Shown here one piece after another: positions 1-64,000 of a DNA stretch of 64,000 nt. How positions within the stretch are numbered: position 1 is the first letter of the stretch; each line of letters begins with the position of its first letter. The DNA lies in the sequence record NC_019526.1. One strand, written 5' to 3'. Under the pieces are notes generated by a model. That model did not search any database and had not been told where the DNA came from. It saw nothing but the letters and a program-made list of their open reading frames with translations. The translations under genes were made by a program, and so were the position numbers.

Positions 1-32
1 CCTAATAATTAGAAAAGTATCAGGTGTGATTT

Positions 33-617
33 ATGTTAAGTACTTTTAAGCGAGTTTATTTAAGAAACAACAAAATGCAAGTTCGTTTACACAAAGACGA
101 AGCTGATTCGTTTATGGCTAAAGCTATTGTTAAATCTGAATTGTACAAACGCCTTTCACCAAAAGAAAGCTCGCCATATGGATTTAATCACCCACACAGC
201 CATTATGTTGGATTGGTGTGTGAACACGCTGCTTATGTGTTGTTCACGGAACTGGAAGAAATGACTGGCATCAAATACGATATCGATCCAGCATTCCAGA
301 ATAGTAAAAGAGATGGTGAATGTGATTTAATTGTTAACAATCTACGTATAGAAGTGAAGGGTATTAAGTACAAATCATGGACTAATTATGGTCCGTGTAT
401 CAGTACAAGACAATTGAAGAATATTGAGAAAAAAGCAGATATCATTCTGTGGGTTTTGTATAATGAAAAACGTCATGAATTTTCGTTTGAAGGTTTTAAT
501 TATGTAAAAGATGTACATACTGTACCAGTTAAAATTACTGGTGCTAAAGGTAAACCACAAATTAAAAATCATCCAGTTATTGATATTATTAAACCATTAC
601 AGGAATTACCAATATGA
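33..617 (+). CDS. PD-(D/E)xK restriction-endonuclease-fold protein
   Basis: Motif GLVCEHAAY...DGECDLIVNNLRIEVKG; start may be ATG 75. Confidence 0.6.
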   Translation: MLSTFKRVYLRNNKMQVRLHKDEADSFMAKAIVKSELYKRLSPKESSPYGFNHPHSHYVGLVCEHAAYVLFTELEEMTGIKYDIDPAFQNSKRDGECDLIVNNLRIEVKGIKYKSWTNYGPCISTRQLKNIEKKADIILWVLYNEKRHEFSFEGFNYVKDVHTVPVKITGAKGKPQIKNHPVIDIIKPLQELPI

Positions 618-871
618 TCAAATGTAATATCGTAGTGTATAATTATGAGATTAATTCACGCGATGGAAGTGAAGAATTAGTGAATTCATATTTAGAATAT
701 GTAGTTAATTTTCCAGTACTGCCGGCGATTGGTTCTGAATTGAAAATTTATACATACAATGAAAAAGTATATGTAGTACTGGATATCGAATACAGAACAC
801 GTATTATGGACTGTCATAATGTTGACAATCCAAGTACCATGGAAATTAATATCATTGTTAAGGAAGTATAA
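614..871 (+). CDS. hypothetical protein, paralog of 871..1113
   Basis: Shares LP-x-x-G-(S)E-L-I ... (Y/F)-x-V-x-x-IE core with next ORF. Confidence 0.75.
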   Translation: MIKCNIVVYNYEINSRDGSEELVNSYLEYVVNFPVLPAIGSELKIYTYNEKVYVVLDIEYRTRIMDCHNVDNPSTMEINIIVKEV

Positions 872-1113
872 TGAACCAACAATACATGATTAAAGTGGTT
901 TTGTACAAAAATGATAGTCAGAGAACTAAAATCTGTTCTTCTTATGTTCAGTCATTACCAAGAACCGGAGAACTTATTACAGTACTTAATGATAAATTCA
1001 TTGTTGAACAGATTGAACACACACTGTATCCAATTAGTACAACCGATACTGTTTCGTGGAATATGAATCAACATTCTGAATCTGGTATTGCTATTATTTG
1101 TACAAAAACATAA
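871..1113 (+). CDS. hypothetical protein, paralog of 614..871
   Basis: Overlapping stop/start; shared core. Confidence 0.75.
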   Translation: MNQQYMIKVVLYKNDSQRTKICSSYVQSLPRTGELITVLNDKFIVEQIEHTLYPISTTDTVSWNMNQHSESGIAIICTKT

Positions 1114-1123
1114 GGTACCACAT

Positions 1124-1570
1124 ATGATGTATTTTATATTTCTGTACTTAATATGTCACCTTGTTATTGTTACTATTATGGACAGACATTCACACTTTGG
1201 ATATAGTTATAAAGTTGCTAAGATTTATGGTTTTAAATCTTATTTTGTTGCACTATTTTATAGTTATATACTCGATCCAAAGTATATGATATTGTCTCTT
1301 ATACTACAAAAAGAAGCAAACATTGATACTATTTCTAAAATAGAATTCGTATGTAGGCGATTTCTTAATTCAGATGATAAATGTTCAGTTAAATTTCATT
1401 CGGATAAAGTTATTTTTGTATATAACAATGTATTCACTTGTGGTATTGAATTAAATCAGGTATTAGGTATAGTTGATATTTCATGGAATCATAACGTCAT
1501 TATGCATCCAAGAACTATCAAGCTAATAGAAGCATGTAAAATAAAAGTTGACAGCGACACAAAGAGATGA
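1124..1570 (+). CDS. hypothetical membrane protein
   Basis: Hydrophobic N-terminal segments; ATG 1124 after AAGG. Confidence 0.7.
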   Translation: MMYFIFLYLICHLVIVTIMDRHSHFGYSYKVAKIYGFKSYFVALFYSYILDPKYMILSLILQKEANIDTISKIEFVCRRFLNSDDKCSVKFHSDKVIFVYNNVFTCGIELNQVLGIVDISWNHNVIMHPRTIKLIEACKIKVDSDTKR

Positions 1571-1598
1571 TATTATATAGAATAAACATATTAAAGAG

Positions 1599-2072
1599 GT
1601 GTATATGGATGCTTTAGCTACTCTATTCAAACTGAATACTTCAGAAAAAGAAGGTTATTTGAGTATCAGTGATCTTGAAAATACAAGTGAATATATTTTC
1701 AAAAATACAATCAAAATTAAAGCGAATAAGGATAAAAGCAATACACATTTCACAAAATGGATTGCTTATTGGGAGGGTGTTAATTTCGCAGTTGAAATGA
1801 CAGTTCTACCAAAAGTATTAAGTACCGGATTTGTTAAAGTTGTTATTATTGATAAAAATCTTCGACCAATTTCAGAAATTGGTGAATACCCAGTTAAGGG
1901 TACTAAAGTTTTTGGTACCATGATCAATAATAAGTTCATGATCGAAAAAACAAAAACTCAATACATCAATCAGGTTATTTCTGAATTCGAGAACAAACCT
2001 AAACCAAAAACTAAAACTGAAACCAATGAAGAATATGTTAATAAAATTAAAGAAGCATGGGGATTGAAATAA
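1599..2072 (+). CDS. hypothetical protein
   Basis: GAGG SD, GTG start (or ATG 1605). Confidence 0.75.
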   Translation: MYMDALATLFKLNTSEKEGYLSISDLENTSEYIFKNTIKIKANKDKSNTHFTKWIAYWEGVNFAVEMTVLPKVLSTGFVKVVIIDKNLRPISEIGEYPVKGTKVFGTMINNKFMIEKTKTQYINQVISEFENKPKPKTKTETNEEYVNKIKEAWGLK

Positions 2073-2521
2073 TGTTAACTTTAAAAAATCTAAAGTACTT
2101 AATTATGATTAGTATTATCCTATTCATCTCCAATGTACCTATGGATATTTTTAAATTTGGTGACACACGATTGGGTGCATTCATTGGTGTATATAGTTTA
2201 ATATTCTGCATCATAACATTTGTGGTTGCGTTTGTTATGTTCATTGAAGATATGTATGATGATAAAGACTTTTATTTCGAATTTCTCGGAAAAGATAGTT
2301 ATTCATTTATCTGGACATTCTCTATTTTACCAGCATTAATTTATGCATTCTTTATCGCAGAGGGTGGTATCGCCTATGGAGTTATGGGTATCTTCTTATT
2401 TCTTTTCTGGGAAAGAATCAGAACTATTCAAAACCGATATGCTCAAGAATATCGTGATGAAGAACTAAAAAATGAAGCAATGCGTAAGAATTATCCACCA
2501 GAAGAGGTAGAAATTAAATGA
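2072..2521 (+). CDS. hypothetical multi-pass membrane protein
   Basis: About 4 hydrophobic segments; coupled start. Confidence 0.75.
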   Translation: MLTLKNLKYLIMISIILFISNVPMDIFKFGDTRLGAFIGVYSLIFCIITFVVAFVMFIEDMYDDKDFYFEFLGKDSYSFIWTFSILPALIYAFFIAEGGIAYGVMGIFLFLFWERIRTIQNRYAQEYRDEELKNEAMRKNYPPEEVEIK

Positions 2522-2946
2522 GTACTTATTTGAAAATAACACTATTTGCTTTTATTGTATTTCTTATTCAGTTATATGGTATTCTTGTACATAACTACAA
2601 TTTACCTTCATTTCTGAATGAATCTTGGTATATTGGTTCTTTTTGGGTTACTGGAGCATTGGGTGTACTTGGGGTAATTCTGTCAATTGCAATAATCATT
2701 ATTACAGCCGACGATGCAGACAAAGAAACTACTATTAAAATGTTCGGATTTGATGAACTTAGTCCGTGGATTTATAGTAGACCATTCCTTTTATTGGCTA
2801 TTGTATTTGTACAACTAGGTTCTCTATGGGTTGCTGCTTTCTGTTTTAGTGTGTGGTCTTACCAAACTCTTCAGATTAGTGAACACCGTGACTATTTGAT
2901 TGAAAAGCTAACAAAAGAGGCAGAAAAAGGCACCAAAAATCATTAA
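2518..2946 (+). CDS. hypothetical multi-pass membrane protein
   Basis: Hydrophobic segments, layout like previous ORF. Confidence 0.75.
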   Translation: MSTYLKITLFAFIVFLIQLYGILVHNYNLPSFLNESWYIGSFWVTGALGVLGVILSIAIIIITADDADKETTIKMFGFDELSPWIYSRPFLLLAIVFVQLGSLWVAAFCFSVWSYQTLQISEHRDYLIEKLTKEAEKGTKNH

Positions 2947-3016
2947 TCATTGACAAATGTTCTTCACATGAGGTAATATCATTACCTCATTTTAATTCAA
3001 AAGAAGGAATGCAACC

Positions 3017-3319
3017 ATGAAAGATATTCTCATTGCAGTTGATGGTAGTGCTAAAACAATATCAAAAGGTATGCGTCTCTCCGTAGCCAAAACCCTTAGT
3101 AATGTATGCCCTGATTCTAAAATTTTATTTTGTCAAATTACAGACAAAAATATTATAGAATTAGATATTGATTTATTCTTTAAGTATGATCATCTTTTGT
3201 GTGGCACAAAAGCAAATATTGATCTGATATATTTAATTGATGATTTTGATCATAAATTCCTTATCACAGATAACAGTAATATTGAAAGTTCTGAAAACTT
3301 CAATGTAGTACTTTACTAA
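3017..3319 (+). CDS. hypothetical protein with Usp/VWA-like N-terminus
   Basis: MKDILIAVDGS start resembles Usp-type beta-strand/DGS motif; rest not recognised. Confidence 0.4.
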   Translation: MKDILIAVDGSAKTISKGMRLSVAKTLSNVCPDSKILFCQITDKNIIELDIDLFFKYDHLLCGTKANIDLIYLIDDFDHKFLITDNSNIESSENFNVVLY

Positions 3320-3339
3320 CCAACTGGAGATGTATTATA

Positions 3340-3795
3340 ATGCAAAAACTCAATGCATGGGTAGAGAATACCAGAATTTATCCACCTTCTGAAATGTTTT
3401 ATCAGGCTGACTCAAAACAAGCAAAGGCCGAGAAACGCATTGTAAGCATCTGTGAAGAGCTTTATGTTTTTACCTGTACTACCCTAAGCGATATGAGAGC
3501 GGCCTACACAGAGCTTTCTATGGCGGTTAGAATGGGTATTTCGGATATGCGTCAGGTTTATGTAGAAGAAATTTGTGGAAAGACTGCATTTCATATTGAT
3601 AATGCAGTAAAAGCATTAGACACTATGCATAAGCGAGATCCACTTCTACAGGCTTATTATAAAGAATGGTCATGTAAATCAAAGGATTTAAAAGATGAAA
3701 TTAAATCTACACTGATCAATGCTTTTCCGGGTGTTGATAAATCCGTACTTTTATCAAACCTACAGTACTGGTACGATAAAGAGAGTGAAAAATGA
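3340..3795 (+). CDS. hypothetical protein
   Basis: GGAG SD; no family recognised. Confidence 0.75.
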   Translation: MQKLNAWVENTRIYPPSEMFYQADSKQAKAEKRIVSICEELYVFTCTTLSDMRAAYTELSMAVRMGISDMRQVYVEEICGKTAFHIDNAVKALDTMHKRDPLLQAYYKEWSCKSKDLKDEIKSTLINAFPGVDKSVLLSNLQYWYDKESEK

Positions 3796-4304
3796 CAACT
3801 GTTTACATCGATAAACGTTGTGGATTAGCAATGACAGATTCAAGAGTTACATCTACAATAGAACGTGCTTTTCTTGGTGTTTTTCCATTGCAATCAAAAA
3901 ATCAATACAGTAAAGTACTACAAAAATCAATGTACATACACGATCGATTATTTTTAAGTTGTGGTACAGTATCTGAGATTAACAAGGTACTAAGGTATTT
4001 GGTTGAACAAAAACCAATAGTACCAAGTAGAAAAGATGGATGCCACTGTCTTTTACTTGATAAAGAGTATTGTATTAATTTTGTAATTCACAATGGTGTA
4101 CTGAAAAAGTTTGTACAATTCATTGATAAAAATTATGTATTCAGTATGGGTAGTGGTTCTTCTCATATGAGAAATACCTTTAATGATATCGGTTCATTAA
4201 AATTAAATAATATGTCATTATCGGAATACGTTATTGATGAATTCAGTAAAGTATCAGAAAAAGATATATATACTGATAATAATATTAATTTATACAAAAT
4301 TTGA
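3792..4304 (+). CDS. Ntn-hydrolase / HslV-proteasome beta-like protein
   Basis: N-terminal MTT, AMTDSRVT and FSMGSG motifs. Confidence 0.6.
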   Translation: MTTVYIDKRCGLAMTDSRVTSTIERAFLGVFPLQSKNQYSKVLQKSMYIHDRLFLSCGTVSEINKVLRYLVEQKPIVPSRKDGCHCLLLDKEYCINFVIHNGVLKKFVQFIDKNYVFSMGSGSSHMRNTFNDIGSLKLNNMSLSEYVIDEFSKVSEKDIYTDNNINLYKI

Positions 4305-4311
4305 TTAATTT

Positions 4312-4339
4312 AAAGACCAAATTGAATTTGGTCTTTTTT
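4312..4339 (+). terminator. intrinsic terminator
   Basis: AAAGACCAAAT-tga-ATTTGGTCTTT followed by T run. Confidence 0.7.
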
Positions 4340-4367
4340 GTTTTATTACATATAAAAAGGATGAATA

Positions 4368-5264
4368 ATGAAAGAAGTTGATCTAAATGAACTAAGTGCT
4401 GAAATCATGGAAACATTATTTGATGAATCTGATATTGAGCAATCAAAAAATATTAAGAGTACAAAAGATAATATCAGTCTCAAACATCCAACTGGTGTTA
4501 CAAATGAAATGCTGTTAAATGAAATACATAATGGTATTAATGTAAAACAAAATCGTGAATTACTTATCCGTTATAATTATCCACTAGCAGTCAGTATTGC
4601 TAAACGTTGTAAATGTTATATTCCAGAAGAAGATAAAATTTCTTATGCAGTAGAGGGTCTTTTGAATTCAATTCATAATTTTGACCTTACAAAAGGTGTA
4701 TTATTCAGTACTTATGCCAGTGCTTCCATTTACATGACAGTGATGAACATGAGTAATGAACATAATAATTTAGTTTATATCCCCCGCCATGTAAGTGTAC
4801 ATAATGTTAATATTCGTAAATTTGCAAATGACTACGAAAAGAAACACGGCAAAAAATGCAAACCTGAACTTATTTCAAAAGAACTCGGAATTAATGTTGA
4901 TACTGTTGAGTTGTGTTTGTCTTTCCAGGAAACCACATCTCTTGATACTCCAACTTCTGACGATAGTACTGCACTAATTGATACCATTGCCAGTGATTGT
5001 AATGTAGAACAAAATGACGTTGATAGTATTGTTCTGGAATTGATGAATGAACTAGAACCAAAAGAAAAGGAAATCCTTTCCAGAATTTATGGTTTGAATG
5101 GATATGCACCAGAAACCTATGATAGCTTGATTAGTACTGGATTTTATGATAAAAAGGGTAAACGTATCACTGTTCGCGGAACTTTACATTACAAATTCAG
5201 TACTGCACTTGAGAAACTAAAGCGTTTGGTTCGTCTAAAAGGATTAACTGCCAAAGATGTTTAA
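4368..5264 (+). CDS. RNA polymerase sigma-70 family factor
   Basis: Region 2 (NRELLIRYNYPLAVSIAK; EGLLNSIHNFDLTKGVLFSTYA), region 3 (VYIPRH...SLDTP), region 4.1 (LEPKEKEILSRIYGL). Confidence 0.9.
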   Translation: MKEVDLNELSAEIMETLFDESDIEQSKNIKSTKDNISLKHPTGVTNEMLLNEIHNGINVKQNRELLIRYNYPLAVSIAKRCKCYIPEEDKISYAVEGLLNSIHNFDLTKGVLFSTYASASIYMTVMNMSNEHNNLVYIPRHVSVHNVNIRKFANDYEKKHGKKCKPELISKELGINVDTVELCLSFQETTSLDTPTSDDSTALIDTIASDCNVEQNDVDSIVLELMNELEPKEKEILSRIYGLNGYAPETYDSLISTGFYDKKGKRITVRGTLHYKFSTALEKLKRLVRLKGLTAKDV

Positions 5265-5290
5265 ATTGATATTTTTTCTTTATTAAATAC

Positions 5291-5319
5291 TTGAACAAAA
5301 TTTTTTACAGTGATATAAT
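5291..5319 (+). promoter_or_regulatory. sigma70 promoter feeding an ORF-less region
   Basis: TTGAAC-17-TATAAT with extended -10 TG. Confidence 0.75.
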
Positions 5320-5325
5320 GTTTGT

Positions 5326-5940
5326 AATACATGGATGTTGGACATTCTTTTTGAAAAGAACGTATGGATAAAAACCCGATTAGCCGAAAATGTAACGCTA
5401 CGGATGAGTATAACCAACATATACGAGATGCAGAGGATACCCGAAAGGCGAGACGGCATCTAAAAGGATAGGAAATAGCACTGCCTATCCCAAGCTTACA
5501 TTAGGCTTGATAGATCGCAAATCTGGTTGAGTCCAGACAAATAAAGAGTGTAAGGGAGATTATTTTCTTTTAGATATTTTGGAAATAATCACAGTATTGA
5601 ATTGCTTGAATAGTTCGGTACTGAAGTGCAAGTATGTTTAAACTTGTGACCGTTGCATGTGACTGCGATAGGACGAAACAGGGCAACCCGCGTTCGTGTA
5701 CCAAAAGGTATAATTCGCAATTCAAGGAATTTCGACAGCTACGAGCTTCAAGGCTTAGCTTTTTATTTCTCTTCCCCTCCCTGTGGGGGGATGAAAATAT
5801 CTCGTGCAAACGCCTTCAAGTATTGAAATTCACGAAGTGAATTGAAATTACTTGTTCTGTAGTCGAACGACAGTGAGACGTGAGAACAAGTAATTTCTGC
5901 ATGTATCAACGAAGTGACAACGAGTTGATACATAGCACTT
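5326..5940 (+). ncRNA. candidate large structured ncRNA / structured DNA element
   Basis: About 600 nt, no credible ORF, raised GC, many hairpins and long-range pairings (5598-5606/5717-5725; 5845-5859/5883-5897). Confidence 0.5.
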
Positions 5941-6008
5941 TAAAACATTATTGAATTCAATAATTAATATTATTATGGTTATTGAAGAAATCAAATCGGA
6001 GTACTGAA

Positions 6009-6209
6009 ATGAACACTATTATTTTTTTGATTATACTGAGTACTGGAACAACTACTACAGTAATTAAAGAAATGCCTTCTTTAGTACAATGCAAAGTAAT
6101 TATGAATTCTGTTTATAAACAACAAAAAGAAAAACAAAAAGAAACAAGTAAAACAGATTACTATTGTTTGAATTCAACAACTAACACTGAGTACTACCCA
6201 GATGAATGA
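6009..6209 (+). CDS. small secreted/membrane protein
   Basis: GGAG SD, hydrophobic N-terminus, two Cys. Confidence 0.7.
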   Translation: MNTIIFLIILSTGTTTTVIKEMPSLVQCKVIMNSVYKQQKEKQKETSKTDYYCLNSTTNTEYYPDE

Positions 6210-6384
6210 ATTCACATTTCTTTGTACTTATTATTATTATACTTCTGCTAATTCAAAGAAGTATGTAAAGGAAGAAATAAACGTATATACCAGTTCAGTA
6301 CAAAAAGCTATTTGTGAGGTACATTTGTACTTAGTTTGTTGTGAAGTAATTGATATAGAATATATACATACTATACAGGAATAA
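6202..6384 (+). CDS. hypothetical protein
   Basis: Packed + strand ORF. Confidence 0.65.
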   Translation: MNEFTFLCTYYYYTSANSKKYVKEEINVYTSSVQKAICEVHLYLVCCEVIDIEYIHTIQE

Positions 6385-6389
6385 ATCCA

Positions 6390-7280
6390 ATGACTTTAAG
6401 ACTTATTACTGAAGTAGATAAATCAGTAAGTGAATTAACAAATGAAGAATTGAATAAATTGGACTGGAGTTCAGTACCAAAATCACAACTTCCTTCTATT
6501 TCAGATGATCGTTTAATGAAATGTCCCATCGACATTTTAACTCAAAGTTTTTCTTGTGATAACTATAGCAATGATTTGTGTTTATATATACTCACTTCTA
6601 AAATAAAGAAGTGTAAAGATTTTCGAAATGGTTATGCATTATATCATTTATTAAGTAATTTTTTTAATCCAGATTTTATCAAGAATAATAAAAAAGAAAT
6701 TCTTGAAATGTTAAAACGACATGAAGAGATTCATAGTACTGTTACGTTTCCATCAGTTATTCAATACCTGATGAAACATGGAATCATTTCATTTTTTGAT
6801 TTAAATATGACATTTGAAACAATCAATGACACATGGGACGCACTGGAATCAAATATTCCACAAGAAGATTGGATTAAATTAATCACACGTACAAATTACC
6901 TGTATTCAACACTCACTGAACACCATTCAATACAGAATAATGTAATACCATTAAGCACTGAAAACTTATGGAAATGTGGGATTAAAATTAATCCAGTTGT
7001 TGATCTGTCGTGGGTTAAAAATGGCACAGATGAATGTGATGATGATTATGTAGAAATTTTACTGGAAGATTTAATAGAACAATTAAATTGTACTTCAATC
7101 ACATGGGATGAAGTACTAGAAAAGTTCAACACATATAAACTTGATAGGGATAACAATCCCCCTTATGGTGTTAATTTTATCAGTACTGTATGGGAACATC
7201 ACATAATTGACACAAAGTTTGAATTGAACAGAGATGATTTTTTCAAGAAAAATTTACATCTTTACAAAACTATTGGATAA
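6390..7280 (+). CDS. hypothetical protein
   Basis: 296 aa ORF; no family recognised. Confidence 0.85.
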   Translation: MTLRLITEVDKSVSELTNEELNKLDWSSVPKSQLPSISDDRLMKCPIDILTQSFSCDNYSNDLCLYILTSKIKKCKDFRNGYALYHLLSNFFNPDFIKNNKKEILEMLKRHEEIHSTVTFPSVIQYLMKHGIISFFDLNMTFETINDTWDALESNIPQEDWIKLITRTNYLYSTLTEHHSIQNNVIPLSTENLWKCGIKINPVVDLSWVKNGTDECDDDYVEILLEDLIEQLNCTSITWDEVLEKFNTYKLDRDNNPPYGVNFISTVWEHHIIDTKFELNRDDFFKKNLHLYKTIG

Positions 7281-7345
7281 AAGTCTTGACATGGAGTACT
7301 ATTTGAGTAATAATACTCCTATCTTAATTTAATGAGGAAACACTG

Positions 7346-7510
7346 ATGAAAACTCTATTACTTATTGTAGTCGTGGCTTTTGGTGCATGGTGGTTTTCTG
7401 AAAATTTTAGTATAACTTCAAAAAATGAACCACAACCTGTTCCACAAGAAGTACATACAGATTCTATTGGAACTAAGGTTGATAAAATAATTAAAGTAAT
7501 TACGGAATAA
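7346..7510 (+). CDS. small membrane-anchored protein (54 aa)
   Basis: Own TTGACA/TAATAC promoter, GAGG SD; below ORF-track cutoff. Confidence 0.65.
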   Translation: MKTLLLIVVVAFGAWWFSENFSITSKNEPQPVPQEVHTDSIGTKVDKIIKVITE

Positions 7511-7515
7511 ATGTT

Positions 7516-7908
7516 ATGGGATTAGATGTAACTGAAGCTCAAACACTATTAGAAAACCTTAGAGAAATTAATTCAAAATTTGAACGTAATAATCTCTGTA
7601 CTGAATGGGATAAAAAACTACCCAATAGATTTAGTGAAATCACCAATGAAATTTTATTCAGTACTGGTTTAGTTTGGATTGAACATACTTCTCTGTATAA
7701 TGTTACATATCGCCATGAAGGTTATGTTGTTGAATACAATGAATATCTAGATCAGGGCATGAAAGTACTCAAAATGTGGAGTACTGTTTATAACGAGCTA
7801 GTAATTATCTGGATTAATGACAGTAATGGTGTTGACTTTGGTGATTTAGAAGAAAGCACTACTAAGGTAGCACCAATTTTTATTGGTTTGTCTGATAATA
7901 CTATGTAA
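7516..7908 (+). CDS. hypothetical protein
   Basis: Packed + strand ORF. Confidence 0.75.
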   Translation: MGLDVTEAQTLLENLREINSKFERNNLCTEWDKKLPNRFSEITNEILFSTGLVWIEHTSLYNVTYRHEGYVVEYNEYLDQGMKVLKMWSTVYNELVIIWINDSNGVDFGDLEESTTKVAPIFIGLSDNTM

Positions 7909-7929
7909 GTATCAAAGAAAGGTTTTGTT

Positions 7930-8136
7930 ATGAATGAAAAATTGGCTTTAATTTGGAAAAGTGGTTATGACTTTAAAGTAACACCAAAGGAACTTAGAGT
8001 ATTTCGTACTGAATACTGTGAGTATCTTGATTTAGACCAGTATAATACCATTGTTCGTATTGAACACGATGGCGATGTTGAAGGTCATATCAGTGAAGTA
8101 CTTGATAAAGCTATTTCAATTATTGAGGCAAAATGA
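7930..8136 (+). CDS. hypothetical protein
   Basis: AAGG SD. Confidence 0.7.
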   Translation: MNEKLALIWKSGYDFKVTPKELRVFRTEYCEYLDLDQYNTIVRIEHDGDVEGHISEVLDKAISIIEAK

Positions 8137-8333
8137 TGATTAGTTTTTATTTGGCAGTGATACTTATTAATGGTAATATCGAAAGAACACTAGGAAATGG
8201 GTTTTATAAAACCCCCGAAGAATGCTATACGACGACAAATTGGCCTCGTGATAGTGAAACTCGTGAAGAATTCAAATGCATCAAGGCTACTGGTGATTTT
8301 GTAAATTTCAAAGTTATTGAGGTACAAAAATGA
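8133..8333 (+). CDS. small secreted/membrane protein
   Basis: Hydrophobic N-terminus, two Cys. Confidence 0.7.
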   Translation: MMISFYLAVILINGNIERTLGNGFYKTPEECYTTTNWPRDSETREEFKCIKATGDFVNFKVIEVQK

Positions 8334-8611
8334 TTCTTTCAAAAGAAGAACGTGATATTGTATTACACGCTTTATATTTTCTTGAGAATGAAAGTATGCA
8401 TACGGATGCTTCTATGGCGTTGATTGAACGTCTTCAGAAAGAAGAAATGCCAAAGATTTATCGTATCCGTTATCTTGATGGGGCTGGTGGTGATCGTATT
8501 GCCATTGCTGAATCAAGAGAAGAAGCAGAACAAATCTTCACTGATAATTATTTGAATCCTTTTTTGATGGAAGAAGTTTGTGAAGTGAAAAATGGCACTT
8601 TTATTGGTTGA
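8330..8611 (+). CDS. hypothetical protein
   Basis: MILSKEE N-terminus shared with 9245..9490. Confidence 0.75.
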   Translation: MILSKEERDIVLHALYFLENESMHTDASMALIERLQKEEMPKIYRIRYLDGAGGDRIAIAESREEAEQIFTDNYLNPFLMEEVCEVKNGTFIG

Positions 8612-8641
8612 CAGATAATAAAAATACAGTATAATGTTTAT

Positions 8642-8742
8642 ATCAAGACAAGTAGTAGCTTAATATGTTCAAGAGCAGCGAGCAAACACAGCATAATGGT
8701 ACTCGTCTGTACAGGTTGCATTCCTGTTTACTTGTCTTTGAT
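8642..8742 (+). ncRNA. tRNA-like RNA with extended acceptor stem and 19-nt anticodon loop
   Basis: D arm GCTT/GAGC, anticodon stem GCGAG/CTCGT, T arm ACAGG-TTGCATT-CCTGT; no CCA; directly after TTGACA-16-TATAAT (8608-8635). Confidence 0.6.
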
Positions 8743-8768
8743 TTCTTTTAATTCAACGAGGTTATAAT

Positions 8769-8972
8769 ATGTTTACACCAAACACATCAAATGTAGGTAA
8801 GCGTGTAGTACTGTTAGAAGATGTATCAACACTTCGTGGCACTTTCAGTAAAGGCCATGAAATGACTATCATCGGTGAAACATCTCGCGGTTGGGATCTC
8901 GAAGATGATGATGGTAATCGCATTTTAGAAGCTGGGATGTTTGGTCATAAAGAATTTAAACTTCTTGACTAA
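8769..8972 (+). CDS. hypothetical protein
   Basis: GAGG SD. Confidence 0.75.
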   Translation: MFTPNTSNVGKRVVLLEDVSTLRGTFSKGHEMTIIGETSRGWDLEDDDGNRILEAGMFGHKEFKLLD

Positions 8973-8999
8973 ATGATTACGTGCTGCTAATATAAGAAC

Positions 9000-9067
9000 A
9001 AGACGGGGTGATAAATTAACATTAACCTTAATCGATCAACAGGTGGCTGCGGTTATCATCCCGTCTT
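9000..9067 (+). ncRNA. leader hairpin / small RNA
   Basis: 15-bp stem 9000-9014/9053-9067 directly after a TTGACT-17-TAATAT promoter. Confidence 0.4.
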
Positions 9068-9091
9068 TCCTTTTTAACAATGAGGTTTATC

Positions 9092-9232
9092 ATGAGTAAA
9101 GATGTTCACGTTCCAGTACAAAATGGTATGTCAGCATGTGGTAAACGAGTGGATTTAACTGGTTGGGTACGTTCAATGATCACTTGTAAAAAATGCAAAA
9201 AAACCAAAGAGTATTTTGATTTGGAAAAATAA
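9092..9232 (+). CDS. small putative Zn-binding protein (46 aa)
   Basis: GAGG SD; H...C...CKKC. Confidence 0.6.
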   Translation: MSKDVHVPVQNGMSACGKRVDLTGWVRSMITCKKCKKTKEYFDLEK

Positions 9233-9244
9233 CAAGGATTTATT

Positions 9245-9490
9245 ATGATACTATCTAAAGAAGAACAACAAATTGTTGCACAAGCAATGAGTCTTTTGCA
9301 CTTAACCACTGACAAAGAAAAAGATTTATTCAATCGTCTTAAAACTGGGGTTGATACAGTTCAACGTATAAAAGAGAGTAATGAACGTAAAATGAAATTC
9401 CATGCATCACTCATAGCTATGTATGGTCCAAATGCACATTTACATTATAATGATTATTATCAATACTGTGAAAAAAATGGTTTTTGGTGA
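9245..9490 (+). CDS. hypothetical protein
   Basis: MILSKEE N-terminus shared with 8330..8611. Confidence 0.75.
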   Translation: MILSKEEQQIVAQAMSLLHLTTDKEKDLFNRLKTGVDTVQRIKESNERKMKFHASLIAMYGPNAHLHYNDYYQYCEKNGFW

Positions 9491-9534
9491 AATAAAAGAT
9501 TGACAAATAACATTAGTACTGTATAATGTTTACA

Positions 9535-9621
9535 ATCAAGACAAGATTAGTTCAGTAGGTAGGAACCGTTCTATGTGTATCTAAGAATAAGTTGTGGTTC
9601 GATTCCCTATCTTGTCTTGAT
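9535..9621 (+). ncRNA. tRNA-like RNA with 12-bp acceptor stem and 11-nt anticodon loop
   Basis: ATCAAGACAAGA/TCTTGTCTTGAT stem, D arm GTTC-AGTAGGTAG-GAAC, T loop GG-TTCGATT-CC; directly after TTGACA-16-TATAAT (9500-9527). Confidence 0.65.
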
Positions 9622-9625
9622 TTCA

Positions 9626-9815
9626 GTGGTGAGCTTTAGTGATACATCTATTGACGATGCGGGTGTGAGGGTGGCTACCTCAGCAGTGGCGAATTATGTA
9701 GCAACTGTGCTGAAAGATGCTAAGACAGTTCGATTCTGTCCACCCGCCGCACTAAAGGTAGGGTACTAAGTACCAGAAACTAACACGAGGCAGTCGGAAT
9801 ATACGCCTACACCAC
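9626..9815 (+). ncRNA. about 190-nt RNA with an embedded tRNA-like domain (9659-9747)
   Basis: Acceptor GCGGGTG/CACCCGC, perfect T arm GACAG-TTCGATT-CTGTC, enclosed by CTTTAGTG/CACTAAAG and GTGGTG/CACCAC stems. Confidence 0.6.
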
Positions 9816-9846
9816 AATTACTTTTAATTTAATTGAGGAACAAAAC

Positions 9847-10194
9847 ATGTCAGAATCACTTGTAAATAAAAACTCTCAAGGATTTGTAATTGCAAATAAA
9901 AACCCTCAAGGGTTTGTAATTATTGATCTGAATCTTAGCAGCGGGAGAATGTTCCAAAGTACTGATGCATGTATGCAATTTGACTTCCTCGGTTATGAAA
10001 TTAGTGTTAGTACAGGTGGTTCAGTACTACAAGGTGGTTTTCTTCAGGAAATTTTAGTTACTGATCCAGAAGAACGTCCTCACTTCATTCAGGGGTCGGT
10101 GCAAGATGCTATTATGTTTGTTATTCAGCGTGAACAAAATAGAAACTTTAATGAATTTACTAATGCAATGAGTAATAAGATTGAAGAAGTTTAA
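9847..10194 (+). CDS. hypothetical protein
   Basis: GAGG SD; 10-aa tandem duplication at N-terminus. Confidence 0.75.
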   Translation: MSESLVNKNSQGFVIANKNPQGFVIIDLNLSSGRMFQSTDACMQFDFLGYEISVSTGGSVLQGGFLQEILVTDPEERPHFIQGSVQDAIMFVIQREQNRNFNEFTNAMSNKIEEV

Positions 10195-10438
10195 AGTTAA
10201 TGTTAAGTACTTCACATTCTATAGTTTAGATCCAAATGATTGTCATCCAGGATTTTTTGAATGCACCCTAATCAGGGAGAATGAATGTGAAGTACTATAC
10301 TTTATATATAAAATGTATAACAAAATAGTTGTTTATGATTATAGAAAAAGAAATCCATATCCAGGAGAAACCTTATATTTCAATCAAACAATTATTGACT
10401 CATACAGTATAATTTGTACTGGTGAATATGATGAATAA
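10181..10438 (+). CDS. hypothetical protein
   Basis: Packed + strand ORF. Confidence 0.7.
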   Translation: MKKFKVNVKYFTFYSLDPNDCHPGFFECTLIRENECEVLYFIYKMYNKIVVYDYRKRNPYPGETLYFNQTIIDSYSIICTGEYDE

Positions 10439-10622
10439 TAAGTATTATAATTTTGAATTGAAATATATACTTCGCATATCAGACGATGATACAGAATGTG
10501 TCGCACATATACAAACTTTGGCATGTAATCCGACAGACGCAGTAATTAAAATAATAGAAGCTAATATTTTACCATGTAAAAAATCAAATTTTATATTAAT
10601 AACATCAATTAGATTAACTTAA
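10428..10622 (+). CDS. small protein, paralog of 10836..11018
   Basis: Shared YxFxLKYI...NPxxAxxKII...FxLITSI pattern. Confidence 0.75.
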   Translation: MMNNKYYNFELKYILRISDDDTECVAHIQTLACNPTDAVIKIIEANILPCKKSNFILITSIRLT

Positions 10623-10626
10623 AAAA

Positions 10627-10833
10627 ATGTCAGATTGTAAAAAATATAGTATATCTGGAACATATTCAATAAATTTCAAAGGTCTAAAAGAACAACAACA
10701 AAGAACATTCAAAGTCGTATTTTGTTCAACTAATCCTATTCAAGCATTGAATCAATTAATTACGCAATACTATCTATACAGTACTCCATTTTATATATAT
10801 ATTATTGAATCTTATAAAATTGTGGAAATATAA
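10627..10833 (+). CDS. small protein, probable member of same tandem family
   Basis: STNPIQALNQLI resembles NP-x-x-A motif. Confidence 0.7.
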   Translation: MSDCKKYSISGTYSINFKGLKEQQQRTFKVVFCSTNPIQALNQLITQYYLYSTPFYIYIIESYKIVEI

Positions 10834-10835
10834 AA

Positions 10836-11018
10836 ATGAATTATTATACTTTTGCATTGAAATATATTTCAGCATATTCACCTAATGTGGAAGGTAAATG
10901 TGTTATAAAAGCACAAGGAAATAATCCAATTGAAGCCATTATGAAAATAATATCTACTAATTCATTCCCTGATAAAAATTCAACGTTTGTACTAATTACT
11001 TCAATTGTCATTCAATGA
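10836..11018 (+). CDS. small protein, paralog of 10428..10622
   Basis: Shared pattern. Confidence 0.75.
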   Translation: MNYYTFALKYISAYSPNVEGKCVIKAQGNNPIEAIMKIISTNSFPDKNSTFVLITSIVIQ

Positions 11019-11033
11019 TAATTTGGATATAGT

Positions 11034-11297
11034 ATGAATATATATACAGTAACTGGAATTCATATGGCTCAATTTACAGGAACATTTCCAATGATTGGTG
11101 GTGTTCCTGTAAATACAATTCCTAAAAAATTTAAATTCCGAATTTCAGCAGATAATGAAGTACATGCGTATTATAAAGTTATAGAAAAATATAATGTTTA
11201 TAATACCTGCAATTATTTTTATATAATTTATGATGTTAAAGTTGACATTCATTATACCCCATATAGTAAGAATAACCTCATTAATATCTTAATCTAA
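11034..11297 (+). CDS. hypothetical protein
   Basis: Packed + strand ORF. Confidence 0.7.
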   Translation: MNIYTVTGIHMAQFTGTFPMIGGVPVNTIPKKFKFRISADNEVHAYYKVIEKYNVYNTCNYFYIIYDVKVDIHYTPYSKNNLINILI

Positions 11298-11310
11298 CAG
11301 AGAAAATAAA

Positions 11311-11979
11311 ATGCTTGCTAATCTGAAATACATGATCAGTACTGAAGCACGTGATGAAAAAGGTTGCTACATTAAATCCGAAACCAAAACATTTGATGAT
11401 CTTGGTATGAGTGGTGTTTTTCATGAATGTCATTTCGATCCATATCACCCATTTTGGTCTAAACATCAGGAACCAGAGAAAGTACAAAATACTCGAATTT
11501 TTTGTGCATTACAAACAAATACACCTGGCATCATCGCGGCGTATAATGCGGATGATGTAATCGACCACATGACGAATTATGAAGTAATCGATGAGCACCC
11601 AATGATTAGTCCAAGGGGTGAAGTTTATACACATCAAGATTTCCATTCAATGTTTAATGAAATGGAGAGGATCATTCTTCCCAGTGGTAAACAACGACCT
11701 GAATATATGAACTTGGTTGGTTCTTATGGTGTAGCAGATAACATTGAACAAATTCTTCGTAAGTATAAATCATTGTTAAATAGTCCAGATGAAGTTGTAT
11801 TAACTATCCATCCTGTACTGAAAAAGGATCAACCAGAAAGTGGTGGTTGGCGTTGGCATAAATGGGGGTCATATATCGGCAATCACAAGATTAAGTGTGA
11901 ATATTTGTATGATGAAGTTGGTATTGATAAAGTTTTGTGTTATAATTGGATCTACGTAAAACCCAAAAAAGGAATCTAA
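11311..11979 (+). CDS. phage protein of the GWRWHKWGxYIG family
   Basis: C-terminal domain YGVADNIEQ...GGWRWHKWGSYIG; paralog at 23646..24233. Confidence 0.8.
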   Translation: MLANLKYMISTEARDEKGCYIKSETKTFDDLGMSGVFHECHFDPYHPFWSKHQEPEKVQNTRIFCALQTNTPGIIAAYNADDVIDHMTNYEVIDEHPMISPRGEVYTHQDFHSMFNEMERIILPSGKQRPEYMNLVGSYGVADNIEQILRKYKSLLNSPDEVVLTIHPVLKKDQPESGGWRWHKWGSYIGNHKIKCEYLYDEVGIDKVLCYNWIYVKPKKGI

Positions 11980-11981
11980 AA

Positions 11982-12251
11982 ATGATTAATGTATTAGCAT
12001 TGGTACTTATTTTGCTCTTTATTATGTTACCAACACTTATTTCTGTTACACGCAATACAGTAGAAACTTCACTACGTGTATTTTTACTTAACTTTATGTT
12101 ATTGGTTATTTCAATCATCGTTCCTTACAGTGAATCACTTATTGATGGTATCAGTAACATTTTACTTGTTTGGTCTTATTTGATTATGTTATCTTATATT
12201 CCAGACGAATCAGATCCAAAAGATTTAAGAAATGTTGTAAGATACGTGTGA
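11982..12251 (+). CDS. hypothetical membrane protein
   Basis: Three hydrophobic segments. Confidence 0.7.
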   Translation: MINVLALVLILLFIMLPTLISVTRNTVETSLRVFLLNFMLLVISIIVPYSESLIDGISNILLVWSYLIMLSYIPDESDPKDLRNVVRYV

Positions 12252-12264
12252 TTAAGGATTAATT

Positions 12265-12525
12265 GTGGCAAGTGGGTTTGTTGATGATGATTGTGTAAAC
12301 AATACCATAGAAAGCACAGTACTTAATGCTATTGATTTTGCAAGAAGTAATCTATATTCAGGTGAATCATTTAAGTACTGTACTGACTGCGGTGATGAAA
12401 TACCAGAAAAACGTCGGGCAGTTCTTAGTGGTGTAAAACGTTGTGTGAAATGTCAATCTAAGGTAGACAATTCATATAAAGAGTATTATAATAGACGTGG
12501 ATCAAAAGATTCACAATTACGTTAA
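12265..12525 (+). CDS. ybiI: DksA/TraR C4 zinc-finger protein, YbiI-like
   Basis: MASGFVDDD start, CTDC/CVKC finger, terminal YNRRGSKDSQLR matching enterobacterial YbiI as recalled. Confidence 0.9.
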   Translation: MASGFVDDDCVNNTIESTVLNAIDFARSNLYSGESFKYCTDCGDEIPEKRRAVLSGVKRCVKCQSKVDNSYKEYYNRRGSKDSQLR

Positions 12526-12536
12526 AAGGAAACAAA

Positions 12537-12860
12537 ATGATTGGATTAATTTCGGTTGTACTTACTATCCCATATATTATTATTGTGTGGGCGATGGTTT
12601 GCAGTTTGTTACAGGAAAATGGTTCACTGAAGGGTAGTAGATTTAATTATAAAGAAGATTTTCTATTAAATTCTAATACAGTGTCCTTACTATACAAAAT
12701 CGTTTGGATTTGGTTAGCAGCTACAGTACTGAACTTCTTTTTCCCTGTATTTGGAATTGTACTATATATTGTTAATATTGTTATTATTCTGGTATCATTG
12801 TATTGGTTGTACGAATGTTACAAATCTGGAAAATTCAAAGTTTGGTTTAATAAAAAATAA
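12537..12860 (+). CDS. hypothetical membrane protein
   Basis: Three hydrophobic segments. Confidence 0.75.
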   Translation: MIGLISVVLTIPYIIIVWAMVCSLLQENGSLKGSRFNYKEDFLLNSNTVSLLYKIVWIWLAATVLNFFFPVFGIVLYIVNIVIILVSLYWLYECYKSGKFKVWFNKK

Positions 12861-12926
12861 AAATTATAAATTATAAATACCTTTGTATACTACCTACAAA
12901 GGTATTTTCTTTTTAGAGGATTTATT

Positions 12927-13262
12927 ATGCATATATTACTAAGTTTAGTACTTAGTACTATTTTGCTATCCTTTCTACCTGCCAGTGTATCAGCTAACAA
13001 TGGTTCATTGTGCTTGTCTAATGATGGTGAATGGTACGAAGTACGTTCCGATCCTGATAATCCAAATAACCTCACTATTGATGGTGAAGTCTTTTACATC
13101 CTACAGCAACAAACCCACCTTAATAAAAAAGTCTTGACATTTAAAAGTACCAGTGGTACACTGGCATTGTTAGTTTTGGTTGGTAATCCAGAAACTAAAA
13201 AGGTTTCAATTGACATGTTCCTCACATCTGAGATAAAATCAGTTAAAATTCAATGTAAATAG
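12927..13262 (+). CDS. secreted/periplasmic protein
   Basis: Signal peptide ending VSA; C-x-SNDGE motif shared with 13639..14001. Confidence 0.75.
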   Translation: MHILLSLVLSTILLSFLPASVSANNGSLCLSNDGEWYEVRSDPDNPNNLTIDGEVFYILQQQTHLNKKVLTFKSTSGTLALLVLVGNPETKKVSIDMFLTSEIKSVKIQCK

Positions 13263-13271
13263 GGTATAACA

Positions 13272-13628
13272 ATGCTAGACAAAATTTTTGATATTTTGTT
13301 TTTAATTCCAGTTGTATCAACTGCTATTGTAGTTTTTACAATGCTTAGTTCAGTACTGATTGGTATCCTTTGTCTGGTAATGGGTAGTGATTCTGTATTG
13401 AGATTCAGTTCTAAATATTTTGTTTGGGGAGACGTGCCAGCATTTAATGCTACATTCGTCTCCTTTTTTCTTTTTATTTGTTCTCTCATGTTACATGAAT
13501 TTGAATTGCTGAGTTCGATTTATATCGTAAGCTTCTATTCAATTTTTAGTATGTGTTGTCTGTGGTACATGATCTACAGTATTGATGTTTGGTATACAAA
13601 TTATGTTGAATATAAACACAAAAAATGA
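13272..13628 (+). CDS. hypothetical membrane protein
   Basis: Hydrophobic segments. Confidence 0.75.
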   Translation: MLDKIFDILFLIPVVSTAIVVFTMLSSVLIGILCLVMGSDSVLRFSSKYFVWGDVPAFNATFVSFFLFICSLMLHEFELLSSIYIVSFYSIFSMCCLWYMIYSIDVWYTNYVEYKHKK

Positions 13629-13638
13629 GAATAAAAAT

Positions 13639-14001
13639 ATGAAAACTATTATCTTCTTTGTATTAATGATGATTTGTAGTATCAGTGCACGTGCAGAACT
13701 TATTGTTGATATGGTATGTGTTAGTAATGATGGGGAATCTCATACTTATAAGGTAGACAGAGATAACTTATTAACAATATTAATTGATAACATTCCATAT
13801 GATTATGAAAAAAATACAACTATTGGTGATACTGATATTTCGAAATACGCAAATACAAATAATAAATCCGAATTGGCTTATATTTCAGTTGATGTATATG
13901 AAGATATGCGTACTAAACAACAATTTCCAGAAATTAAATTAGTACTAATGGAAAATGGTGCTAAAGTTGCTAAATTCGGAGGATTATGTCATGATAATTA
14001 A
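13639..14001 (+). CDS. secreted/periplasmic protein
   Basis: Signal peptide ending ARA; C-x-SNDGE motif. Confidence 0.75.
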   Translation: MKTIIFFVLMMICSISARAELIVDMVCVSNDGESHTYKVDRDNLLTILIDNIPYDYEKNTTIGDTDISKYANTNNKSELAYISVDVYEDMRTKQQFPEIKLVLMENGAKVAKFGGLCHDN

Positions 14002-14266
14002 TTTATCAATTAATTATGATTCTTTTTGTTTAAGAGATAATACTGAGAGTATTTTTTATTCTGGTGCCACTCATTTATTTTTTGAAGATTATAAAATACC
14101 ATATGAATTGATTGAAATTAATAATATTGATTATATTCAATATCATGAAAATGATAATATTGTTTGTGTTGAAATTGATAAATTGGAAGAATTAATTAAA
14201 TTTATGAAAAAATATAATTGTAATATTGAATTAAAATCTGATTATGGTATAATTCATTTCAAGTGA
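13991..14266 (+). CDS. hypothetical protein
   Basis: Packed + strand ORF. Confidence 0.7.
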   Translation: MIINLSINYDSFCLRDNTESIFYSGATHLFFEDYKIPYELIEINNIDYIQYHENDNIVCVEIDKLEELIKFMKKYNCNIELKSDYGIIHFK

Positions 14267-14805
14267 GATCCAAAATGAAGCACTGGTCATATAAAAAAAG
14301 ATTAAAGAGAAATAAATGGTATCCAAGATATTATTACATACCATGGATATCGAGTTTTGCAAGATTATCTGCTTTATCTAAAAAATGTACTATTAATAAA
14401 TTTCAAGTAAGTGATATAAGCACTAAAGGTGTATATAAAGTAAAAGTTAACCCAAATGATGAAATTGGTATTTGTTTATTGAATTATAATGAATTTAGTA
14501 TTAACTATATATCTTCTGCTGTGAAATATTTAAATATACTAAGTACTAATTATGAATTTTCAGATTTTTTTACTGGAGACCGCCGACGTATAATTTGCAC
14601 TAAATCTTACGAAAAGATTTCTAATGATATAGATTTTTCAAATTTAACTGAAGAGGAATATTTTCAGTACAGTACGTTATATGATAATCTTGATGATTTA
14701 GTTAAACTTAATACATTGTTTAAATGTATTGAAGAAAAAACCAAAGACAAATTTACATTAATGAATTTTCTACGTGGAATTCAGAAATTTGAGGCTGAAC
14801 AATGA
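14263..14805 (+). CDS. hypothetical protein with EEExFQxST motif
   Basis: LTEEEYFQYSTL. Confidence 0.75.
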   Translation: MRSKMKHWSYKKRLKRNKWYPRYYYIPWISSFARLSALSKKCTINKFQVSDISTKGVYKVKVNPNDEIGICLLNYNEFSINYISSAVKYLNILSTNYEFSDFFTGDRRRIICTKSYEKISNDIDFSNLTEEEYFQYSTLYDNLDDLVKLNTLFKCIEEKTKDKFTLMNFLRGIQKFEAEQ

Positions 14806-15209
14806 AAACGGTACTCGTTTATCGAGTTGAACTGTGTTTTACTGCTATCAGTATTAGTGGTATGAATTATGCTCAACAAGGACCATATACTACATATGAT
14901 GCATGGATGAGCAAAGACAATGGATATAAACCGTGTTTAGTTTCATACGATCCAATTAATCAGCCTGAACCTGAAAATGATGGATTAGAACATACATTTG
15001 CAGTAATTTATGGATTTCGTGATAAAAACCAAATGTTTGATTGGTTTTGTTGTGATATCGTCTCTTTACATTATGCTGGATTTGTGTTAAGCGTATATGA
15101 AGTACCAATTGAAGATGTAAATTATGGTAGAAAACAGTTGAATTTTTATCCAAATGAGAGTAGACTTATCTCTGTAGAATCGTTGTTGGACATTGCAGAG
15201 GATTATTAA
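14802..15209 (+). CDS. hypothetical phage protein
   Basis: Packed + strand ORF. Confidence 0.75.
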   Translation: MKTVLVYRVELCFTAISISGMNYAQQGPYTTYDAWMSKDNGYKPCLVSYDPINQPEPENDGLEHTFAVIYGFRDKNQMFDWFCCDIVSLHYAGFVLSVYEVPIEDVNYGRKQLNFYPNESRLISVESLLDIAEDY

Positions 15210-15493
15210 TGAAAACTGTGACAATCAAAGAAATCCAAAATAATTGGCAAGATTTAATTGAATTTAAATATAATTTTGAAGAATACAAGAAAGATACAGC
15301 GGCAAGAAATGCTTTAAATTCTGCATTTGGCTGTAAGTTAAAAGCAGCATTCTGTACTGTATATCCTGCTGTGACAGTTGATAAAACAGGCATCGATTTT
15401 GGTGCAGCACGTATTATTTTCATTACAGAGAAAGGTGATGTAAGAATGATCTCTTCTTCTGAATGGGGTGGTATCAGTACTAAATTAAATTAA
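15209..15493 (+). CDS. hypothetical protein
   Basis: Coupled start. Confidence 0.75.
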   Translation: MKTVTIKEIQNNWQDLIEFKYNFEEYKKDTAARNALNSAFGCKLKAAFCTVYPAVTVDKTGIDFGAARIIFITEKGDVRMISSSEWGGISTKLN

Positions 15494-15505
15494 AGGTATA
15501 TTTCC

Positions 15506-15994
15506 ATGAAACCAAATAATGTTATTGTTAATGTTCCTGAATTCCATAATGTCGTTGTGCAAGGAAAGGATTATATGACATTGGGATGTTGTGGATATGA
15601 ATTGTTTACAGTACTAAAATACCATAAACAAGATGATCGTCATCATGTTATTGTACAAAATACTGGATATCTTTGTACTATTGATAATAGTCCAAATATG
15701 CTCGCAGAGAATCCAACAACAATTCAAAAATACTTAATTGAAAATCACGGTAATGACGCTGGTTTATTCTCTTTCAGTGACATGACAGAAGAGGAAGCAA
15801 ATAGTTTTATTCCCATTGATCAAAATAAAAATGCACCTGTAGTATTTTTATACGAAGATGATGCATTCATTTATCGTGACAAACTTTGTATTCTCATCAA
15901 TGGAGAAGAAAAGTCTTTTCATGAAATCAGTGCGGATAAGAAATATATTTTTACTGTAGTACTCAATCGCATTACTGAAGTACTGATGGATTGA
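15506..15994 (+). CDS. hypothetical protein
   Basis: AAGG SD. Confidence 0.75.
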   Translation: MKPNNVIVNVPEFHNVVVQGKDYMTLGCCGYELFTVLKYHKQDDRHHVIVQNTGYLCTIDNSPNMLAENPTTIQKYLIENHGNDAGLFSFSDMTEEEANSFIPIDQNKNAPVVFLYEDDAFIYRDKLCILINGEEKSFHEISADKKYIFTVVLNRITEVLMD

Positions 15995-15999
15995 TATTA

Positions 16000-16036
16000 A
16001 AAATGGTTGACTTTATGTCAACCATTTTGTTATTAT
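16000..16036 (+). promoter_or_regulatory. fused terminator-promoter stem-loop (first of about 17 copies)
   Basis: AAAATGGTTGAC-ttat-GTCAACCATTTT hairpin containing -35 TTGACT; -10 TATTAT 17 bp later. Confidence 0.8.
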
Positions 16037-16069
16037 ACGCATATATTAAGTCAATAAGGATTTATTTTA

Positions 16070-16372
16070 ATGAAAAATAAATTAGTGCTTACTATCATTT
16101 TTTTAATTCCATCAATCCCTTCATATGCAGGTAAATTGAGTGAGCCAGTTTGTGAAGTACGAGTATGTAATAAAATTTCTCGTTTTTCTTTAGATATTAT
16201 GTCACATATTAAAGATAAAATGGGTGAGAAATGTGATACTGTATTATTACCCAAATCAGAATCATATGTTGGTAATGTATTATCATCAGAAAGTCGTTGG
16301 TATCAAGGTAGTTCTATCAATCCAACAAAGAAATCAGTGACGAAAGTTGTAGAAGTACTTGAATGTCAATGA
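16070..16372 (+). CDS. secreted Cys-containing protein
   Basis: Signal peptide ending SYA; four Cys. Confidence 0.75.
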   Translation: MKNKLVLTIIFLIPSIPSYAGKLSEPVCEVRVCNKISRFSLDIMSHIKDKMGEKCDTVLLPKSESYVGNVLSSESRWYQGSSINPTKKSVTKVVEVLECQ

Positions 16373-16464
16373 TTAATAATTTAAAGCCAACAAAAGGTTG
16401 ACTTCGGTCAGCCTTTTTTCTATTGGTAAATATTCATGATAACAAAGAATCAAGGATGATTTTT

Positions 16465-17652
16465 ATGGCAAGCGGAATAAGATTAACCCAAGAAGAAGCA
16501 GAAATATTAGTTCAAGAACAATGTATTAAAAATAATTATACGTATAAACCATTTACATATATTAATGCAAAAACTATTTTAATATTGAAGTGTGATGATG
16601 CCGAACATGAAGAATGGAAATGTAAATTTGGTAAATTCATTTATAATGGAACTGGCTGCCCTGAATGTAAAGGAAGAAATTCGTTAAAAGAAAAAACTGC
16701 AAGAAAAAGAGTACATGATATATGTACTTCCAAAGGATATACTTATGATCCGTCATTTACATTCAATGGTTCTATTAAAACCATAATTACGGTTTATTGT
16801 AATGTTAATGGACATAAACCATATAAAATAACCTATAATGCATTAGTAAATCAGAAATATGGATGTATTGAATGTGGTGGTAGATTGAAACTATCACAGC
16901 AAAAAGCTGAATCAAATGTGATTAAACGATGTTCTGAAGTTGGCTATACTTATAGACCATTTGAATATAAAAATAATAATACTAAGATTTTATTAAATTG
17001 TTCAATTACAGAACATGAAGAATTTTATATAAGTTATTATAATTTTATTAGTAACAAAAATGGTTGTCCTGTCTGTAGTAAGTTACGTGTTTCAGAAAAG
17101 CTTAGACTTTCACAAGAGGAAGCAGAATTTCGATTGAATGAAATATGTTTATTGAATGGATATTCATATGAACCATTTGTGTATATTAATTCATCAACTG
17201 TTATAGATATGAAATGTTCAGTTCCTGAACATCCTTCTTGGAAATCTAGTTTTCAAAATACTGTACAAAAAAGACGAGGGTGTCCGTGTTGTTTTATTGG
17301 TGGTTATGATCCAAACAAACCAGGTTATTTGTATATACACAGAATACATGGAGATGATAAAACATATTATAAGTTTGGTATAACAAATAATTATGAAGAT
17401 AGATTCAAACAATATAATAATAATGCATTCAAAACTGAAAAATTTAAAACATATTATAGTACTGATGGTTTATTAATAAAGGATATAGAATATTATATTA
17501 AATATAAATCTAATATTGAACGATGTGTTTTATCGAAAGAAAATTACAAGGATGGATATACTGAAACCATAAATGAATCGTCATATGAGCAGTTAATACA
17601 TATAATAGAACAATATAACGTAGAATCTATTGACGTAAATGCAATTAAGTAG
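16465..17652 (+). CDS. free-standing homing endonuclease (Zn-ribbon repeats + GIY-YIG/T5orf172-like domain)
   Basis: Four C...H...GCPxC repeats and C-terminal GYLYI...YYKFGITNN...RF. Confidence 0.75.
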   Translation: MASGIRLTQEEAEILVQEQCIKNNYTYKPFTYINAKTILILKCDDAEHEEWKCKFGKFIYNGTGCPECKGRNSLKEKTARKRVHDICTSKGYTYDPSFTFNGSIKTIITVYCNVNGHKPYKITYNALVNQKYGCIECGGRLKLSQQKAESNVIKRCSEVGYTYRPFEYKNNNTKILLNCSITEHEEFYISYYNFISNKNGCPVCSKLRVSEKLRLSQEEAEFRLNEICLLNGYSYEPFVYINSSTVIDMKCSVPEHPSWKSSFQNTVQKRRGCPCCFIGGYDPNKPGYLYIHRIHGDDKTYYKFGITNNYEDRFKQYNNNAFKTEKFKTYYSTDGLLIKDIEYYIKYKSNIERCVLSKENYKDGYTETINESSYEQLIHIIEQYNVESIDVNAIK

Positions 17653-17695
17653 TAAAATAAATAATAGTATATTTTAAGTTAAAGGAGGGCATACA

Positions 17696-19393
17696 ATGCC
17701 TGGTGATTATAATAATGGCGACATGAAGCACAGAAATGGTGCAATTGTACAACATTCAAAACGCAAGTCGGAGTACCGCCCTGCTGGTAACTATGTTGGT
17801 GGTAGTAAAATGAGCAGGAATCAGTCCACTGGAAAACAAGGTGCTGAGAACGCAAAACCCGGTGAAGTTACTGACACTTCCAAAATGAATCAAGAAGAAA
17901 AGTTGCGTTATTTTAATAAACTTGGACTTCTTAATCCAACACAAAAACAGCAACTTGCTGATATTGATGCTAAAAAATCACAATCCAGTACTGCAAATGT
18001 TGAACCAGTACAGAAACCTAGTACTGAACAACCTAAACCAGATGTTAATCCAGTAAAAGAATTATCTGATAAATTAGGTAAAATTTTCGCTAATAAACCA
18101 CAATTAATTCAAGGTATCGTGAAAGCATTACAATCTGTGCCAAAAGAACAATTAAAAGATAAAGCACAAGCTGTACTGAAAGCTATGAATAACAACACCA
18201 GTACTGAACCAACTGAAGTATTCAGTACTGTAATGCAAGCAATTGAAGGTTCTCCTGAAAAGGATGAAGATGATATTGATTTCGATGAAAAAGAACCAGT
18301 TAAATCTGAACCAGAAGAAGGTTCTATTGACTGGATTCGTAAAATACATAAGTTTGTTTTTGATAAGTATTTTAATCAAGATTTTGATAGTTATAAATCT
18401 TATAGGGATTTACTTAAAAATAAACACGATGCTAATATTTTTCAGGATTATCTTGAAAAAATGGAAAAAAATCCAAAAATCAAACCATTGTATGATCTAG
18501 CTATGCATAAATTAAATGACTTCGATCCAGAAGAAGGTGAAGATTCTAAATTCATTAACATTGGTGACGCAGTATTCAGTATCATCAAAGATGGTGAAAA
18601 TGTACAACAAAGTTCTGGTGCTGAAGAAAGTGATAAGTACGCTCAAGATTATGAAAGAGAAGAAGAAAAAAGTCGTGATCTAGAACGTCAGTACAGTACT
18701 ATGTCAGAGAATGATTTTAGAAAAGATTTTCATTTCTTAGATAGTAAAGATGTAGAAGCATTAATTAAACAAGCTAAGCAATTCAAAAATTATCAATCAG
18801 CACTATCAGCTATTGCTTCGGGTGTTGATAATAGCACAGATGGTGATAACAATGAAATTCTTTCTTCCATGTATGCTATCGCTGATGATTTAGGTAGTAT
18901 GGGATTTGAATTGAAAGATAACGATAACAGTACTTCAGATAATAATGAATATGGTTTTGTTATGTCTCCAGAAGAATTATCATCTACTGGAAAACATAGT
19001 TATAATAATGATCCAGAAGTATATCAACAGCCAACATTGGATGATGCCTTAGTACTTGCACGTAAACATGCAGCGGCTGCACGTAAAGAAGATTTTGATA
19101 AATTCTTGAAATATGTAGCTGATGGTATGAAAGAACAGGGTACTAAACCAGCAATTATTAACAGAACTCTTAGTCATTATATGCATGAACTAAAAAATAA
19201 TGGTTTTAAATTTCAATCTGCACTAAATTCTATGGTAGATAATGCCGAGGCTTATGATCCAGATGATGATTATGGTACTGAATTTGACCACAACATAGCT
19301 TCATTTGAAAGTGGGATGGAAAACTACGATAAAGATCAATCAAAATATGAAGATCAAATAATTCACGTTTACAATCAATTACACGGAAAATAA
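17696..19393 (+). CDS. large acidic hypothetical protein, possibly late/virion-internal
   Basis: 565 aa, D/E-rich; TAAATA at 17658-17663 upstream, strong GGAGG SD. Confidence 0.85.
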   Translation: MPGDYNNGDMKHRNGAIVQHSKRKSEYRPAGNYVGGSKMSRNQSTGKQGAENAKPGEVTDTSKMNQEEKLRYFNKLGLLNPTQKQQLADIDAKKSQSSTANVEPVQKPSTEQPKPDVNPVKELSDKLGKIFANKPQLIQGIVKALQSVPKEQLKDKAQAVLKAMNNNTSTEPTEVFSTVMQAIEGSPEKDEDDIDFDEKEPVKSEPEEGSIDWIRKIHKFVFDKYFNQDFDSYKSYRDLLKNKHDANIFQDYLEKMEKNPKIKPLYDLAMHKLNDFDPEEGEDSKFINIGDAVFSIIKDGENVQQSSGAEESDKYAQDYEREEEKSRDLERQYSTMSENDFRKDFHFLDSKDVEALIKQAKQFKNYQSALSAIASGVDNSTDGDNNEILSSMYAIADDLGSMGFELKDNDNSTSDNNEYGFVMSPEELSSTGKHSYNNDPEVYQQPTLDDALVLARKHAAAARKEDFDKFLKYVADGMKEQGTKPAIINRTLSHYMHELKNNGFKFQSALNSMVDNAEAYDPDDDYGTEFDHNIASFESGMENYDKDQSKYEDQIIHVYNQLHGK

Positions 19394-19395
19394 TA

Positions 19396-19432
19396 AAAAG
19401 GGTTGACTTCGGTCAGCCCTTTTGTTATTATA
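19396..19432 (+). promoter_or_regulatory. fused terminator-promoter stem-loop
   Basis: AAAAGGGTTGAC-ttcg-GTCAGCCCTTTT, then TATTAT. Confidence 0.8.
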
Positions 19433-19462
19433 TATACATCCAAACAAAATAGGAATACTACA

Positions 19463-19855
19463 ATGCCTTTAATTAAATTGGAAACTCATATCGCTGCTAT
19501 CGAATCCATGATGAAACAACTGGATGTTCTTGAACTGACAACTGATAGTCCAGTACTGAATCATTGTCTCAGTCTTGAAGATATGGGTGAATTGGGTAAT
19601 GGTATTGAAGCAATTCGCCGTAATCTGAATAATGCTAAAGCATGGGCTGTTGAGCAATATAATACACAAGTGTTGCAATTATCGTACACTACCAACAAAG
19701 GTGATTTTGCTCGTTTTCATGGTACTAAAGATGAACTTCGTAAATTCTGGAATTCATCAAAAGATAATATGAAGTACGTTGAAATCTATTACAATTATTC
19801 TCGTGCTCCAATATGTGGTGATAAAGCTGTTGGAATATTTTTATCCACAAATTAA
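19463..19855 (+). CDS. hypothetical protein
   Basis: AGGA SD; the track start lies inside the promoter. Confidence 0.75.
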   Translation: MPLIKLETHIAAIESMMKQLDVLELTTDSPVLNHCLSLEDMGELGNGIEAIRRNLNNAKAWAVEQYNTQVLQLSYTTNKGDFARFHGTKDELRKFWNSSKDNMKYVEIYYNYSRAPICGDKAVGIFLSTN

Positions 19856-19939
19856 TTAAAAAGGGTTGATTTCGGTCAGCCCTTTTGTTATCATATCAGT
19901 ACTTAATATATAATTTTAATTTAAAAGGATATCTTACTC

Positions 19940-20176
19940 ATGATGGTATCAGTACAACCGTATGTAAATGGTACTTTTGTCCTTAAAATCGAAAGTGGTT
20001 ACAGGACTGGTTTATTCGTTAGTAAACCAAAGCTCAATGATACTGATATAGAATTTCCAGAAACATTCAGTACTGAAACAGATGCATTAAATTGGGCAAT
20101 TGAAAATGGATATCAAAAAATTAAAATAAACAGCACGATTGAATTAAATTATGGAGTTCGTATAAATGCAAAATGA
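19940..20176 (+). CDS. hypothetical protein
   Basis: AAGGA SD. Confidence 0.7.
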   Translation: MMVSVQPYVNGTFVLKIESGYRTGLFVSKPKLNDTDIEFPETFSTETDALNWAIENGYQKIKINSTIELNYGVRINAK

Positions 20177-20528
20177 ACAAGAGAATCAAGAAAAGAAAAA
20201 ACTAGATACTAATGATTATAAAATCTTACATATCGCCTTACAAAAAATCATGGAAGGCGAACGTAATGAAGATTATGGCATTTGTTATAATCTACAATCT
20301 AAAGTACTAAACTATATTGAAAAACGATTCATTTATCAATTCCTTCAGGAATCACTAAAAAGTATTCTTGGTGGTAAATGTGGTCAATATCCAATTGAAG
20401 GGTCGTATGAAGATTTCAAACGAAACAATGAAAAATGGAATACATTTACTGAATTCGGATTTAAGCGTTTAAATCTACTCAAATCAATGATTGAACGTAC
20501 TGAAAAACTTTCTTTGGGAGAAAAATAA
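20166..20528 (+). CDS. hypothetical protein, paralog of 24717..25148
   Basis: Shared GICxNL...YPIEGS...KW...RLNLLxSMI. Confidence 0.8.
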   Translation: MQNEQENQEKKKLDTNDYKILHIALQKIMEGERNEDYGICYNLQSKVLNYIEKRFIYQFLQESLKSILGGKCGQYPIEGSYEDFKRNNEKWNTFTEFGFKRLNLLKSMIERTEKLSLGEK

Positions 20529-20950
20529 TGTCCAACTGCCCACATTGCAATAAAGAATTAAAAATTGACTCCTGTGTATATAATAATGTTGAGACTTATG
20601 GTAAATCCGCATTAGCAACATCTAAATGTTGTGGGCGTGCTGTGGTGGTTTCTCGTGTAGTCAACTTTGGTATCAGTGCTTATAATGGTGAACGAACTGA
20701 AGATGATTGGGGTAACAGTATTCTACCAAAATCTAATGTACCACAAAGCAATATCAATGATGAACTTGCTATCAATGTTGTTGAACTTCTAAAATCAGAT
20801 AGACGATATGAAGCACTTGAAGTTATTCGCAGCATCAAAAATCCACTGACTGCTGGTTGGCTTGTACAAGAAGTATTAAATGAATTAAATGTTCCGAGTC
20901 GTACACAAACAAAAAACTGGCTAATTAATGCTCTTTATAATGGTAAATGA
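20528..20950 (+). CDS. Zn-ribbon-containing hypothetical protein
   Basis: CPHC ... CCG. Confidence 0.7.
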   Translation: MSNCPHCNKELKIDSCVYNNVETYGKSALATSKCCGRAVVVSRVVNFGISAYNGERTEDDWGNSILPKSNVPQSNINDELAINVVELLKSDRRYEALEVIRSIKNPLTAGWLVQEVLNELNVPSRTQTKNWLINALYNGK

Positions 20951-21270
20951 TTATGTTTGAATTATACAGATTCGCTGGAATTGCTATTGTTTTATTGGGA
21001 TTTATGTATATTTTAATTTGCCTTTTGTTGAAATTTTTCAAATACAATACATTATTGAATAAAATTTTTCCAAAAGGAATTGATGACATAGACAGAGACT
21101 GTTGTTTAATTGCTTTTTCTATATTTGGATTATGTTCGTTGTTTTTTGATATATCGGTACCAACGGCGTGCGTAAGTGCATTTCTTTCTTCTATAATTTT
21201 GTTTGTATTAATTGTATGTTTAGCAATTAATGTGCTAATTTCATTTCATAAAAAATTACCAGAAAGGTAA
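20947..21270 (+). CDS. 3-TM membrane protein related to the 32.6-35.4 kb array
   Basis: Same layout, ends FHKKLPER. Confidence 0.7.
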   Translation: MIMFELYRFAGIAIVLLGFMYILICLLLKFFKYNTLLNKIFPKGIDDIDRDCCLIAFSIFGLCSLFFDISVPTACVSAFLSSIILFVLIVCLAINVLISFHKKLPER

Positions 21271-21298
21271 TATTGTAGTACTAAAAAAAATAAAAACC

Positions 21299-21329
21299 AA
21301 AAGACCATTTTAATATAAGTGGTCTTTTC
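21299..21329 (+). terminator. intrinsic terminator
   Basis: AAAGACCA...TGGTCTTT then T run. Confidence 0.55.
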
Positions 21330-21347
21330 ATATTATAAGGGATAATT

Positions 21348-21722
21348 ATGTTGATCAAAGAAACTGGTAGTAAAATTAATTTTATTGATGTAAACGATGT
21401 ATACGTAGGATATGATATTAGCCAGTCCTGTTGTGAACACGCTGGTTGGTTTATTCATCCAATGCAATGTGAATCACCATATATTGAGGAATATGGTGAT
21501 TCATACAGTGGTATTGTTAATAAAGAATTTGATTTAAATGGATTTGTATTTGATACTAAGTTTGTTGAATACTCAACCAAAGATACAGATTCTGGTGCAA
21601 TGGTTATTTTCCGCATGGTTAAAGGTAATAATCAATTGTTTTTGCATCTATTCAATGTCCATAACGGATACTATGGTCATGGTTTTGATACCAATCTTCC
21701 ATGTGGGAATGGTTGTTTGTAA
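21348..21722 (+). CDS. hypothetical phage protein
   Basis: SQSCCE...HNGYYGHG motifs. Confidence 0.75.
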   Translation: MLIKETGSKINFIDVNDVYVGYDISQSCCEHAGWFIHPMQCESPYIEEYGDSYSGIVNKEFDLNGFVFDTKFVEYSTKDTDSGAMVIFRMVKGNNQLFLHLFNVHNGYYGHGFDTNLPCGNGCL

Positions 21723-21799
21723 GAAATTAATATTAAGGTTGACTTCGGTCAACCTTTTTGCTATTATGTAATTACAATTGTATACCGAGGATATTTAAT

Positions 21800-22054
21800 A
21801 TGTTCGCATTGCAAAATAAAAATACTAAACAGATAATGAAAGTATCTTATTATTTCACGAATAGTGATGCAGGGGTAGAATTTGATTCACAGGGTGATTA
21901 TTTTTATTTAGAAAATGATCGTGAAGAACTGGAAAAACTACTTGAATTCTATCGTGAAGAAGGTAAAATAACACAGTTTGATGATTATCCAGAATGTGGG
22001 GTAGGAGAGTTGGATGGTTACGAAATAGTTGAAATTGAATTGGTAGTTAAATGA
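21800..22054 (+). CDS. acidic hypothetical protein
   Basis: GAGG SD after stem-loop promoter. Confidence 0.75.
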   Translation: MFALQNKNTKQIMKVSYYFTNSDAGVEFDSQGDYFYLENDREELEKLLEFYREEGKITQFDDYPECGVGELDGYEIVEIELVVK

Positions 22055-22075
22055 AAACACATTAGGAATTATATC

Positions 22076-22258
22076 ATGAAAAACATCATCAAAAAAGATT
22101 CAGGCGGTTATTCTGTAGTACTGAACGGTATTATTATCGGTGACGCAACAACTATGAAAGAAGCACGCAATATGATTGCTCAATACAAACGTAAACTTAA
22201 ATACTCAAATTTAGTTCATAAGTATACTAAATTTTCCAACGATTTTAAGTCGAAATAA
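22076..22258 (+). CDS. hypothetical protein
   Basis: AGGA SD. Confidence 0.7.
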   Translation: MKNIIKKDSGGYSVVLNGIIIGDATTMKEARNMIAQYKRKLKYSNLVHKYTKFSNDFKSK

Positions 22259-22262
22259 AAAT

Positions 22263-22646
22263 ATGAAAATTCAATTAAGTACTACACTACAAGACACAGA
22301 AAACAAAGATAATATTGAGGTACAAATTTTAGTTGATGTATCAAAACATGACACAGTACTGATTAATATTGATGGTAAAACTTTTAAGTTAACAGATATT
22401 GAACGTATCATTGATTGTGCTGATAAATTAGTTAATTTAAGTACCGAATTCAAAGAAGAATATAGTGAAGAAGTATCTGATTTAAAATATTTTGATATTG
22501 ATTTCTTTAATCAACAGGGTGAACACAATAAAGTAACGCTTTTAGCAAAAGATCCTGCTCAAGCTGTGGTATCTTTCTATGGTTCTGCTCATGCGGAACT
22601 CCACCCAAACTCTACAATTGTCAGCGTAATGCTGAAAAAATATTGA
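22263..22646 (+). CDS. hypothetical protein
   Basis: Packed + strand ORF. Confidence 0.75.
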   Translation: MKIQLSTTLQDTENKDNIEVQILVDVSKHDTVLINIDGKTFKLTDIERIIDCADKLVNLSTEFKEEYSEEVSDLKYFDIDFFNQQGEHNKVTLLAKDPAQAVVSFYGSAHAELHPNSTIVSVMLKKY

Positions 22647-22703
22647 CAGTATGGTTTTCTTTTGATATTATGTATACATGTTGAGTGTACTGAGGATTTA
22701 ATC

Positions 22704-22976
22704 ATGCATGGTGTATTGACTTCACAAAGTATGAAAGTTGTATTCAAAGGTGAAGATGAAATCAGTTTAGAATCTGAGATTGTTCAAGAATGTCGCAGCT
22801 TTTCTGAGTTTAAAGACTTAGATATTCATACACACGGTGATTATTTTCATCACTATACAATCCAGTACAGTACTAATAGTATTGAACCGAAAAACTTTGC
22901 ACCACAAATTATGAAAGCAGCACTGCTATTGATTTCAATTGCAACAAAACGTGGATTAGTACTAGTTAATTTATAA
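22704..22976 (+). CDS. hypothetical protein
   Basis: GAGGA SD after TTGACA/TATTAT promoter. Confidence 0.7.
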   Translation: MHGVLTSQSMKVVFKGEDEISLESEIVQECRSFSEFKDLDIHTHGDYFHHYTIQYSTNSIEPKNFAPQIMKAALLLISIATKRGLVLVNL

Positions 22977-23056
22977 TAGTGTTTGACAAATCTTAATGAC
23001 TGCGGTACTATATCTATGTACCGCAAAACAACAAATTTTAATCTAAGGATATAAAC

Positions 23057-23644
23057 ATGAACGTTACTTTCCATAAAACTGCTAACCACAAACATGAAAT
23101 TCACATCAATGGTTTTAAAGCTGGTCTTATTCAACTTCTATCACATCATCCTGATCATAAAGTTAATGATGAACAGCGTATGGATTGGCGTGTATTCTTT
23201 TGGGGAAAATATCAACAATTCCAAATGGATTATCGTGCAGTAGGTATCTGGCCTCAGACTCGCGGTTGCAATAGTGATATCTCTCTGAATAAAATGAAAA
23301 AAGATTTGGAATTTCTTTTGCAAAATAATATCGATATTGTTCTTCCTAAAAAGTATTTTGAAGATAAAGGATATGTATTCGCCCATTTCAATGACGGCGA
23401 TATCTATACTATTGATACTGAATATCAAGATAAATGGACAGAATATTTCCATATCGGAGGAAAACATCATCTGTTTGCATCTGAACACGAACTGACTGAA
23501 CGCGTACAAAAACTGTTTGATTATGAAAAACGTAATTACGCTGGTAAACCCCACTTATTGAGTGAAAATAAAATCCTGGATATTGAATATCGTATGGTAA
23601 ATGCAATGTTCGATACTTCTTATTATAATAGCATTAAGGATTAA
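23057..23644 (+). CDS. hypothetical protein
   Basis: Own promoter and AAGGA SD. Confidence 0.8.
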   Translation: MNVTFHKTANHKHEIHINGFKAGLIQLLSHHPDHKVNDEQRMDWRVFFWGKYQQFQMDYRAVGIWPQTRGCNSDISLNKMKKDLEFLLQNNIDIVLPKKYFEDKGYVFAHFNDGDIYTIDTEYQDKWTEYFHIGGKHHLFASEHELTERVQKLFDYEKRNYAGKPHLLSENKILDIEYRMVNAMFDTSYYNSIKD

Positions 23645-23645
23645 C

Positions 23646-24233
23646 ATGTTAGTTAAACTACATTTTGATTTAGAAAAAATGAATGCTGAAGGTGCCAGAA
23701 ATGGCACCTCGTATGAAGTAATCGATCATGATGGAAAGTATGCTCATATTGTGAAAGTAGATTATTCTCATTCATTGTGGAATGGTTTTGGTGCAGAAGG
23801 TGTTCATGATATTGATTTCTTAATTGAACATCAACCTGGTGTATATGAAACTCTAAGTGCAAACTTTCATTTAGAGATCGAAGAAACACAAATGAAAATT
23901 TGTGATAAGGATAACATTACCACAAACGGTGAAGTACTTGGATACGATGAATATGAACCGTATAGTACTGAATTCTTACCAAGTTATGGTGTATGTGATA
24001 ACATCGAACAAGTATTAGAACTCTATAAACCTTGTATTGTCCATAGTACTAATAAATTTGTTATTTCATTGACACCGATATATAAAAATACACAACCAGA
24101 ATTACATGGCTGGCGTTGGCATAAATGGGGTGAGTATATTGGTACTCAAGAAATTACAACCGAATACATTGCTGATGAACCACTAATTGAAATGGTATAT
24201 TGCTTCCATATCTATTGTGTAGAAGAAAAATAA
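23646..24233 (+). CDS. phage protein of the GWRWHKWGxYIG family
   Basis: YGVCDNIEQ...HGWRWHKWGEYIG; paralog of 11311..11979. Confidence 0.8.
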   Translation: MLVKLHFDLEKMNAEGARNGTSYEVIDHDGKYAHIVKVDYSHSLWNGFGAEGVHDIDFLIEHQPGVYETLSANFHLEIEETQMKICDKDNITTNGEVLGYDEYEPYSTEFLPSYGVCDNIEQVLELYKPCIVHSTNKFVISLTPIYKNTQPELHGWRWHKWGEYIGTQEITTEYIADEPLIEMVYCFHIYCVEEK

Positions 24234-24304
24234 TAAAAAGGGTTGACATAAGTCAACCCTTTTTGCTATAATAAAATCACATTAATTAAAAGTGATAATC
24301 AATT

Positions 24305-24703
24305 ATGTCAAAATATCGTTCAGTACTTAAAGTAAAGAAAGAAGAAATTAAACCAGAAATGTTTGAAAATAAGAAAAGTTATGAATACTTTATGACTTTG
24401 TATTATGAATTTCGTTGGTTGGAATTATTACGTAAACAAGGTGCAATCATCTTTATGGATGGTGAACCTATGGATAAAAAAGAATTTTTCTCTTTCGGTA
24501 TTGATGATGATGGAACTATGCCACGTCTTGGAACCAGTACTACTAATAATAGTATGACTGTGTATTGTGGTTTTACTTATGGTAACAAACCAAATACAGT
24601 ATTCGTTTATAAGAAAGAGATCAATGAAGCATTGAAAAATATCACTTACGTAGAAAAGAAAGATATTAAAAAATTCACTACTCAAAAATATTCATTTCAA
24701 TAA
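24305..24703 (+). CDS. hypothetical protein
   Basis: Follows stem-loop promoter. Confidence 0.75.
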   Translation: MSKYRSVLKVKKEEIKPEMFENKKSYEYFMTLYYEFRWLELLRKQGAIIFMDGEPMDKKEFFSFGIDDDGTMPRLGTSTTNNSMTVYCGFTYGNKPNTVFVYKKEINEALKNITYVEKKDIKKFTTQKYSFQ

Positions 24704-24716
24704 AGGAATATAAAAT

Positions 24717-25148
24717 ATGTTCCAAAAAGAAACAGTACTTAAAAAAATAGATGAATGTATTGATACTCTTCAATATCATATTTCTGAATCGAACAGTAGT
24801 ACTGAAATTTTAGATCATACTTCAATACTTAATAAAAAAAAGAAAAAGAATTATAAATTGATTCTTTCTGCTCTTGAAGAAATTAAAAGTGGGAACAGAA
24901 ATGAACTTCATGGTATTTGTAACAACTTGTACTTCAAAATGGACAATACCGATATGGTAGAGGAATTTATTAAGTATTCTTTTGATAGAATTTATGGAAG
25001 TAATCATGATTATCCAATTGAGGGTTCTAGATTTCACTATCAAATGAATAAAAACAAATGGGACGAATCAACAATACACGGTAAAAATCGATTAAATCTT
25101 TTGGACTCGATGATTCAGTACTGTAAATGTCGATTGCTTTCTATTTAA
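24717..25148 (+). CDS. hypothetical protein, paralog of 20166..20528
   Basis: Shared motifs. Confidence 0.8.
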   Translation: MFQKETVLKKIDECIDTLQYHISESNSSTEILDHTSILNKKKKKNYKLILSALEEIKSGNRNELHGICNNLYFKMDNTDMVEEFIKYSFDRIYGSNHDYPIEGSRFHYQMNKNKWDESTIHGKNRLNLLDSMIQYCKCRLLSI

Positions 25149-25162
25149 AAATATTAAAATAT

Positions 25163-25206
25163 ATGTATCCTCTTTAAATTCTAAATATATTAAAAAGGGG
25201 ATACAT
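25163..25206 (+). promoter_or_regulatory. RBS-sequestering hairpin with late-type promoter in the loop
   Basis: 13-bp stem 25163-25175/25194-25206 covering SD GGGGA; TAAATA at 25182-25187. Confidence 0.6.
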
Positions 25207-25209
25207 TAA

Positions 25210-25890
25210 ATGGTTAAATTATTAAAAACATTAGTTCTTATTACAATATTTTATATTCCATTTGCATTTGGTGATAATAATTGTAATGATAAGTTTCTTA
25301 ATTCAACTCTACCTGATGTTAAATACAATCAACAAATTTGTTATACTAAATTTGTAGTACTATACAATTACAATTATAAAATCCCAATGGTAAGTGCTGA
25401 ATACTTAACGCCAGATGATATCAACGCATCAAGTAAATTGAATAGAAAAGATGCATTCCATTCAGATAAATCCATTCCACCAGAATTTAATCAAACCGTA
25501 GCTATGTATAAAGGCACTGGATATGATAAAGGACATATGACACCAGCAGGTGATATGGATAATGCATTTGATCAATCAGAAAGTTTTAGTTTAGCAAATA
25601 TGACTCCCCAGACTAAAAAGTTAAATGAAATAGTATGGAGAGGAATCGAAGAAAAAGTACGAAATTCTATATTATCTGATGGTGCTGCCTATGTTATTAC
25701 TGGTAGTATAGTTCAGAATGGTTCAAATAGACTTAATACTATTGTCATACCAGATTATATCTATAAAGCAGTATACTTTGTTAATACAAAAAAATCCATT
25801 GTATATGTAGCAAAAAATGATAATTCAGGTGGAGAAGAGGAATTATCAGAAAAAGATTTTGAAGTGAAATATAAAATTAAACTTTTTTAA
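25210..25890 (+). CDS. DNA/RNA non-specific endonuclease (NucA/Serratia family) with signal peptide
   Basis: YDKGHMTPAGD, ESFSLANMTPQ, LNEIVWRGIE motifs; signal peptide ending FAFG. Confidence 0.9.
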   Translation: MVKLLKTLVLITIFYIPFAFGDNNCNDKFLNSTLPDVKYNQQICYTKFVVLYNYNYKIPMVSAEYLTPDDINASSKLNRKDAFHSDKSIPPEFNQTVAMYKGTGYDKGHMTPAGDMDNAFDQSESFSLANMTPQTKKLNEIVWRGIEEKVRNSILSDGAAYVITGSIVQNGSNRLNTIVIPDYIYKAVYFVNTKKSIVYVAKNDNSGGEEELSEKDFEVKYKIKLF

Positions 25891-25956
25891 TAAAAGGGGT
25901 TGACTTAGGTCATCCCTTTTTGCTATAATCAATGAATCAATTAAAGGAGATACACA

Positions 25957-26400
25957 ATGACTCGTATTAATTTAGTACATGTTAAAGAACTTGCAGATCA
26001 ACATTTGATGGCTGAATACAGAGAGCTTCCACGTGTGTTTGGGGCAGTTCGTAAACATGTACAAGATGGTAAGCGAGTTTCTGATTTCAAAATCAACCGT
26101 ACTTACATCTTAGGTACAGGACATGTGACATTCTTCTATAACAAATTATTGTACTTGCAGAAGCGTCACATTGATATTGTAAATGAATGTTTACGCCGTG
26201 GAATGAAGATTCAAAACACCGACATAAACGACCTCAGTGGTATTCCTACAGCTTTCTGTAATGATTATAACCCATTACCTCATGAGATCGATGTATCTCG
26301 TTCCAGATTGATTGAGAAGATTCAGATGAAGCCTACCTGGTATAAGTTTACCAATGTGGAGTTTCCATCTTATTATATTACTATGTTGGATAAGTACTAA
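25957..26400 (+). CDS. denV: pyrimidine-dimer DNA glycosylase / endonuclease V
   Basis: MTRINL...[17 protein letters not shown]...[13 protein letters not shown], as in T4 DenV. Confidence 0.95.
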
Positions 26401-26440
26401 TATAGTGTTTGAATAAAATAAATTAGGTGGTTTTTATACT

Positions 26441-26674
26441 ATGAAATTTAAAAAATTTAATGGTACTGTCTATTCGTGTGACGATATATACTGTAATCCG
26501 TCTTATCATGATGGATTTTTCATCAAAACAAAAGATCATGAAGTACTGAAAGTTTCCTTACAGTGGGAAGAGGGTAGAACAAATAACTATAGATTTGTTC
26601 GAGGTGATAAATTTTCATACACTCCAAAAGATATAATTTGGCCGGATAGTGTAGTTGAAATAGAAATTAAATAA
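26441..26674 (+). CDS. hypothetical protein
   Basis: Packed + strand ORF. Confidence 0.7.
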   Translation: MKFKKFNGTVYSCDDIYCNPSYHDGFFIKTKDHEVLKVSLQWEEGRTNNYRFVRGDKFSYTPKDIIWPDSVVEIEIK

Positions 26675-26675
26675 G

Positions 26676-26957
26676 GTGGAAATTATTATGCCATTTCTCT
26701 TTATGATACTGTACTATTTGATTATTTTTCCATCTTATACTATTGGTGATTTAGTAGAATCAAAATTTGGTAATAAAGTTGGTACCGAGATTAAATGGAT
26801 AGTTGTGCATCTTATTGTTCATTTAATAATCTTTGCGTTATTCATCGCATTACCATTATGGTTGTTTGGTGTAAAAATATTAATAATTGCAATTATTTTT
26901 TTAGTTCTGGAAGTAATATGTTTCTATCTTATTCATAAACATAATTCGAAAAAATGA
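26676..26957 (+). CDS. hypothetical membrane protein
   Basis: Three hydrophobic segments. Confidence 0.7.
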   Translation: MEIIMPFLFMILYYLIIFPSYTIGDLVESKFGNKVGTEIKWIVVHLIVHLIIFALFIALPLWLFGVKILIIAIIFLVLEVICFYLIHKHNSKK

Positions 26958-27028
26958 AAAAAAGGGTTGACTTCGGTCAGCCCTTTTGTTATTATATATA
27001 CATCCAAACGAAACAGGAATTTAATTTA

Positions 27029-27475
27029 ATGAAACTTCAATTCGACGCAATCAGTGCTGGTTCTAAAACAATCACAATCAACTGTGGTTCTATGACTCGT
27101 GAGTTTCTTGAAGAACATAATATCCCATATAAGATGCATTATGACGATATCAAACTTGATATCAATGCAGAAGCAGACGTAGATATCCGTTCCTTTGAAG
27201 ATATCAAGCACTTCTGTAAAAAGTATTGTGCAAACATTACATTCGGTAATGGTACACCTGAAATTGAATTCTACAGCCTCCATGAAGAAGATTTACCATT
27301 ACATTGTTCATGGGATTACAAAGATATACCAGTACAACAATTGCGTGCAATGTATGCATCTTTTATCCAAGAATGTAGTGAAATCAACGGTAGTACCGAA
27401 ATGAATGAAGATGAAAAAGAACAAATGAAACTCTTCGAGGAAACCATCGAATGGGTAAAAGGCCGAAATAAATGA
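27029..27475 (+). CDS. hypothetical protein
   Basis: AGGA SD; the track start lies inside the promoter. Confidence 0.75.
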   Translation: MKLQFDAISAGSKTITINCGSMTREFLEEHNIPYKMHYDDIKLDINAEADVDIRSFEDIKHFCKKYCANITFGNGTPEIEFYSLHEEDLPLHCSWDYKDIPVQQLRAMYASFIQECSEINGSTEMNEDEKEQMKLFEETIEWVKGRNK

Positions 27476-27666
27476 AAGATTCAGTACTGAAATGTTCAGA
27501 CGGTGCTGATTGGTTAGTTGACAGGCTACCAAATGAAGCGTATAATGCAATGAAATCTGAGATTGAATTGTGCGTTCATACTATCTTCCAGAAATATGGA
27601 TATGGTAAAGAATTGCAAGATGCATTCAATGAATCTATTCCAGTTAAATTAGAAAGAAGGAAATAA
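27472..27666 (+). CDS. hypothetical protein
   Basis: Coupled start. Confidence 0.7.
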   Translation: MKDSVLKCSDGADWLVDRLPNEAYNAMKSEIELCVHTIFQKYGYGKELQDAFNESIPVKLERRK

Positions 27667-27668
27667 CA

Positions 27669-27848
27669 ATGAATAAGGCACAAGAACTGAAACTCTGTAT
27701 TCAACAACTTTGTACACTTCGTTGTGAAAACCTTCGTGCTATCTATGAAGGGGATGTAATTGAAGTGCAGCGTTGTGAAACTGCAATCGAAGCAAAAGAA
27801 TTTGAAGTCAACCGCTTAATTGATGAACTTTGTGGAGAAAAGAAATGA
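27669..27848 (+). CDS. hypothetical protein (59 aa)
   Basis: AAGGA SD; fills gap; below track cutoff. Confidence 0.65.
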   Translation: MNKAQELKLCIQQLCTLRCENLRAIYEGDVIEVQRCETAIEAKEFEVNRLIDELCGEKK

Positions 27849-28138
27849 ACGTATTTAAGTTAAAATTCTATGCAAACGATACCCGCCCATTCGGAAAGAA
27901 ATTAGATTATGATCTGTACTTTAATAGTACTGAACTGGCATTAGAGTACCTCAATACTAAAATGCCAGGACATAAAGAAATCACAGAAGAAGTTGTTAAG
28001 CCGTGGTTCACTAATTACAATACTCGCACTTTTACATGGGAAGGTAAACGTTATGATGAAAATGGTGAATGGGATTATCCTGTGGAGTTCACGGTTGAAC
28101 TCGACCAAATTGAAGTAATTCAATCACTAGAGAAATAA
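27845..28138 (+). CDS. hypothetical protein
   Basis: GGAG SD, ATGA overlap. Confidence 0.75.
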   Translation: MNVFKLKFYANDTRPFGKKLDYDLYFNSTELALEYLNTKMPGHKEITEEVVKPWFTNYNTRTFTWEGKRYDENGEWDYPVEFTVELDQIEVIQSLEK

Positions 28139-28141
28139 TAT

Positions 28142-28387
28142 ATGCCATTACTACTTTGTCCAGTACTTTTAATATTACTAACAGTTTATTATTTCAATCC
28201 ATTACTAGCTGGTACATTATTTTTATTTTTATTCTGTGCAACAATATATAATATGTTGTTGGTACTATTGTGGTTGATTGGTACTTATATTGTACCACAA
28301 AAATACGAAAACCATTTTGCTGTGGTGATGATTGTTTTATTTGTAGTACTGAATGGTGCATGGATCTGGGCTATCTGGTTTCAATAA
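28142..28387 (+). CDS. hypothetical membrane protein
   Basis: Highly hydrophobic. Confidence 0.7.
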   Translation: MPLLLCPVLLILLTVYYFNPLLAGTLFLFLFCATIYNMLLVLLWLIGTYIVPQKYENHFAVVMIVLFVVLNGAWIWAIWFQ

Positions 28388-28485
28388 AAAAGTTCAGTTA
28401 AGAAATTACTTATCAAAGATAAGAAGAATATTTCTATCCAGATGTGTAAATTTTTTTTACTATATGACATAGGATAATATATAAA

Positions 28486-28680
28486 ATGTATGTTACTGTT
28501 CAAACTAATGATAGAACTCAAGTGTATACTAAAGAGTTTTTAAATAAAGTGGGAATTGTTGAACTAACTCGTCTAGCTTTTGAGCATTATAATGCACAAG
28601 AACAATATGATAATGTTCCACAAAATTATAAGAAAAAAAACAATCTCTTTACTGGTCTTGTAGTAGGTGAAATAGTATGA
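28486..28680 (+). CDS. hypothetical protein
   Basis: Packed + strand ORF. Confidence 0.6.
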   Translation: MYVTVQTNDRTQVYTKEFLNKVGIVELTRLAFEHYNAQEQYDNVPQNYKKKNNLFTGLVVGEIV

Positions 28681-28892
28681 AAGGAATCAAAGCTAAAAAT
28701 AGTGTCTTATTTTCTTTGATTGATGGAAAATATACATATGAAGTAATGTATGGAACTACTAGATCTGTAGTATTATATATTGATGATGTATTATCATTAT
28801 CAATGAATAAAACTACTATGAATTGTATGACAAATCGTGCTGTTCCATTTTCAGTACTGGAACGTATGCAATCATTTGTCAATAACGTATAG
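28677..28892 (+). CDS. hypothetical protein
   Basis: ATGA overlap. Confidence 0.65.
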   Translation: MKGIKAKNSVLFSLIDGKYTYEVMYGTTRSVVLYIDDVLSLSMNKTTMNCMTNRAVPFSVLERMQSFVNNV

Positions 28893-29038
28893 TCTATTCT
28901 ATTACATTAATATTTCTATTATGGAATTATAAATGTGGTGGTTACACCAGAAAAAGAACTGAAAAAAGGGTTGACGAAAGTCAGCCTTTTTGTTAATATA
29001 ATAATCATCTGAAAAACCATTTTAATTTGAGGTATATT

Positions 29039-29197
29039 ATGTCACGTAAAGTTCTTATCAATCGTTTAGCTGAAGCCCTGAATTGCAAACCGCATGAGAT
29101 TCCCCATGTTAATGAACTGACCAGTAATCAAATATACTGGATGATTCAACATGAACGTATGCATAAACGCTATGGTGATTTATATCGTTCAAAATGA
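29039..29197 (+). CDS. hypothetical protein (52 aa)
   Basis: Stem-loop promoter + GAGG SD. Confidence 0.65.
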   Translation: MSRKVLINRLAEALNCKPHEIPHVNELTSNQIYWMIQHERMHKRYGDLYRSK

Positions 29198-29373
29198 TCA
29201 TATAAAAGATATAATAATTAATCCAGTACTGACTATTGTGTTATCATATTTGTAGTATTCGAATTGATATATTTTGTGATAAACTCCGTTAAAAAAATAA
29301 ATTATATAAAAGGGTTGACTTATGTCAGCCCTTTTGTTATTATAGTTGTACAACAAATTATTTGGATACTGTT

Positions 29374-29961
29374 ATGAAAGTTATTAAATTAAAGAAACGA
29401 AAATTCATTAAACAATATAAACGTGATTCGGTTGTATTTCATGTATACTTGTCTGATGGTGTTCCTGGTAGTTTATTGACAAAACAGTATTTTACCGCAG
29501 TACACAATGCTGATGTACGTTATATGGATATAGACAAAAATATTCTCAAATTAAGAGATGATATCAACAACAGTACTGATAAAAAAGTACAAAGAATTGA
29601 AGTAACGATTAATAATAATTTAGGTTACTTCCGTTTGTATCATTTGATTGGGGATAAATTTATTCCTCACCGAGAACTAATGATTCACTGGAATTCGAAA
29701 GGTTTCAATTGTAGATCTCATATGATACAGTACAGGGATAATTGTATTCATCCTATATCTGGAAAACCATATTGTGTATTGTGGTATAAAGATATTATTG
29801 CATATGATTATTATCGTATTTCTGAATCAAGGAGAACCATCGATAATAGTATCCATAAATTTGAATTATTATTGAATGACATTGAATCAGGTAAGTTTAA
29901 TAAACCAACAAAGAACATTAGTTATACTGCACATTGTTTAGATGTTTTTCTTAAAGATTAA
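29374..29961 (+). CDS. hypothetical protein
   Basis: Follows stem-loop promoter. Confidence 0.75.
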   Translation: MKVIKLKKRKFIKQYKRDSVVFHVYLSDGVPGSLLTKQYFTAVHNADVRYMDIDKNILKLRDDINNSTDKKVQRIEVTINNNLGYFRLYHLIGDKFIPHRELMIHWNSKGFNCRSHMIQYRDNCIHPISGKPYCVLWYKDIIAYDYYRISESRRTIDNSIHKFELLLNDIESGKFNKPTKNISYTAHCLDVFLKD

Positions 29962-30034
29962 CAAAGAAAGGGGTTGACTTTGGTCAGCCCTTTTGTTATT
30001 ATATTTGTATATTAAGTCAATGAGGCGTTGTATT

Positions 30035-30307
30035 ATGATTCGTTATGCTCTGCGTCATAGAATTTCCAAACAGTACGTTGGATTTCGTACTGTGCAATGG
30101 GAATTCGGTACTGATATTCATTTGGATTTCGATGATGATTATATTTGGTTGAAAGAAGATCGCACATTAATGGATACACTTATTGAAAATAGAAAGTCAA
30201 GTGATGCATCGTTACAATTGAGTGATTCAGTACTGAAGGCGTTAAAAGATTATAAATTAGAAGTGATGGAAATTAATTTCCCAGATACTGATTGGTGGGA
30301 TGATTAA
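30035..30307 (+). CDS. hypothetical protein
   Basis: GAGG SD after stem-loop promoter. Confidence 0.75.
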   Translation: MIRYALRHRISKQYVGFRTVQWEFGTDIHLDFDDDYIWLKEDRTLMDTLIENRKSSDASLQLSDSVLKALKDYKLEVMEINFPDTDWWDD

Positions 30308-30362
30308 TGATTGTGAAAATACAATTTTAATTTCATAAACTAAATTATCTAAAGGTGAAATA

Positions 30363-30509
30363 ATGCAATACTCTATCTATGCTCGTATGGGAGTTGATTA
30401 TGAATGGAACAGACTTCGTACAGTGTACAATGAAGAGAAAGCAATTGAACTGAAAGAGTATTACGAACAAACATGGCGTATCGTTGAAATTCGTAATGAA
30501 AGCAAATAA
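30363..30509 (+). CDS. hypothetical protein (48 aa)
   Basis: AAGGT SD. Confidence 0.6.
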   Translation: MQYSIYARMGVDYEWNRLRTVYNEEKAIELKEYYEQTWRIVEIRNESK

Positions 30510-30574
30510 GCGTTGACAACATACATCAGTACTGTATAATATATACAATCTTAATCGAAAAGGTAAAAACATAA

Positions 30575-30916
30575 ATGAAAGTTACTCTGACTGGTAGTAC
30601 AATCAATGTAGCAACAATCAAATCAGTACTGGAAAACAATAGCCGAGTATATATTTCACTTCCAATTAATGATGTTTGTGAAATTTTAGTAACTCGTTTG
30701 GAATCGCATTTTAACGGGTATATTAAACAAGATAGTATTGAAGTTAAATACGCCGAACGAGATTGTGGTGAAATCCAGTGTATGGCAACAGAATACTTCA
30801 ACATCAATATGATGGAAAAAGCCGCAATGTCTGCCGTTGAGCGATATAATTCAGAAGATCCATGTGAATTTTCTAATTATTCAGTGGCATTTGAAAATAC
30901 ATTTATTAAAGAATAA
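30575..30916 (+). CDS. hypothetical protein
   Basis: Own TTGACA/TATAAT promoter. Confidence 0.75.
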   Translation: MKVTLTGSTINVATIKSVLENNSRVYISLPINDVCEILVTRLESHFNGYIKQDSIEVKYAERDCGEIQCMATEYFNINMMEKAAMSAVERYNSEDPCEFSNYSVAFENTFIKE

Positions 30917-30973
30917 CAAAATGAAGTCATACCTTTTCCTATAATATAGTATTACTAAAATAGAGAATATTGT

Positions 30974-31324
30974 ATGAAACTTGATTATGCATTAATAAGC
31001 AAAACGTTTAAATTAATATATTTTATTTTTGGTTATAGTAAAAATTCTAATTTTTTTCCAATATTATTTGACCTTGATGAAAATGATATTCACCAAGAAT
31101 ACAATAAAATATTGAATAGAGAGTTACATTTATCAATTAAAGAATTAGTAATTAATAAGTATATTCATTATAAAAATAAAAATTTTGATGGATATTTGCG
31201 AATTATTGGATATGATTTTGATACATCGAACTTAATAGTAAATGCACCTAATAATACAGGAATTTTCCAAATAACTTGGGTGAATTTAAAAATTTTTGAC
31301 AGTATACCATCAAAAAAGGGTTGA
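30974..31324 (+). CDS. hypothetical protein
   Basis: Packed + strand ORF. Confidence 0.65.
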   Translation: MKLDYALISKTFKLIYFIFGYSKNSNFFPILFDLDENDIHQEYNKILNRELHLSIKELVINKYIHYKNKNFDGYLRIIGYDFDTSNLIVNAPNNTGIFQITWVNLKIFDSIPSKKG

Positions 31325-31377
31325 CGAAAGTCAGCCTTTTTTGTTATAATGTGTTTATTAAGAAAGGAGAAATAAAA

Positions 31378-32148
31378 ATGCATCCTCGTTTAGTTAGAAG
31401 TCAGAAAATCCAGAAAAACTTCGATTCAATGCTCGCAGTACTGGAAAGTATGCTTAAACCAAATAGCCCTATTAATAGCATGATTGTAAGTGGTGCTCCG
31501 GGTATTGGTAAAACATACTCACTCTCTAACCGACTCAATAAAGCACATTCTAATGCTGAATGTAATGTAACTACCGTTAGCGGTAAAATGACTACCCTAG
31601 CACTCTTCGAAGTACTGTACAAAAACCGGTTCAGTACTAATATCATTGTACTTGATGATATGGACAGTATTTTTGATTCAGAAGATGGTATGAATCTGCT
31701 CAAAGCAGTACTTGATACTTCAAAACGTACAGTATCATATATGTCATCTTCTAAGTACTTAAAAGATAATGGTATCCCAAGTACTTTTGATTTTTTTGGT
31801 AAAATTGTATTCATTACAAATAAAGATTTAACACGTATTGCTGCATCTAAAAGCAAACAAGCACCACATTGTCAAGCATTGATTTCTCGTTCAGTGTATA
31901 TTGATCTTGAAATTCAAAGCAAAGAAGATATCATGATTCATATCGAAAATGTTATGCTCAGTACTAACATTCTAGAAAAATACAATGTGAATCAAAATGG
32001 TAGTAACATGATTCTTAATTGGATGCTGAAACACCAGGAACGTCTACAGTCTCCATCATTACGTACACCTGTACTTATTAGTGCTCTGTATAATTCCAAT
32101 CCATATGATTGGGAAGAAATTTGCGAAAATGTTTATCTGGAGAAATAA
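31378..32148 (+). CDS. AAA-family P-loop ATPase
   Basis: Walker A GAPGIGKT, Walker B IIVLDD; AGGAG SD. Confidence 0.85.
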   Translation: MHPRLVRSQKIQKNFDSMLAVLESMLKPNSPINSMIVSGAPGIGKTYSLSNRLNKAHSNAECNVTTVSGKMTTLALFEVLYKNRFSTNIIVLDDMDSIFDSEDGMNLLKAVLDTSKRTVSYMSSSKYLKDNGIPSTFDFFGKIVFITNKDLTRIAASKSKQAPHCQALISRSVYIDLEIQSKEDIMIHIENVMLSTNILEKYNVNQNGSNMILNWMLKHQERLQSPSLRTPVLISALYNSNPYDWEEICENVYLEK

Positions 32149-32462
32149 TGAAATACAAATGTACGGTGTATAAAGAAGGAATTGTATTCATTGAAGTCTA
32201 TGTAGATGATGATATTTGGTTTGAAGTTGATGAATGTTTTGATACAAATGTATACGTATCAAAAAATGGATATATCTATGAATATAATTTAAATAACGAT
32301 TTTGGTTCAATGCAAGATGATGAATTATTTCAATTGAGTACTGTAAGTCCGATTCCTTTTGACTTAAAAATCATTAGAGAAGCCCATAAACAATTCAGTA
32401 CTATTATAAAAGAAAATTCATCATTATTGTATCATTATATATTAGTAACAGAGGACGAATAA
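32148..32462 (+). CDS. hypothetical protein with FQLST motif
   Basis: MQDDELFQLSTV. Confidence 0.75.
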   Translation: MKYKCTVYKEGIVFIEVYVDDDIWFEVDECFDTNVYVSKNGYIYEYNLNNDFGSMQDDELFQLSTVSPIPFDLKIIREAHKQFSTIIKENSSLLYHYILVTEDE

Positions 32463-32590
32463 TGAAACCAGAACAATGGATCATCGATGATATGCGTGCT
32501 ATGCGTAAGATTGAAAATAAATCATACGAAGAACAAGCATACTTAGATCTTCTTCAATGGTATGTTAAAGTAATCCAATCAAAGGAATAA
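32462..32590 (+). CDS. hypothetical protein (42 aa)
   Basis: GAGGA SD; fills gap. Confidence 0.55.
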   Translation: MKPEQWIIDDMRAMRKIENKSYEEQAYLDLLQWYVKVIQSKE

Positions 32591-32592
32591 TT

Positions 32593-32940
32593 ATGTTAGA
32601 CTTTATGCTAAAAAGTGAACTATCTCATACTATTGGATATAGTATTGCAGTACTGATCGTATTCAGCTTTCTGTTTGAAAAAATCAATTGGCTATTCAAA
32701 ACCAATATCTATAAAAAGTATTATAAAGTTAAAAGTTTTGACAGACAATTCTTTTTGGGTGTAATGTATACATTAACATTATATTGTAGTGTATTTGAAA
32801 TTGGATTTGTACTGGCTGATTCACCATTAACATTATATCTTTCATTGTATACACTTTTTGTTATACCATTTTCTTTGTATATTTTTTGTACTAAAGTGTT
32901 CGATAAAATTATTGAATTCCGAAATAAACTACCAGACTGA
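32593..32940 (+). CDS. 3-TM membrane protein, tandem array member 1
   Basis: Ends EFRNKLPD; clear paralog of next ORF. Confidence 0.8.
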   Translation: MLDFMLKSELSHTIGYSIAVLIVFSFLFEKINWLFKTNIYKKYYKVKSFDRQFFLGVMYTLTLYCSVFEIGFVLADSPLTLYLSLYTLFVIPFSLYIFCTKVFDKIIEFRNKLPD

Positions 32941-32955
32941 TATGGAGTAATATAA

Positions 32956-33303
32956 ATGATTGAGTTTATATTCAAAAGTGATTTCGCATATAGCGTTGGG
33001 TATTGTATCTTTATTGCTATTATTTTTAATTACTTATTTGAGAAAATTAACCATTATTTTAAGACAAATATTTACAAAAAGTATTATACAAACAAGAGCA
33101 GTAAAAGAAAAAACATTGAATTCACTCTGTATATTAGTACTATATACCTGGTAACAATTGAACTTCCTTCAGTACTAACTGATAAAAATGTAACAATGCT
33201 ATTTTGTGTATATAGTGCAGTGATTATCTTCTTTTGGGTATATTATTCAATCCAGGCATTGAATCGAAAATTAACTGAATTCCATAATAAACTACCGGAT
33301 TAA
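32956..33303 (+). CDS. 3-TM membrane protein, array member 2
   Basis: FEKINxxFKTNIYKKYY shared; ends EFHNKLPD. Confidence 0.8.
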   Translation: MIEFIFKSDFAYSVGYCIFIAIIFNYLFEKINHYFKTNIYKKYYTNKSSKRKNIEFTLYISTIYLVTIELPSVLTDKNVTMLFCVYSAVIIFFWVYYSIQALNRKLTEFHNKLPD

Positions 33304-33309
33304 TTAAAA

Positions 33310-33654
33310 ATGAATGAATTTCTACGAAGTGAACTATTGTGTTCAGTACTACAATGCTTTTTGTTGTTATTCATTGTGTACCATTTGTATATTTTAGTAC
33401 TATGGTACTTTAAACGTAAATCGTATTTGACATTATGGCAAAACAATAAGTTAGCAGTTCCATTTCTTACTACTACAACAATAGCTTATGCTCTTTCCGG
33501 GATTTTCCTGTTTCCGGTAGATGATCCTGTAATGCAAGAAAGTGGGATAGCAATTGCAAATCTTATTAGATCATTGTTCATTAGTGCATGGTTTTTCTTT
33601 GTATTAATCAGGTACTTAGTGCGTTTACGTACTAAAATCGAAGGGGCATTCTAA
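33310..33654 (+). CDS. 3-TM membrane protein, array member 3
   Basis: Same size/layout; LWYFKRK. Confidence 0.75.
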   Translation: MNEFLRSELLCSVLQCFLLLFIVYHLYILVLWYFKRKSYLTLWQNNKLAVPFLTTTTIAYALSGIFLFPVDDPVMQESGIAIANLIRSLFISAWFFFVLIRYLVRLRTKIEGAF

Positions 33655-33655
33655 A

Positions 33656-33991
33656 ATGATGGAGTACATTAATCTGTTTGATACATCATTTGTTATAGTT
33701 AGTACTTATTATATTTGTAGTACTATATTCTACTTTCTGATGTGGTTCTTTAAACGTAAACTGGATAACTTCATTAAGCAATATTCGTTACAACTGGTAT
33801 TACAATTGTATTACTGGATTGGATTTGGTTTAATGTATTTGCATTACTATTTTGTATTATATAATATCCGTGAAAATAATACATTTATGCTTTATATGCT
33901 ACAAATTATCGGTACTACAATCTATGTAGGTTATCTAATGTCGATTGTACTGTCAAAATTAAGAAACAAAATCCCTGATATGAGGAATTAA
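33656..33991 (+). CDS. 3-TM membrane protein, array member 4
   Basis: MWFFKRK; ends LRNKIPD. Confidence 0.75.
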   Translation: MMEYINLFDTSFVIVSTYYICSTIFYFLMWFFKRKLDNFIKQYSLQLVLQLYYWIGFGLMYLHYYFVLYNIRENNTFMLYMLQIIGTTIYVGYLMSIVLSKLRNKIPDMRN

Positions 33992-33994
33992 AAA

Positions 33995-34300
33995 ATGACA
34001 TATATTTTTATTGCATTAGCAATGTATTACTGGATTTCGTGGACTGGATATCTCTTTGCATTAAAATCTTTTGATTATTTCAGTGCTTCATGTAAAGAAA
34101 TTGGGGGATGGCATGTAATGGCAACTTCGTCAGTAACATACTGTGCTTATGAAAGTATTACTGATAAAACATTCAATGATTTGGTATTGAGTACAGTACT
34201 GATGTATTTGTGGGGTTTTGCATTCATTGTTCATATTTCACCTTTAATTAGAGATAAAATTGTAAAATTTCATAATAAACAAAAGGAAAAGCGTACATGA
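33995..34300 (+). CDS. 3-TM membrane protein, array member 5
   Basis: Ends IVKFHNKQ. Confidence 0.75.
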   Translation: MTYIFIALAMYYWISWTGYLFALKSFDYFSASCKEIGGWHVMATSSVTYCAYESITDKTFNDLVLSTVLMYLWGFAFIVHISPLIRDKIVKFHNKQKEKRT

Positions 34301-34650
34301 TCATTACATTAAATTTACTGACATTTTTTAGTGTATTAACGTGTTTAATCTTTATTGGAAAATTCTTTTGTGTTAAAATAGCAGAAAAGATTTATGATTC
34401 ATGGGAAAACGAAATGTCTTTATGGGTTCCTATATTCTGGACTGTTAGTAATGTATTTTTAATTCCAGCCTGGATTGGTGCAACAAAGGAAATCTTCCCA
34501 CTTTTTTTATTCAGTGCAATGTTCAGTGCTGGTTTTTGTTTTATGTATATGGCATTTGAATTGATTGTTGTACTAAATGCTGTATTAGTACCTGCATTAA
34601 AGAATGTGCATGTAAAAATTAAACTCAAGAAATCACAGGGCAAATTATGA
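34297..34650 (+). CDS. 3-TM membrane protein, array member 6
   Basis: Same size/layout. Confidence 0.75.
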   Translation: MIITLNLLTFFSVLTCLIFIGKFFCVKIAEKIYDSWENEMSLWVPIFWTVSNVFLIPAWIGATKEIFPLFLFSAMFSAGFCFMYMAFELIVVLNAVLVPALKNVHVKIKLKKSQGKL

Positions 34651-35036
34651 CTTACAGAGATTATTTTTGTATATTCGAAGTACTGGTTTTCACTTCAGGT
34701 AGTTTAGTATTGTTATTGCATTATTTTTGTGTTGAGCCTTTTTACAAATTATTAAAACCAAAAACCGAAATGGGTGTATTTTGTTTATTTCAGTTTTTGT
34801 ATTACTATTTTCTGTCTATTCTTTCTGTTGTTGTAGAAGTAATTTTCGGAGGATTTGTTAATGCAGACAAAATGCCGTCATACGAGTTGTTTACAATCTT
34901 CAATGTACTTATGATTGCTTTAATTGTGTTCGTATCAATCCTTGCTGGAATTTACAAATTTTTTGTATTCCTTGGCAACAAACACAATGATATAGTACTA
35001 AAACGAAAAGGAACACTGACAGATGAACGTAATTGA
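34647..35036 (+). CDS. 3-TM membrane protein, array member 7
   Basis: Same size/layout. Confidence 0.75.
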   Translation: MTYRDYFCIFEVLVFTSGSLVLLLHYFCVEPFYKLLKPKTEMGVFCLFQFLYYYFLSILSVVVEVIFGGFVNADKMPSYELFTIFNVLMIALIVFVSILAGIYKFFVFLGNKHNDIVLKRKGTLTDERN

Positions 35037-35367
35037 AATAATTGTAGTTGCATACCATATTTTAGCAGTACTTCTTATTTTATCTGTTCTCGTGGATTAT
35101 GCATTAGGATTTGATAAACTTAAATTTATCTATCAGTACTTTGATGATAATTTCGACAGTGATAATCCAGTACACGTATTTCTTGGATTAGAATTTATGT
35201 GCTTAATTCTTGTACTGTTTATTCCCATTATCGGTACTGGAACATCTCTTTTCTTCATTACTGCAATTACATTATTGTACTTCGTAGTAATAGTTCTTAT
35301 TTTAGTACTATATTCTGTTGCATATGGAATAGAAAAAATTAGAAATAAACGCCTAACAAAAAAATAA
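35023..35367 (+). CDS. 3-TM membrane protein, array member 8
   Basis: Ends IEKIRNKRL. Confidence 0.75.
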   Translation: MNVIEIIVVAYHILAVLLILSVLVDYALGFDKLKFIYQYFDDNFDSDNPVHVFLGLEFMCLILVLFIPIIGTGTSLFFITAITLLYFVVIVLILVLYSVAYGIEKIRNKRLTKK

Positions 35368-35439
35368 AAAATAGTTCCTGAACTTGACAATGCTGGATTT
35401 TTTATATATAATAACATAATAAAATAATAGAGGCACAAA

Positions 35440-36036
35440 ATGAAACGCATAACTCGCATAACTCGCAGCAAAAATGTGATCAGGGATAGATTTCGCAAGG
35501 TAAACATTATTAAGTACAGTACTATTGCATTAGCATTAAGTACTACATTTGTACTCACTGCATGTGATGAACCAACAAATGTAGACGTATACAAATCATT
35601 AGAACAATGTAAAACTTCTGGAAAAAATCCAGCACAATGCGAAGAAGATTACAAAAATGCACTAAAGCAAAGTGTCAGTACTGCACCGCATTACAAATCA
35701 CAAAGCGAATGCTACGCAGACTTTGATACAGTATGCCAGGAAGGTCATTACAGTACTGGTGGTATGTTCTTCTATCCTATGATGACAGGATTCCATAGTT
35801 CAGGACAAGGATATCATTCACAACCTTTATATAGTCATAAAGGTAATTACGTTGATGCTGGTGGAAATAATTACGGATCAACTTACAGTACCACTACTAA
35901 CAGAACTGTACCAAGATCCGGTCTGACACAAAAAGCACCAACCAGTACTATAACCAGAAGTGGATTTGGTAGTACTGTTTCAAGTCGTAGCTTTTCAAGT
36001 TCTCATAGTTCATCAAGCCATTCATTTGGTGGTTAA
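35440..36036 (+). CDS. DUF1190 (YgiB/YjfM-like) lipoprotein
   Basis: Lipobox LTAC; Y...QC...C..DY..A...AP.Y.SQ.EC.A.F; C-terminal TITRSGFG. Confidence 0.85.
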   Translation: MKRITRITRSKNVIRDRFRKVNIIKYSTIALALSTTFVLTACDEPTNVDVYKSLEQCKTSGKNPAQCEEDYKNALKQSVSTAPHYKSQSECYADFDTVCQEGHYSTGGMFFYPMMTGFHSSGQGYHSQPLYSHKGNYVDAGGNNYGSTYSTTTNRTVPRSGLTQKAPTSTITRSGFGSTVSSRSFSSSHSSSSHSFGG

Positions 36037-36053
36037 ACAACAAAGGAAAATAA

Positions 36054-36686
36054 ATGAAATATTCTAGCCTGAATCTTTATAATAATCCAGCAGTCGCTAC
36101 TCATGCAATCACTGGTACTATCAATGATTCTTCTTATAAAGAATTCCGTGAGTTCATCAAGGCAGTACTGGAAAATAATCAGAAAATCTCCGACGAAGAA
36201 CGTATTCATAAAGAAAAGGAAGAATTTAATAAAATTCATAACCCAGAAGCTAAACCAGAATTCTTTAGCCCTAAAACTAAAGTACAACGTATTAATCTTA
36301 TCGTAGATTCATATGGTGGTCAATGTTCTTCTATGACCAGTATTGTTGCACTAATGAATAGTTCTCCTATTCCTATTGATACATATTGCTTCGGTGCTGC
36401 TATGTCAGCAGGATTTATGATTTTTATTCATGGAAAAAATCGTTATGTAGGTAATGCAGCAGACCTTATGATGCATAGTTTAAGTACTGGTGTATATGAT
36501 CACGCACCTGGTATTAAATCAAAAGCCGAACACCTTCTGAAAATTAATACAGTCTATCAACAAATGGTAGCAAATAAAACTGGTCTTACAATGGAATGGC
36601 TTAAAGAGCACGAAGAAAAGGATATGCACTTCCTTGCAGATGATTGTATTGAATACAAAATTGCAGATGCAATCATTGAGGAATAA
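36054..36686 (+). CDS. clpP: ClpP-family (S14) protease
   Basis: LIVDSYGG, GAAMSAG (catalytic Ser), LMMH (His). Confidence 0.8.
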   Translation: MKYSSLNLYNNPAVATHAITGTINDSSYKEFREFIKAVLENNQKISDEERIHKEKEEFNKIHNPEAKPEFFSPKTKVQRINLIVDSYGGQCSSMTSIVALMNSSPIPIDTYCFGAAMSAGFMIFIHGKNRYVGNAADLMMHSLSTGVYDHAPGIKSKAEHLLKINTVYQQMVANKTGLTMEWLKEHEEKDMHFLADDCIEYKIADAIIEE

Positions 36687-36689
36687 TAT

Positions 36690-36896
36690 ATGACAATATT
36701 ATTCAGTACTAAAGATCCGGTAGGCGATTCTAGTAATGTAGTTAGTAACTTCTACAATCATGTTCGTCGTAAGACACATCATGGTTCATGGGGTGCTGAT
36801 AAACATGCACGTAAGCTATTCCCGAGGGGAAAGGCGTATGATCGTCTGTTTGAATTACAATTGGATTGTTGGAAAAACCGCTACGATTATTTCTAA
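36690..36896 (+). CDS. hypothetical protein
   Basis: GAGGA SD. Confidence 0.7.
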   Translation: MTILFSTKDPVGDSSNVVSNFYNHVRRKTHHGSWGADKHARKLFPRGKAYDRLFELQLDCWKNRYDYF

Positions 36897-36905
36897 GAGA
36901 ATACT

Positions 36906-37349
36906 ATGACTCCAGACCAATCACGTGAGGTGGAAGAAGCCAGTACATTGTTTAGTCAATCCAGTAGTGATATCACATCACCATATACTGGCCTCGCCAA
37001 ACATTATATGCGAGGTTTAGAATCTATTCATCGCATTTATAATGAGCGGGACTGGTTTGATTCTGCTTCAATTGATGATGTTGAATACATTAAAAACATG
37101 TGCAAGTACTATGAAGATAACAAAGAGTTTTATGATAATATTGGTTATCACGACCACGATTATAATACAGTATTTGAGATTGTCGATATTCATAACTTAG
37201 CACATAAAAACGCAATTAAAAGTATGATGAACGTTTACAAAATGGCATACAATGAGTTTCATCGCACACACTATCCAAACGAACCCGATGTGATATACGC
37301 CGGAACCGTTCTCAAGAAAATGGAAGAAATATTTCCAGAACTATTCTAA
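36906..37349 (+). CDS. hypothetical protein
   Basis: Packed + strand ORF. Confidence 0.75.
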   Translation: MTPDQSREVEEASTLFSQSSSDITSPYTGLAKHYMRGLESIHRIYNERDWFDSASIDDVEYIKNMCKYYEDNKEFYDNIGYHDHDYNTVFEIVDIHNLAHKNAIKSMMNVYKMAYNEFHRTHYPNEPDVIYAGTVLKKMEEIFPELF

Positions 37350-37417
37350 AATAAAGGGTTGACTTCGGTCAACCTTTTTGCTATTATAACAGTACTATAT
37401 CAAAGAGGTAATTAATA

Positions 37418-38020
37418 ATGAAAAAAGTCAAAAAATTATACAAAGATTGGTACAACAAAATTAAACAACAACATTTAACAGAAAAACGTAACCCACAATA
37501 TACCTATGTGTTTAACTGGACTTTCAAATCTTCTGATAGTATGAAAAAGATTAAACCAGGTGATACATTCAAAACTGCTAAAGTACTAAAAGTATTTCTC
37601 AGAGCCAATAATATCTATCTCAATGAAGTAGGATGGAATAATAGAGGAAAAATTACCTGTACTAATAAAATTAAATCAGCTACCTTTGATGTATATATTA
37701 AAGATATTCCGTGCTCAATTATGATTAGTAAATTTTTTGGGGTATCTATAATCACCAATTATCATAAACATAAAAAAAATAATACATTAGAAAATTGCAT
37801 TGCATATAATGCACTGAATGATATCTTTGTACAGGATCGTCAAAAACATAAAGAATTAAACATCGATTACAATAACTTAACAGAAGAAGAAATATTTCAA
37901 CTAAGTACAGTACTTGATATCGATTTCTATAAAACCATCAAAAATATAGGAACAGAACTGTACAACACACAAAACCTAAACTGCAATAAACTCGTAGCAG
38001 TACTAAACAAATACAAATAA
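37418..38020 (+). CDS. hypothetical protein with EEExFQxST motif
   Basis: LTEEEIFQLSTV. Confidence 0.8.
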   Translation: MKKVKKLYKDWYNKIKQQHLTEKRNPQYTYVFNWTFKSSDSMKKIKPGDTFKTAKVLKVFLRANNIYLNEVGWNNRGKITCTNKIKSATFDVYIKDIPCSIMISKFFGVSIITNYHKHKKNNTLENCIAYNALNDIFVQDRQKHKELNIDYNNLTEEEIFQLSTVLDIDFYKTIKNIGTELYNTQNLNCNKLVAVLNKYK

Positions 38021-38042
38021 AACCAATGAAGGATTTAAGTAA

Positions 38043-38600
38043 ATGATCATCCAAATCAATAGTTATAAAACAAAAGAAGAACTGACCACCCTTATCATTA
38101 AAGCTATTCAAAAAGGGGAAAGTTATATCAAAATTCCATTAGATAAAACAAGCAATCGTAATATTGTTATTTCTCAAATTGATAAAGATTTTGATATCAA
38201 TATATGCTATATGGAAGAAACCAGTACTGATATCATTTACTCAGGTACTGAATCATTTAAACCAGACCAAATCATTACAGCAGTGTATAATTGCGTCCAA
38301 CGTTATTTCAGTACTGAACCAAATAAAACAATCAGAGAACAACAAAAATACAATACACGAAATATGCAAGAAGTAGAAAAACATAGTAAAAACTTCCCCT
38401 GTGGTATGACCGTCAAAGAATTAAAAGAATTAATTAAAGATTGGCCTGAAACCAATCAGTACGGAGAAGATACTTTAGTCTATATCAGTACTGAATCAGA
38501 TACGGATTGTACTGTACATTCTTCGTGGTGTTCATCAGTAAGAACTAATGATAATGGTACACTTGTATATGACTTAACTCTTGATACAGAACAAAGATAA
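38043..38600 (+). CDS. hypothetical protein
   Basis: AAGGA SD. Confidence 0.75.
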   Translation: MIIQINSYKTKEELTTLIIKAIQKGESYIKIPLDKTSNRNIVISQIDKDFDINICYMEETSTDIIYSGTESFKPDQIITAVYNCVQRYFSTEPNKTIREQQKYNTRNMQEVEKHSKNFPCGMTVKELKELIKDWPETNQYGEDTLVYISTESDTDCTVHSSWCSSVRTNDNGTLVYDLTLDTEQR

Positions 38601-38608
38601 TTAAAAAG

Positions 38609-38648
38609 ACTCCCCGTAAAACTCGATCAAACGGATTCTACGGGGAGT
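38609..38648. terminator. GC-rich hairpin bounding the gene run
   Basis: ACTCCCCGTA/TACGGGGAGT stem; A tract on left. Confidence 0.5.
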
Positions 38649-39074
38649 ATACTATATTGGACGATATGGTCATTATAGTAGACAATTTAATGGATATGGG
38701 TGATTCAGTACTGATAATAATGAATAGGAATTGATAAGAATAGTATAGTACTATTCAGTACTATTCAGAGTGAATCAGTACTATTAAGAATGATTAAGTA
38801 CTGATATGCCACTAAGTCCGTTTATAAAGTCGCACCCAGTGGGCTACATTTGTAACTATTCAGTACTTAATAATTCAACTCATCAATTATTACAAACCTA
38901 ACTATTTCAAATCTAATTACCCCATTAACTAAATCCCCAAATTATATATTAGCAAAAATCCCAGTACTAAATCAAGAAAAATCTGGATTGTCGATGAGAA
39001 AAAATCTGGATTTTAAAAATTTTGAAATGTCGTTCATAGTTCAGGAAAAAAATGAAATCATAACAAGAAAAGTG

Positions 39075-39103
39075 TTGACACGGACATACTGCCATTATAT
39101 AAT
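39075..39103 (+). promoter_or_regulatory. perfect consensus sigma70 promoter
   Basis: TTGACA-17-TATAAT. Confidence 0.85.
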
Positions 39104-39109
39104 GTAATC

Positions 39110-39590
39110 CTCAAGACGAGAGAATGTTCTCTCACAGAAAATGCGAAGAAGCCGAGTTTATCTGTCCCTGCGTTAGTGGGCTAACATTTGAATAGGACAA
39201 TACGTAGATGAGTGAAAAAGGTTCAAAGGGAAATATTTGATTCCCTGTAGTATAGTTAATGAGTTAGTACTGATTTAGATATAATCATTGAGTAGTACTA
39301 CTGTCGCAAAGGGAAACCTTTGGCTTCCATGGGGAGTGATGACAGAAGGGCATTATCCTCCATATAGAGTTACTGCGAATAACTCCGTAAGTTGGGTTGT
39401 GGCAAACCTCCTAAAATAGTGAATCTACAGTACTACTGATTGGTAGTACTGCTTTTAATTTAAAGTGTTTCTTTCCATAGAGAAAAGGTGCATGTAACTT
39501 GAACATGTGAACTACGGGAACAGTACTGAACAATTCCAGTACTGATTCCTCTCCAAATTTTGGATACAATAATGCTAGGCTTCAGTTAGT
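39110..39590 (+). ncRNA. candidate long structured ncRNA
   Basis: No ORF; many hairpins (CAAAGG-gaaa-CCTTTG, GAGTTA/TAACTC, CAGTACTAC/GTAGTACTG). Confidence 0.5.
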
Positions 39591-39596
39591 ACTGAG

Positions 39597-39715
39597 TGAG
39601 AATGATAATGATTCTCATTTGAATTGGATGAGAACGATTCTCATTTACTATTGCAAATGATAATAGATTGCATTTACGAATGGTTCTCATTCGCAGATGA
39701 TAATGATTCTTATTC
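39597..39715. promoter_or_regulatory. cluster of Fur-box-like sites
   Basis: GAGAATGATAATGATTCTC (16/19 to GATAATGATAATCATTATC) at 39598; 7-1-7 sites at 39629 and 39698; two weaker sites between. Confidence 0.75.
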
Positions 39716-39847
39716 AAAATTGATTTTTCCGATTTTTTCCATTAGTCACCCTTCAGCGTAGGGTTAATTTTTCCCCTGCCGAATCGGTTTTATATTTTCA
39801 AAATCTGGATTAATCATATCAGTACTAACCCAGATAAACAATACCCT

Positions 39848-39862
39848 TTTACAAATCTTTAC
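39848..39862. promoter_or_regulatory. CpxR-consensus direct repeat
   Basis: TTTAC-AAATC-TTTAC (GTAAA-N5-GTAAA on - strand); identical at 40220, 40833, 41067, 48856. Confidence 0.5.
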
Positions 39863-39889
39863 AAAAAGATTCTAAATGCGAATACAAAT

Positions 39890-39908
39890 GATAATGATTC
39901 TCATTTAC
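39890..39908. promoter_or_regulatory. Fur-box-like site
   Basis: GATAATGATTCTCATTTAC, 15/19. Confidence 0.7.
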
Positions 39909-40115
39909 AGTACTGAATACTTTTCCCCACGCCCTGGCGTCTCCGGTTCCTCCCGTCTATATAAACATTATACAGTACTGAAATATTAAGTCAATACTAT
40001 TTTTTCAAAAAGATTAAAATAAAATACTTGCAATCCTGATATTATTATATTATAATGTTTACAGTACTGAGAAAGTGCTTTTGCCAGCTAGGGTGCGGGG
40101 GAGTATGCGTTAAAT

Positions 40116-40134
40116 GAGAATGATAATCATTTAC
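40116..40134. promoter_or_regulatory. Fur-box-like site between convergent promoters
   Basis: GAGAATGATAATCATTTAC, 16/19. Confidence 0.75.
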
Positions 40135-40328
40135 AGTACTGGACGGATTTTCCCACCCTCGGGGGTCTCTTTTTGTCTATGTAGTAATTATACAGTACTG
40201 AGATACTATATCAAGTCTCTTTACAAATCTTTACAAATCACCCGGGGAGATTTTTCTTTACAATAAAAGTACTTGCATAATTCTTTCAGTACTGCTATTA
40301 TATATTCATACCAAACAGGAGAACTACC

Positions 40329-40499
40329 ATGAAATACGCATACTCTTATTTTATTGTGAACGGTGAACGTTTGACCATCGGCCAGGCAGCGGTAAAGCAT
40401 GAAATCATTTGCGATGATCTGGCGAAGATGCTACCAGGTGAAACGCAAGAGTTTTACAAAGGCTTTCAGAAAGTCACTGTGACCCGCTGCGAAGATTGA
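40329..40499 (+). CDS. hypothetical protein (56 aa)
   Basis: Own promoter, AGGAG SD. Confidence 0.7.
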   Translation: MKYAYSYFIVNGERLTIGQAAVKHEIICDDLAKMLPGETQEFYKGFQKVTVTRCED

Positions 40500-40562
40500 T
40501 CCAGTACTGGGGCAGCAATGCCCCTAAAACGTCCTGTAACGCATTGTAAGAGGTTTTAGAAT

Positions 40563-40790
40563 ATGGCTAGAGAAGTTAACGCAGGTGATATAAAGGCGGC
40601 TGTACTGCGTACACTGAAAGCATACGGCAGAAAGTTGAATGATCGCAACGTTCCCTATTATTTCCTTGCTGCTACTCATAAAATGGCAATCGCTGAGGCT
40701 CGCGGGTGGCTGAATGATCGCAGTACTGTAAAGAGTACCAGAACAAGAAACGCAATTGAGCGATGGATAAAAGAATTAAATCATTTCTAA
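40563..40790 (+). CDS. hypothetical basic protein
   Basis: GAGG SD. Confidence 0.65.
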   Translation: MAREVNAGDIKAAVLRTLKAYGRKLNDRNVPYYFLAATHKMAIAEARGWLNDRSTVKSTRTRNAIERWIKELNHF

Positions 40791-40949
40791 TAGTTCAGTA
40801 CTGAAATTATAAGGGGAGTTAATTAATTCCCCTTTACAAATCTTTACAAAAGAATTGTTGACATAGTATCCCAGTACTGGTATTATGTATTCATAGACAG
40901 AACAAGTCTTTGGCCCACCGGGTGCGGGGGAGTATCTATTAGATTGAAT

Positions 40950-40974
40950 GAGAATGATAATGATTCTCATTTAC
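40950..40974. promoter_or_regulatory. overlapping Fur-box-like sites between convergent promoters
   Basis: GAGAATGATAATGATTCTCATTTAC (16/19 and 15/19 registers). Confidence 0.75.
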
Positions 40975-41178
40975 TGTACTGAATATATTTCCGCACCCTT
41001 TTGGGCTTTTCGATTACTTTCTACTTGTTAATAAGTATACCATAATCAGTACTGAATGCAATGGTCTTTACAAATCTTTACAAAAGAAAATAATTATAAA
41101 AAGTACTGAAAAAGTACTTGACGTAATAATGTAGTACTGGCATAATACATCCATACCAAACAGAACGGAGTAACTATA

Positions 41179-41466
41179 ATGTTTAATGAAAATGATCATA
41201 TTGTTAAAGAGTTTTCTTTCAGTAAGCCTATCCATTTAGAAAACGGTGAAACGCTGGACAATAAATTTTATGGTAGTATTATTAAGCGTTATACATCGCG
41301 GAGTAGTACTGGAATTTTGTGGGAAGTGAATAAACAGTACAATGGTAATTCGCTGGTTGTCAATGAGTGGGAAAGTTATGCAGTAGCTGAAATGGATTTT
41401 TCTAACTTTATTACTGAATCTTTGAACGATGATATTTTTTACAAGTTCACGGCGGAAAGGGTTTAA
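41179..41466 (+). CDS. hypothetical protein
   Basis: Own promoter, GGAG SD. Confidence 0.75.
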   Translation: MFNENDHIVKEFSFSKPIHLENGETLDNKFYGSIIKRYTSRSSTGILWEVNKQYNGNSLVVNEWESYAVAEMDFSNFITESLNDDIFYKFTAERV

Positions 41467-41582
41467 AAAGTTTTAAAGAGTACTTGACAACATAAACCAG
41501 TACTGTATAATGTATTGCATAGAAAGGAGATTCCAGAATAATGGAATCTCCGATAAAACAAACTAATCAGGAGTTAATTACC

Positions 41583-42191
41583 ATGAACGTTATCGATACC
41601 ATCTATTCTAAATCTTTTATCGAACTGAATGAAGAGCAGAAAGAAAAAGCAATTGATATTATGCGGGAAATTGAAAATCAGGACACTACCCCTTATTGGT
41701 CAATTGATCTTGTTAACCAGATGAAAGAAAAATTAGTACAATATGGAATTGATGATTCTGAAATTTTGTGGTCTGGATTTTGTTCACAGGGAGACGGTGC
41801 AAGTATCAGCACTGAATCAATTAATGCTGAGATGTTTTTACGTAAGGTAAAAGCGTGGTCTAAATTTAAAGGCTTGCGTAAATTCATCTCCGAAGAAACT
41901 ATTTCTTTGAGTGTTCGCCGGGTGAGCCATCATTACTATCATGAATATTGTGTTAGTGGTAATGTTGAAATTGCTTATTGTGAAGATGTTACCGCCAAAC
42001 AAGAACAATTAGTGGACGATTTGCAAACTTTGATCACAAGTACTATTCGTGATTTGTCTCGTGAATTGTATAAAGATTTAGGGAATGAAAACGATTATCA
42101 AAATAGTGATGAAGCATTGATTGAATTGATTAATGCAAATGATTATAATTTCAAAGTTAATAGTACTGGTAACGTATTGGGGTTAGCGTAA
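41583..42191 (+). CDS. conserved acidic protein of the SGFxSQGDGA family
   Basis: F-x-EL...KEKAI, WSGFCSQGDGAS, HYYHEY, LYKDL..E.DY..SDEA; function unproven; track ATG 41541 lies in a 5' hairpin. Confidence 0.7.
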   Translation: MNVIDTIYSKSFIELNEEQKEKAIDIMREIENQDTTPYWSIDLVNQMKEKLVQYGIDDSEILWSGFCSQGDGASISTESINAEMFLRKVKAWSKFKGLRKFISEETISLSVRRVSHHYYHEYCVSGNVEIAYCEDVTAKQEQLVDDLQTLITSTIRDLSRELYKDLGNENDYQNSDEALIELINANDYNFKVNSTGNVLGLA

Positions 42192-42476
42192 TGACTAAAT
42201 TATATATTCGTTTCTGTTTTGCCTGGTACTTGTATAATCTGCAAAATGGTTATACAGTGAAATAATGCACTGATATACTGTAAAACGTCCTGTAAACGAT
42301 TATGGGACGTTTTAAGGAATATTAGTACAATGTTAGTACTGAATGATTTAAACGCCTTACAGTGGCTTACCGAGCGTTTAAAAAGTAATTGACGTAATAA
42401 TGTAGTACTGGCATAATTCATCTATACCAAACAACAAAGGGAATCAGTACTGATTCCCCTGTAAGGAGTAACCAAA

Positions 42477-42791
42477 ATGAGTACTAAAGAACTGAATGTA
42501 ACTACCAACACTTATAAGACGTTATGCGGTCGGTTGTTACGTGATTATTACACTGTAGAGATTGAAGAACGCGAATTACCCGAAGATAAACACTATTGGG
42601 AAAGTGGTGTTAGTCCTCTGCTACGGGTAACAACGTCTAAGCATGTTTTCTTTACTTCCCGCATTCATGTTAATAAGCGTGTTGAATTGACTTTCTCTTT
42701 CAGTGGTAGTTATAAAGATCATGAGATCTTGAATGATCGTATCGTTATTAATAAATTTATTCAAATGTATGGTGCGGATTCTTTACTTTAA
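42477..42791 (+). CDS. hypothetical protein
   Basis: Promoter-hairpin-AGGAG cassette. Confidence 0.75.
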   Translation: MSTKELNVTTNTYKTLCGRLLRDYYTVEIEERELPEDKHYWESGVSPLLRVTTSKHVFFTSRIHVNKRVELTFSFSGSYKDHEILNDRIVINKFIQMYGADSLL

Positions 42792-42877
42792 GTACTTGAC
42801 AATTCGATCCAGTACTGTATAATGTATTACATCAAAGGGGATACATAGTGTATCCCTGATATAAAGGAGTAGCGACT

Positions 42878-43237
42878 ATGCGAGCTTTTAACGTTTATAA
42901 GAATGACAAGAAAATTGATGTTGTTTATTATTCCGAAGTAATGACGGCAAAAGAAGTAACCGATTTGCTGAATAGCCGTGGTGAATACAACGGCGAAGTA
43001 AAAGCATTTCGGTCATTGAATAGTGCGAATATTCGCACAGTACTGAAAAATGCTAAAACTGTTTTATTCAATGATGACGAATATTTTAATAAAGATGTTA
43101 CGGGTATTAAAAACCTGGAAGATCTGAAAAGCCTTATTGGTATTAAAGGCAACGTATACAAAGTGGGGGAAGTCGGATCCCGCCATGAATATAAATTAGC
43201 CAATAGTGATTATAAATTTTCAATCCTGGTAATGTAA
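42878..43237 (+). CDS. hypothetical protein
   Basis: Promoter-hairpin-AGGAG cassette. Confidence 0.75.
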   Translation: MRAFNVYKNDKKIDVVYYSEVMTAKEVTDLLNSRGEYNGEVKAFRSLNSANIRTVLKNAKTVLFNDDEYFNKDVTGIKNLEDLKSLIGIKGNVYKVGEVGSRHEYKLANSDYKFSILVM

Positions 43238-43238
43238 T

Positions 43239-43442
43239 ATGAAAGTTTATATTTTGGAAGTGGAAGAATGTAATTCATATTCTTACAGTGGTACACTATC
43301 ACGCGTGGAGGCGGTATTTGCCAGCGAGAAAGAAGCCCACGCCGCTGGGGTTCAAAAAGTAAAAGAAGGCTATGAAGGTTATAGCGTCGATGCTTATGAT
43401 ATTCAGGGCGATCTTTCAGCACTTTTAAAGGAATTAAAATAA
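43239..43442 (+). CDS. hypothetical protein
   Basis: Packed + strand ORF. Confidence 0.7.
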   Translation: MKVYILEVEECNSYSYSGTLSRVEAVFASEKEAHAAGVQKVKEGYEGYSVDAYDIQGDLSALLKELK

Positions 43443-43657
43443 TGGAATATGAATTAATATATCACACTCGGTTATATGTTATTTTCTTTGAAATAACGTT
43501 ATGGGGAGTAAAGGCAACGATTTATAATAAAGACGTTGTCGACGATCAAGAATGGATCGTTGTTGCAGAAGATAAAACGCCTCATGATTCGTTAAGTACT
43601 GATTTTAAATTATGCCGTGAATTATTAAAGAGAATAAGAAAAGAGAATAATATATAA
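43442..43657 (+). CDS. hypothetical protein
   Basis: AAGGA SD, coupled. Confidence 0.7.
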   Translation: MEYELIYHTRLYVIFFEITLWGVKATIYNKDVVDDQEWIVVAEDKTPHDSLSTDFKLCRELLKRIRKENNI

Positions 43658-43690
43658 AACAAAGGGGATCGATTGATCCCCTTTGTTGTT
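43658..43690. terminator. bidirectional intrinsic terminator
   Basis: AACAAAGGGGATC-gatt-GATCCCCTTTGTT. Confidence 0.75.
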
Positions 43691-43849
43691 TCAGTACTGA
43701 ATTAATAATAGATACACTACGGCACCCTATGGGTTAGTGCCTTGTGTCCGGCTTATGTGGTTATTATGCCAGTACTGCGAACATAAGTCAATAGTTGATT
43801 TGTAAAGAAGTGTAAATGCACAGGAAGCATTGTAAGGCGTTAATCTGTT

Positions 43850-43857
43850 GCTGGTGG
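43850..43857 (+). other. Chi site (first of seven co-oriented)
   Basis: GCTGGTGG; also 45898, 50843, 52476, 54780, 56040, 57570. Confidence 0.85.
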
Positions 43858-44164
43858 CTGATAGTATAGAGTAGTGTTTTAGATTGATTGTAGGCCGTTG
43901 TAGGCGTTTATAGATAGTAAAGTACTGATAATGTTTAATGATCCTGGTATGTGCAAATTATTTTAATTTTTTTCGTATTGGGTATTGACGGATTATGTCA
44001 GTACTGGCATAATGTATCACATGAAGCGGCGAGATAGAAAATCATCTCAGTAGCTGGCCAGTAAAGCATACGAAGTCCTGGTGTCGCCTCAAACGGTTTT
44101 AGGTATCAAATAACACGTAACATCTAAACGTTGATGATACTGAAAACTAAAAAGAAAAAAGTAG

Positions 44165-44202
44165 TTGACAAGTACTAACGAGAATGAGATAATCTCTCTC
44201 GT
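44165..44202 (+). promoter_or_regulatory. promoter with operator-like palindrome over -10
   Basis: TTGACA-17-GATAAT; AACGAGA...TCTCGTT inverted repeat. Confidence 0.65.
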
Positions 44203-44246
44203 TGAAACAAACAAACAATCTTAATCAAAACTTAAAGGTGAATAAA

Positions 44247-44747
44247 ATGGCTAAACTGAATTCTGTGATCGTTGCTCTGCTGGCTGGTGATGTTGCTGCT
44301 CTGAATACTTCTTTCGCGTCGGTATCGATGGAAGATATGAAAACTGTTCGTAATAACTTTAACGAGTTTTACTCCAAGTTTAAAGCTGCTAATGAAGCTG
44401 CTGAAGCGGCGGCGAAAGAGCGTAAAGTACAGATCGAAACCGAAACGAAAGAACTGGTAGACGCCCTGGTAACTGCTGGCCTGGATCTGGAAATGGCCGC
44501 CGAAGTCGCCAGCCAGAAAATGGCGGTGAAATATCCCGAACTGGCTCCGAAGTCTGCAACTGGTAAAACCTGGTCGTTTGAAACCGTATTCGTTAACGTT
44601 GACGGTGAAAAACTGGAAATTGGCACCAAAGGCAACAAAGGCAGTATGAAAGCACTGGCGGCGGCACGCGAAGCAATTGCCGCAGGCAAATACAAAGATC
44701 GTGCTGAATGGATCGCCGCTCACGCCTGGACTGAAACCGAAGCGTAA
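44247..44747 (+). CDS. H-NS/StpA-like nucleoid-associated protein (divergent)
   Basis: SMEDM...EAAEAAAKERK...LVTAGLD matches the H-NS oligomerisation-domain pattern; strongly host-optimal, GC-rich codons. Confidence 0.55.
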   Translation: MAKLNSVIVALLAGDVAALNTSFASVSMEDMKTVRNNFNEFYSKFKAANEAAEAAAKERKVQIETETKELVDALVTAGLDLEMAAEVASQKMAVKYPELAPKSATGKTWSFETVFVNVDGEKLEIGTKGNKGSMKALAAAREAIAAGKYKDRAEWIAAHAWTETEA

Positions 44748-44768
44748 TAATTCAGTACTGTAATAATT

Positions 44769-44795
44769 AGCCTCCTGTAATTAGGAGGCTTTTTA
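44769..44795 (+). terminator. intrinsic terminator
   Basis: AGCCTCCT-gtaatt-AGGAGGCT then T run. Confidence 0.8.
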
Positions 44796-44826
44796 TTTTG
44801 TTCAAAAAAATATTTTAATTTATTTT

Positions 44827-45001
44827 TTGAACGGACTTCAAAAATCGGATATAATAATAAAGGGTGTTAATTACAGAGACCCCCATAGTGTTCGCTACGC
44901 TCACATAATGATCTTACTCGTTGCACTCGTAAGATCATTATCCAATCGGCCTTCGGCGATTTCTTTTTGATTTCCTACGGAAACCAAACGAAACCACCAG
45001 C
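44827..45001. other. promoter plus cluster of GNA-triloop hairpins (origin/pas-like)
   Basis: TTGAAC-17-TATAAT; - strand GC[GTA]GC, GT[GCA]AC, CC[GAA]GG, TTTCC[GTA]GGAAA; reverse Chi at 44994. Confidence 0.4.
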
Positions 45002-45397
45002 AAAGGCAGATCCCATTATTTGATTTAGTTAGTACTGCGATTAATTAGTAATTCATTGCACTACATAGCAATCAATTCCTTTTGTAATAGCTCACAGGAC
45101 GCAATAAGACGCGTTTAAATGACTTCCCTATGTAATGCCATTCCTTTTTAATAAGTCCTCTTAAAACGCGTTACAGTGCGTTATATGGCGTTTTTATAAT
45201 ACTCATCATTTCTTTTTCAAAAAGTACTTGCATTAATGATCCAGTACTGCAATAATGTACTCACTGAAACGCAGTAAGCGAAGTAAGTAAATGCAAATAA
45301 GTACTTGACAAAGTGTTGTAGTACTGGCATAATGAATACATCAAAACGAAATAGCAAAGGGATTCAGTACTGAATCCCTGTTAAGGAGAAAAACCAA

Positions 45398-45871
45398 ATG
45401 TTAAAACTTCATAAAGTACTTGATAACGCAGTTGTAACCGACTTTTTCCTGTCTCTTAACAACGAACCGAAAACAGCGAAGGAAATTGTTTTGAGTGGTT
45501 ACATCGCCAGCAAGTCAGAGATCGCACATTTGGAAAGTGCTTTCAAGTCCGGTGATGCATTATACAAAAAAATGCAAAATACCATCGAAGATTTGCAATA
45601 TATCAATTTACGTGATATTGTAGACAATAAATTGGATATTTCAGAAGAAGCACGCGAGAAGCTGGTAAGTAAATTATGTTACCGCTGCCGAACTGCAAAA
45701 TGGAATCGCATTCGTAGTATTATTACTTACGATTTAAGTAATATCGATTCCAAATCAATTCTTGAACGTATGTTATTAAATTTACAAAGCAATGAGTGGT
45801 TTTATACCGCCGCTCAATCTCATAGCGAAGAAATTGCATATATTCGTGATTATGTAATTTACAGCAAGTAA
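45398..45871 (+). CDS. hypothetical protein
   Basis: Promoter-hairpin-AGGAG cassette. Confidence 0.8.
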   Translation: MLKLHKVLDNAVVTDFFLSLNNEPKTAKEIVLSGYIASKSEIAHLESAFKSGDALYKKMQNTIEDLQYINLRDIVDNKLDISEEAREKLVSKLCYRCRTAKWNRIRSIITYDLSNIDSKSILERMLLNLQSNEWFYTAAQSHSEEIAYIRDYVIYSK

Positions 45872-45944
45872 TTAATAATTGATTAGCCATCATTAAAGCT
45901 GGTGGCTAATAGAATATTAATAACCTGTTAGGAGAATAATCTTT

Positions 45945-46214
45945 ATGAAAGGTATTAGTACTTTAATTGATAAAAACACTCATGTAAGACGTTCAATGAT
46001 TGCCGTATCACTGGCTAAAGTTGTTGCAAGTGGTTATCTGGTTTTTGTTGTAGATGGTAAATTGCAAGAGCGTTCAATTGCATTTAGTACTAAAGAAAAT
46101 TGCCGTTATATTGTATACAAGAAAGAAGCATACAAGATAGATTTACCAGCGAAACCGATCTCCGGTGGTTACAATGTTGAAAGTCTATATGAAAGGCCAC
46201 CGTATACTGCGTAG
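45945..46214 (+). CDS. hypothetical protein
   Basis: AGGAG SD. Confidence 0.75.
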   Translation: MKGISTLIDKNTHVRRSMIAVSLAKVVASGYLVFVVDGKLQERSIAFSTKENCRYIVYKKEAYKIDLPAKPISGGYNVESLYERPPYTA

Positions 46215-46291
46215 AATCGATTTTGAGCGGCTTTAATGAAATATAGGGTATCAGTACTGATACCCGTTTAAAACAGTGTAGGAGTGATTCT

Positions 46292-46462
46292 GTGAAGCGT
46301 GAACAAGCTTTATTGACGCCTGAAGAGGCAAGACGCTATGAAATGTTTTCAAACCAGGAAACGATCAAAGCGGCACAATATAACCCGGTTGCTTGTACAG
46401 TACAAAGAAAGAATTTTGTACTAAATGAAGTAGAAAGTATTATCAAATCAAATAAGGAGTAA
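46292..46462 (+). CDS. hypothetical protein (56 aa)
   Basis: AGGAG SD, GTG start. Confidence 0.5.
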   Translation: MKREQALLTPEEARRYEMFSNQETIKAAQYNPVACTVQRKNFVLNEVESIIKSNKE

Positions 46463-46468
46463 CAAGCT

Positions 46469-46741
46469 ATGCAAAATAACCGTCCAATGATCCGCAACAT
46501 GCTTTTCGTATTCCAGAAAAAAGTTAATGTAACTTCGGTAAATGGTGAACGTAAATTAAATGCAGCATTCGCCAAATATACCCAAAGCAAAAACATCCAT
46601 TACTTTTATCTTACTCTGAATGAGTTTAATGATCTGGTAAAAGAAATGTTTGTCAGTACTGAAATTGTTGCACCTGTAAGTACTGACACCATTTTGAAAG
46701 AGTGGGAAAGTTTTTACAAAAGTTCTGTTGTAATCGCTTGA
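46469..46741 (+). CDS. hypothetical protein
   Basis: AGGAG SD. Confidence 0.75.
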   Translation: MQNNRPMIRNMLFVFQKKVNVTSVNGERKLNAAFAKYTQSKNIHYFYLTLNEFNDLVKEMFVSTEIVAPVSTDTILKEWESFYKSSVVIA

Positions 46742-46795
46742 CAACATAATCCAGTACTGGCATAATAACTACATAGACCACAAAGGAGAAACATA

Positions 46796-46975
46796 ATGGA
46801 AACTGTAATTGCTACTACCAAAATCAATGGACTGGATAATGAAGTTTCATTGATCCATGACGGTAACGAATATGTTGTGTCATATGGTATCTATAAAACC
46901 TATCATGACGCTATCAATGAAGCTTTTGAGGATTATATGAAAGCAATTGAAATTGCTTATGATGATTATCGTTGA
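46796..46975 (+). CDS. small acidic protein (59 aa)
   Basis: Own promoter, AGGAG SD. Confidence 0.7.
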   Translation: METVIATTKINGLDNEVSLIHDGNEYVVSYGIYKTYHDAINEAFEDYMKAIEIAYDDYR

Positions 46976-47058
46976 AAGTACTTGCTTTAATCATTCAGTA
47001 CTGTATAATGTATTACATCAAAGGGAATGAATGATTCATTCCCACATAACCAGGAGTA

Positions 47059-47418
47059 ATGACTATGTTTGATAAAGTTTTATTTTCTGATAACACCTCT
47101 GAAACCGAGATCCCGGAAGCGGTAAAAGCTTTTGCTCAATTAGTTGCCCAGCGTCAAACTGATAATTACGACGGGCCTTATTCTTTTCTTACTGAGATTA
47201 GTAAAGGCAAAAAGTTTATTAAACTTATTCGCCGCGAGAAGTGGAAAGATAACGGACAATTAACAGGCGGATCGGTATTTGCCTTTATTGATCCCGATGG
47301 TAACATTTACAAATCAGCGACAGCTAAAGCACCAGCTAAAGGCATTCGCGGAAATGTTAACATCAACGGCGGCGGTGATGCAATCGGGCGTGATGGTTAT
47401 ATTCGTTACTTTCGTTAA
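47059..47418 (+). CDS. hypothetical phage protein
   Basis: GKKFIKL...SVFAFID...GNIYK.A..KAPAKG motif. Confidence 0.8.
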   Translation: MTMFDKVLFSDNTSETEIPEAVKAFAQLVAQRQTDNYDGPYSFLTEISKGKKFIKLIRREKWKDNGQLTGGSVFAFIDPDGNIYKSATAKAPAKGIRGNVNINGGGDAIGRDGYIRYFR

Positions 47419-47507
47419 TTGACAAATCTTTACAAATCCAGGGGTTGACTTCGGTCGCCCCTTTTGTTATTATATATTCATACCACAGAGCAAGTGGTTT
47501 AGCCCAC

Positions 47508-47625
47508 AGGGTGCCGAGATGTATCTATAGTTTAATGATTTTAAGTACTGAAAAATAATTATAAAAAGTACTTGCTAGACGTGAATTCTTTTAAGAATTC
47601 ACTTGTATTTGTGATTCAGTACTGC
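47508..47625 (+). repeat. 118-bp direct repeat, copy 1
   Basis: Identical to 57395-57513 except a 1-nt indel. Confidence 0.9.
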
Positions 47626-47661
47626 TATTATATATTCATACCAATTAAGGAGATTATCCAA

Positions 47662-47820
47662 ATGAATACACAATATGTGCCGGTGATGAATATCACTATA
47701 GGAAATGGAAAAGGTATGCATCGATTCAGTACTACAAAGAGTTATACTCAGCGTACATTAGAATCATGTGCAATTACTAAATGGCAAATCAAACATTACT
47801 TCACTACGGACAAGAAATAA
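47662..47820 (+). CDS. hypothetical protein (52 aa)
   Basis: AGGAG SD; the track start lies in the promoter. Confidence 0.65.
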   Translation: MNTQYVPVMNITIGNGKGMHRFSTTKSYTQRTLESCAITKWQIKHYFTTDKK

Positions 47821-47932
47821 TGATTGTAAAAGTATTGACAACGATAATTCAGTACTGTATTATAACTGGTGTAGCGTTCGTGTTAGCAGTTGCTATAGTG
47901 TTTAGTACTGTAATTGTATTGGGGAACATATC

Positions 47933-48238
47933 ATGATTAAAAATATTGAAGCATTCGATAAAGCATATCTTTACACCAGTACTTTTCGGAATAGCGATGG
48001 CGATCCGGTTGAATTTAAAAATGTAGTACTGATCCGGCCTGGTTTTGATATTATTCATATCTGGAATTCATGGAATCAAGCGGCGGGCAATCGCTATACT
48101 ATTGATAAAGAAATTTCAATAGAAGAAGCGTTAAAACTTCCATCATTGCCGGATCGTTTATCCCTGGCTAGTCGTGTGGAACTGGTGGGTGATACCGCAC
48201 AATATATCACGCATGAGTATGAATTTAAGTACTTATAA
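47933..48238 (+). CDS. hypothetical protein
   Basis: GGGG SD. Confidence 0.7.
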   Translation: MIKNIEAFDKAYLYTSTFRNSDGDPVEFKNVVLIRPGFDIIHIWNSWNQAAGNRYTIDKEISIEEALKLPSLPDRLSLASRVELVGDTAQYITHEYEFKYL

Positions 48239-48324
48239 GTGTTGACAACATAATTCAGTACTGTATAATGTATTACATCAAAGGGGATACATAGTGTATC
48301 CCTGAATTAACAGGAGTAACCCAT

Positions 48325-48573
48325 ATGTCTAGTATCGTTATCAATGAAACCTTATTATCTGTTACTTATGACAATGACAGTGTTTTTCCGGGTAAAGATT
48401 ATGGGGACGAAATTCCCGTAAAAGTTGAACTCGATCAAAGTGTCGGTAATGCCGACGATATTAAACGCACTATGGTGGTTAAAATTGGCGATATCACTTT
48501 ATTGCCCATTGATATTGATTATATCAAGTTTATGATTGATCGTGCAAATACCATTGCCGAAACCTTCAAATAA
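48325..48573 (+). CDS. hypothetical acidic protein
   Basis: Promoter-hairpin-AGGAG cassette. Confidence 0.75.
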   Translation: MSSIVINETLLSVTYDNDSVFPGKDYGDEIPVKVELDQSVGNADDIKRTMVVKIGDITLLPIDIDYIKFMIDRANTIAETFK

Positions 48574-48656
48574 GTACTTGACAACTGGTTTCAGTACTGT
48601 ATAATGTTTATCAAAGGGGATACATAGTGTATCCCTGATTTAAAGGAGATTCTAAA

Positions 48657-48845
48657 ATGGCAGTAGTATACGGTTATATCAGCAACTATGATTTGACTTT
48701 CCGGGAAGTCGGTACTGAATTAGGTGCAAAGAATGCAGCAACGCGAAACGGCTCGACCCGCGTAGGATATCGCAGTAGTATTAATAATATGTATATTGAA
48801 ACGCATATCCGCAACGATAAAAAGGGTAAATGGGAAAAAGTGTAA
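48657..48845 (+). CDS. hypothetical protein
   Basis: Promoter-hairpin-AGGAG cassette. Confidence 0.75.
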   Translation: MAVVYGYISNYDLTFREVGTELGAKNAATRNGSTRVGYRSSINNMYIETHIRNDKKGKWEKV

Positions 48846-49235
48846 TCTAATTCCATTTACAAATCTTTACAAAACCAGTACTTGATTTAATTATTGAGTA
48901 CTGGTATTATATATTCATTGGCAGATAAGCCGCAGCCCACAGGGTGCCGAGGTGTATCTATAGTTTATTGAATTGAAGTACAGAAAAATATTTCTTGCAT
49001 AATTCATTTCTTATGTTATAATAGTAATCACATAAATTAATTGGAGTGAACAAAAATGTTATTAGATTGGCTCAATACTTTATCCCCTGCTGCTGGCCGA
49101 CGCTGGGCTATCGGTTCGTCGGTTGCCATCGTTGTAGGCGTCATTGTACTTTTAGTGATGATTTTCTAAAAAGTACTTGCTTTAATGATCCAGTACTGTA
49201 TAATGTACTTATACCAAATAACAGGAGTAAAACCG

Positions 49236-49553
49236 ATGAAAGATGTAACTTTACCAGTAGTTCAAACTAACTTTGAAAACCAATTCCTGGCCGAAGTATT
49301 CAAGATTGATAATGGCGTTGTATCAATCAATTACGGTTTCAATAGCGGCGGTTATGAAAAATTCATTTATTTCGTTACTGCCGATGGTGGATGCCTGGCA
49401 ATTGATACGGTACTGAATGAATTCAGTAAAGTAGATTTTAATGATGATAATGATCCTCAGTGGTATATTGTCGGCTATGACGTGAACTATGAAGATGAAG
49501 ATCTTTATGATGATCATACTAATCAAAAAATTGAATCCGCTTATGGGGAATAA
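49236..49553 (+). CDS. acidic hypothetical phage protein
   Basis: AGGAG SD; DPQW...VNYED...IESAYG motif. Confidence 0.75.
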   Translation: MKDVTLPVVQTNFENQFLAEVFKIDNGVVSINYGFNSGGYEKFIYFVTADGGCLAIDTVLNEFSKVDFNDDNDPQWYIVGYDVNYEDEDLYDDHTNQKIESAYGE

Positions 49554-49853
49554 AAATGATCATCGTACTATCAGAGAAAGAAAAGAAATTAATTCTTTCA
49601 GTACTGAAAGAATATCCCAGAAATATGCGGGAGCCGTTTGAAACAAATGGTGAATTCGAAGAGCATTTAAACGATATCGATTTATTGATATCCAAGATTG
49701 AATCACAATAGTGATGTACTGTAAAACGTCCTGTAATCGATTATGGGACGTTTTAAGGAATAGCACTATGATTTATTCAGTACTGTAAAAAAACGCTTGA
49801 AAATTGATTCCAGTACTGTATAGCTGCATTACTGTTTAATGTGGGGTATTAAA

Positions 49854-50069
49854 ATGAAATATGTTATGGTAGATGAAATTACTAGCACGAAACCCAGTGA
49901 TGATTATAACAAATGGCTTGCCCGTAGCAATAAATGTATTATTCCGCACGATGACCGCGTATATCATTGTTATGAATGCGGGGAGATTATACCAAATGTA
50001 CTGGATCATTCAATCTTTACATATGATGATCTTAATTACGCTCATTCAAGATGCCTTGATAAAAAATAG
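49854..50069 (+). CDS. small Cys/His protein
   Basis: CYEC...HSRC. Confidence 0.65.
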   Translation: MKYVMVDEITSTKPSDDYNKWLARSNKCIIPHDDRVYHCYECGEIIPNVLDHSIFTYDDLNYAHSRCLDKK

Positions 50070-50144
50070 TTGACAGTATCATATCAGTACTGTATAATGC
50101 TTTACATAGGAAAATTATTCTCCCCATTATCAGGAGTAAAGAAT

Positions 50145-50372
50145 ATGTTTTACATCGGTACTGTTAAAAAAAATTCAAATGTAATTGAAGCATCATTGAT
50201 TTGTACTAACAATGAAGTGGCTGGCTATGATTATGCTCAAGAACGATTCATGAAACACTATACCGGTGATGATTCAGTGTCATTCGATTTTGAACGTATC
50301 GGTGATGGTGTTACAATTATGAAATTTGAAGATCTCCCTGAAATCGATTTTGATTTTGTCGTTACACTGTAA
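50145..50372 (+). CDS. small acidic protein
   Basis: AGGAG SD. Confidence 0.7.
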   Translation: MFYIGTVKKNSNVIEASLICTNNEVAGYDYAQERFMKHYTGDDSVSFDFERIGDGVTIMKFEDLPEIDFDFVVTL

Positions 50373-50471
50373 AAAAAGTACTTGCATAATTCTTTCAGTA
50401 CTGTATACTGTACTTATACCAAACAAAAGCAAATGGAATCAGTACTGATTCCCTGTAAAGGAGATAGACCA

Positions 50472-50723
50472 ATGTCAGATCGTATCACTCGCAAAATGGT
50501 AGCAGATAAAGTTGCTGGGCTGAATCTTGCTATTGACCGTCGTGGATTGCCTGAAAAATATCAGGTAGTACTGGAAGATGGCAAATTCAATATTGAATTA
50601 CAGCCGTCTCATGTTTATACTAAACCAACGACAGTACAAGGGAATTTAAGTACACGTGAAGCATATCTTTACCTCAAAGGTATGTTTGAGATCCTTCTCA
50701 ATAATGTACCATATAAAGATTAA
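50472..50723 (+). CDS. hypothetical protein
   Basis: Promoter-hairpin-AGGAG cassette. Confidence 0.75.
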   Translation: MSDRITRKMVADKVAGLNLAIDRRGLPEKYQVVLEDGKFNIELQPSHVYTKPTTVQGNLSTREAYLYLKGMFEILLNNVPYKD

Positions 50724-50726
50724 AGA

Positions 50727-50757
50727 AAAAGGGGAGACAATGAGTCTCCCTTTTTTG
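50727..50757. terminator. bidirectional intrinsic terminator
   Basis: GGGAGAC-aatga-GTCTCCC flanked by A and T runs. Confidence 0.75.
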
Positions 50758-50949
50758 TATTCAGTACTAAATTATATAGATACATTTATGCACCCTGTGG
50801 GTTAGTAGCTTGTTCTGCTTTATGTAGTAATTATATGATAAAGCTGGTGGCTTGTCAACACTTATTTTAAAATAAAAAGTACTGAATAGTACTTGCAAAA
50901 AGTATTCAGTACTGTATAATGTTTGTATTGAGATTAAGGAGTTCTTACT

Positions 50950-51507
50950 ATGTTAATCAAAATGTATCACGGTTCTAATAATTTTGATCATCGCTGGGGA
51001 TATCTGGGTGGAAAACCTGGCAATTTTCATATGGGTTTTGGACTATATCTAACTAACTCTTATCGCTGGGCTGATAATTATGGGCGACGTCATTATGAGT
51101 TAGATTTAGATATTTGTAGTACTGGTGCCGCACATAATGTATGGATTCCTACTAAACACTTTATGGAATTCATAAGAGTATATTGTACTAAAAAGTTTTA
51201 TACAATGTGCTGTAAAGAATTTAAAGACCGTGAATCTTTGAATGTAGAACGCGTTGAATTGCTTATTATCAATATGGAAAGGCACGTTACGAAAATCGCT
51301 AAACCATTTGCTGAATTCGTCGCTGCCTGGGGTTGTACGCATAGCATTGAAATATCCGGTAACTATGGTGGTGTTTGCGTGCGGCTTTATGATTTCAGTA
51401 TTATAAAGAATTGTATCATAAGCCAGGAAACGCAGGATTTTTATTATCCAGATGAATTGACAAGATATCCTCAAAAAACTTGTATTAATGATTCAGTACT
51501 GATATAA
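50950..51507 (+). CDS. ADP-ribosyltransferase-fold protein (H-Y type)
   Basis: MYHGS ... MGFGLYLT ... WADNYG. Confidence 0.55.
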   Translation: MLIKMYHGSNNFDHRWGYLGGKPGNFHMGFGLYLTNSYRWADNYGRRHYELDLDICSTGAAHNVWIPTKHFMEFIRVYCTKKFYTMCCKEFKDRESLNVERVELLIINMERHVTKIAKPFAEFVAAWGCTHSIEISGNYGGVCVRLYDFSIIKNCIISQETQDFYYPDELTRYPQKTCINDSVLI

Positions 51508-51752
51508 TGAATTAAATTAATCAGGAGGAATTATCTTAAATGAATAACCGTCAATTGATGATCGATGCATCTCGTTTTCGTTCAAAAGAAGAAAAGAGAA
51601 GTTGCATTAAATGGGTTTTGTCAACTTTCATTATTGGATTACTTATTGTTGCTTTTGTTTATAGTTAGTACTTGACAATATAATCCAGTACTGTATAATG
51701 TTTATCAAAGGGAATGAATTATTCATTCCCGATTAATCAAAGGAGTTTTGCC

Positions 51753-51977
51753 ATGATCTATATTATCAAAGTATCCCCGACCGTAGGTAAATCAGAAGTT
51801 GTAGCTGTTATCACTTCCCTGGAAGCGAAAGATCTTCATACCCCGTTTAATGTATGGGTGGAGGATAATTTCGGACAATTCAGTACTGCTGAATATATCG
51901 AACAATTCGCTGTCCCGGACACTGGTAAAATCAAAGTGGATCGTGTCCTGGATTTTGATAACAGTAATTACTTTTAA
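51753..51977 (+). CDS. hypothetical protein
   Basis: Promoter-hairpin-AGGAG cassette. Confidence 0.7.
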   Translation: MIYIIKVSPTVGKSEVVAVITSLEAKDLHTPFNVWVEDNFGQFSTAEYIEQFAVPDTGKIKVDRVLDFDNSNYF

Positions 51978-52063
51978 AAACGTTTGACAACTGATTTCAG
52001 TACTGTATAATGTTTATCAAAGGGAATGAATTATTCATTCCCGATTAATCAAAGGGGTTTATC

Positions 52064-52210
52064 ATGAAAGAGTATATCTTTGAAGTAACTTTCACATTTG
52101 GCCCGCACCAACTGATCCGGTCTTCTGGCTACAACCGCGAACAAGCATTCAGCAACCTTCGCCGTATGTACCCCAATGTCGTGACCTGGGTCAAGTGTGA
52201 AGAAGCTTAA
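52064..52210 (+). CDS. hypothetical protein (48 aa)
   Basis: Duplicate cassette, AGGGG SD. Confidence 0.65.
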   Translation: MKEYIFEVTFTFGPHQLIRSSGYNREQAFSNLRRMYPNVVTWVKCEEA

Positions 52211-52290
52211 AATAATTAGTCAGTACTATTGACAACGGGTGATAGTACTGCTATAATTATTTTAACTTATACGGAATGGAGTTAAAACAA

Positions 52291-52527
52291 ATGTTCAGTG
52301 TCAGCAAACAAGGCGACAAATTTCTGGTTCAATACCATCATTTTGATCTGGTATACACTCAGCCAGATTGTGTATTCAGTACTCAGGAAGGTGCCGAAAA
52401 GCACAAAAAAGCCTTGATCGAAAATAGCAACAGTGGTACATTAGATTTCATCCAACAGTACTGGAATGAATCTAAGCTGGTGGACGGTTATTCCAACACA
52501 GTTTATTATGTAGGTATCACTGATTAA
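52291..52527 (+). CDS. hypothetical protein
   Basis: GGAG SD. Confidence 0.7.
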   Translation: MFSVSKQGDKFLVQYHHFDLVYTQPDCVFSTQEGAEKHKKALIENSNSGTLDFIQQYWNESKLVDGYSNTVYYVGITD

Positions 52528-52629
52528 TCGGGAGTACTGTTAATGTATATGCCAATTATCATACCGTTAGCAGTACTGTTAATCGCCGCCGTTATCTGCG
52601 AACAATATCATTTGTTAGGAATGTAAACT

Positions 52630-52800
52630 ATGATTCAATGTGAATTGTCAGTACTGATCACGCTGTTCTATATGTTGGGGCAAAAGAAACAAGATATTTC
52701 TGGTGATAATGCATTATTGTATCAATCATTAGACCAATGGCAACGATCTGAATTAAGCAATGCATGGGCGAAAGGTTACAACGATAGTACTGCAAAATAA
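52630..52800 (+). CDS. hypothetical protein (56 aa)
   Basis: AGGA SD. Confidence 0.55.
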   Translation: MIQCELSVLITLFYMLGQKKQDISGDNALLYQSLDQWQRSELSNAWAKGYNDSTAK

Positions 52801-52987
52801 TTTAAAAAAGGGGTTGACTTACGCCAGCCCTTTTGTTATCATTAGTACATAGCAAGAACAATGCTCAAGCCCACAGGGTGCGGAGGTGTATCTATAGTTT
52901 ATGTTGGTCTGAATCATTAATTTTCTTGACAATTGGTTTAGTACTGGATATAATAGCCGCCATTGAATACAGGAGGATTTTAAAAAA

Positions 52988-53254
52988 ATGGCCTATCATA
53001 CACCACATAGACATTTCATTGATAAACGCGGTATGGCTTTTAAAGCAATGAGTGACAATCGTAACACACAAATGTACTTTAAAGATATGACGTTAGAAGA
53101 AGCTATTGAAGCTGTAAGGAATGATCGTAAGCTTTCCAAGAAAGTTGCATCAGTACTTAATGCTTTTTGGTTTGAACGTACTACCAACAAAGAATACAAA
53201 GAAAAGATGATTGCACTTGGTAAAGTAGTAAGAGAAGAAAAATTATATCTTTAA
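52988..53254 (+). CDS. hypothetical basic protein
   Basis: AGGAGG SD. Confidence 0.75.
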   Translation: MAYHTPHRHFIDKRGMAFKAMSDNRNTQMYFKDMTLEEAIEAVRNDRKLSKKVASVLNAFWFERTTNKEYKEKMIALGKVVREEKLYL

Positions 53255-53505
53255 GTACTTGACTATGTGATTCAGTACTGCTATTATATATTCATACCAA
53301 TTAAGGAGATAGACCAAATGAAACAAGCTAAATTTAATTCAGAAATTAAAGCAGCAAAAGCACACAAAGTACAGTTAGTAGTACTGGTTATTGTATCAAT
53401 CTTTTTGCTGTGCAACATCGGCTAAAATAATTATTACAGTACTATTGACAACCAACGATAGTACTGGTATAATTACTTTACCAAATAAAAAAGGAGTAAC
53501 CAAAA

Positions 53506-53781
53506 ATGCGGATTAAACTTACCAGTGATGAGATTCATTCAGTACTGACTACCAATATGCAGGACTGGAAAAAGTACGCTGATATCGAAGAAGTCCAGGA
53601 ACTCAATGATGATTTGAGTGTAGATGAAATTATCACTATTTGCTCATCTCAATTCTTTGATGATATCAATGATGAAGAGCAAGATGTATTTGATATCATG
53701 GAAAAACATTTTATTGCGTATGATGTTTTCCCGTATACTCGCCAGGCTTATATTCTTATTCACAACATTTATAACAAATAA
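53506..53781 (+). CDS. highly acidic small protein
   Basis: About 20 D/E vs 7 K/R in 91 aa; AGGAG SD. Confidence 0.75.
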   Translation: MRIKLTSDEIHSVLTTNMQDWKKYADIEEVQELNDDLSVDEIITICSSQFFDDINDEEQDVFDIMEKHFIAYDVFPYTRQAYILIHNIYNK

Positions 53782-53793
53782 GGAATAATAATC

Positions 53794-54159
53794 ATGGAAA
53801 AAGAATTTAAAATCAAATACAATATCAGTACCGATGGCGGTTTTGAAGTACCAGAAGAAGATCAAGAACGTCTTAATGATGTTATTATGATTGACATTTC
53901 AAATAAAATCATTCAAGGCTACCGCGAAGGTGAATTGTGTGAATCGTTGATGGATCAATTCGATGAAGTGGAAACGTTTTATCGTGGCTGGTGGAGTATC
54001 GAAGAAGTTCACAAAGTACACGAATACCGTGTATTCTGGATTAATGGCGTTAATGATATCGAAGATATCATTGTAAAAGAAAGTAGTGAATCCGCCGCCA
54101 TTCAGTACTTTAAAGATCACTACCCCAACAAACGTTATCACCATTTAGAAAAAATTTAA
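53794..54159 (+). CDS. acidic hypothetical protein
   Basis: AAGGA SD. Confidence 0.75.
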   Translation: MEKEFKIKYNISTDGGFEVPEEDQERLNDVIMIDISNKIIQGYREGELCESLMDQFDEVETFYRGWWSIEEVHKVHEYRVFWINGVNDIEDIIVKESSESAAIQYFKDHYPNKRYHHLEKI

Positions 54160-54246
54160 AAAGTAATTGACAACATAATCCAGTACTGATATATTAATAC
54201 GCATAGGGGCAAACAACTTGCCCCACTAAACAAAAGGAACTACCAA

Positions 54247-54603
54247 ATGATTACTAAATTCTACGCTACTCGTGAACAGGCTCGGATCGTCGCTCGTGAA
54301 GAAGGCGAAACCTTCAAAGATATGGGTAAAGATTCCCCTGCTGGTCAACGCTGGGCAGTACTGTTCCGCGAGGTCAAAGACCTGGTAGAAAACGCTAAAG
54401 CCGTTGAAATGAACGTTCCCACCAAAGAAGATAAAGAACTGACTGATGCCCTCGCTGCTGCATTCTCCGCGATGGATAAAGCCGCAGCGGTAGTACTGAA
54501 AGTACCGGAATTTGTTACCAGAAAAGTGCATTCAGTACTACAAAATAAATTCAACGGTAAACAGGTTCAAGTGTTTACTAAACGTAAAATTCCGGTCATG
54601 TAA
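54247..54603 (+). CDS. hypothetical phage protein with host-optimal codons
   Basis: FYATREQAR...KDMG...GQRWAV. Confidence 0.8.
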   Translation: MITKFYATREQARIVAREEGETFKDMGKDSPAGQRWAVLFREVKDLVENAKAVEMNVPTKEDKELTDALAAAFSAMDKAAAVVLKVPEFVTRKVHSVLQNKFNGKQVQVFTKRKIPVM

Positions 54604-54707
54604 AATCTGACTATTACAGTACTAACAAAGGGGCTTCAATGCCCCTTTAAACGTCCTGTAAGCCATTCTAAGAGGTTTTACATGAAAAGGTACAACTACA
54701 CAAAGGA

Positions 54708-54929
54708 GTGATGAAAGTTCATTATAATGCCCCGCAACGCATTATAGATAGAGCCATTGAACTAGCCAATCAATACCTAGCTGGTGGATTAACTCCCAGG
54801 AAGTTAAGCAACGGGAAGTTATATGTAATCAACGTTGATACTAATAATCGTATAGTAATCAAAGGTGAAAGCATATCACTGTATGAACATCAGCAGTATA
54901 ACAAGAAAGTAAAAAATATTAGTAGATAA
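54708..54929 (+). CDS. hypothetical protein (possible ParE/RelE-like small fold, unverified)
   Basis: AGGAG SD. Confidence 0.6.
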   Translation: MMKVHYNAPQRIIDRAIELANQYLAGGLTPRKLSNGKLYVINVDTNNRIVIKGESISLYEHQQYNKKVKNISR

Positions 54930-55008
54930 GTGTTGACAACTGATTTCAGTACTGCCATAATGTATACATACAAGGCAATACCGCCTAATAACATAGGAGT
55001 AACTGAAA

Positions 55009-55431
55009 ATGAAAAAATCCACTAAAATTATCTTAGGTGTATTTGTTGTTCCGGCAGTAGCCTTTTTTACTTGTGCTATGATTTTTGGTGATGCTTCTCG
55101 GGTTGCCGCAAAAATCGAAAAAGAAAAACAAGTCCAGGTGGAAGTCAAGAAAGAAGAAAAGAAAAATTATAACACTGTATGGGAAGCAATTTGCCATACC
55201 AGTAATGGTAAAAGGATCTCCATCCTTACAGCGATGAATAATGGAAAATCAATCGTCGGAAACGAATATATGGAAGTTACTTCCAGTACTGGTAAAGAAT
55301 TTGTAATGACGAACTATAATAACAATAACGTTGCAATTGTTACACAAGATTTTAAAGGTAATGCAGTACTTGAATATCATACGGAATATGAAGTAATATT
55401 TGCAAAATGCACATTTGAATGGGGTGCATAA
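55009..55431 (+). CDS. membrane-anchored/secreted protein
   Basis: N-terminal hydrophobic helix; two Cys in the C-terminal domain. Confidence 0.75.
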   Translation: MKKSTKIILGVFVVPAVAFFTCAMIFGDASRVAAKIEKEKQVQVEVKKEEKKNYNTVWEAICHTSNGKRISILTAMNNGKSIVGNEYMEVTSSTGKEFVMTNYNNNNVAIVTQDFKGNAVLEYHTEYEVIFAKCTFEWGA

Positions 55432-55614
55432 AAATAAACATAATAAACAAAAAAGGGGGTTGACACAGGTCAGCCCTTTTGCTATTATTAATATCAAGAA
55501 AACAAGCTAACCCACAGGGTGCATAAATGTATCTATAATTTATTAAAGAATTTTAGTACTTGACAACGTAGTACAGCAGTACTAAAATATCTACATACAA
55601 AGGAGATTACCAAA

Positions 55615-56199
55615 ATGAACAAACATCTTAAAGTACTGAATAAATGTAAATCCAATACCGAAATGTTACTGTACTGTTACAAAAATTTAATTAAACTCGG
55701 GAGAGGTTCATCCAGAACAGTATTTTTGTTAACAAAAAACAAAGTACTGAAAGTTGCTCATAACCATATTGGCAACCAACAGAATACAGCAGAAATCACT
55801 GCATGGTTGTATATTGATTATGACCGCTATTATAATAAACGCTTTTTCGCTAAAGTGTTCCCTGATATGTCGCATTTTAAAGATGTATACATAGTACAGG
55901 AGTACTGCGACAATATCAGTACTAAAGAAGCGAAGCCATACATTGAACATTACTTGACACCTAGCACTATTGAAAATGAGCGTGCTAAACGCTTCCACAC
56001 GGCGTTAAGAGATGTAGACAATACCCTTAACTATAAAACGCTGGTGGACTTAAACGTGGGCAATATAGGCCGTTCTGTAAGGGGTGCAATAAAACTCCGT
56101 GATTATGGATTATCTGAACATATTGCTAAACAGTATAGAGAAGCCCGCGACCAGTACCACCAACTCAAAAGTATTAGTAACATAAGTATTGATTTATAA
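55615..56199 (+). CDS. minimal protein kinase
   Basis: LGRGSSRTVF, VLKVA, QNTAE, IVQEYC, DLNVGNIG, IKLRDYGL. Confidence 0.8.
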   Translation: MNKHLKVLNKCKSNTEMLLYCYKNLIKLGRGSSRTVFLLTKNKVLKVAHNHIGNQQNTAEITAWLYIDYDRYYNKRFFAKVFPDMSHFKDVYIVQEYCDNISTKEAKPYIEHYLTPSTIENERAKRFHTALRDVDNTLNYKTLVDLNVGNIGRSVRGAIKLRDYGLSEHIAKQYREARDQYHQLKSISNISIDL

Positions 56200-56264
56200 T
56201 TTCAGTACTGCTATAGTACTTTCACAGGGGAGATAATCTCCCCAATCACAAAGGAGATTTTACC

Positions 56265-56627
56265 ATGAGTACTAAACCATTTGTAACCACTCGTTCTAAT
56301 CTGACTGAGATCTATGTACATGGTGGATATGAGGAAACGTATGTCACTGGTATTATGGTAGAATTCAATCAGGGTTATCGGTTTATGTTGGTAGATTCAG
56401 AAATCTATCATACACAACAAGATAAACATGGTTATGTCAATAAGTACTCCACCGATGAAGTACTGAAACGCCTGGATAACAAAATTAAACAAATTCAAAA
56501 ACATCTTGACAACGGCGGAAAACTTAATCATTTACTTTGGGATAGCTTAGATCCCTGCTACGGTTCCGATGCATATGGTAAAAGCCGTGACACTGCAATG
56601 AAAGTACTTAAAGATTATTTCTTTTAA
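56265..56627 (+). CDS. hypothetical protein
   Basis: Promoter-hairpin-AGGAG cassette. Confidence 0.75.
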   Translation: MSTKPFVTTRSNLTEIYVHGGYEETYVTGIMVEFNQGYRFMLVDSEIYHTQQDKHGYVNKYSTDEVLKRLDNKIKQIQKHLDNGGKLNHLLWDSLDPCYGSDAYGKSRDTAMKVLKDYFF

Positions 56628-56707
56628 GTATTGACAAGTAATTCCAGTACTGGCATAATGTATTTCAAGGAGGTAATAACACCTCCTACCTTCAAGGAGT
56701 AGTGACT

Positions 56708-56944
56708 ATGAATACTAAAGAAATGCTTTGTGAGTTCGCCAGTAACAATCTTGGCAACGCCGCGTTCATTGATGGTTTTAATTATGTAGCAACTCGTGAT
56801 CAAGAAGGTAAAGTATTCGTTAAAGATCGTATGGGCTTTTCTATCCAGGTTCAATCCGGTACTGCAAGCCATATCGACGGCATGAATGTATGGGCTGCTA
56901 CTATCCCCGGTGATGGAACATATCATTTCCGTATCGTAAAATAA
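56708..56944 (+). CDS. hypothetical protein
   Basis: Promoter-hairpin-AGGAG cassette. Confidence 0.75.
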   Translation: MNTKEMLCEFASNNLGNAAFIDGFNYVATRDQEGKVFVKDRMGFSIQVQSGTASHIDGMNVWAATIPGDGTYHFRIVK

Positions 56945-57033
56945 TTTAAAAAGTACTGGACAATACAATCCAGTACTGTATAATGTTTTGCATAGGGAGA
57001 GATAATCTCTCCCACTAAAGGAGAATACCGAAA

Positions 57034-57315
57034 ATGATTACTGGTCACATTACTAACTATGCAAAACGCCGCGATGTAGAAATAGAAGTACTGAAAGCAG
57101 GCGAAGTTGACGATGACGCTCAGGTATGGTTCTACACCGCAGACAATGATTGTGAACCAGTACTGATGTACCTGATTAATAATGATGGTTCTCTTACTTA
57201 TCGTAGCAAACTGATGAAGTCCCTGGAAGATATGCCAGCACATATCAATAATAAAGAAGTACTGAAACGCGTAATCTGCTACATCTCAGACCAGCACAAA
57301 GCGGATATGATGTAA
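57034..57315 (+). CDS. hypothetical protein
   Basis: Promoter-hairpin-AGGAG cassette. Confidence 0.75.
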   Translation: MITGHITNYAKRRDVEIEVLKAGEVDDDAQVWFYTADNDCEPVLMYLINNDGSLTYRSKLMKSLEDMPAHINNKEVLKRVICYISDQHKADMM

Positions 57316-57394
57316 TCTTTACAAATATGGGGGTTGACTAATGTCAGCCCTTTTGGTATTATATATTCAATCCAGCGAAATGGTCTAACCCTCA

Positions 57395-57513
57395 AGGGTG
57401 CCGAGATGTATCTATAGTTTAATGATTTTGAAGTACTGAAAAATAATTATAAAAAGTACTTGCTAGACGTGAATTCTTTTAAGAATTCACTTGTATTTGT
57501 GATTCAGTACTGC
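57395..57513 (+). repeat. 118-bp direct repeat, copy 2
   Basis: Matches 47508-47625. Confidence 0.9.
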
Positions 57514-57597
57514 CATAATATATCCATACAAGGGAAACATAGTGTTTCCCGATAATCCACAGCAATAGTGCTGGTGGATGAACCAGGAGTAATAACC

Positions 57598-57894
57598 ATG
57601 CAAGACAAATCAATTCATGTTCAAGTAGTTTCAAGCCGTGGCTATGACGATGTAGTACTGGATATCATGGTTAAAGATCTGCGGGACTATGCAATCATTG
57701 CACGTCATATCATGGTTAACTCCATTTGTATCAGTACTGGTGCTGATATGGAAGAAAACCGCTTACATATAGAAGAACATCTATACAAAGCACGCATGAA
57801 TGACAGCAGTGTATTCATCATTGAAGGTGCCGAGGGTAAAGAGTATACTGTATACCTTCGCCAGTACCAGGAAGTAGAAAAAGAAGAAGATTAA
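57598..57894 (+). CDS. acidic hypothetical protein
   Basis: AGGAG SD; the track start lies in a Chi-containing 5' hairpin. Confidence 0.75.
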   Translation: MQDKSIHVQVVSSRGYDDVVLDIMVKDLRDYAIIARHIMVNSICISTGADMEENRLHIEEHLYKARMNDSSVFIIEGAEGKEYTVYLRQYQEVEKEED

Positions 57895-57985
57895 TTTATA
57901 AAAAGTACTTGCTTTAATAGTTCAGTACTGTATACTGTTTATCAAGGGGAAGCAATAGTGCCTCCCCACTCATAGGAGATACACC

Positions 57986-58384
57986 ATGTTTACTATCACT
58001 TCTCGACAGGATGTTCTGTACGTTGCTAAAACTTTTGGTCTGGAAGCACTCGATCATATCATTCGCAACAGTACAATGAATGCTGATGCAAATGGGATTA
58101 TCATTGATACTCGGGCATGGGCCGCCAATGAAGTCATTGCCATCGAGCATGTTAACGATGGTAACAATGTCTATGAAGTGGATGCATGTTTCAATGCTGT
58201 TAATGTAGCAGGTATGTATATCACTGGTATTGATGATATCACTATCATCCGCTCCGGTATGGGTAACTTCTCCATGCCTTTACGTTCAGCAATGGAAAGA
58301 AAAGAGATCAGTACAGAACAATGTGCAAATATAATCAATGAGATTACCGCACGTAATGAAGCTGCTGCTATCCTTTACCCGTAG
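57986..58384 (+). CDS. hypothetical protein
   Basis: Promoter-hairpin-AGGAG cassette. Confidence 0.75.
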   Translation: MFTITSRQDVLYVAKTFGLEALDHIIRNSTMNADANGIIIDTRAWAANEVIAIEHVNDGNNVYEVDACFNAVNVAGMYITGIDDITIIRSGMGNFSMPLRSAMERKEISTEQCANIINEITARNEAAAILYP

Positions 58385-58404
58385 TAGTTCAGTACAGTAC
58401 TGTA

Positions 58405-58437
58405 AGCCCATAGGATAAACCCTGTGGGCTTTTTCTT
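58405..58437 (+). terminator. intrinsic terminator closing the early module
   Basis: AGCCCATAGG-ataaac-CCTGTGGGCT then T run. Confidence 0.75.
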
Positions 58438-58686
58438 TATGGGTAATATGATTGGGTAGGTTATGGTGTAAGTACTGTCAGAATTGATTACAGGAGGATA
58501 GCGTAAAAATTGATTAATTGATTTCAGTACTGAACTGTTATTGAGAAAAAATATTAGTCAAAAAATAATTGACTTAGAAAATATTTAAACCAATACCTTA
58601 TACTGTATGAAATAGTTTCGGACTGTGATTATATATTTGACTAAGTAAAGTGGTATTAGGCTTAGCACTTTTATATAGTATTACAG

Positions 58687-58787
58687 TACTGAACAATTTA
58701 TATCATTCTGTGCACTATTCTGTACTGGAACAATTTATATCATTCTGTGCACTATTCTGTACTGAACAATTTATACTATTCTGTACT
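58687..58787 (+). repeat. about 2.5 tandem copies of a 36-37 bp unit
   Basis: TACTG(G)AACAATTTATATCATTCTGTGCACTATTCTG. Confidence 0.85.
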
Positions 58788-59168
58788 ACACTAATTGAAA
58801 TTAATGGTTATAAAACCCTTGCCTCTTCAATAAAAGTGTGCTATGATGTAATTAATATGTGTGTTTCTATTATGTGAAATTATAGGTACAAAATGAAAAC
58901 CAGACCGTATCACACTGAAATAAAAGAAGCTTTTTATAATGGTAATCCATTAAGAAGTATTGAATTAGTTTTGCTTCGTAATTTAGGTACACCATCGCAA
59001 GAAGAGTGTGTTCAAGAATATATAAATCGTTTGATATAATGTAAAGTACAAAGCAAAAGGCATTTTTATCATTACTTAAATCGTAATACATAAAGAATTA
59101 GATGATATTTAATGCTGTACTAATATCTTGACTCTTTTTTTCTACAATTGTATATAACAGGAATAGTA

Positions 59169-59534
59169 ATGCAACCTAAATTAATAAATTTTAAAAAATT
59201 TGATTCAAGAGTTAGTAAATCATGTCAAGAGTATACAAAAAGATATTCAATTCAACCCAATACTGTTAGGGTAAAAGAAATCTATCTACTTCATGCACTG
59301 GATACTAATGTACAATACGGGTACTCATTGCAGTACATTGATGCATTAATGCAAGAAATAAAAAGAAAGTGTATATGCGTGTACATTACTGGTGTTAATT
59401 ACGAGAAGTTCAGATTTGCAGTAAAAGACTGGAACGATCCTGCTGTGGTACTGAAAGAATGTGAAACGATGGAAGAAGCCATGGCGTTTATCAAGACCAA
59501 CAATTATCTTTGTGTAGAAAATTTATCAATTTGA
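59169..59534 (+). CDS. hypothetical protein, distant paralog of 62813..63160
   Basis: Shared C-terminal F-x-V...C-E-(S/T)-x-E-x-A...K-x-NNY. Confidence 0.7.
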   Translation: MQPKLINFKKFDSRVSKSCQEYTKRYSIQPNTVRVKEIYLLHALDTNVQYGYSLQYIDALMQEIKRKCICVYITGVNYEKFRFAVKDWNDPAVVLKECETMEEAMAFIKTNNYLCVENLSI

Positions 59535-59632
59535 CTAACCTTTGTTTGCATTAAAAGTAGACAAAGGTTTTTCTTTTTGCTATGATATCAGTACTACATA
59601 ATTGTATCAACTCATTGGTGAGGAATCAAAAA

Positions 59633-60031
59633 ATGGCAAAGAAAAAGAAAAAGATTGACAGAACATTACGGCATCCTAAGTACAGAGTTCAATATCATGA
59701 TAGTGAACAGATAGAAGTAGATTTGGGCGGTGGAAGTAGGTTAAAATATGCTAACAATGCATATGTGAATAATAAATTTGTATTAACATTGTATAAAAAT
59801 TTCAAGTATCATTCAAGTAATGATCTTCTTGATTATACATTTATTAGTACTGAAGAAGAATTATTTCAGCATTCTTTGTTGTGTGCAGTTGATATTGATT
59901 TTTCGGTACTGGTACAGTTACAGAAAGCTTTAAAGCATCAAATGTATCAATATATTTTTCCAAATAAACTGGAAATGATTAATATGAAGAATAGATATGT
60001 TTTGGATATTACTGGTACTGAAATTGTTTAA
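59633..60031 (+). CDS. hypothetical protein with EEExFQxS motif
   Basis: STEEELFQHSL. Confidence 0.75.
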   Translation: MAKKKKKIDRTLRHPKYRVQYHDSEQIEVDLGGGSRLKYANNAYVNNKFVLTLYKNFKYHSSNDLLDYTFISTEEELFQHSLLCAVDIDFSVLVQLQKALKHQMYQYIFPNKLEMINMKNRYVLDITGTEIV

Positions 60032-60055
60032 TAACAATATAACTAATGAGCCAAA

Positions 60056-60583
60056 ATGAAAATTAATATCAAAGATGATAGTGAATTAAGTACATTAGTA
60101 CAAGATATATGTACTGTATACAATAAGATGAAATCTGTAACTAAAGATAAAGGAAGGATAGATGTATTACGCGGTGAATACAGATTTAATCATATATTGA
60201 GTAAAAATTCATCTGTACTGCAAACTTGCATTAGTAATGTTCAATACAATATCATTGAATACGGTTCTTTCTTTTCTGATTACTGCTATGATAATATGAT
60301 AAAGATTGATAGTACTGGTAATATTTTGGATGTTTATTTAGCACCGAGGGGTGCAGTATTAGAAATTATTAAAATTGGTGATATTAATAACACATTGGAA
60401 CACATTGAATTGCCTCCAAGGTCTACTGAGATGACAGAGGAATATGTATTTCAATTAAGTACAGTACATGAATATTTTTCTGCTATTATAATGATCACAG
60501 AGTTAAAGAAAAGAATTAATCGCAAGATGCGTGTTCATGTACCTGATTTCAGTACTGAATTGATCAAGTACATTGAGATATAA
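60056..60583 (+). CDS. hypothetical protein with FQLST motif
   Basis: MTEEYVFQLSTV. Confidence 0.8.
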   Translation: MKINIKDDSELSTLVQDICTVYNKMKSVTKDKGRIDVLRGEYRFNHILSKNSSVLQTCISNVQYNIIEYGSFFSDYCYDNMIKIDSTGNILDVYLAPRGAVLEIIKIGDINNTLEHIELPPRSTEMTEEYVFQLSTVHEYFSAIIMITELKKRINRKMRVHVPDFSTELIKYIEI

Positions 60584-60662
60584 AATGTCTTGACATTGGC
60601 TTTTCTTTTTGCTATTATAATTATAAACCCTTATTATACTTTACAAAGAGTAAGAAAATAAA

Positions 60663-61307
60663 ATGACTACAAGTGAATTATCTGAACTGTTTGGGATTTT
60701 ATCAGTACTGATGCCTAAGATTGAAAGTAATCCACATCATTTATTGAGTCCAAAAGCACAATCTATTTTTAGTATTGAAAAGCGAGTGGATCTGGAATAC
60801 CATGAATACCATGCTTATTTCAAAGCTATTGAAAATGGTGAGATCATACCAAAAGTATATCATGTTAGTATTAATGAATTGAGTTCTTACACTCGCTGCG
60901 AAGTTACTCGTCGTGGAAATTATTATAATACTACTTATACTTGTGAACGAGTATTAACAGTGAAAGAAAATTCACATGATTTTAATGTAATTAATCTTAC
61001 TGATGATGGTAAAGTGAAAGAAGTTATGTATCATCCTACATCAGAAGAAATTATGATCAACAAAGGTGGTGTTTGGGGAAGTCGACATAAAATTAAAATT
61101 CCTAATTACAAAGACTATGATGATGTTGATGCTTACATGTTTCAGTTAAGTACTGTAAAGGATTTTAGTACTGAAGAAGAAAATATTATGAAGTTCTTTA
61201 TGTTCTTACAGAAGTTTAAAAGTTCACGAAAGCGTTTGCCTAAATTTAGTACAAACATTGAACTGATTTCATTATCTAAACTGCTAGAGTTATATGACCA
61301 AAATTGA
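60663..61307 (+). CDS. hypothetical protein with FQLST motif
   Basis: DVDAYMFQLSTV. Confidence 0.8.
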   Translation: MTTSELSELFGILSVLMPKIESNPHHLLSPKAQSIFSIEKRVDLEYHEYHAYFKAIENGEIIPKVYHVSINELSSYTRCEVTRRGNYYNTTYTCERVLTVKENSHDFNVINLTDDGKVKEVMYHPTSEEIMINKGGVWGSRHKIKIPNYKDYDDVDAYMFQLSTVKDFSTEEENIMKFFMFLQKFKSSRKRLPKFSTNIELISLSKLLELYDQN

Positions 61308-61587
61308 ATACTATTCAGTACTGAATATTCAAGACTTATGTTATGATATGTATAATAATGCGAGTGTTTACAGAAAAGCAATGCGTTCAGTACTGAATAC
61401 CTTAGTCGAAGAATTCAATTCAAAATATAAAGGAACGCAGGTACTGATAAAAATTGATAATGGTGTTTATAAAACTGTAATTAAATATTATACTATATCA
61501 TATATCAATTGTGCATTCAAAACTGATATTGGATGGAGAAGATATTTTGATGAAACTACTATGATAGTCGGGAATAAAAATGACTAA
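61294..61587 (+). CDS. MTK-x-EY-x-SV family paralog 1
   Basis: Clear paralog of the next two ORFs. Confidence 0.8.
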   Translation: MTKIEYYSVLNIQDLCYDMYNNASVYRKAMRSVLNTLVEEFNSKYKGTQVLIKIDNGVYKTVIKYYTISYINCAFKTDIGWRRYFDETTMIVGNKND

Positions 61588-61864
61588 AGATGAATATTTT
61601 TCAGTACTGAATATACAGGAAGTATGTAATGAATTATACTTCACTCCTTATACAGAAGTATTGCGTTCTGTACTACAATCACTACAGAAGGAATTCAATG
61701 CAAAGTACAGAGGAACTCCAGTACGAACAAAAAACAATGAATTTGTCTATGAGACGGTAATTGATCATTATATTATATCGTTCATTGATTGTGTGTTCAA
61801 AACTGATATTGATATTGGATGGAACAGATATTTTGATGAAACCGTTATGATCATTGGGAAATAA
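61580..61864 (+). CDS. MTK-x-EY-x-SV family paralog 2
   Basis: FKTDI..GWxRYFDET shared. Confidence 0.8.
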   Translation: MTKDEYFSVLNIQEVCNELYFTPYTEVLRSVLQSLQKEFNAKYRGTPVRTKNNEFVYETVIDHYIISFIDCVFKTDIDIGWNRYFDETVMIIGK

Positions 61865-61869
61865 AAAAA

Positions 61870-62151
61870 ATGACTAAAGATGAATATAAATCTGTTTCTA
61901 TTATTCAAAAAATATGTGTTTCTATTTACAGAAATACAGAATACGGTACTGCTATGCGTTCAGTACTGAATATGTTATCAAAAGATTTTACTCATAAGTA
62001 TCATGGCCGAAAGATAAAAATTATTAATATTAATGGAGAATATTACACAAAAATTAAAAAGTACAAGATTACATTAGGTGAATGTGTATTTCGTACTAAA
62101 TCAGGAGTTAACGGTTTATTTTTTGGAAATTATACGATGCTATGTGATTAA
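61870..62151 (+). CDS. MTK-x-EY-x-SV family paralog 3
   Basis: AMRSVL shared. Confidence 0.8.
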   Translation: MTKDEYKSVSIIQKICVSIYRNTEYGTAMRSVLNMLSKDFTHKYHGRKIKIININGEYYTKIKKYKITLGECVFRTKSGVNGLFFGNYTMLCD

Positions 62152-62221
62152 AAATGGTTTTTTACTTACCATGTTAGTACATAGATAAAACAACCATGAT
62201 ATTTAATATAAAGGAAACGTT

Positions 62222-62476
62222 ATGAAACAATTTTTTAAAACCATCTGGAATTCACTGTTCAGTAAAAATACCAGTAATGTCGTTGATACTGTTGATAGTA
62301 CTGTTAGTACCAATACACAAAGTACATACATTCCGGTATACAGTGATGAAAATCCATTCTATACAGAAGAAGAGAAGAAACAATGGATTGAAGATGAAGT
62401 ACGTTTACGCAAAGAAGAAGCAGAGCGTATGAAACTTGAAAAAAGTAATAAGAAATGTAACCAATGCAACAAATAA
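62222..62476 (+). CDS. hypothetical protein
   Basis: AAGGA SD. Confidence 0.75.
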   Translation: MKQFFKTIWNSLFSKNTSNVVDTVDSTVSTNTQSTYIPVYSDENPFYTEEEKKQWIEDEVRLRKEEAERMKLEKSNKKCNQCNK

Positions 62477-62633
62477 ATTCTGACTATTATTACAGTACTG
62501 TACAGTACAATATGTATTTAAGTTCTTTTATGAATTTAAAAACGAGTTCAATAGACAAAGACGTGTATGAAAGTATATTGGGTTGTTTGAATCATAGTAT
62601 TCATAAATTATATAAATTAAAAGGTACGTTGGG

Positions 62634-62816
62634 ATGATTGATAATTACCAACAAATAAAAACACTATCTGAGTATTATAAAATTGATACTAATTATATAG
62701 TACGGATGCCTGTAGAGTTAGATGAATCTTTACATAAGTGGAGATATTTTTCAGTATTAAATAATTTGAATTTTGTCATTAATAGTTTATATGAATTACA
62801 AGGTAAATTACCATGA
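62634..62816 (+). CDS. small protein ending QGKLP
   Basis: Shared terminus with 63563..63781. Confidence 0.65.
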   Translation: MIDNYQQIKTLSEYYKIDTNYIVRMPVELDESLHKWRYFSVLNNLNFVINSLYELQGKLP

Positions 62817-63160
62817 AATATAAACGATGTGATGATGGATATCTGGCTGCCAGGTATTACAGTAAATTTGTATCTACAACTAATAAAGATGATCTGCTAT
62901 TACTTATGTTAGTAGGTACAATTAAACAAGAAATGGCGGCTGAAAGATATATCAACACGTTAATACATAAAATGGTACTTAAACACAGGCTGGTTAAAAT
63001 TAGAACTATTGGTGGTTATGAACCTTATAAGTTTGGTGTATTTTATCTTGACAATACTAATTTAGTTGCTTCTGATTCTATTATAATTTGTGAGTCCATT
63101 GAAAAAGCGGTTCAGTACTGTAAAAATAATAATTATAGATTGATTGGTACAGAGGTATGA
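62813..63160 (+). CDS. hypothetical protein
   Basis: ATGA overlap. Confidence 0.75.
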   Translation: MKYKRCDDGYLAARYYSKFVSTTNKDDLLLLMLVGTIKQEMAAERYINTLIHKMVLKHRLVKIRTIGGYEPYKFGVFYLDNTNLVASDSIIICESIEKAVQYCKNNNYRLIGTEV

Positions 63161-63163
63161 ATT

Positions 63164-63415
63164 ATGATGAGTTTAAAATTTTATGACCATTTACCAAAAA
63201 GTATTAAATTCAGTAATATACAATATTATACATTAGAAGATTGGGAAATGCATTATCGAAAGATACTCGGTTTTTCTTTGGGATTTGAAGAAACTGAGTA
63301 CCAGGAAATACATTATAATTATTATATTGAAATATTAAAATGTATGATACATAAAGATTATGAAATTTTAATTTCCAGATATATAGTGACGAGTAAAAAT
63401 GGATCAAGAAACTAA
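63164..63415 (+). CDS. hypothetical protein
   Basis: GAGG SD. Confidence 0.7.
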   Translation: MMSLKFYDHLPKSIKFSNIQYYTLEDWEMHYRKILGFSLGFEETEYQEIHYNYYIEILKCMIHKDYEILISRYIVTSKNGSRN

Positions 63416-63566
63416 GAAGAAGTTAACAGAACTTATTGAAGCATCTATTAATGCTGAGGGTGCTTTCTTTGAGCACTACGATAAGTACGATAAAAAAGGA
63501 CGAGTATTGTGGGAGAAGCGTAATAGTACCAGGAAGGAGTTGGATGAATTTATTTCTAAATTGTGA
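63399..63566 (+). CDS. hypothetical protein (55 aa)
   Basis: Fills gap, coupled to neighbours. Confidence 0.55.
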   Translation: MDQETKKKLTELIEASINAEGAFFEHYDKYDKKGRVLWEKRNSTRKELDEFISKL

Positions 63567-63781
63567 GGAAATTAGTGAATAGTCCAAATGGTCGTGCATC
63601 TATATCACAACTATATTTGTATAATCTTAAATTATCTTATATTATAAAATCAATAAAAACTAAAAATAACTTCATTGGTTTGCCTAATTATGTAAGAGAA
63701 ATGGAGATAGATTCATTTGTTAAGGATATGATAGAAATATATAAAATTCAAGGTAAGTTACCACCGTTTGATGAGTTGTAA
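63563..63781 (+). CDS. small protein with QGKLP motif
   Basis: GTGA overlap. Confidence 0.6.
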   Translation: MRKLVNSPNGRASISQLYLYNLKLSYIIKSIKTKNNFIGLPNYVREMEIDSFVKDMIEIYKIQGKLPPFDEL

Positions 63782-63882
63782 TACTATCCACTTCATACCC
63801 ACCGTGTGTCTTTTTAAACACTTGACTTCCAGTCAAATCTGTGTTATTGTTATTATTGTAATAATCAAAATGGTACAATATA

Positions 63883-64000
63883 ATGACCAAAAGTGAATAC
63901 TATTCTGTACTGAATATTCAGGAAGCGTGTAAAGGTTTATACTTTACTCCTTATATTGAAGTGATGCGTTCTGTATTTAAATTACTACAGAAGGAATTTT
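63883..64000 (+). CDS. MTK-x-EY-x-SV family paralog 4 (runs off window)
   Basis: MTKSEYYSVLNIQEACKGLYFTPYIEVMRSVF. Confidence 0.8.
   Translation, partial: MTKSEYYSVLNIQEACKGLYFTPYIEVMRSVFKLLQKEF

Follow-up and report, generated by a model that had tools for sequence, protein, structure and literature searches.

A conserved predicted RNA family of phage tRNA clusters, with a four-way-junction core and a variable tRNA-like insert

Introduction

YrlA RNAs (RF02553; Chen et al. 2014, PMC4201824) resemble the family reported here in size (about 100-200 nt), in occurring in phages, and in combining a terminal stem with a tRNA-mimic module that has D and T arms and an elbow. The YrlA Ro60-binding helix carries the conserved motif GNCGAAN0-1G, and in M. 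smegmatis the tRNA-like domain of YrlA is cut by RNase P and CCA is added to it (PMC4201824). GOLLD and ROOL RNAs are found close to the tRNA islands of phages, and tRNAs sometimes occur within the GOLLD linker (bioRxiv 10.1101/2024.12.08.627333). RNAs shorter than 200 nt are also able to form large assemblies (bioRxiv 10.64898/2026.07.01.735769). Phage T4 has rnaC and rnaD, small stable RNAs at the end of its tRNA cluster, and rnaC ends in a tRNA-like T arm. In tmRNA, again like the present element, a tRNA-like domain is joined to further structured RNA.

The stretch of DNA analysed here (the window) is 64,000 nt of sequence record NC_019526.1. Window positions 9450-9900 correspond to positions 195450-195900 of JQ513383, the Klebsiella jumbo phage vB_KleM_RaK2, at 100% identity. 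A preliminary description had proposed a tRNA-mimicking multi-domain RNA, or a processing-regulated pre-tRNA, at 9626-9815. We report that this element belongs to a real and conserved family, which is described neither in Rfam 15 nor in the papers searched. The unit that is conserved is not the tRNA-like domain but the outer scaffold, in which stems P1-P4 form a four-way junction of about 80 nt.

Results

Parts of the element

Positions 9626-9815 are read here as the predicted gene, on the + strand, of a structured non-coding RNA about 190 nt long. The RaK2 annotation has no feature at these positions; a pseudo-tRNA and ORF257 are annotated on either side. The parts of the element and its neighbours are as follows.

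9500-9527, + strand: sigma-70 promoter, consensus TTGACA-16-TATAAT, 12 of 12 hexamer matches
9541-9616, + strand: upstream pseudo-tRNA, annotated tRNA-OTHER (pseudo), 30.4 bits on the Rfam tRNA model
9626-9631, + strand: 5' strand of P1, GUGGUG, pairing with CACCAC at 9810-9815
9632-9641, + strand: junction AG and 5' strand of P2, CUUUAGUG (stem 9634-9641), part of a near-invariant GAGAGC/GUGAGC block
9645-9659, + strand: small hairpin P2a, CAUC-UAUUGAC-GAUG, abutting the acceptor stem
9659-9748, + strand: whole tRNA-like insert
9659-9665 and 9741-9747, + strand: acceptor stem, GCGGGUG / CACCCGC, 7 perfect pairs, covarying
9667-9681, + strand: D arm with loop GUGGCUA at 9671-9677 (GG present), stem covarying
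About 9682-9712, + strand: arm at the anticodon position, a long, irregular hairpin (about 30 nt) capped by a loop of about 10 nt
About 9713-9723, + strand: long variable region
9724-9740, + strand: T arm, GACAG-UUCGAUU-CUGUC, with a 5-bp covarying stem and a UUCRANY loop
9748, + strand: discriminator C9748, followed by GCA, not CCA
9750-9757, + strand: 3' strand of P2, CACUAAAG, pairing with 9634-9641
9758-9774, + strand: junction GUAG and P3 hairpin GGUAC-UAA-GUACC (9762-9774), 4 of 4 P3 pairs covarying
9775-9787, + strand: near-invariant single strand J3/4, AGAAACUAACACG, in which UAACACGA is (nearly) invariant across the aligned members
9788-9809, + strand: P4 hairpin AGGC(A)GU ... ACGCCU (9788-9808), then A; stem sequence invariant
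9810-9815, + strand: 3' strand of P1, CACCAC, the end of the unit; pairing with 9626-9631 in the minimum free energy (MFE) fold and by covariation
9847-10194, + strand: ORF257, with a ribosome-binding site (RBS) and an ATG at 9847 after the A/U-rich tail of the element

The geometry given in the preliminary description was recovered. The perfect 7-bp acceptor stem and canonical T arm lie within 9659-9747, the long variable arm was seen at about 9713-9723, and the non-canonical 10-nt anticodon loop caps the long irregular hairpin. Nesting in two outer stems (9634-9641/9750-9757; 9626-9631/9810-9815) is present both in the sequence and in the MFE fold, as are the two extra hairpins at 9762-9774 and 9788-9808. 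The description had also named this the most GC-rich stretch of the region; G+C rises to 0.51 at 9650-9799, versus about 0.2-0.4 in the flanks.

Transcription from the promoter at 9500-9527 probably runs through the pseudo-tRNA, the element and ORF257. The pseudo-tRNA is outside the family unit, and phage K64-1 is without it. In K64-1-type relatives (L249:340-410 compared with window 9536-9625) there is no pseudo-tRNA and a promoter stands directly before the element. The RBS of ORF257 is located outside the structure of the element. At the start of ORF257, a near-identical 30-nt unit occurs twice (aaataaaaac(t/c)ctcaagg(a/g)tttgtaatt), and the 30 nt at 9883-9912 are missing in a wastewater relative; this is a length-variable tandem repeat, and it has a small hairpin at 9900-9915.

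Two reading frames overlap the element, an ORF at 9575-9769 and K64-1 gp323. A coding interpretation was rejected because the homologues carry indels of many lengths and compensatory changes in the stems; gp323, a 47-aa CDS across the element, is probably spurious.

Folding and covariation

The MFE fold of the element had an energy of -61.1 kcal/mol (z = -2.07; 5 of 200 shuffled sequences folded as well), which is a modest score for a single sequence. The acceptor stem was recovered in it, together with the two outer stems and the two 3' hairpins. Covariation, which the preliminary description had named as a check, was found at two scales. In a MAFFT alignment of 5 homologues made with no structural input, 13 of 40 predicted pairs showed both-sided compensatory changes. 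In the family-wide alignment of 41 distinct sequences, both-sided changes were present in 30 of 40 pairs and standard pairing in 94.4% of cells, versus 70.4% after shuffling and 35-48% with slid partners; none of 500 shuffles reached the observed values. The family-wide alignment was fitted to the covariance model's own structure and so favours that structure; the structure-blind result, at a size of only 5-6 sequences, therefore serves as the independent support. The pairing of the element is far beyond chance, and more than 50 phage and prophage sequences keep the fold through compensatory changes.

Covariation was seen in P1, P2 and P3. The outer pair of P1 appears as AU, CG or GC and its third pair as AU or UA, and both-sided changes occurred in 8 of 9 P2 pairs. 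P4 was without covariation and was conserved in sequence, with AGGCG/CGCCU identical in 38-40 of the 41 distinct sequences; this invariance suggests that the sequence itself is recognised. Inside predicted pairs, G-U cells outnumbered A-C cells (39 versus 13), and GNRA and UUCG loops occur on the + strand. Both facts place the RNA on the + strand.

Searches and family distribution

Covariance model R1 was built from the structure-blind alignment of five homologues, and R2 is a core-only model. R1 was run on loci fetched by pattern scans of IMG/VR (loci from all sources are cited by L numbers) and gave 45 matches of 33 to 192 bits, 81-237 nt in length. The RaK2 element scored 188.8 bits on R1 and 88.6 bits on R2, values that are partly by construction since RaK2 is in the seed alignment of both, and independent members scored 44-130 bits on R1. 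The RaK2 element has the P1-P4 junction of the new family with GAGAGC, GGUAGC, UAACACGA and AGGCG/CGCCU.

BLAST located the element in other RaK2-like phages and, at 70-84% identity, in unrelated phages, nearly always within tRNA gene clusters and either mislabelled or unannotated. The homologues fall in Eneladusvirus, Mimasvirus, Stephanstirmvirinae, Ounavirinae, Demerecviridae and other groups:

Yersinia fHe-Yen9-04, Pectobacterium CBB, Yersinia P778 and Aeromonas phiA050
Klebsiella and Citrobacter Stephanstirmvirinae
Erwinia and Salmonella Ounavirinae (phiEa21-4 group)
Pantoea AAS21 and Erwinia KEY (Demerecviridae)
Serratia and Pectobacterium phages, and Erwinia Faunus

All 6 complete phage genomes searched (RaK2 and five others) contained a single copy. 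Two family copies about 200 nt apart were observed on one 67 kb IMG/VR contig (L154:8870-9080 and L154:9286-9457). The second of these has no P3 hairpin (CUCAAGAAAACUUAACACGAGGCG); a core can therefore be recognised even where P3 is missing.

Bacterial genomes seldom carry the element. When 185,579 species genomes were scanned for the motif, 3 true members came out; R1 matches them, and each is followed by a tRNA-Pro and is probably in a prophage. In a sample of 151 genomes from the order to which the Bosea hit belongs, R2 matched only the query genome itself (G002). On one E. coli chromosome, R2 matched a prophage fragment only, and no host homologue was found there. This partial core homologue (L245:3964-4045; E. 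coli ATCC 11775, NZ_CP033092.2 1536800-1536881) is in a lambdoid prophage, scored 43.4 bits on R2, and keeps P3, J3/4 and P4 (GAAGCCGUGAAAGCGGAGGAAGUAAAACGAGGCGUCGGUACACGCCUA) with no clear P2. It lies between the antiterminator Q and holin genes in the late-promoter leader, with a terminator-like hairpin downstream, and a BLAST search of 5,426 complete E. coli genomes detected it in 119. No description of the motif was found in the literature, whether by subject or by motif letters, in searches whose scope stopped short of a 2023 catalogue of about 10,000 viral candidate RNAs.

Invariant core and variable insert

The core is marked by near-invariant junction strands, GAGAGC, GGUAGC and AAcUAACACGA. 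On the 5' side, the consensus is a P1 of 5 bp with GAG/CUC or GUG/CAC, then AG, then a P2 of 8 bp that covaries freely across the family (CUUUAGUG, CUUCAGAG, CCGAUGGG and others). The middle reads GG, an insert of 5-145 nt, GC, the second strand of P2, G(U/G)AG and the P3 hairpin, which is capped by a GNRA tetraloop in about 19 of 41 distinct members. The 3' side consists of AG(C/A)AA(C/A)UAACACGA, P4 as AGGCG-loop-CGCCU, A and the second strand of P1. The J3/4 strand between P3 and P4 is 13 nt long and invariant (AAcUAACACGA).

The insert sits at the distal end of arm P2 and is hypervariable. Full tRNA-like inserts were present in RaK2, Yen9-04, CBB, AAS21 and Stephanstirmvirinae, and these share a long variable region, CUGAAAGAUGNUA, from which it follows that core and insert have been inherited together. 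A T loop of 7 nt fitting UU(C/U/A)(G/A)A(N)(U/C) was found in 28 of 41 distinct members. At the place of P2a, a hairpin of different sequence was seen by eye in Yen9-04, CBB, phi1_175008, phiEa21-4 and AAS21. In G+C-rich members the insert is a small Y-shaped 'elbow', and in L123 its arms are permuted (T arm, capped acceptor stem, D arm). L134 (81 nt) and L112 (104 nt) have no tRNA-like part; the domain is dispensable, since L134 exists without it.

Anticodon loops were non-canonical nearly everywhere, with about 10 nt in RaK2, a UUCG-capped hairpin in phi1_175008 and 5 nt in phiEa21-4. The Rfam tRNA model scored 50.2 bits on the phiEa21-4 insert and 43.1 bits on that of L028, and ARAGORN called tRNAs in only a handful of inserts, e.g. 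Leu(UAG) in AAS21 and Val(UAC) in L028. To judge from its sequence, the RaK2 insert is a class-II-like tRNA mimic and non-decoding; the long irregular hairpin at the anticodon-arm position means that it would not be able to decode. By eye, G3-U70, the alanine identity pair that tmRNA also uses, was seen in about half of the enterobacterial-phage inserts (acceptor stems of the inserts in L003, L006, L024, L246 and L247), and the acceptor stems of RaK2, Yen9-04 and CBB have G3-C70.

The preliminary description had placed the tRNA-like domain at the centre with the outer stems as its wrapping. That order is reversed, since the core is invariant and the insert can be missing, as in L134. Its wider proposal of a tRNA-mimicking multi-domain RNA holds in that the 190-nt unit is conserved and the acceptor, D and T arms and elbow are kept; the emphasis on the tRNA-like domain does not.

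Comparison with described RNAs

No tRNA or tmRNA gene was called by ARAGORN in the whole window, and Rfam 15 gave no match in the window at the gathering threshold. At E<=10, Rfam matched the upstream pseudo-tRNA only, with nothing on the element or on 9659-9747, and the minimal 81-nt member likewise had no match in Rfam 15 at this threshold. On the element in five homologous loci, permissive Rfam searches returned only weak tRNA, tRNA-Sec and tmRNA matches, all to the inserts. The RaK2 insert does have a 7-bp acceptor stem, a 5-bp T stem with a UUCRANY loop and GG in the D loop. An ordinary tRNA was nevertheless rejected, as no detector matched and the anticodon position is occupied by a hairpin of about 30 nt, not a 7-nt loop with U33 and purine 37. 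Unlike tmRNA, the element has no tag reading frame and no encoded free CCA end; the single Rfam tmRNA match, of 18 bits, was in one relative.

Homology to T4 rnaC/rnaD was rejected. R1 had no match in the T4 tRNA region at E<=1 and the core motifs are absent from it. Unlike the family, rnaC and rnaD have no GAGAGC...UAACACGAGGCG...CGCCUAC core, are matched by neither covariance model, and do not nest a full tRNA-like domain within outer stems. The likeness to T4 RNA C/D drawn in the preliminary description therefore does not extend to membership, given the missing core and the lack of a covariance-model match.

Membership of the Y-RNA type, the other analogy drawn there, fared no better. At E<=10 the Rfam YrlA model had no match on the element, either in RaK2 or in 5 homologous loci; the search was working, since the same model found weak YrlA-like elements elsewhere in L003. 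The GNCGAAN0-1G motif was not found by eye in the 5' strand 9626-9658. TROVE/Ro60 (PF05731) had no match in the complete RaK2 genome, and the control genomes were matched. The terminal module of the family is a four-way junction with invariant sequences of its own, not the Ro60-binding helix of YrlA. The RaK2 insert differs as well, with its arms in normal order (acceptor, D, anticodon arm, variable, T) and hanging from an arm of the core, whereas the YrlA module is joined through its anticodon stem. The permuted arm order of L123 is exactly that of YrlA, going by the Rfam consensus topology.

Two tandem YrlA matches were found in the same tRNA cluster as, and upstream of, the family member of phi1_175008 (L003:171-286 and L003:321-423; PQ360875 about 57660-57912). 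They scored 36.4 and 34.3 bits on the Rfam YrlA model (gathering score 69), share the complete YrlA arrangement of T arm, capped stem and D arm, and overlap small 'hypothetical' CDSs annotated on the opposite strand. These may be divergent Y-RNA-like genes of a Stephanstirmvirinae phage.

GOLLD and ROOL share with the family a location in or beside phage tRNA islands and the lack of a known protein partner or function, and GOLLD also has a conserved part with a variable linker that sometimes holds whole tRNAs. They differ in length (580-800 nt or more) and in sequence and structure, and neither had an Rfam match here. Multimeric cages have been shown for GOLLD and ROOL.

Four resemblances noted by eye were dropped, none being conserved family-wide. 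These were the 3' tail as boxA, the P4 loop as a CsrA site, GGUAGCC as 16S helix 45, and P2 as an 11-nt GAAA receptor.

Genomic placement and neighbours

At about 15 loci in tRNA arrays, 7-18 nt separate P1 from the end of the tRNA before it, and the next tRNA begins 6-18 nt after the element. With this tRNA-like spacing the element fills a slot like a tRNA gene. A tRNA-Pro lies 11-101 nt downstream in at least 5 distant lineages, namely an IMG/VR contig (L134), Limoniibacter (L203), Bosea (L226), an Acidobacteriaceae MAG (L173) and the phiEa21-4 group (L246). At L134:4599-6001 (minus strand) the minimal core is followed by the tRNA-Pro and then by an RtcB RNA ligase (Pfam 443 bits). A general association with RtcB was rejected; it adjoins L134 yet is no general neighbour, and RaK2 has none.

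In K64-1, where the element reads as a stand-alone gene, the promoter TTGAAC-17-TATAAT ends 7 nt ahead of AAGUGGUGAGC, the first bases of the element, so the predicted transcription start coincides with the 5' end of P1. K64-1 and L061 both have promoter matches ending 7-8 nt ahead of the first base of P1, from which the starts are predicted. An intrinsic terminator follows the L145 member by 10 nt, a fresh promoter stands right after the element in L063 and phiEa21-4, and an RBS and ATG lie within about 20 nt after it in L088 and L090. Promoters, terminators and strand-specific conservation suggest that the element is expressed. A single search of public runs gave wastewater contigs only, which cannot show RNA ends, strand or level; they cover parts of 9625-10198, and K64-1-type upstream sequence was seen among them. 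The order of promoter, element and ORF257 in RaK2, and the RBS and ATG after the L088 and L090 members, make a cis role as a 5' leader possible in some hosts.

All-against-all clustering of the flanking ORFs of about 48 loci gave no protein neighbour conserved beyond close relatives. Annotation with Pfam and PHROGs named unrelated functions, including terminase, ribonucleotide reductases, integrase, HD phosphohydrolase and baseplate proteins. Since no neighbouring protein is conserved, the partner is more likely to come from the host than from the phage.

Discussion

Starting from the observed structure, conservation, modularity, genomic placement and strand, we propose that the element is a stable phage small RNA acting in trans, in which the core binds a conserved host component and the tRNA-like arm is a handle. 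We hold this reading with about even confidence. The RNA would be made early from a host-type promoter, or be cut from tRNA arrays by the enzymes that process its neighbours, and would accumulate as a stable species that acts in trans. The invariant junction and P4 would bind the putative conserved host component. The tRNA-like arm may give access to tRNA-type handling (RNase P, RNase BN/Z, CCA addition, T-loop modification and nuclease protection); alternatively, it may tether the core to tRNA-binding machinery. The two-module logic matches, by analogy, that of YrlA Y RNAs and of GOLLD RNAs with tRNAs in the linker. The expression level, the handling by RNase P, RNase BN and CCA addition, the binding partner, the biological role and the benefit to the phage are the parts that we infer. 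More speculatively, and with a low probability in our estimate, the core could be a new phage RNA machine (a ribozyme, an RNA-only assembly, or a high-affinity sponge for a universal host factor that handles or targets tRNA) in which P2 docks interchangeable tRNA-like cargo.

The preliminary description's second suggestion, a tRNA cassette or processing-regulated pre-tRNA, would make the core halves a leader-trailer clamp and the excised RNA of about 90 nt the product. The 7-bp acceptor stem, 5-bp T stem and U at -1 would be good geometry for an RNase P substrate, and some inserts do score as tRNAs (phiEa21-4 at 50.2 and L028 at 43.1 bits, with ARAGORN calls in AAS21 and L028). CCA is not encoded in the RaK2 insert, and T4 tRNAs without an encoded CCA need RNase BN. 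A cassette leaves L134 (81 nt) and L112 (104 nt), which have no insert, unexplained, and conservation is highest in the core. The anticodon loop is replaced or departs from the canonical form (RaK2, phi1_175008, phiEa21-4), and the core keeps its unpaired nucleotides invariant, although a clamp alone would not need this. We consider this explanation unlikely, though it may hold for members with a near-canonical insert.

Somewhat less likely again is a cis-acting leader, which would provide antitermination over untranslated tRNA arrays or set the stability or translation of ORF257 mRNA. The element does follow promoters directly in RaK2, K64-1 and L061, heads tRNA runs in phiEa21-4 and prophage-like loci with the tRNA-Pro 11-101 nt downstream, and precedes an RBS and ATG by about 20-30 nt in RaK2, L088 and L090; its partial homologue occupies the leader between Q and holin in late transcripts of E. 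coli lambdoid prophages. But the downstream feature varies (tRNA, ORF, terminator or new promoter), with a new promoter after the element in phiEa21-4 and L063 and a terminator in L145. Many copies are in mid-array with a tRNA on both sides, and the RaK2 RBS is not within the structure.

Among phages of 35-64% G+C, the unpaired nucleotides of the junction hardly vary, as might be expected if the junction were a ribozyme site or the RNA were a subunit of an RNA-only assembly displaying tRNA-like cargo. The frequent GNRA loop of P3 could dock, the tRNA-island habitat and embedded tRNA are common to GOLLD, and assembly by RNAs below 200 nt is known (bioRxiv 10.64898/2026.07.01.735769). Against such a catalytic or self-assembling RNA, Rfam 15 gave no match to a ribozyme or ornate RNA, the minimal member at E<=10 included, and no self-complementary loops were noticed. 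We regard it as improbable.

A Y-RNA-like partner of Ro60 (Rsr), with the outer stems binding the Ro60 ring and the tRNA-like arm as effector module, would account for the YrlA-like two-module design with its tRNA mimic and for the YrlA-like permutation of L123; lacking a YrlA match at E<=10 and GNCGAAN0-1G, and with TROVE/Ro60 and RtcB both absent from RaK2, it is very improbable. A decayed tRNA pseudogene flanked by chance complementarity, to which other tRNA relics nearby in RaK2 and the failure of the insert in tRNA detectors might point, is contradicted by the comparative data, in which the flanks are the most conserved part and covary over more than 40 distinct sequences of unrelated phages, and is scarcely credible.

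Structured RNAs that await explanation, among them GOLLD, ROOL, YrlA and T4 rnaC/D, are increasingly being found in phage tRNA islands. The family described here is compact, with a core of about 80 nt, and sharply defined; the phages that carry it infect Enterobacterales, Aeromonas and G+C-rich (54-64% G+C) hosts. An artefact that recurs in phage annotations also finds its explanation here: the insert is labelled tRNA-OTHER, tRNA-Undet, tRNA-Gln or tRNA-Phe, and small hypothetical CDSs are sometimes overlaid on the element. Natural variants run from members that have no insert, through those with a mini-elbow or a permuted mimic, to a near-complete tRNA, so the purpose of the tRNA mimic is directly testable. 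If the core is an RNA machine with P2 as its docking port, the family would represent a small 'tRNA scaffold' system of natural origin, which might also serve in counter-defence. If, as we favour, the core binds a host factor, or if it binds a defence nuclease, the family would add an RNA-based mechanism of host takeover or counter-defence.

Follow-up and report, generated by a model that had tools for sequence, protein, structure and literature searches.

Promoter-linked cassettes in the terminal repeat of RaK2-like jumbo phages share a nearly invariant core and may specify early small RNAs

Results

The early region of the Klebsiella jumbo phage vB_KleM_RaK2 carries a family of short cassettes that contain no gene. 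In each, a very strong host-type promoter leads into a small structured RNA, 25 bases of which form a nearly invariant core. The family is genuine and strongly selected. In the window, the 64,000-nucleotide stretch of NC_019526.1 that was analyzed, the pattern GGGTGC-N5-WGTATCTA has eight exact matches compared with a shuffle mean of 0.43, and none of 100 shuffles reached eight. At least five phage lineages carry the element in their terminal-repeat regions, where a covariance model built on it identifies 82 copies. As a tentative explanation, which we prefer to the others considered below, the cassettes would make autonomous early small RNAs of ~100 to 130 nt, with the invariant module acting as a binding site for a conserved host component.

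The covariance model supports eight solid copies in RaK2 and a further one or two degenerate ones (see table). The initial annotation had listed about 13, which is too many, as four of these (40083+, 40164-, 39941-, and 39764-) receive no covariance-model score at E ≤ 10; by eye, 40164- matches a "type B" 3' block found in relatives. The copy at 41005- is marginal: a search of 2.6 kb gave it 19.4 bits and an E value of 6e-4. The architecture originally described, a CCC-N3-4-GGGTGC core behind a sigma70 promoter and a small hairpin with an AGAACAA-type loop, recurs in all eight solid copies, with the CCC-N3/4-GGG element just 5' of the motif in each and the hairpin absent only from 55511. The looser 3' part ascribed to the copies beside Fur-box-like sites was likewise borne out.

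Table. Cassettes and associated features in the RaK2 window. Copy names used in the text are in parentheses; predicted RNAs are given by length.
Feature	Position	Strand	Exact match	Promoter	5' hairpin	Core	Remarks
Cassette 1 (40914+)	40858..40943	+	40920	TTGACA-17-TATTAT (40858-40886); predicted start ~40893	AGAC/GUCU, loop AGAACAA	CCCACCGGGTGC-GGGGG-AGTATCTAT	model match 40891-40943, 38.3 bits; converges on 41005- across Fur-box-like site
Degenerate convergent partner (41005-)	40975..41061	-		TTGCAT-16-TATACT (41061->41034)		CCCAAAAGGGTGC-GGAAA-TATATTCAG	reverse complement gives + transcript a GGGUGCGG/CCGCACCC stem, then U-tract
Cassette 2 (43733-)	43704..43791	-	43709-	TTGACT-17-CATAAT (43791->43763)	GCC/GGC, loop GGACACAA	CCCATAGGGTGC-CGTAG-TGTATCTAT	antisense to genes; predicted RNA ~105 nt
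Cassette 2 terminator	43658..43687	-					bidirectional intrinsic, 13-bp stem, 24 nt past cassette 2
Cassette 3 (47503+)	47445..47532	+	47509	-35 within upstream gene's terminator hairpin (GGGGTTGAC..GTCGCCCC); -10 TATTAT	ACCAC/GUGGU, loop AGAGCAA	CCCACAGGGTGC-CGAGA-TGTATCTAT	predicted RNA ~130 nt
Cassette 3 terminator-like hairpin	47581..47612	+					GTGAATTCTTTTAAGAATTCAC + T-tract; overlaps next gene's own -35
Cassette 4 (48936)	48882..48965	+	48942	TTGATT-17-TATTAT	GGC/GCC, loop AGAUAA	CCCACAGGGTGC-CGAGG-TGTATCTAT	no terminator ahead of next promoter (TTGCAT..TATAAT)
Cassette 5 (50801-)	50772..50858	-	50777-	perfect, TTGACA-17-TATAAT (50858->50830); Chi complement in spacer	AGC/GCU, loop AGAACAA	CCCACAGGGTGC-ATAAA-TGTATCTAT	antisense; predicted RNA ~98 nt
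Cassette 5 terminator	50732..50750	-					bidirectional, GGGAGACTCATTGTCTCCC + T-tract, 29 nt past cassette 5
Cassette 6 (52870)	52814..52899	+	52876	terminator-embedded, TTGACT-17-TATCAT	AGCA/UGCU, loop AGAACAA	CCCACAGGGTGC-GGAGG-TGTATCTAT	then perfect promoter 52926-52954
Cassette 7 (55511)	55460..55540	+	55517	terminator-embedded, TTGACA-17-TATTAT	5' arm absent, A-rich GAAAACAA segment retained	CCCACAGGGTGC-ATAAA-TGTATCTAT	next promoter 55560-55588
Cassette 8 (57389+)	57334..57419	+	57396	terminator-embedded, TTGACT-17-TATTAT	CCA/UGG, loop GCGAAA	CCCTCAAGGGTGC-CGAGA-TGTATCTAT	4-nt spacer CCC to GGG; predicted RNA ~130 nt
Cassette 8 terminator-like hairpin	57469..57500	+					sequence identical to 47581 hairpin
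Convergent pair, divergent relatives	40028..40214	.					flank Fur-box-like site; not detected by model
Pair, + member		+		40028-40056		..CTAGGGTGC-GGGGG-AGTATGCG	
Pair, - member		-		40214->40187		CCCCCGAGGGTGG-GAAAA-TCCGTCCAG	type-B 3' block; GGGUGG/CCGUCC perfect pairing
Isolated CCCACTGGGTGC (38843-)	38832..38843	-					only CCC/GGG part fits model; ~20 bp from position aligning with base 1 (left terminus) of Muenster record
Small basic protein	40563-40790						sigma-factor similarity (HHpred) per Muenster annotators

Comparison with close relatives shows that the cassette region of RaK2 corresponds to their ~20-kb direct terminal repeat, the early region. The element is restricted to this region, with no covariance-model match in the 43 kb of the window that flanks it, and the unit is conserved throughout the RaK2-like group of T4-related phages. 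Model matches were found in the corresponding region of CBB, 121Q, GAP32, Hallingskeid, and Yersinia-phage-like contigs. This search also upheld the fixed spacing noted in RaK2: all 82 model-aligned family members are free of indels in the interval from GGGUGC to the 3' block. A scan of bacterial and archaeal genomes (185,579 representative genomes as well as E. coli genomes) returned no similar sequence; it covered exact-pattern matches and sequence similarity. The cassette matched nothing in Rfam or in a tRNA scan, and we found no published description of the unit in the literature.

Each of the eight RaK2 motif copies lies 17 to 27 nt downstream of a near-consensus sigma-70 promoter scoring 10 to 12 of 12, and 65 of the 82 family copies have a promoter of at least 10 of 12 directly upstream. 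These promoters are often fused to the terminator of the upstream gene. Approximately 30% of copies are antisense to all genes and approximately 30% stand in convergent pairs. Behind a sense copy there is usually a promoter belonging to the gene itself. In RaK2, no gene lies ahead of the minus copies or of 40914+, and behind every plus copy the next gene is served by a separate promoter. Thus, with their own strong promoters, frequent antisense orientation, and separate promoters behind the sense copies, the cassettes behave as autonomous units. Five of the eight end at an intrinsic terminator or a convergent partner: 43733- and 50801- meet strong bidirectional terminators 24 to 29 nt past the core, 47503+ and 57389+ have a terminator ~55 nt past it, and 40914+ forms a stem and U-tract with its convergent partner. 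The other three (48936, 52870, and 55511) have no terminator ahead of the next promoter, so their RNA would enter the gene unless processed. In several relatives, the hairpin past an antisense copy has its U-tract on the gene strand only. The region as a whole contains 34 terminators, compared with 11 expected.

Within the element, a 3- to 5-bp hairpin with an A-rich loop (H1) is followed by an invariant single-stranded linker, UAR-CCCAYA, then by GGGUGC-N5-UGUAUCU and an AU-rich tail. The core, UAR-CCCAYA-GGGUGC-N5-UGUAUCUAU, is predicted to be able to form a G·U-rich hairpin of 5 to 6 bp (H3) within GGGUGC-N5-UGUAUCU, the loop of which drifts freely; in an alternative fold, the GGG would pair with the CCC (H2). 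Both H2 and H3 are weak, at approximately -3 kcal/mol, and each precludes the other. Covariation is seen at all four H1 pairs, 92% of cells being paired as opposed to at most 60% in slid controls, and the covariation score was matched by none of 500 shuffles. This strong covariation points to a structure at the level of the single-stranded transcript. For H3, the paired fraction is 88% (slid controls, 24 to 60%), and at least five of the six pairs survive in 74 of 79 copies. Changes in the 3' strand of H3 are exclusively U to C, A to G, or the reverse, opposite G or U, and so compatible with pairing; support for H3 consists of one-sided changes only, a pattern that transition bias could partly mimic. 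The G·U pairs of H3 restrict its formation to the sense strand. When folded as single sequences, the cassettes are no more stable than shuffled sequence (z -1.1 to +1.0).

Core positions are near-invariant across genera. Between orthologous RaK2 and Muenster copies, the core has diverged by 0%, the N5 by 22%, and the downstream flank by 17%, such that the N5 loop drifts about as fast as unconstrained flank. The proteins neighboring the cassettes are only 30 to 70% identical between genera. An invariant core beside drifting N5 and flank and diverged neighboring proteins is more readily reconciled with a conserved host partner than with a co-evolving phage partner. Moreover, family members place the core anywhere from 23 to 31 nt past the -10 element, so that it is not fixed relative to the promoter at the level of DNA.

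Discussion

These data lead us to propose that each cassette may function as an early transcription unit in its own right, with a short noncoding RNA as its product. Transcription would start at the A of a CAT ~7 nt past the -10 element, placing H1 at the extreme 5' end, where such hairpins stabilize RNA. Host RNA polymerase would then yield discrete, abundant RNAs of ~100 to 130 nt upon entry of the terminal repeat into the cell; both ends of these RNAs and their abundance are predictions. The invariant 25-nt module might dock to a highly conserved component of the host, either a protein or a host RNA contacted by pairing, which the phage could titrate or redirect during takeover. The initial annotation had offered a dedicated small-RNA family as one of several functions, and it is this one that we favor because H1 covaries, the core helix depends on G·U pairs and thus on the sense strand, the cassettes occur without regard to gene orientation, and five of the eight RaK2 copies are closed.

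Two other readings center on the polymerase. The cassettes could act in cis in the manner of put or nut sites, the nascent 5' RNA binding its own polymerase or recruiting Nus-type factors and conferring resistance to pausing and termination across the early-region terminators. The element indeed lies directly behind strong early promoters, as putL does, in a terminator-dense region, and its invariance across hosts would suit polymerase as the partner. The order of rrn leaders is boxB-boxA-boxC, which a dispensable hairpin followed by a conserved single-stranded block resembles, and the terminators right behind the plus copies 47503 and 57389 reproduce the lambda PR'-tR' layout. We nevertheless consider this role rather unlikely. 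The copies that are antisense to every gene or head-on to a partner are hard to accommodate, the strong bidirectional terminators immediately behind antisense copies argue against antitermination, and read-through is not needed because most genes have their own promoter. The element also contains no boxA-like sequence and, at ~52 nt with a 3- to 5-bp hairpin, differs in size and structure from HK022 put, which spans ~70 nt and has two long stems. Since the covariance model finds no match in the HK022 early region, the likeness to put originally drawn extends to position only. A pause or arrest element, whose core (G-10 ... Y-1 G+1 plus hairpin) would hold polymerase ~40 nt past the start as a roadblock or insulator at module borders, with the RNA as a by-product, is unlikely as well. 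G8/G9, U18, and G19 fit the elemental-pause pattern at invariable spacing, and cassettes do occupy unit borders, being fused to upstream terminators, facing operon ends, or paired convergently. However, the pause match noted at the outset carries little information, as this four-base pattern is common by chance: the window contains 210 matches to GG-N8-Y-G on one strand and 112 on the other. Among 62 pattern-selected copies, 15 have C or A in place of G19 (the G+1) and 5 have A in place of U18, and the consensus leaves the H1 covariation and the invariance of UAR-CCCAYA and UAUCUAU unexplained.

The remaining alternatives invoke DNA or translation. A G-rich R-loop could prime DNA synthesis, as modeled on T4 oriF and oriG, or the 25-bp cores could be homology patches like those proposed for PeSLs in the shuffling of gene modules. 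The RNA is G-rich (GGGUGC and a purine-rich N5) and precedes very AT-rich DNA, the phages are T4-related, copies occur in both orientations within a terminal repeat, and the composite terminator-promoter arrangement fits the PeSL description. Yet position-specific invariance beside a free N5 is not expected of homology patches or of G-richness in general, the breakpoints of indels that separate RaK2 from Muenster fall away from the cassettes (the sole exception abuts the 43733- terminator), and 8 to 13 origins in 20 kb are implausible, making this quite improbable. We regard as very improbable a mini-gene or translation-start mimic, in which GGGUG would serve as a Shine-Dalgarno sequence 5 nt ahead of NUG-UAU-CUA-stop and massive expression would load ribosomes or trap the rare tRNA(Leu-CUA) as peptidyl-tRNA, analogous to the peptidyl-tRNA trapping described for lambda bar minigenes. 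Such a fixed distance to the start would account for the "exactly 5 nt," and enterobacteria use the CUA codon rarely. C is never found at core position 17, which is A, G, or U, and M/V-Y-L-stop is encoded in five of the eight RaK2 copies and M/V/L-Y-L-stop in ~20 of 68 family copies. The claim that the cassettes lack an ORF and a Shine-Dalgarno sequence is mostly right, given the separate gene promoters and the copies that face no gene, but must be qualified by AUG, GUG, or UUG at positions 17 to 19 in 44 of 68 copies. Against translation, the other 24 have no start codon, the ORF ranges from 1 to >30 codons with no conserved peptide past Y-L, and genuine genes in the region use AGGAG at 8- to 10-nt spacing. 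Depleting that tRNA would, moreover, harm the AT-rich phage itself, because the relative fEgEco12 has no tRNA-Leu or tRNA-Tyr gene. Finally, the element might act as double-stranded DNA, either as the operator of a phage regulator or as a promoter read by phage-modified polymerase, with CCCAYA as a -35-like element, a 17-bp spacer, and TATWNT. Two conserved blocks separated by 5 nonconserved bp, the promoter geometry of CCCACA-17-TATAGT, and the gene for a sigma-like small basic protein (see table) would fit, but only 34 of 62 copies have T as the sixth base of the putative -10, variation in the 3' block preserves RNA pairing, the element is always sense-oriented behind its promoter, in antisense copies it would drive nothing, and invariance across genera is unexpected with a phage-encoded partner. 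The likelihood of this last reading is accordingly slight.

Both the terminal-repeat location and the cross-genus conservation of the element sharpen the case for the cassettes. A precedent for the abundant early RNAs proposed here is found in the related jumbo phage PA5oct, in which two noncoding RNAs encoded in the terminal repeat account for 2 to 5% of phage reads.

A recurrent non-coding cassette in the RaK2 window

The pattern GGGTGC-N5-WGTATCTA has eight exact matches in the window, compared with 0.43 expected, and each of these eight cores is preceded by CCC-N3/4-GGG. In addition, all eight copies have a promoter (score 10-12 of 12) at a distance of 23-31 nt 5′ of the CCC, and a small hairpin with an A-rich loop is present in seven of them. 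A covariance model, R1, built on 12 copies from relatives, retrieves exactly the same eight copies in the window with E values of at most 1.6e-7 and finds no match in window 1-38,800 or 58,900-64,000. The initial annotation had described a family of about 13 copies. The existence of the family is borne out by the pattern count and by the model, but the copy number is reduced to eight solid members; the copy at 41005 (−) is degenerate, and the other sites are partial or undetected. Of these, 38843 (−) matches the model in its CCC/GGG piece only, and 40083 (+), 40164 (−), 39941 (−), and 39764 (−) go undetected by it. The latter four have in common GGGTG(C/G) with purines following and a promoter context, and 40164 (−) fits a "type B" 3′ block (UCCGUCCA) that is frequent in relatives.

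By BLAST and exact-pattern scanning, the core was found in RaK2-like Klebsiella phages, the Escherichia coli phage 121Q group, Cronobacter phage GAP32, Erwinia phage Hallingskeid, and IMG/VR contigs, as well as in Pectobacterium phage CBB, where it lies inside the annotated terminal repeat. A covariance-model search of other phages, which the initial annotation had suggested, bore fruit, returning 82 copies in ~222 kb of the equivalent regions of these phages, or 8-13 copies per genome. Within the full-length contigs of RaK2 and 121Q, the strict pattern is confined to this region, and an exact-pattern scan found none in bacterial or archaeal representative genomes. Similarity to host DNA was found neither in 5,426 E. 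coli genomes nor in 185,579 representative genomes. Rfam 15 gave nothing at gathering score over the whole window and nothing at E ≤ 1 in 38700-41300, and ARAGORN identified no tRNA or tmRNA in the window. The element is real, strongly selected, clade-wide, and non-coding.

The cassettes lie in the early, terminally repeated DNA

Window positions convert to NC_019526 record positions by adding 186000 (window 38600-44600 equals 224600-230600, with 100% identity). The closely related phage Muenster has a direct terminal repeat of 20,030 bp, and its base 1, as assigned by PhageTerm, aligns with window ~38815, so that the right end of the RaK2 repeat would be expected near 58.7 kb. Long terminal repeats of ~20 kb have been reported or verified for CBB and fEgEco12. 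The ~40 genes of the RaK2 repeat region are small, lie exclusively on the + strand, and mostly have a sigma-70 promoter of their own. The Muenster alignment and this gene content together place the cassettes in the early, terminally repeated part of the 346-kb genome, and because of this location the virion carries double the per-genome copy number. In a Pfam search for partner proteins encoded in the repeat, only H-NS-like, ParE-like, and kinase-like candidates were found, with no RNA-binding or NusG-like protein among them; the clade shares no arginine-rich N-like protein.

Several other features mark this region. At its left end a perfect TTGACA-17-TATAAT is followed by ~350 nt without an ORF and then a terminator; this unit is a separate candidate non-coding RNA that is 96% conserved in Muenster, was not found in more distant relatives, and matches nothing in Rfam. 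The window contains 10 + strand copies and one − strand copy of the Chi sequence GCTGGTGG, with eight copies in the 20-kb repeat compared with ~0.1 expected, and Chi is also found 3′ of cassettes in 121Q. In the right-hand copy of the repeat, Chi in this orientation would halt RecBCD entering from the right genome end. Arrays of ~45-bp direct repeats containing (C)AGTACTG / CTGTACTG are located near the predicted right and left repeat boundaries and are candidate terminase or end-processing signals. The motif AGTACT, often as CAGTACTG, is present 289 times in the 64 kb (~22 expected from base composition); 147 of the 289 lie in the terminal-repeat region, with the highest density in 38816-58900. 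It is often found in sigma-70 promoter spacers and 8-16 nt past the cassette core, also occurs in the CBB, GAP32, and 121Q cassettes, and is probably the operator of a clade-wide regulator. Fur-box-like palindromes with three to four mismatches to the 19-bp consensus form a cluster, and all five window matches with at most four mismatches lie within 39598-40956. The sites at 40116 and 40950 sit between convergent cassette-type promoters, and similar sites are located 3′ of cassettes in two relatives' sequences (L021 near 6090, L009 near 360). Just 5′ of the −35 of many early promoters are direct repeats of TTTACAAATCTTTACAAA, which may serve as an UP-like element or bind a factor.

Coordinates of cassettes and associated features (window positions unless a relative's sequence is named)
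Feature	Position	Strand	Description
Cassette	40914	+	Degenerate partner 41005 (−); GGGUGCGG/CCGCACCC stem, then U-tract
Cassette	43733	−	Strong bidirectional terminator, 24-29 nt past core
Cassette	47503	+	Terminator ~55 nt past core
Cassette	48936	+	Runs into promoter of next gene
Cassette	50801	−	Strong bidirectional terminator, 24-29 nt past core
Cassette	52870	+	Runs into promoter of next gene
Cassette	55511	+	Runs into promoter of next gene
Cassette	57389	+	Terminator ~55 nt past core
−35 inside upstream gene's terminator hairpin	47445, 52814, 55460, 57334		Same layout in 121Q, CBB, GAP32
Convergent inverted-repeat pair	L005 6596-6708		GAP32
Convergent inverted-repeat pairs	L003 986-1098, 3796-3908		CBB
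Convergent inverted-repeat pair	L004 10602-10690		121Q
Candidate non-coding RNA	39075-39451	+	Terminator 39428-39451
Chi sites in repeat	43850, 45898, 50843, 52476, 53987, 54780, 56040, 57570	+
~45-bp direct-repeat arrays	58660-58790, 38700-38810		Candidate end signals
Fur-box-like palindromes	39598-39720, 39884-39908, 40116-40134, 40950-40974
TTTACAAATCTTTACAAA direct repeats	40200-48900		e.g., 40222-40240, 40836-40853, 41068-41085
Terminator of last gene before repeat's right edge	58404-58431	+	Cassette GCCCAYAGG plus reverse complement (AAGCCCATAGG-ATAAA-CCCTGTGGGCTT)
ParE-like toxin domain protein	54711-54929		Early gene; Pfam E 2e-10
H-NS N-terminal domain	44247-44747		Early gene; weak match
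Protein kinase	55615-56199		Early gene; weak match
Homologue of Muenster protein annotated YeeU-like antitoxin	41541-42191		Early gene

Anatomy and conservation of the predicted cassette RNA

Transcription would start at the A of CAT, 7 nt 3′ of the −10. The 5′ hairpin, H1, has 3-5 bp and a loop of 6-8 nt (AGAACAA, GAGAAA, GCGAAA, or AGAUAA), and it covaries, with all four modelled pairs changed on both sides across 35 different stems. Pairing holds in 92% of cells and falls to 60% or less with the partner slid; the covariation score was reached by none of 500 shuffles. A few copies are without the H1 5′ arm and retain the A-rich segment. H1 is followed by a linker made up of a 4-nt gap ending in UAR and then CCCAYA, both UAR and CCCAYA being near-invariant. 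The next block, GGGUGC, is invariant, N5 is purine-rich and varies freely, and the 3′ block reads U-G-U-A-U-C-U-A-U.

The core can form two helices, H2 and H3, which compete for GGG and are each worth about −3 kcal/mol. H2 pairs R-CCC with GGG-U and is invariant, with a compensatory C3-G7 to U-A change in two copies. H3 pairs G7-C12 with positions 19-24; its 3′ strand shows solely U/C exchanges opposite G and A/G exchanges opposite U, it is 88% paired compared with 24-60% in slid controls, and at least five of its six pairs are retained in 74 of 79 copies. Where GGGUGC itself is changed, in window 40164 (−) and in a relative's sequence (L019 675-720), the 3′ strand compensates at G12-C19, as judged by eye. 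Because H3 is rich in G·U pairs, it exists on the sense strand only. Mutual information detected no covariation inside the core, since the core hardly varies, and in single-sequence folding the stability was not above that of shuffles; thermodynamics alone is therefore uninformative. Two further pairings were dropped, a closing helix of 5′ AUAGA with 3′ UCUAU, which suits some copies only, and UAR with CUA, because position −1 is A in half of the copies while position 23 stays C.

Between orthologous RaK2 and Muenster cassettes, the 5′ block of the core is 0% diverged and the 3′ block 2.8%, compared with 22% for N5 and 17% for the downstream flank; hence, N5 is neutral and its flanks are tightly constrained. 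Proteins encoded near the cassettes have 30-70% identity between genera.

Orientation and downstream elements

Counting genes as + strand in RaK2, CBB, GAP32, and 121Q and as − strand in Hallingskeid, ~70% of the copies in these phages run with the genes and ~30% against them. Downstream of the 82 copies, the element recognized first is a convergent partner for 25 (at fixed offsets), another sigma-70 promoter for 18, and an intrinsic terminator for 13; by eye, a weaker promoter is located 3′ of many of the remaining copies. The features expected of a terminator-ended trans-acting small RNA are its own promoter, no ORF, a U-tailed intrinsic terminator, and a length of 50-300 nt; from sequence, this combination is predicted for the four copies with a terminator past the core (43733, 50801, 47503, and 57389) and, by way of its partner, for 40914, but not for 48936, 52870, and 55511. 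In relatives, convergent pairs with ~19-20 nt between cores are inverted repeats with ~25-bp arms, and the RNA made from either side of such a pair would form a long hairpin with near-perfect pairing, possibly a substrate of RNase III. A role of the cassettes as recombination breakpoints is not supported, since only one of six RaK2/Muenster breakpoints (43663) abuts the terminator beside a cassette.

Proposed early small RNAs and competing explanations

We tentatively favor, at somewhat short of even probability, the reading that the cassettes are autonomous early small RNAs of ~100-130 nt whose invariant 25-nt module docks onto a conserved host component. At the onset of infection these RNAs would be produced abundantly from the predicted start sites to the predicted 3′ ends, and the 25-nt module of each would then dock onto its putative host partner. 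Among the roles listed in the initial annotation, a small-RNA family is the one we retain, because five features jointly fit it better than a leader for downstream genes: the covarying 5′ hairpin, the sense-strand-only helix, the variable promoter distance, the independence of gene orientation, and the frequent closure by a terminator or partner. The core is invariant over phages of six host genera while phage proteins drift, and a host rather than a phage partner is therefore indicated. By eye, chance resemblances were noted to IHF, DnaA, and LexA sites, CRISPR repeats, ToxI, the T7 class II signal, RegA operators, the anti-Shine-Dalgarno, tmRNA PK1, and GcvB; these were partial or single-copy matches and were set aside.

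A cis modifier of polymerase resembling put or nut would suit the position and invariance of the element. However, it is hard to square with the antisense and convergent copies, the terminators immediately 3′ of antisense copies argue against a read-through role, most genes have a promoter in front, and the structure and sequence of put are unmatched, which leaves this explanation unlikely. We consider similarly improbable a factor-independent RNA/DNA module acting on the transcribing host RNA polymerase, in which the invariant nascent RNA (linker plus G·U hairpin) would attach to a conserved surface of the polymerase and then either hold it at module borders, as a programmed roadblock, or reprogram it. 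If so, convergent pairs would block transcription from both directions at the end of a 350-kb genome that enters first, and the cassette would join put as a second case of its principle, unrelated in structure and with another outcome. The pause argument of the initial annotation fares poorly. The fixed GG-N8-UG spacing and the border positions suit a pause or roadblock element, and the canonical copies show the G-10, Y-1, G+1 pattern of consensus elemental and ops-type pause sites, but 15 of 62 copies lack G+1, the pattern has 210 and 112 chance occurrences per strand, and most of the invariant bases are left unexplained, making such an element quite unlikely.

In a T4-type R-loop origin (oriF/oriG), a promoter is combined with a downstream DNA-unwinding element at which the transcript remains hybridized and primes synthesis; of such features, the cassettes show only AT-rich DNA downstream and a G-rich RNA. 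The position-specific conservation speaks against R-loop priming and against a homology-patch role, both of which we regard as very unlikely. A mini-ORF, NUG-UAU-CUA-stop, is found in five of the eight RaK2 copies but is not kept across the family, and translation of it is still harder to credit as the function. Least compatible with the pairing-preserving variation is a double-stranded DNA operator or alternative promoter, to which we assign only a very slight chance.

The element bears on RaK2-like jumbo phages (Alcyoneusvirus, Asteriusvirus, Mimasvirus, and Eneladusvirus), which are under study as therapeutic phages. Its conservation is much stricter than that of the proteins from neighboring genes. 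It stands behind the strongest host-type promoters, and its DNA is probably the first expressed. That it is kept in phages infecting Klebsiella, Escherichia, Cronobacter, Pectobacterium, Erwinia, and Yersinia argues for direct contact with a host machine that does not vary. Identification of the partner would expose a takeover mechanism and could also provide a small RNA tool, 25-50 nt long, for binding polymerase, the ribosome, or an RNA chaperone. The covariance model makes the family searchable.

Comparison with known systems

The small hairpin with a purine-rich loop followed by a conserved single-stranded block near the transcript 5′ end is the arrangement of lambda nut and of the boxB-boxA-boxC leaders of rrn operons, and the cassette has the same order of hairpin and block. 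However, the aligned family contains no boxA (UGCUCUUUAACAA-like), the sequence that NusB/NusE bind beside the boxB hairpin, its conserved block being UAR-CCCAYA-GGGUGC, the 6-8 nt loops (AGAACAA, GAGAAA, GCGAAA) differ from a GNRA-like pentaloop, and no lambda N-like protein was identified among the repeat-encoded proteins. The lambda bar minigenes (AUG-AUA-stop) are tiny ORFs on strongly transcribed phage RNA in which the last sense codon is rare, and the M/V-Y-L(CUA)-stop of five of the eight RaK2 copies invites comparison with them. Unlike in bar, most family members lack the mini-ORF or have one of another length, and what resembles a Shine-Dalgarno sequence is weak. Of 68 copies, 44 have a start codon and ~20 a three-codon ORF, the length being otherwise variable.

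Like the cassettes, HK022 putL and putR are cis-encoded RNA elements that lie just 3′ of early phage promoters and are transcribed by the host polymerase in unmodified form; the put RNAs act without any phage protein. The initial annotation had drawn this comparison, which holds for position only: put RNA folds over ~70 nt into two long stem-loops, stem II and a triplex-bearing stem I, whereas the cassette is ~52 nt with one covarying hairpin of 3-5 bp and a weak G·U hairpin of 5-6 bp, and many cassettes, unlike put, are antisense or terminated at once. With filters off, the best score of the cassette model in 12 kb of HK022 (25.5-37.5 kb, the early region) was 8.8 bits (E 3.6).

The promoter-early stem-loops (PeSLs) of T4-like phages are composite terminator/promoter modules (PMC2839356, PMC4122927). 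The cassettes resemble them in having a stem-loop terminator directly 5′ of, or overlapping, a near-consensus sigma-70 early promoter and in recurring at many places in a T4-related phage, within a variable region rich in small early genes. At its 3′ end a PeSL supplies the downstream gene with its Shine-Dalgarno sequence and start codon (PMC2839356, PMC4122927), whereas the cassette promoter is followed by H1 and the invariant non-coding core, often with no gene, and any gene has a second promoter. Also unlike PeSLs, the cassettes are not indel or replacement boundaries between the close relatives RaK2 and Muenster. No description of the element was found in the papers on CBB, Muenster, fEgEco12, or PeSLs or in those mentioning the genus, and a broad literature search found no transcriptomes of RaK2-like phages. 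The terminal-repeat non-coding RNAs of PA5oct, which are single-copy, 236-451 nt long, and highly expressed at 2-5% of phage reads (PMC7318152), have no motif in common with the cassette and are unrelated to it in sequence. PA5oct is a related jumbo phage that depends on the polymerase of its host, and its RNAs, like the cassettes, are units of the long terminal repeat that contain no ORF. The cassette, of which no earlier description was found, falls among phage early non-coding or promoter-proximal RNA elements.

Follow-up and report, generated by a model that had tools for sequence, protein, structure and literature searches.

The stretch of DNA that we analysed (hereafter the window) is 64,000 nt long and is identical (100%) to positions 186001–250000 of the genome record of the Klebsiella jumbo phage vB_KleM_RaK2 (JQ513383). 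Window positions equal record positions minus 186,000, and the whole record is 345,809 bp long. We focused on positions 39075–39590, which lie in a gene-free gap between the end of ORF322 (38600) and the next annotated ORF (40114). The latter, ORF323 (40114–40266), has no family match in PHROG or Pfam, coincides in part with a Fur-box-like repeat and a promoter-hairpin cassette, and lies in a region that is not retained in the related phage KP13-7. Because of these features the gene-free region probably reaches 40328; the first credible RaK2 gene start is at 40329 or later. The stretch had initially been described as containing no ORF, and this description held: the longest frames in 39104–39592 were a 43-aa TTG frame on the plus strand (39288–39419) and a 52-aa TTG frame on the minus strand, and neither had a PHROG or Pfam match. 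We refer to the sequence downstream of the promoter (39110–39592) as the leader. The features of the locus are as follows.

38815–38886, plus strand: putative physical left end of the virion DNA, i.e., start of the terminal repeat (homology to phage Muenster).
38977–39074, plus strand: A-rich, UP-element-like upstream region with two AAAATCTGGATT repeats (sequence reading).
39075–39103, plus strand: perfect sigma-70 promoter, TTGACA-17-TATAAT (12 of 12 hexamer positions matched).
39110–39326, plus strand: 5' extension of the leader, specific to Klebsiella phages of Alcyoneusvirus (blastn).
39121–39136, plus strand: hairpin GAGAGA/TCTCTC.
39173–39186, plus strand: hairpin GTTAG/CTAAC, broken (GTGAG) in five of seven relatives.
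39226–39246, plus strand: hairpin AGGGA/TCCCT.
39308–39323, plus strand: GNRA hairpin CAAAGG-GAAA-CCTTTG.
39327–39427, plus strand: conserved core of the leader, with hairpin GGGGAG...CCTCC (39331–39361), hairpin H1 and AACCTCC (39405–39411).
39367–39385, plus strand: hairpin H1, GAGTTA-CTGCGAA-TAACTC.
39428–39451, plus strand: hairpin H3, CAGTACTAC/GTAGTACTG, containing two inverted AGTACT sites.
39428–39460, plus strand: H3 and the adjoining CTTTTAATTT; weak terminator-like or pause element (terminator scan).
39491–39550, plus strand: segment with H4 and H5, at the same place as H4 and H5 of Asteriusvirus.
39491–39507, plus strand: hairpin H4, CATGT/ACATG.
39516–39550, plus strand: hairpin H5, GGGAA-CAGTACTG...CAGTACTG-ATTCC.
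39593–39730, no strand assigned: Fur-box-like repeat array (families D6, D8 and D10; repeat listing).
39748–39790, plus strand: terminator-like hairpin followed by TAATTTTTCC, overlapping a CCGCG-hairpin-GCMGWATC element (terminator scan).

Comparison with related phages placed this locus near a probable genome end. Base 1 of phage Muenster, the start of a 20,030-bp terminal repeat predicted by PhageTerm, aligned to window position 38815, and the corresponding RaK2 cut would fall directly after CCACTA. E. coli phage A4 has the identical context at its end (CCACTA/AGT, the slash marking the cut), and GAP32 has CCACTATA immediately before the cut. Terminal repeats of 21,525 bp and 19,736 bp are annotated at the homologous start in an E. 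coli and a Klebsiella aerogenes jumbo phage (the phages with annotated repeats of 19.7–21.5 kb are fENko-Kae01 and vB_Ec-M-J), and the terminal repeats of fEgEco12 have been confirmed by restriction digest (PMC13070987). Read depth in the public run X15 showed a two- to three-fold step at ~38.9 kb, with a contig end at 38821. GC content was raised across window ~39–58 kb, and AGTACT density tripled over exactly record 220–245 kb. The Muenster alignment points to a direct terminal repeat of ~20 kb in RaK2, from window ~38.8 to 58.8 kb, and AGTACT density, GC content and the depth step all fit it. A second copy of the promoter and leader would then lie 20 kb from the right genome end.

A perfect promoter had been reported at the start of the stretch, and the match was indeed exact: TTGACA occupies 39075–39080, TATAAT occupies 39098–39103, and the spacer measures 17 nt. 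Transcription is predicted to start near 39108–39111. The window holds 18 perfect TTGACA-17-TATAAT promoters, compared to 0.23 expected; of the perfect plus-strand promoters within the repeat, only that at 39075–39103 has a spacer free of CAGTACTG. Its −35 and −10 hexamers were invariant in seven Alcyoneusvirus genomes, every substitution being found in the spacer, and the upstream region (38977–39074) was 93–100% identical in six relatives. A third copy of AAAATCTGGATT occurs at 39800. Because the start of the terminal repeat aligns to ~38815, the promoter at 39075–39103 would be the leftmost of the virion DNA, pointing inward from ~260 bp inside the putative left end; the flagged stretch as a whole lies about 260–775 bp inside that end.

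All seven inverted repeats that the initial annotation had listed were found in 39110–39592. Folding of this segment was better than that of dinucleotide shuffles on both strands (z = −3.55 for the plus strand, −4.25 for the minus strand). Every RaK2 stem is a perfect Watson-Crick inverted repeat; thus, the thermodynamics of RaK2 alone cannot tell an RNA from palindromes that matter at the DNA level. The arms of H3 and H5 are copies of AGTACT, a palindrome present genome-wide in 937 copies (117 expected) and located mostly within early-promoter spacers. CCUCC motifs, of which RaK2 has two and Asteriusvirus three, might be read as mimics of the 16S rRNA tail, but they are paired with purine runs in predicted stems.

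The first candidate terminator in the leader is H3, a 10-bp hairpin followed by CTTTTAATTT; relatives showed loop insertions and loss of the U-run. An H3-type element followed by TTTTAATCTAAAG was found in Asteriusvirus (L008, 533–580), and its U-run was broken (ATATTAAT) in three of nine phages. Farther downstream the stretch continues, as had been noted from the outset, into a Fur-box-like array that begins at 39593, and an A/T-rich stretch follows this array. The terminator-like hairpin at 39748–39790 (terminator-like site 39748–39773) is a possible distal 3' end, from which an RNA of ~660 nt would be predicted. Homologues of the CCGCG-hairpin-GCMGWATC element at this place had differing stems in six genera. 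Cumulative GC skew, an uninformative test, gave no origin-like switch at record ~225 kb.

RaK2-like jumbo phages from at least six genera retain this layout of the left end. The common order is the DNA end, a strong sigma-70 promoter at ~270–380 bp, an ORF-less leader of 280–430 nt with many AGTACT hairpins, and a repeat array; past the array come the conserved CCGCG-hairpin element and then promoter-hairpin cassettes, with the first gene at 1.3–1.8 kb. The genomes with this layout included nine Asteriusvirus phages (vB_Ec-M-J, 121Q, A4, EJP2, JNE01, UE-S1, ph0011, SHEFM2K and G17), Munch, fENko-Kae01, Eneladusvirus phages BF and pEa_SNUABM_12, Mimasvirus phages GAP32 and XbC2, and Erwinia phage Hallingskeid. 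The array was Fur-box-like in RaK2, Munch and Hallingskeid, and consisted of different iterons (GGCTAGA/ACGGCTAAACGG) in the remaining phages, Asteriusvirus among them. A reading of the GGA-rich Asteriusvirus iterons as a CsrA sponge was dropped because the RaK2 repeat at that place differs. RaK2 39327–39592 was collinear with the entire Asteriusvirus leader, and the core was also collinear with the start of the Munch leader. The RaK2 leader holds the same position as its counterparts, behind the first sigma-70 promoter in the left terminal repeat and before the repeat array.

Among the Klebsiella phages of Alcyoneusvirus, variation in the leader was modular. Matches to 39110–39326 (blastn) were confined to seven distinct Alcyoneusvirus genomes (nine records), with 88–98% identity, and 39327–39427 was 99–100% identical in K64-1, Muenster and KP13-7. 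The leader was 95–100% identical, and this included KP13-7 although its downstream cassettes have been replaced. Frameshifting indels (1, 2, 4, 16 and 19 nt) were found across the leader in relatives, which fits a non-coding sequence. Phage phiKp_21 had a 30-nt deletion (39306–39335) that removes the GNRA hairpin, three of the seven Alcyoneusviruses had a 19-nt insertion in the H3 loop, and the segment 39466–39490 was replaced among relatives. A pattern scan of metagenomes recovered one close relative; the metagenome relative carries a 16-nt deletion (39521–39536) comprising one H5 arm, and an A-to-G change at 39492 that retains a G-U pair in H4. Pattern scans of IMG/VR returned random matches only for a 15-mer, and either 121Q itself or nothing for two gapped patterns. 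Changes at paired positions in the seven Alcyoneusvirus genomes, which differ by few substitutions, comprised no both-sided changes, five wobble-preserving changes and several broken pairs. This variation is too small to test structure, that of the 5' extension included, as it offers no compensatory changes.

For the orthologous leader of Asteriusvirus, RNAalifold of the nine sequences gave 86 pairs with 94.2% of cells paired, compared to 34–52% pairing in slid controls, and 12 pairs were changed on both sides, a number reached by none of 500 shuffles. Consensus energy was −80.8 on the plus strand vs −59.9 on the minus strand (a gap of 21 kcal/mol), and 99 G-U cells would turn into A-C mismatches if the opposite strand were read, with the caveat that the plus strand had been used to predict the structure. 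Single-sequence z-scores were −5.35 (plus) vs −3.29 (minus). The 27-pair H5 helix (helix 9) was 99.6% paired, and its changes were mostly wobble-preserving. For XbC2 and Munch, z-scores were ~−3 on both strands.

We used a covariance model built from the 5' half of the nine-phage (E. coli) Asteriusvirus alignment, which comprises H1, AACCUC, and H3 with its tail. The best match of this model in the window was 39362–39460 on the plus strand (25.8 bits, rough E ~5e-4), and within the RaK2 leader it is confined to the 3' half. All six other Alcyoneusviruses matched at the same place and on the same strand (rough E 2e-5 to 3e-3). Across Asteriusvirus and Alcyoneusvirus, six of the eight pairs of H1 were changed on both sides (0 of 500 shuffles reached this value). 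H1 exists in four stem versions over two genera while its loop, CNGCNAA, is invariant. A model-guided cross-genus alignment placed the RaK2-type sequences inconsistently, and pair counts were hence made without this alignment. The compensatory and G-U pairs of Asteriusvirus, the covariance-model match and the covariation of H1 all argue for RNA-level selection on the promoter strand. For the orthologous Asteriusvirus leader such selection is well supported; in RaK2 it is supported over part of the leader. The initial annotation had called the stretch a non-coding structured RNA and had named covariation as a check. This call gained the 12 Asteriusvirus pairs, the six H1 pairs and the model match at 39362–39460, but it gained nothing within Alcyoneusvirus, where no pair was changed on both sides.

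Public data sets also touched on expression. Contigs from three metatranscriptome runs and one run labelled "RNA?" lay over 38821–42222, and none lay over 37500–38820. These contigs include 38821–39091, upstream of the promoter, and end at the virion DNA end, and public reads showed the two-fold rise in depth that a terminal repeat would produce. On these grounds we read the contigs as DNA carry-over and rejected them as a sign of expression. The suggestion that the transcript is immediate-early was upheld in part and indirectly, in that a promoter of the host sigma-70 type stands first inside the left end and that the corresponding PA5oct region is transcribed early (PMC7318152). In PA5oct, early infection brings strong transcription of the terminal repeat, which contains two abundant ORF-less RNAs (PMC7318152). 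For CBB, fEgEco12 and Sharanji, published accounts cover the repeats as well as RpoD-like promoters with UP elements, but not the leader; a full-text literature search found no description of a RaK2-type left-end leader.

We consider it about an even chance (probability roughly 0.5) that the stretch is the promoter and untranslated, structured leader of the leftmost early transcription unit, with a fold that works in cis on the first transcript. Host RNA polymerase would fire at the promoter once the left DNA end is inside the cell. The folded RNA would be at least ~345 nt long, extending to the weak terminator-like hairpin at 39428–39460, and might reach ~660 nt on read-through of the Fur-box-like array. 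The conserved fold would act in cis either on stability or processing, or on pausing or read-through before the polymerase meets the repeat array and the head-on promoters. Several observations count against this reading. The minus strand of RaK2 folds as well as the plus strand, compensatory pairs within Alcyoneusvirus number zero while several pairs are broken, and hairpins or arms were gained or lost in close relatives (the 30-nt deletion, the 19-nt insertion and the 16-nt deletion). In addition, the U-run of H3 was not kept in three of nine Asteriusviruses, and the AGTACT density of the leader (14 per kb) fits a cluster of DNA-level binding sites.

Some of these observations favour a different reading, in which the stretch is chiefly a DNA-level end element that works with the neighbouring array in packaging, replication or protection of the end, and in which transcription is incidental or activating only. 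The location 260–775 bp from the putative terminus is in keeping with such an element, as is the density of AGTACT: the genome as a whole has 2.7 per kb, compared to 14 per kb for the leader and 23 per kb for the sequence immediately left of the cut site. The perfect inverted repeats and equal folding of both strands in RaK2, the indels that add or remove entire AGTACT arms, and one hairpin loop that is flipped between genomes, as occurs in DNA palindromes, point the same way, and the iterons adjacent to the Asteriusvirus leader resemble the arrays that T5-like and T7-like phages carry near their ends. In contrast, the pairing in Asteriusvirus is specific to the plus strand, as measured by its G-U cells and the consensus energy gap, and wobble-preserving changes dominate its almost fully paired H5 helix. 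The promoter hexamers are constrained, and GC skew lacks an origin-like switch. On balance we regard the DNA-level reading as rather doubtful.

It appears unlikely that the locus produces a free-standing, trans-acting ncRNA of ~345 nt that runs from the promoter to 39428–39460, is made on DNA entry, and acts on host or phage targets. A promoter combined with a terminator-like hairpin and CTTTTAATTT would suit such an RNA, H3 and its tail are positionally conserved in Asteriusvirus, and the invariant CNGCNAA loop on a covarying stem, together with hairpins bearing GNRA tetraloops, suggests recognition elements; the abundant ORF-less RNAs in the PA5oct terminal repeat (PMC7318152) offer a parallel. 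However, an end at H3 fits poorly with the U-run broken in three of nine Asteriusviruses, with the 19-nt loop insertion in three of seven Alcyoneusviruses, and with the conservation of Asteriusvirus structure well past H3, through H4 and H5. A target, a partner or an Rfam family for a trans-acting RNA was not found. Rfam 15 at gathering thresholds gave no match in the whole window; over 38800–40200 the matches were weak only (RAGATH-23, 17.3 bits vs a threshold of 92.6, minus strand; ylbH, 16.3 bits vs a threshold of 50), and Rfam at permissive thresholds together with a tRNA/tmRNA scan returned nothing. The more specific idea in the initial annotation, that the RNA is a protein sponge or an anti-defence RNA, drew no support of any kind from these searches, which yielded neither target, partner nor Rfam family.

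Two further readings can be dismissed. The window contains a large structured RNA at 5250–5950 of a multi-copy family, and the leader resembles it in its similar size, its own promoter, its many hairpins and its lack of ORFs; the heading of the initial annotation also ties the two together. It is nevertheless most improbable that the leader is a copy of this family, and we rejected membership, as BLAST and nhmmer failed to link the two in either direction. BLAST of 5250–5950 against the whole genome found a paralog at record 279671–280306 (85%) and left the leader unmatched; the leader, searched by BLAST and as an nhmmer profile, matched only itself and is single-copy in the 345,809-bp record; and a two-copy nhmmer profile of the family had no match in 38501–40500. 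Equally improbable is that the leader encodes one or more small proteins, such as the 43-aa TTG frame (39288–39419) annotated in the K64-1 RefSeq record. That over-called record, which places 11 tiny CDS in the gap, is the only one examined with gene annotation in the leader, and two of the indels within the frame (3 nt and 30 nt) have lengths divisible by three; but the TTG start lacks a Shine-Dalgarno sequence, the 43-aa frame carries a 1-nt deletion and a 4-nt insertion in OU509535, Asteriusvirus and Munch have no conserved ORF in the homologous position, and all three substitutions in a 10-codon ATG frame at 39209 are non-synonymous. With PHROG and Pfam matches absent, we rejected the small-protein reading.

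Returning to the reading of the stretch as a cis-acting leader, we also put forward a broader and tentative proposal, possible rather than probable in our judgement: the leader might be a functional RNA in all RaK2-like jumbo phages and the first RNA made from the entering end. Its hairpins, with their CNGCNAA and GNRA loops, might recruit a host or virion factor. Such recruitment could let RNA polymerase read through the array and the promoters that face it, or could serve to prime or activate replication or packaging at the adjacent iteron or Fur-box-like array. RaK2-like jumbo phages are candidate therapeutic agents against Klebsiella and E. coli, and the onset of their infection is poorly understood. 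A strong host-type promoter with a conserved non-coding leader at the tip of the terminal repeat is a small, concrete target for study of the first minute of infection, and it bears on DNA entry, on the early transcription programme, and on the neighbouring Fur-box-like and iteron arrays.

Known antitermination leaders (lambda nut boxA/boxB, HK022 put and rrn boxA) carry short conserved hairpins just downstream of early promoters. The GNRA-type hairpin at RaK2 39308–39323 is a likeness to these leaders that is not diagnostic, and the GNRA-type hairpin of Asteriusvirus (CUGUC-GUGA-GACAG) showed one compensatory change. A point of difference is that phiKp_21 has lost the GNRA hairpin of RaK2. 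A search for boxA with up to two mismatches found none on the plus strand of 38800–41200, and we rejected antitermination of the boxA type in RaK2 on this basis. Exact rrn-type boxA sequences occur further downstream in the end region of BF, GAP32 and XbC2.

A second comparison is with ncRNA001 and ncRNA002 of the Pseudomonas jumbo phage PA5oct, which are ORF-less RNAs of 236 and 451 nt with unknown function (PMC7318152). Compared by published description, these RNAs of a distant relative resemble the RaK2 leader in lying inside a long direct terminal repeat and in being highly transcribed early (PMC7318152). They differ in lying 8.3 and 22 kb into a 39-kb repeat rather than at its left tip, and a known promoter is unreported for them (PMC7318152). 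Within RaK2 itself, the RNA at 5250–5950 shares with the leader a similar length, its own promoter, and the lack of an ORF and of an Rfam family; that RNA has paralogs, whereas the leader is single-copy per repeat.

The left end of phage T7 provides the third comparison. In T7, the strong sigma-70 promoters A1–A3 lie within the first several hundred bp and point inward, a structured untranslated leader precedes the first gene, and this leader adjoins a terminal repeat that carries short repeat arrays. The RaK2 leader lacks sequence similarity to that of T7 and is longer (0.35–0.66 kb to the possible 3' ends, and >1 kb to the first gene). It also differs from T7 in lying inside a 20-kb repeat, in running into a Fur-box-like array, and in facing leftward promoters. 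Nevertheless, the two left ends share a common plan: as in T7, RaK2 has a host-type promoter close to its putative end, at a distance of 260 bp, which points inward and is followed by an untranslated leader.

The palindrome AGTACT, mostly in the form CAGTACTG, occurs 937 times in the whole RaK2 record, against 117 copies expected. Its density reaches 30–39 per 5 kb within the terminal repeat (window 39000–59000), compared with ~10–15 per 5 kb elsewhere. Most early promoters carry AGTACT between the −35 and −10 elements; among the perfect plus-strand promoters of the terminal repeat, the one at 39075 alone lacks it. AGTACT resembles an operator for some regulator. The features near the leader are as follows.

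38814/38815: left end of the virion DNA (inferred), with the cut following CCACTA.
38979, 39001 and 39800: three copies of AAAATCTGGATT.
39755–39790: CCGCG-hairpin-GC(A/C)G(A/T)ATC element, right of the repeat array.
40114–40266: annotated ORF323.

Within 38700–38820, five AGTACT sites lie in the 110 bp directly left of the inferred cut. This array is highly variable, with only 53–81% identity among relatives, whereas the first 72 bp of the terminal repeat are 93–100% identical. In the public sequencing run X19, a single 151-nt contig links 38821 to 39102 on opposite strands, as a fold-back at the DNA end; this link could have arisen from misassembly of short contigs.

The three AAAATCTGGATT copies bracket the module of promoter, leader and Fur-box array, and related AATCTGGA motifs were observed at corresponding positions in the other genera. 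The CCGCG element was found at homologous places in the E. coli Asteriusvirus vB_Ec-M-J (L008), in BF, GAP32 and XbC2, and in relatives L010 and L013. The element is conserved, and its stems differ across six genera (AGGG/CCCT, GGGG/CCCC, CGGAA/TTCCG, CTAG/CTAG, CTGG/CCAG and CAGGG/CCCTG). ORF323 is probably not a real gene, because its start falls within a Fur-box-like repeat, the ORF overlaps a promoter-hairpin cassette, it had no family match, and it is not conserved in the Klebsiella relative KP13-7.

Two further features were located in the relatives.

Alignment of Asteriusvirus leaders (A1), columns 210–229 (e.g., ~589–608 in vB_Ec-M-J): hairpin CCACCAGC-ACAA-GCTGGTGG.
BF (L017) ~1396, GAP32 (L018) ~3212 and XbC2 (L020) ~1336: exact rrn-type boxA.

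The ACAA loop reads TTGT, in flipped orientation, in 121Q, JNE01, UE-S1 and G17, as if the CCACCAGC/GCTGGTGG palindrome had been inverted. The exact boxA (GCTCTTTAACAA or GCTCTTTAAAAAC) of Serratia phage BF, Cronobacter phage GAP32 and Xanthomonas phage XbC2 lies ~30 nt downstream of a promoter and before the first gene; none was found in the RaK2 end region.

The E. coli Asteriusviruses contain GGCTAGA/ACGGCTAAACGG iterons (730–920 in vB_Ec-M-J), located exactly where the Fur-box-like repeats lie in RaK2 (39593–39730), Munch and Hallingskeid. Arrays that match these E. coli-phage iterons occur close to the genome ends in T5-like phages of Aeromonas and Vibrio, as well as in the T7-like phages phiKT and PGT2.
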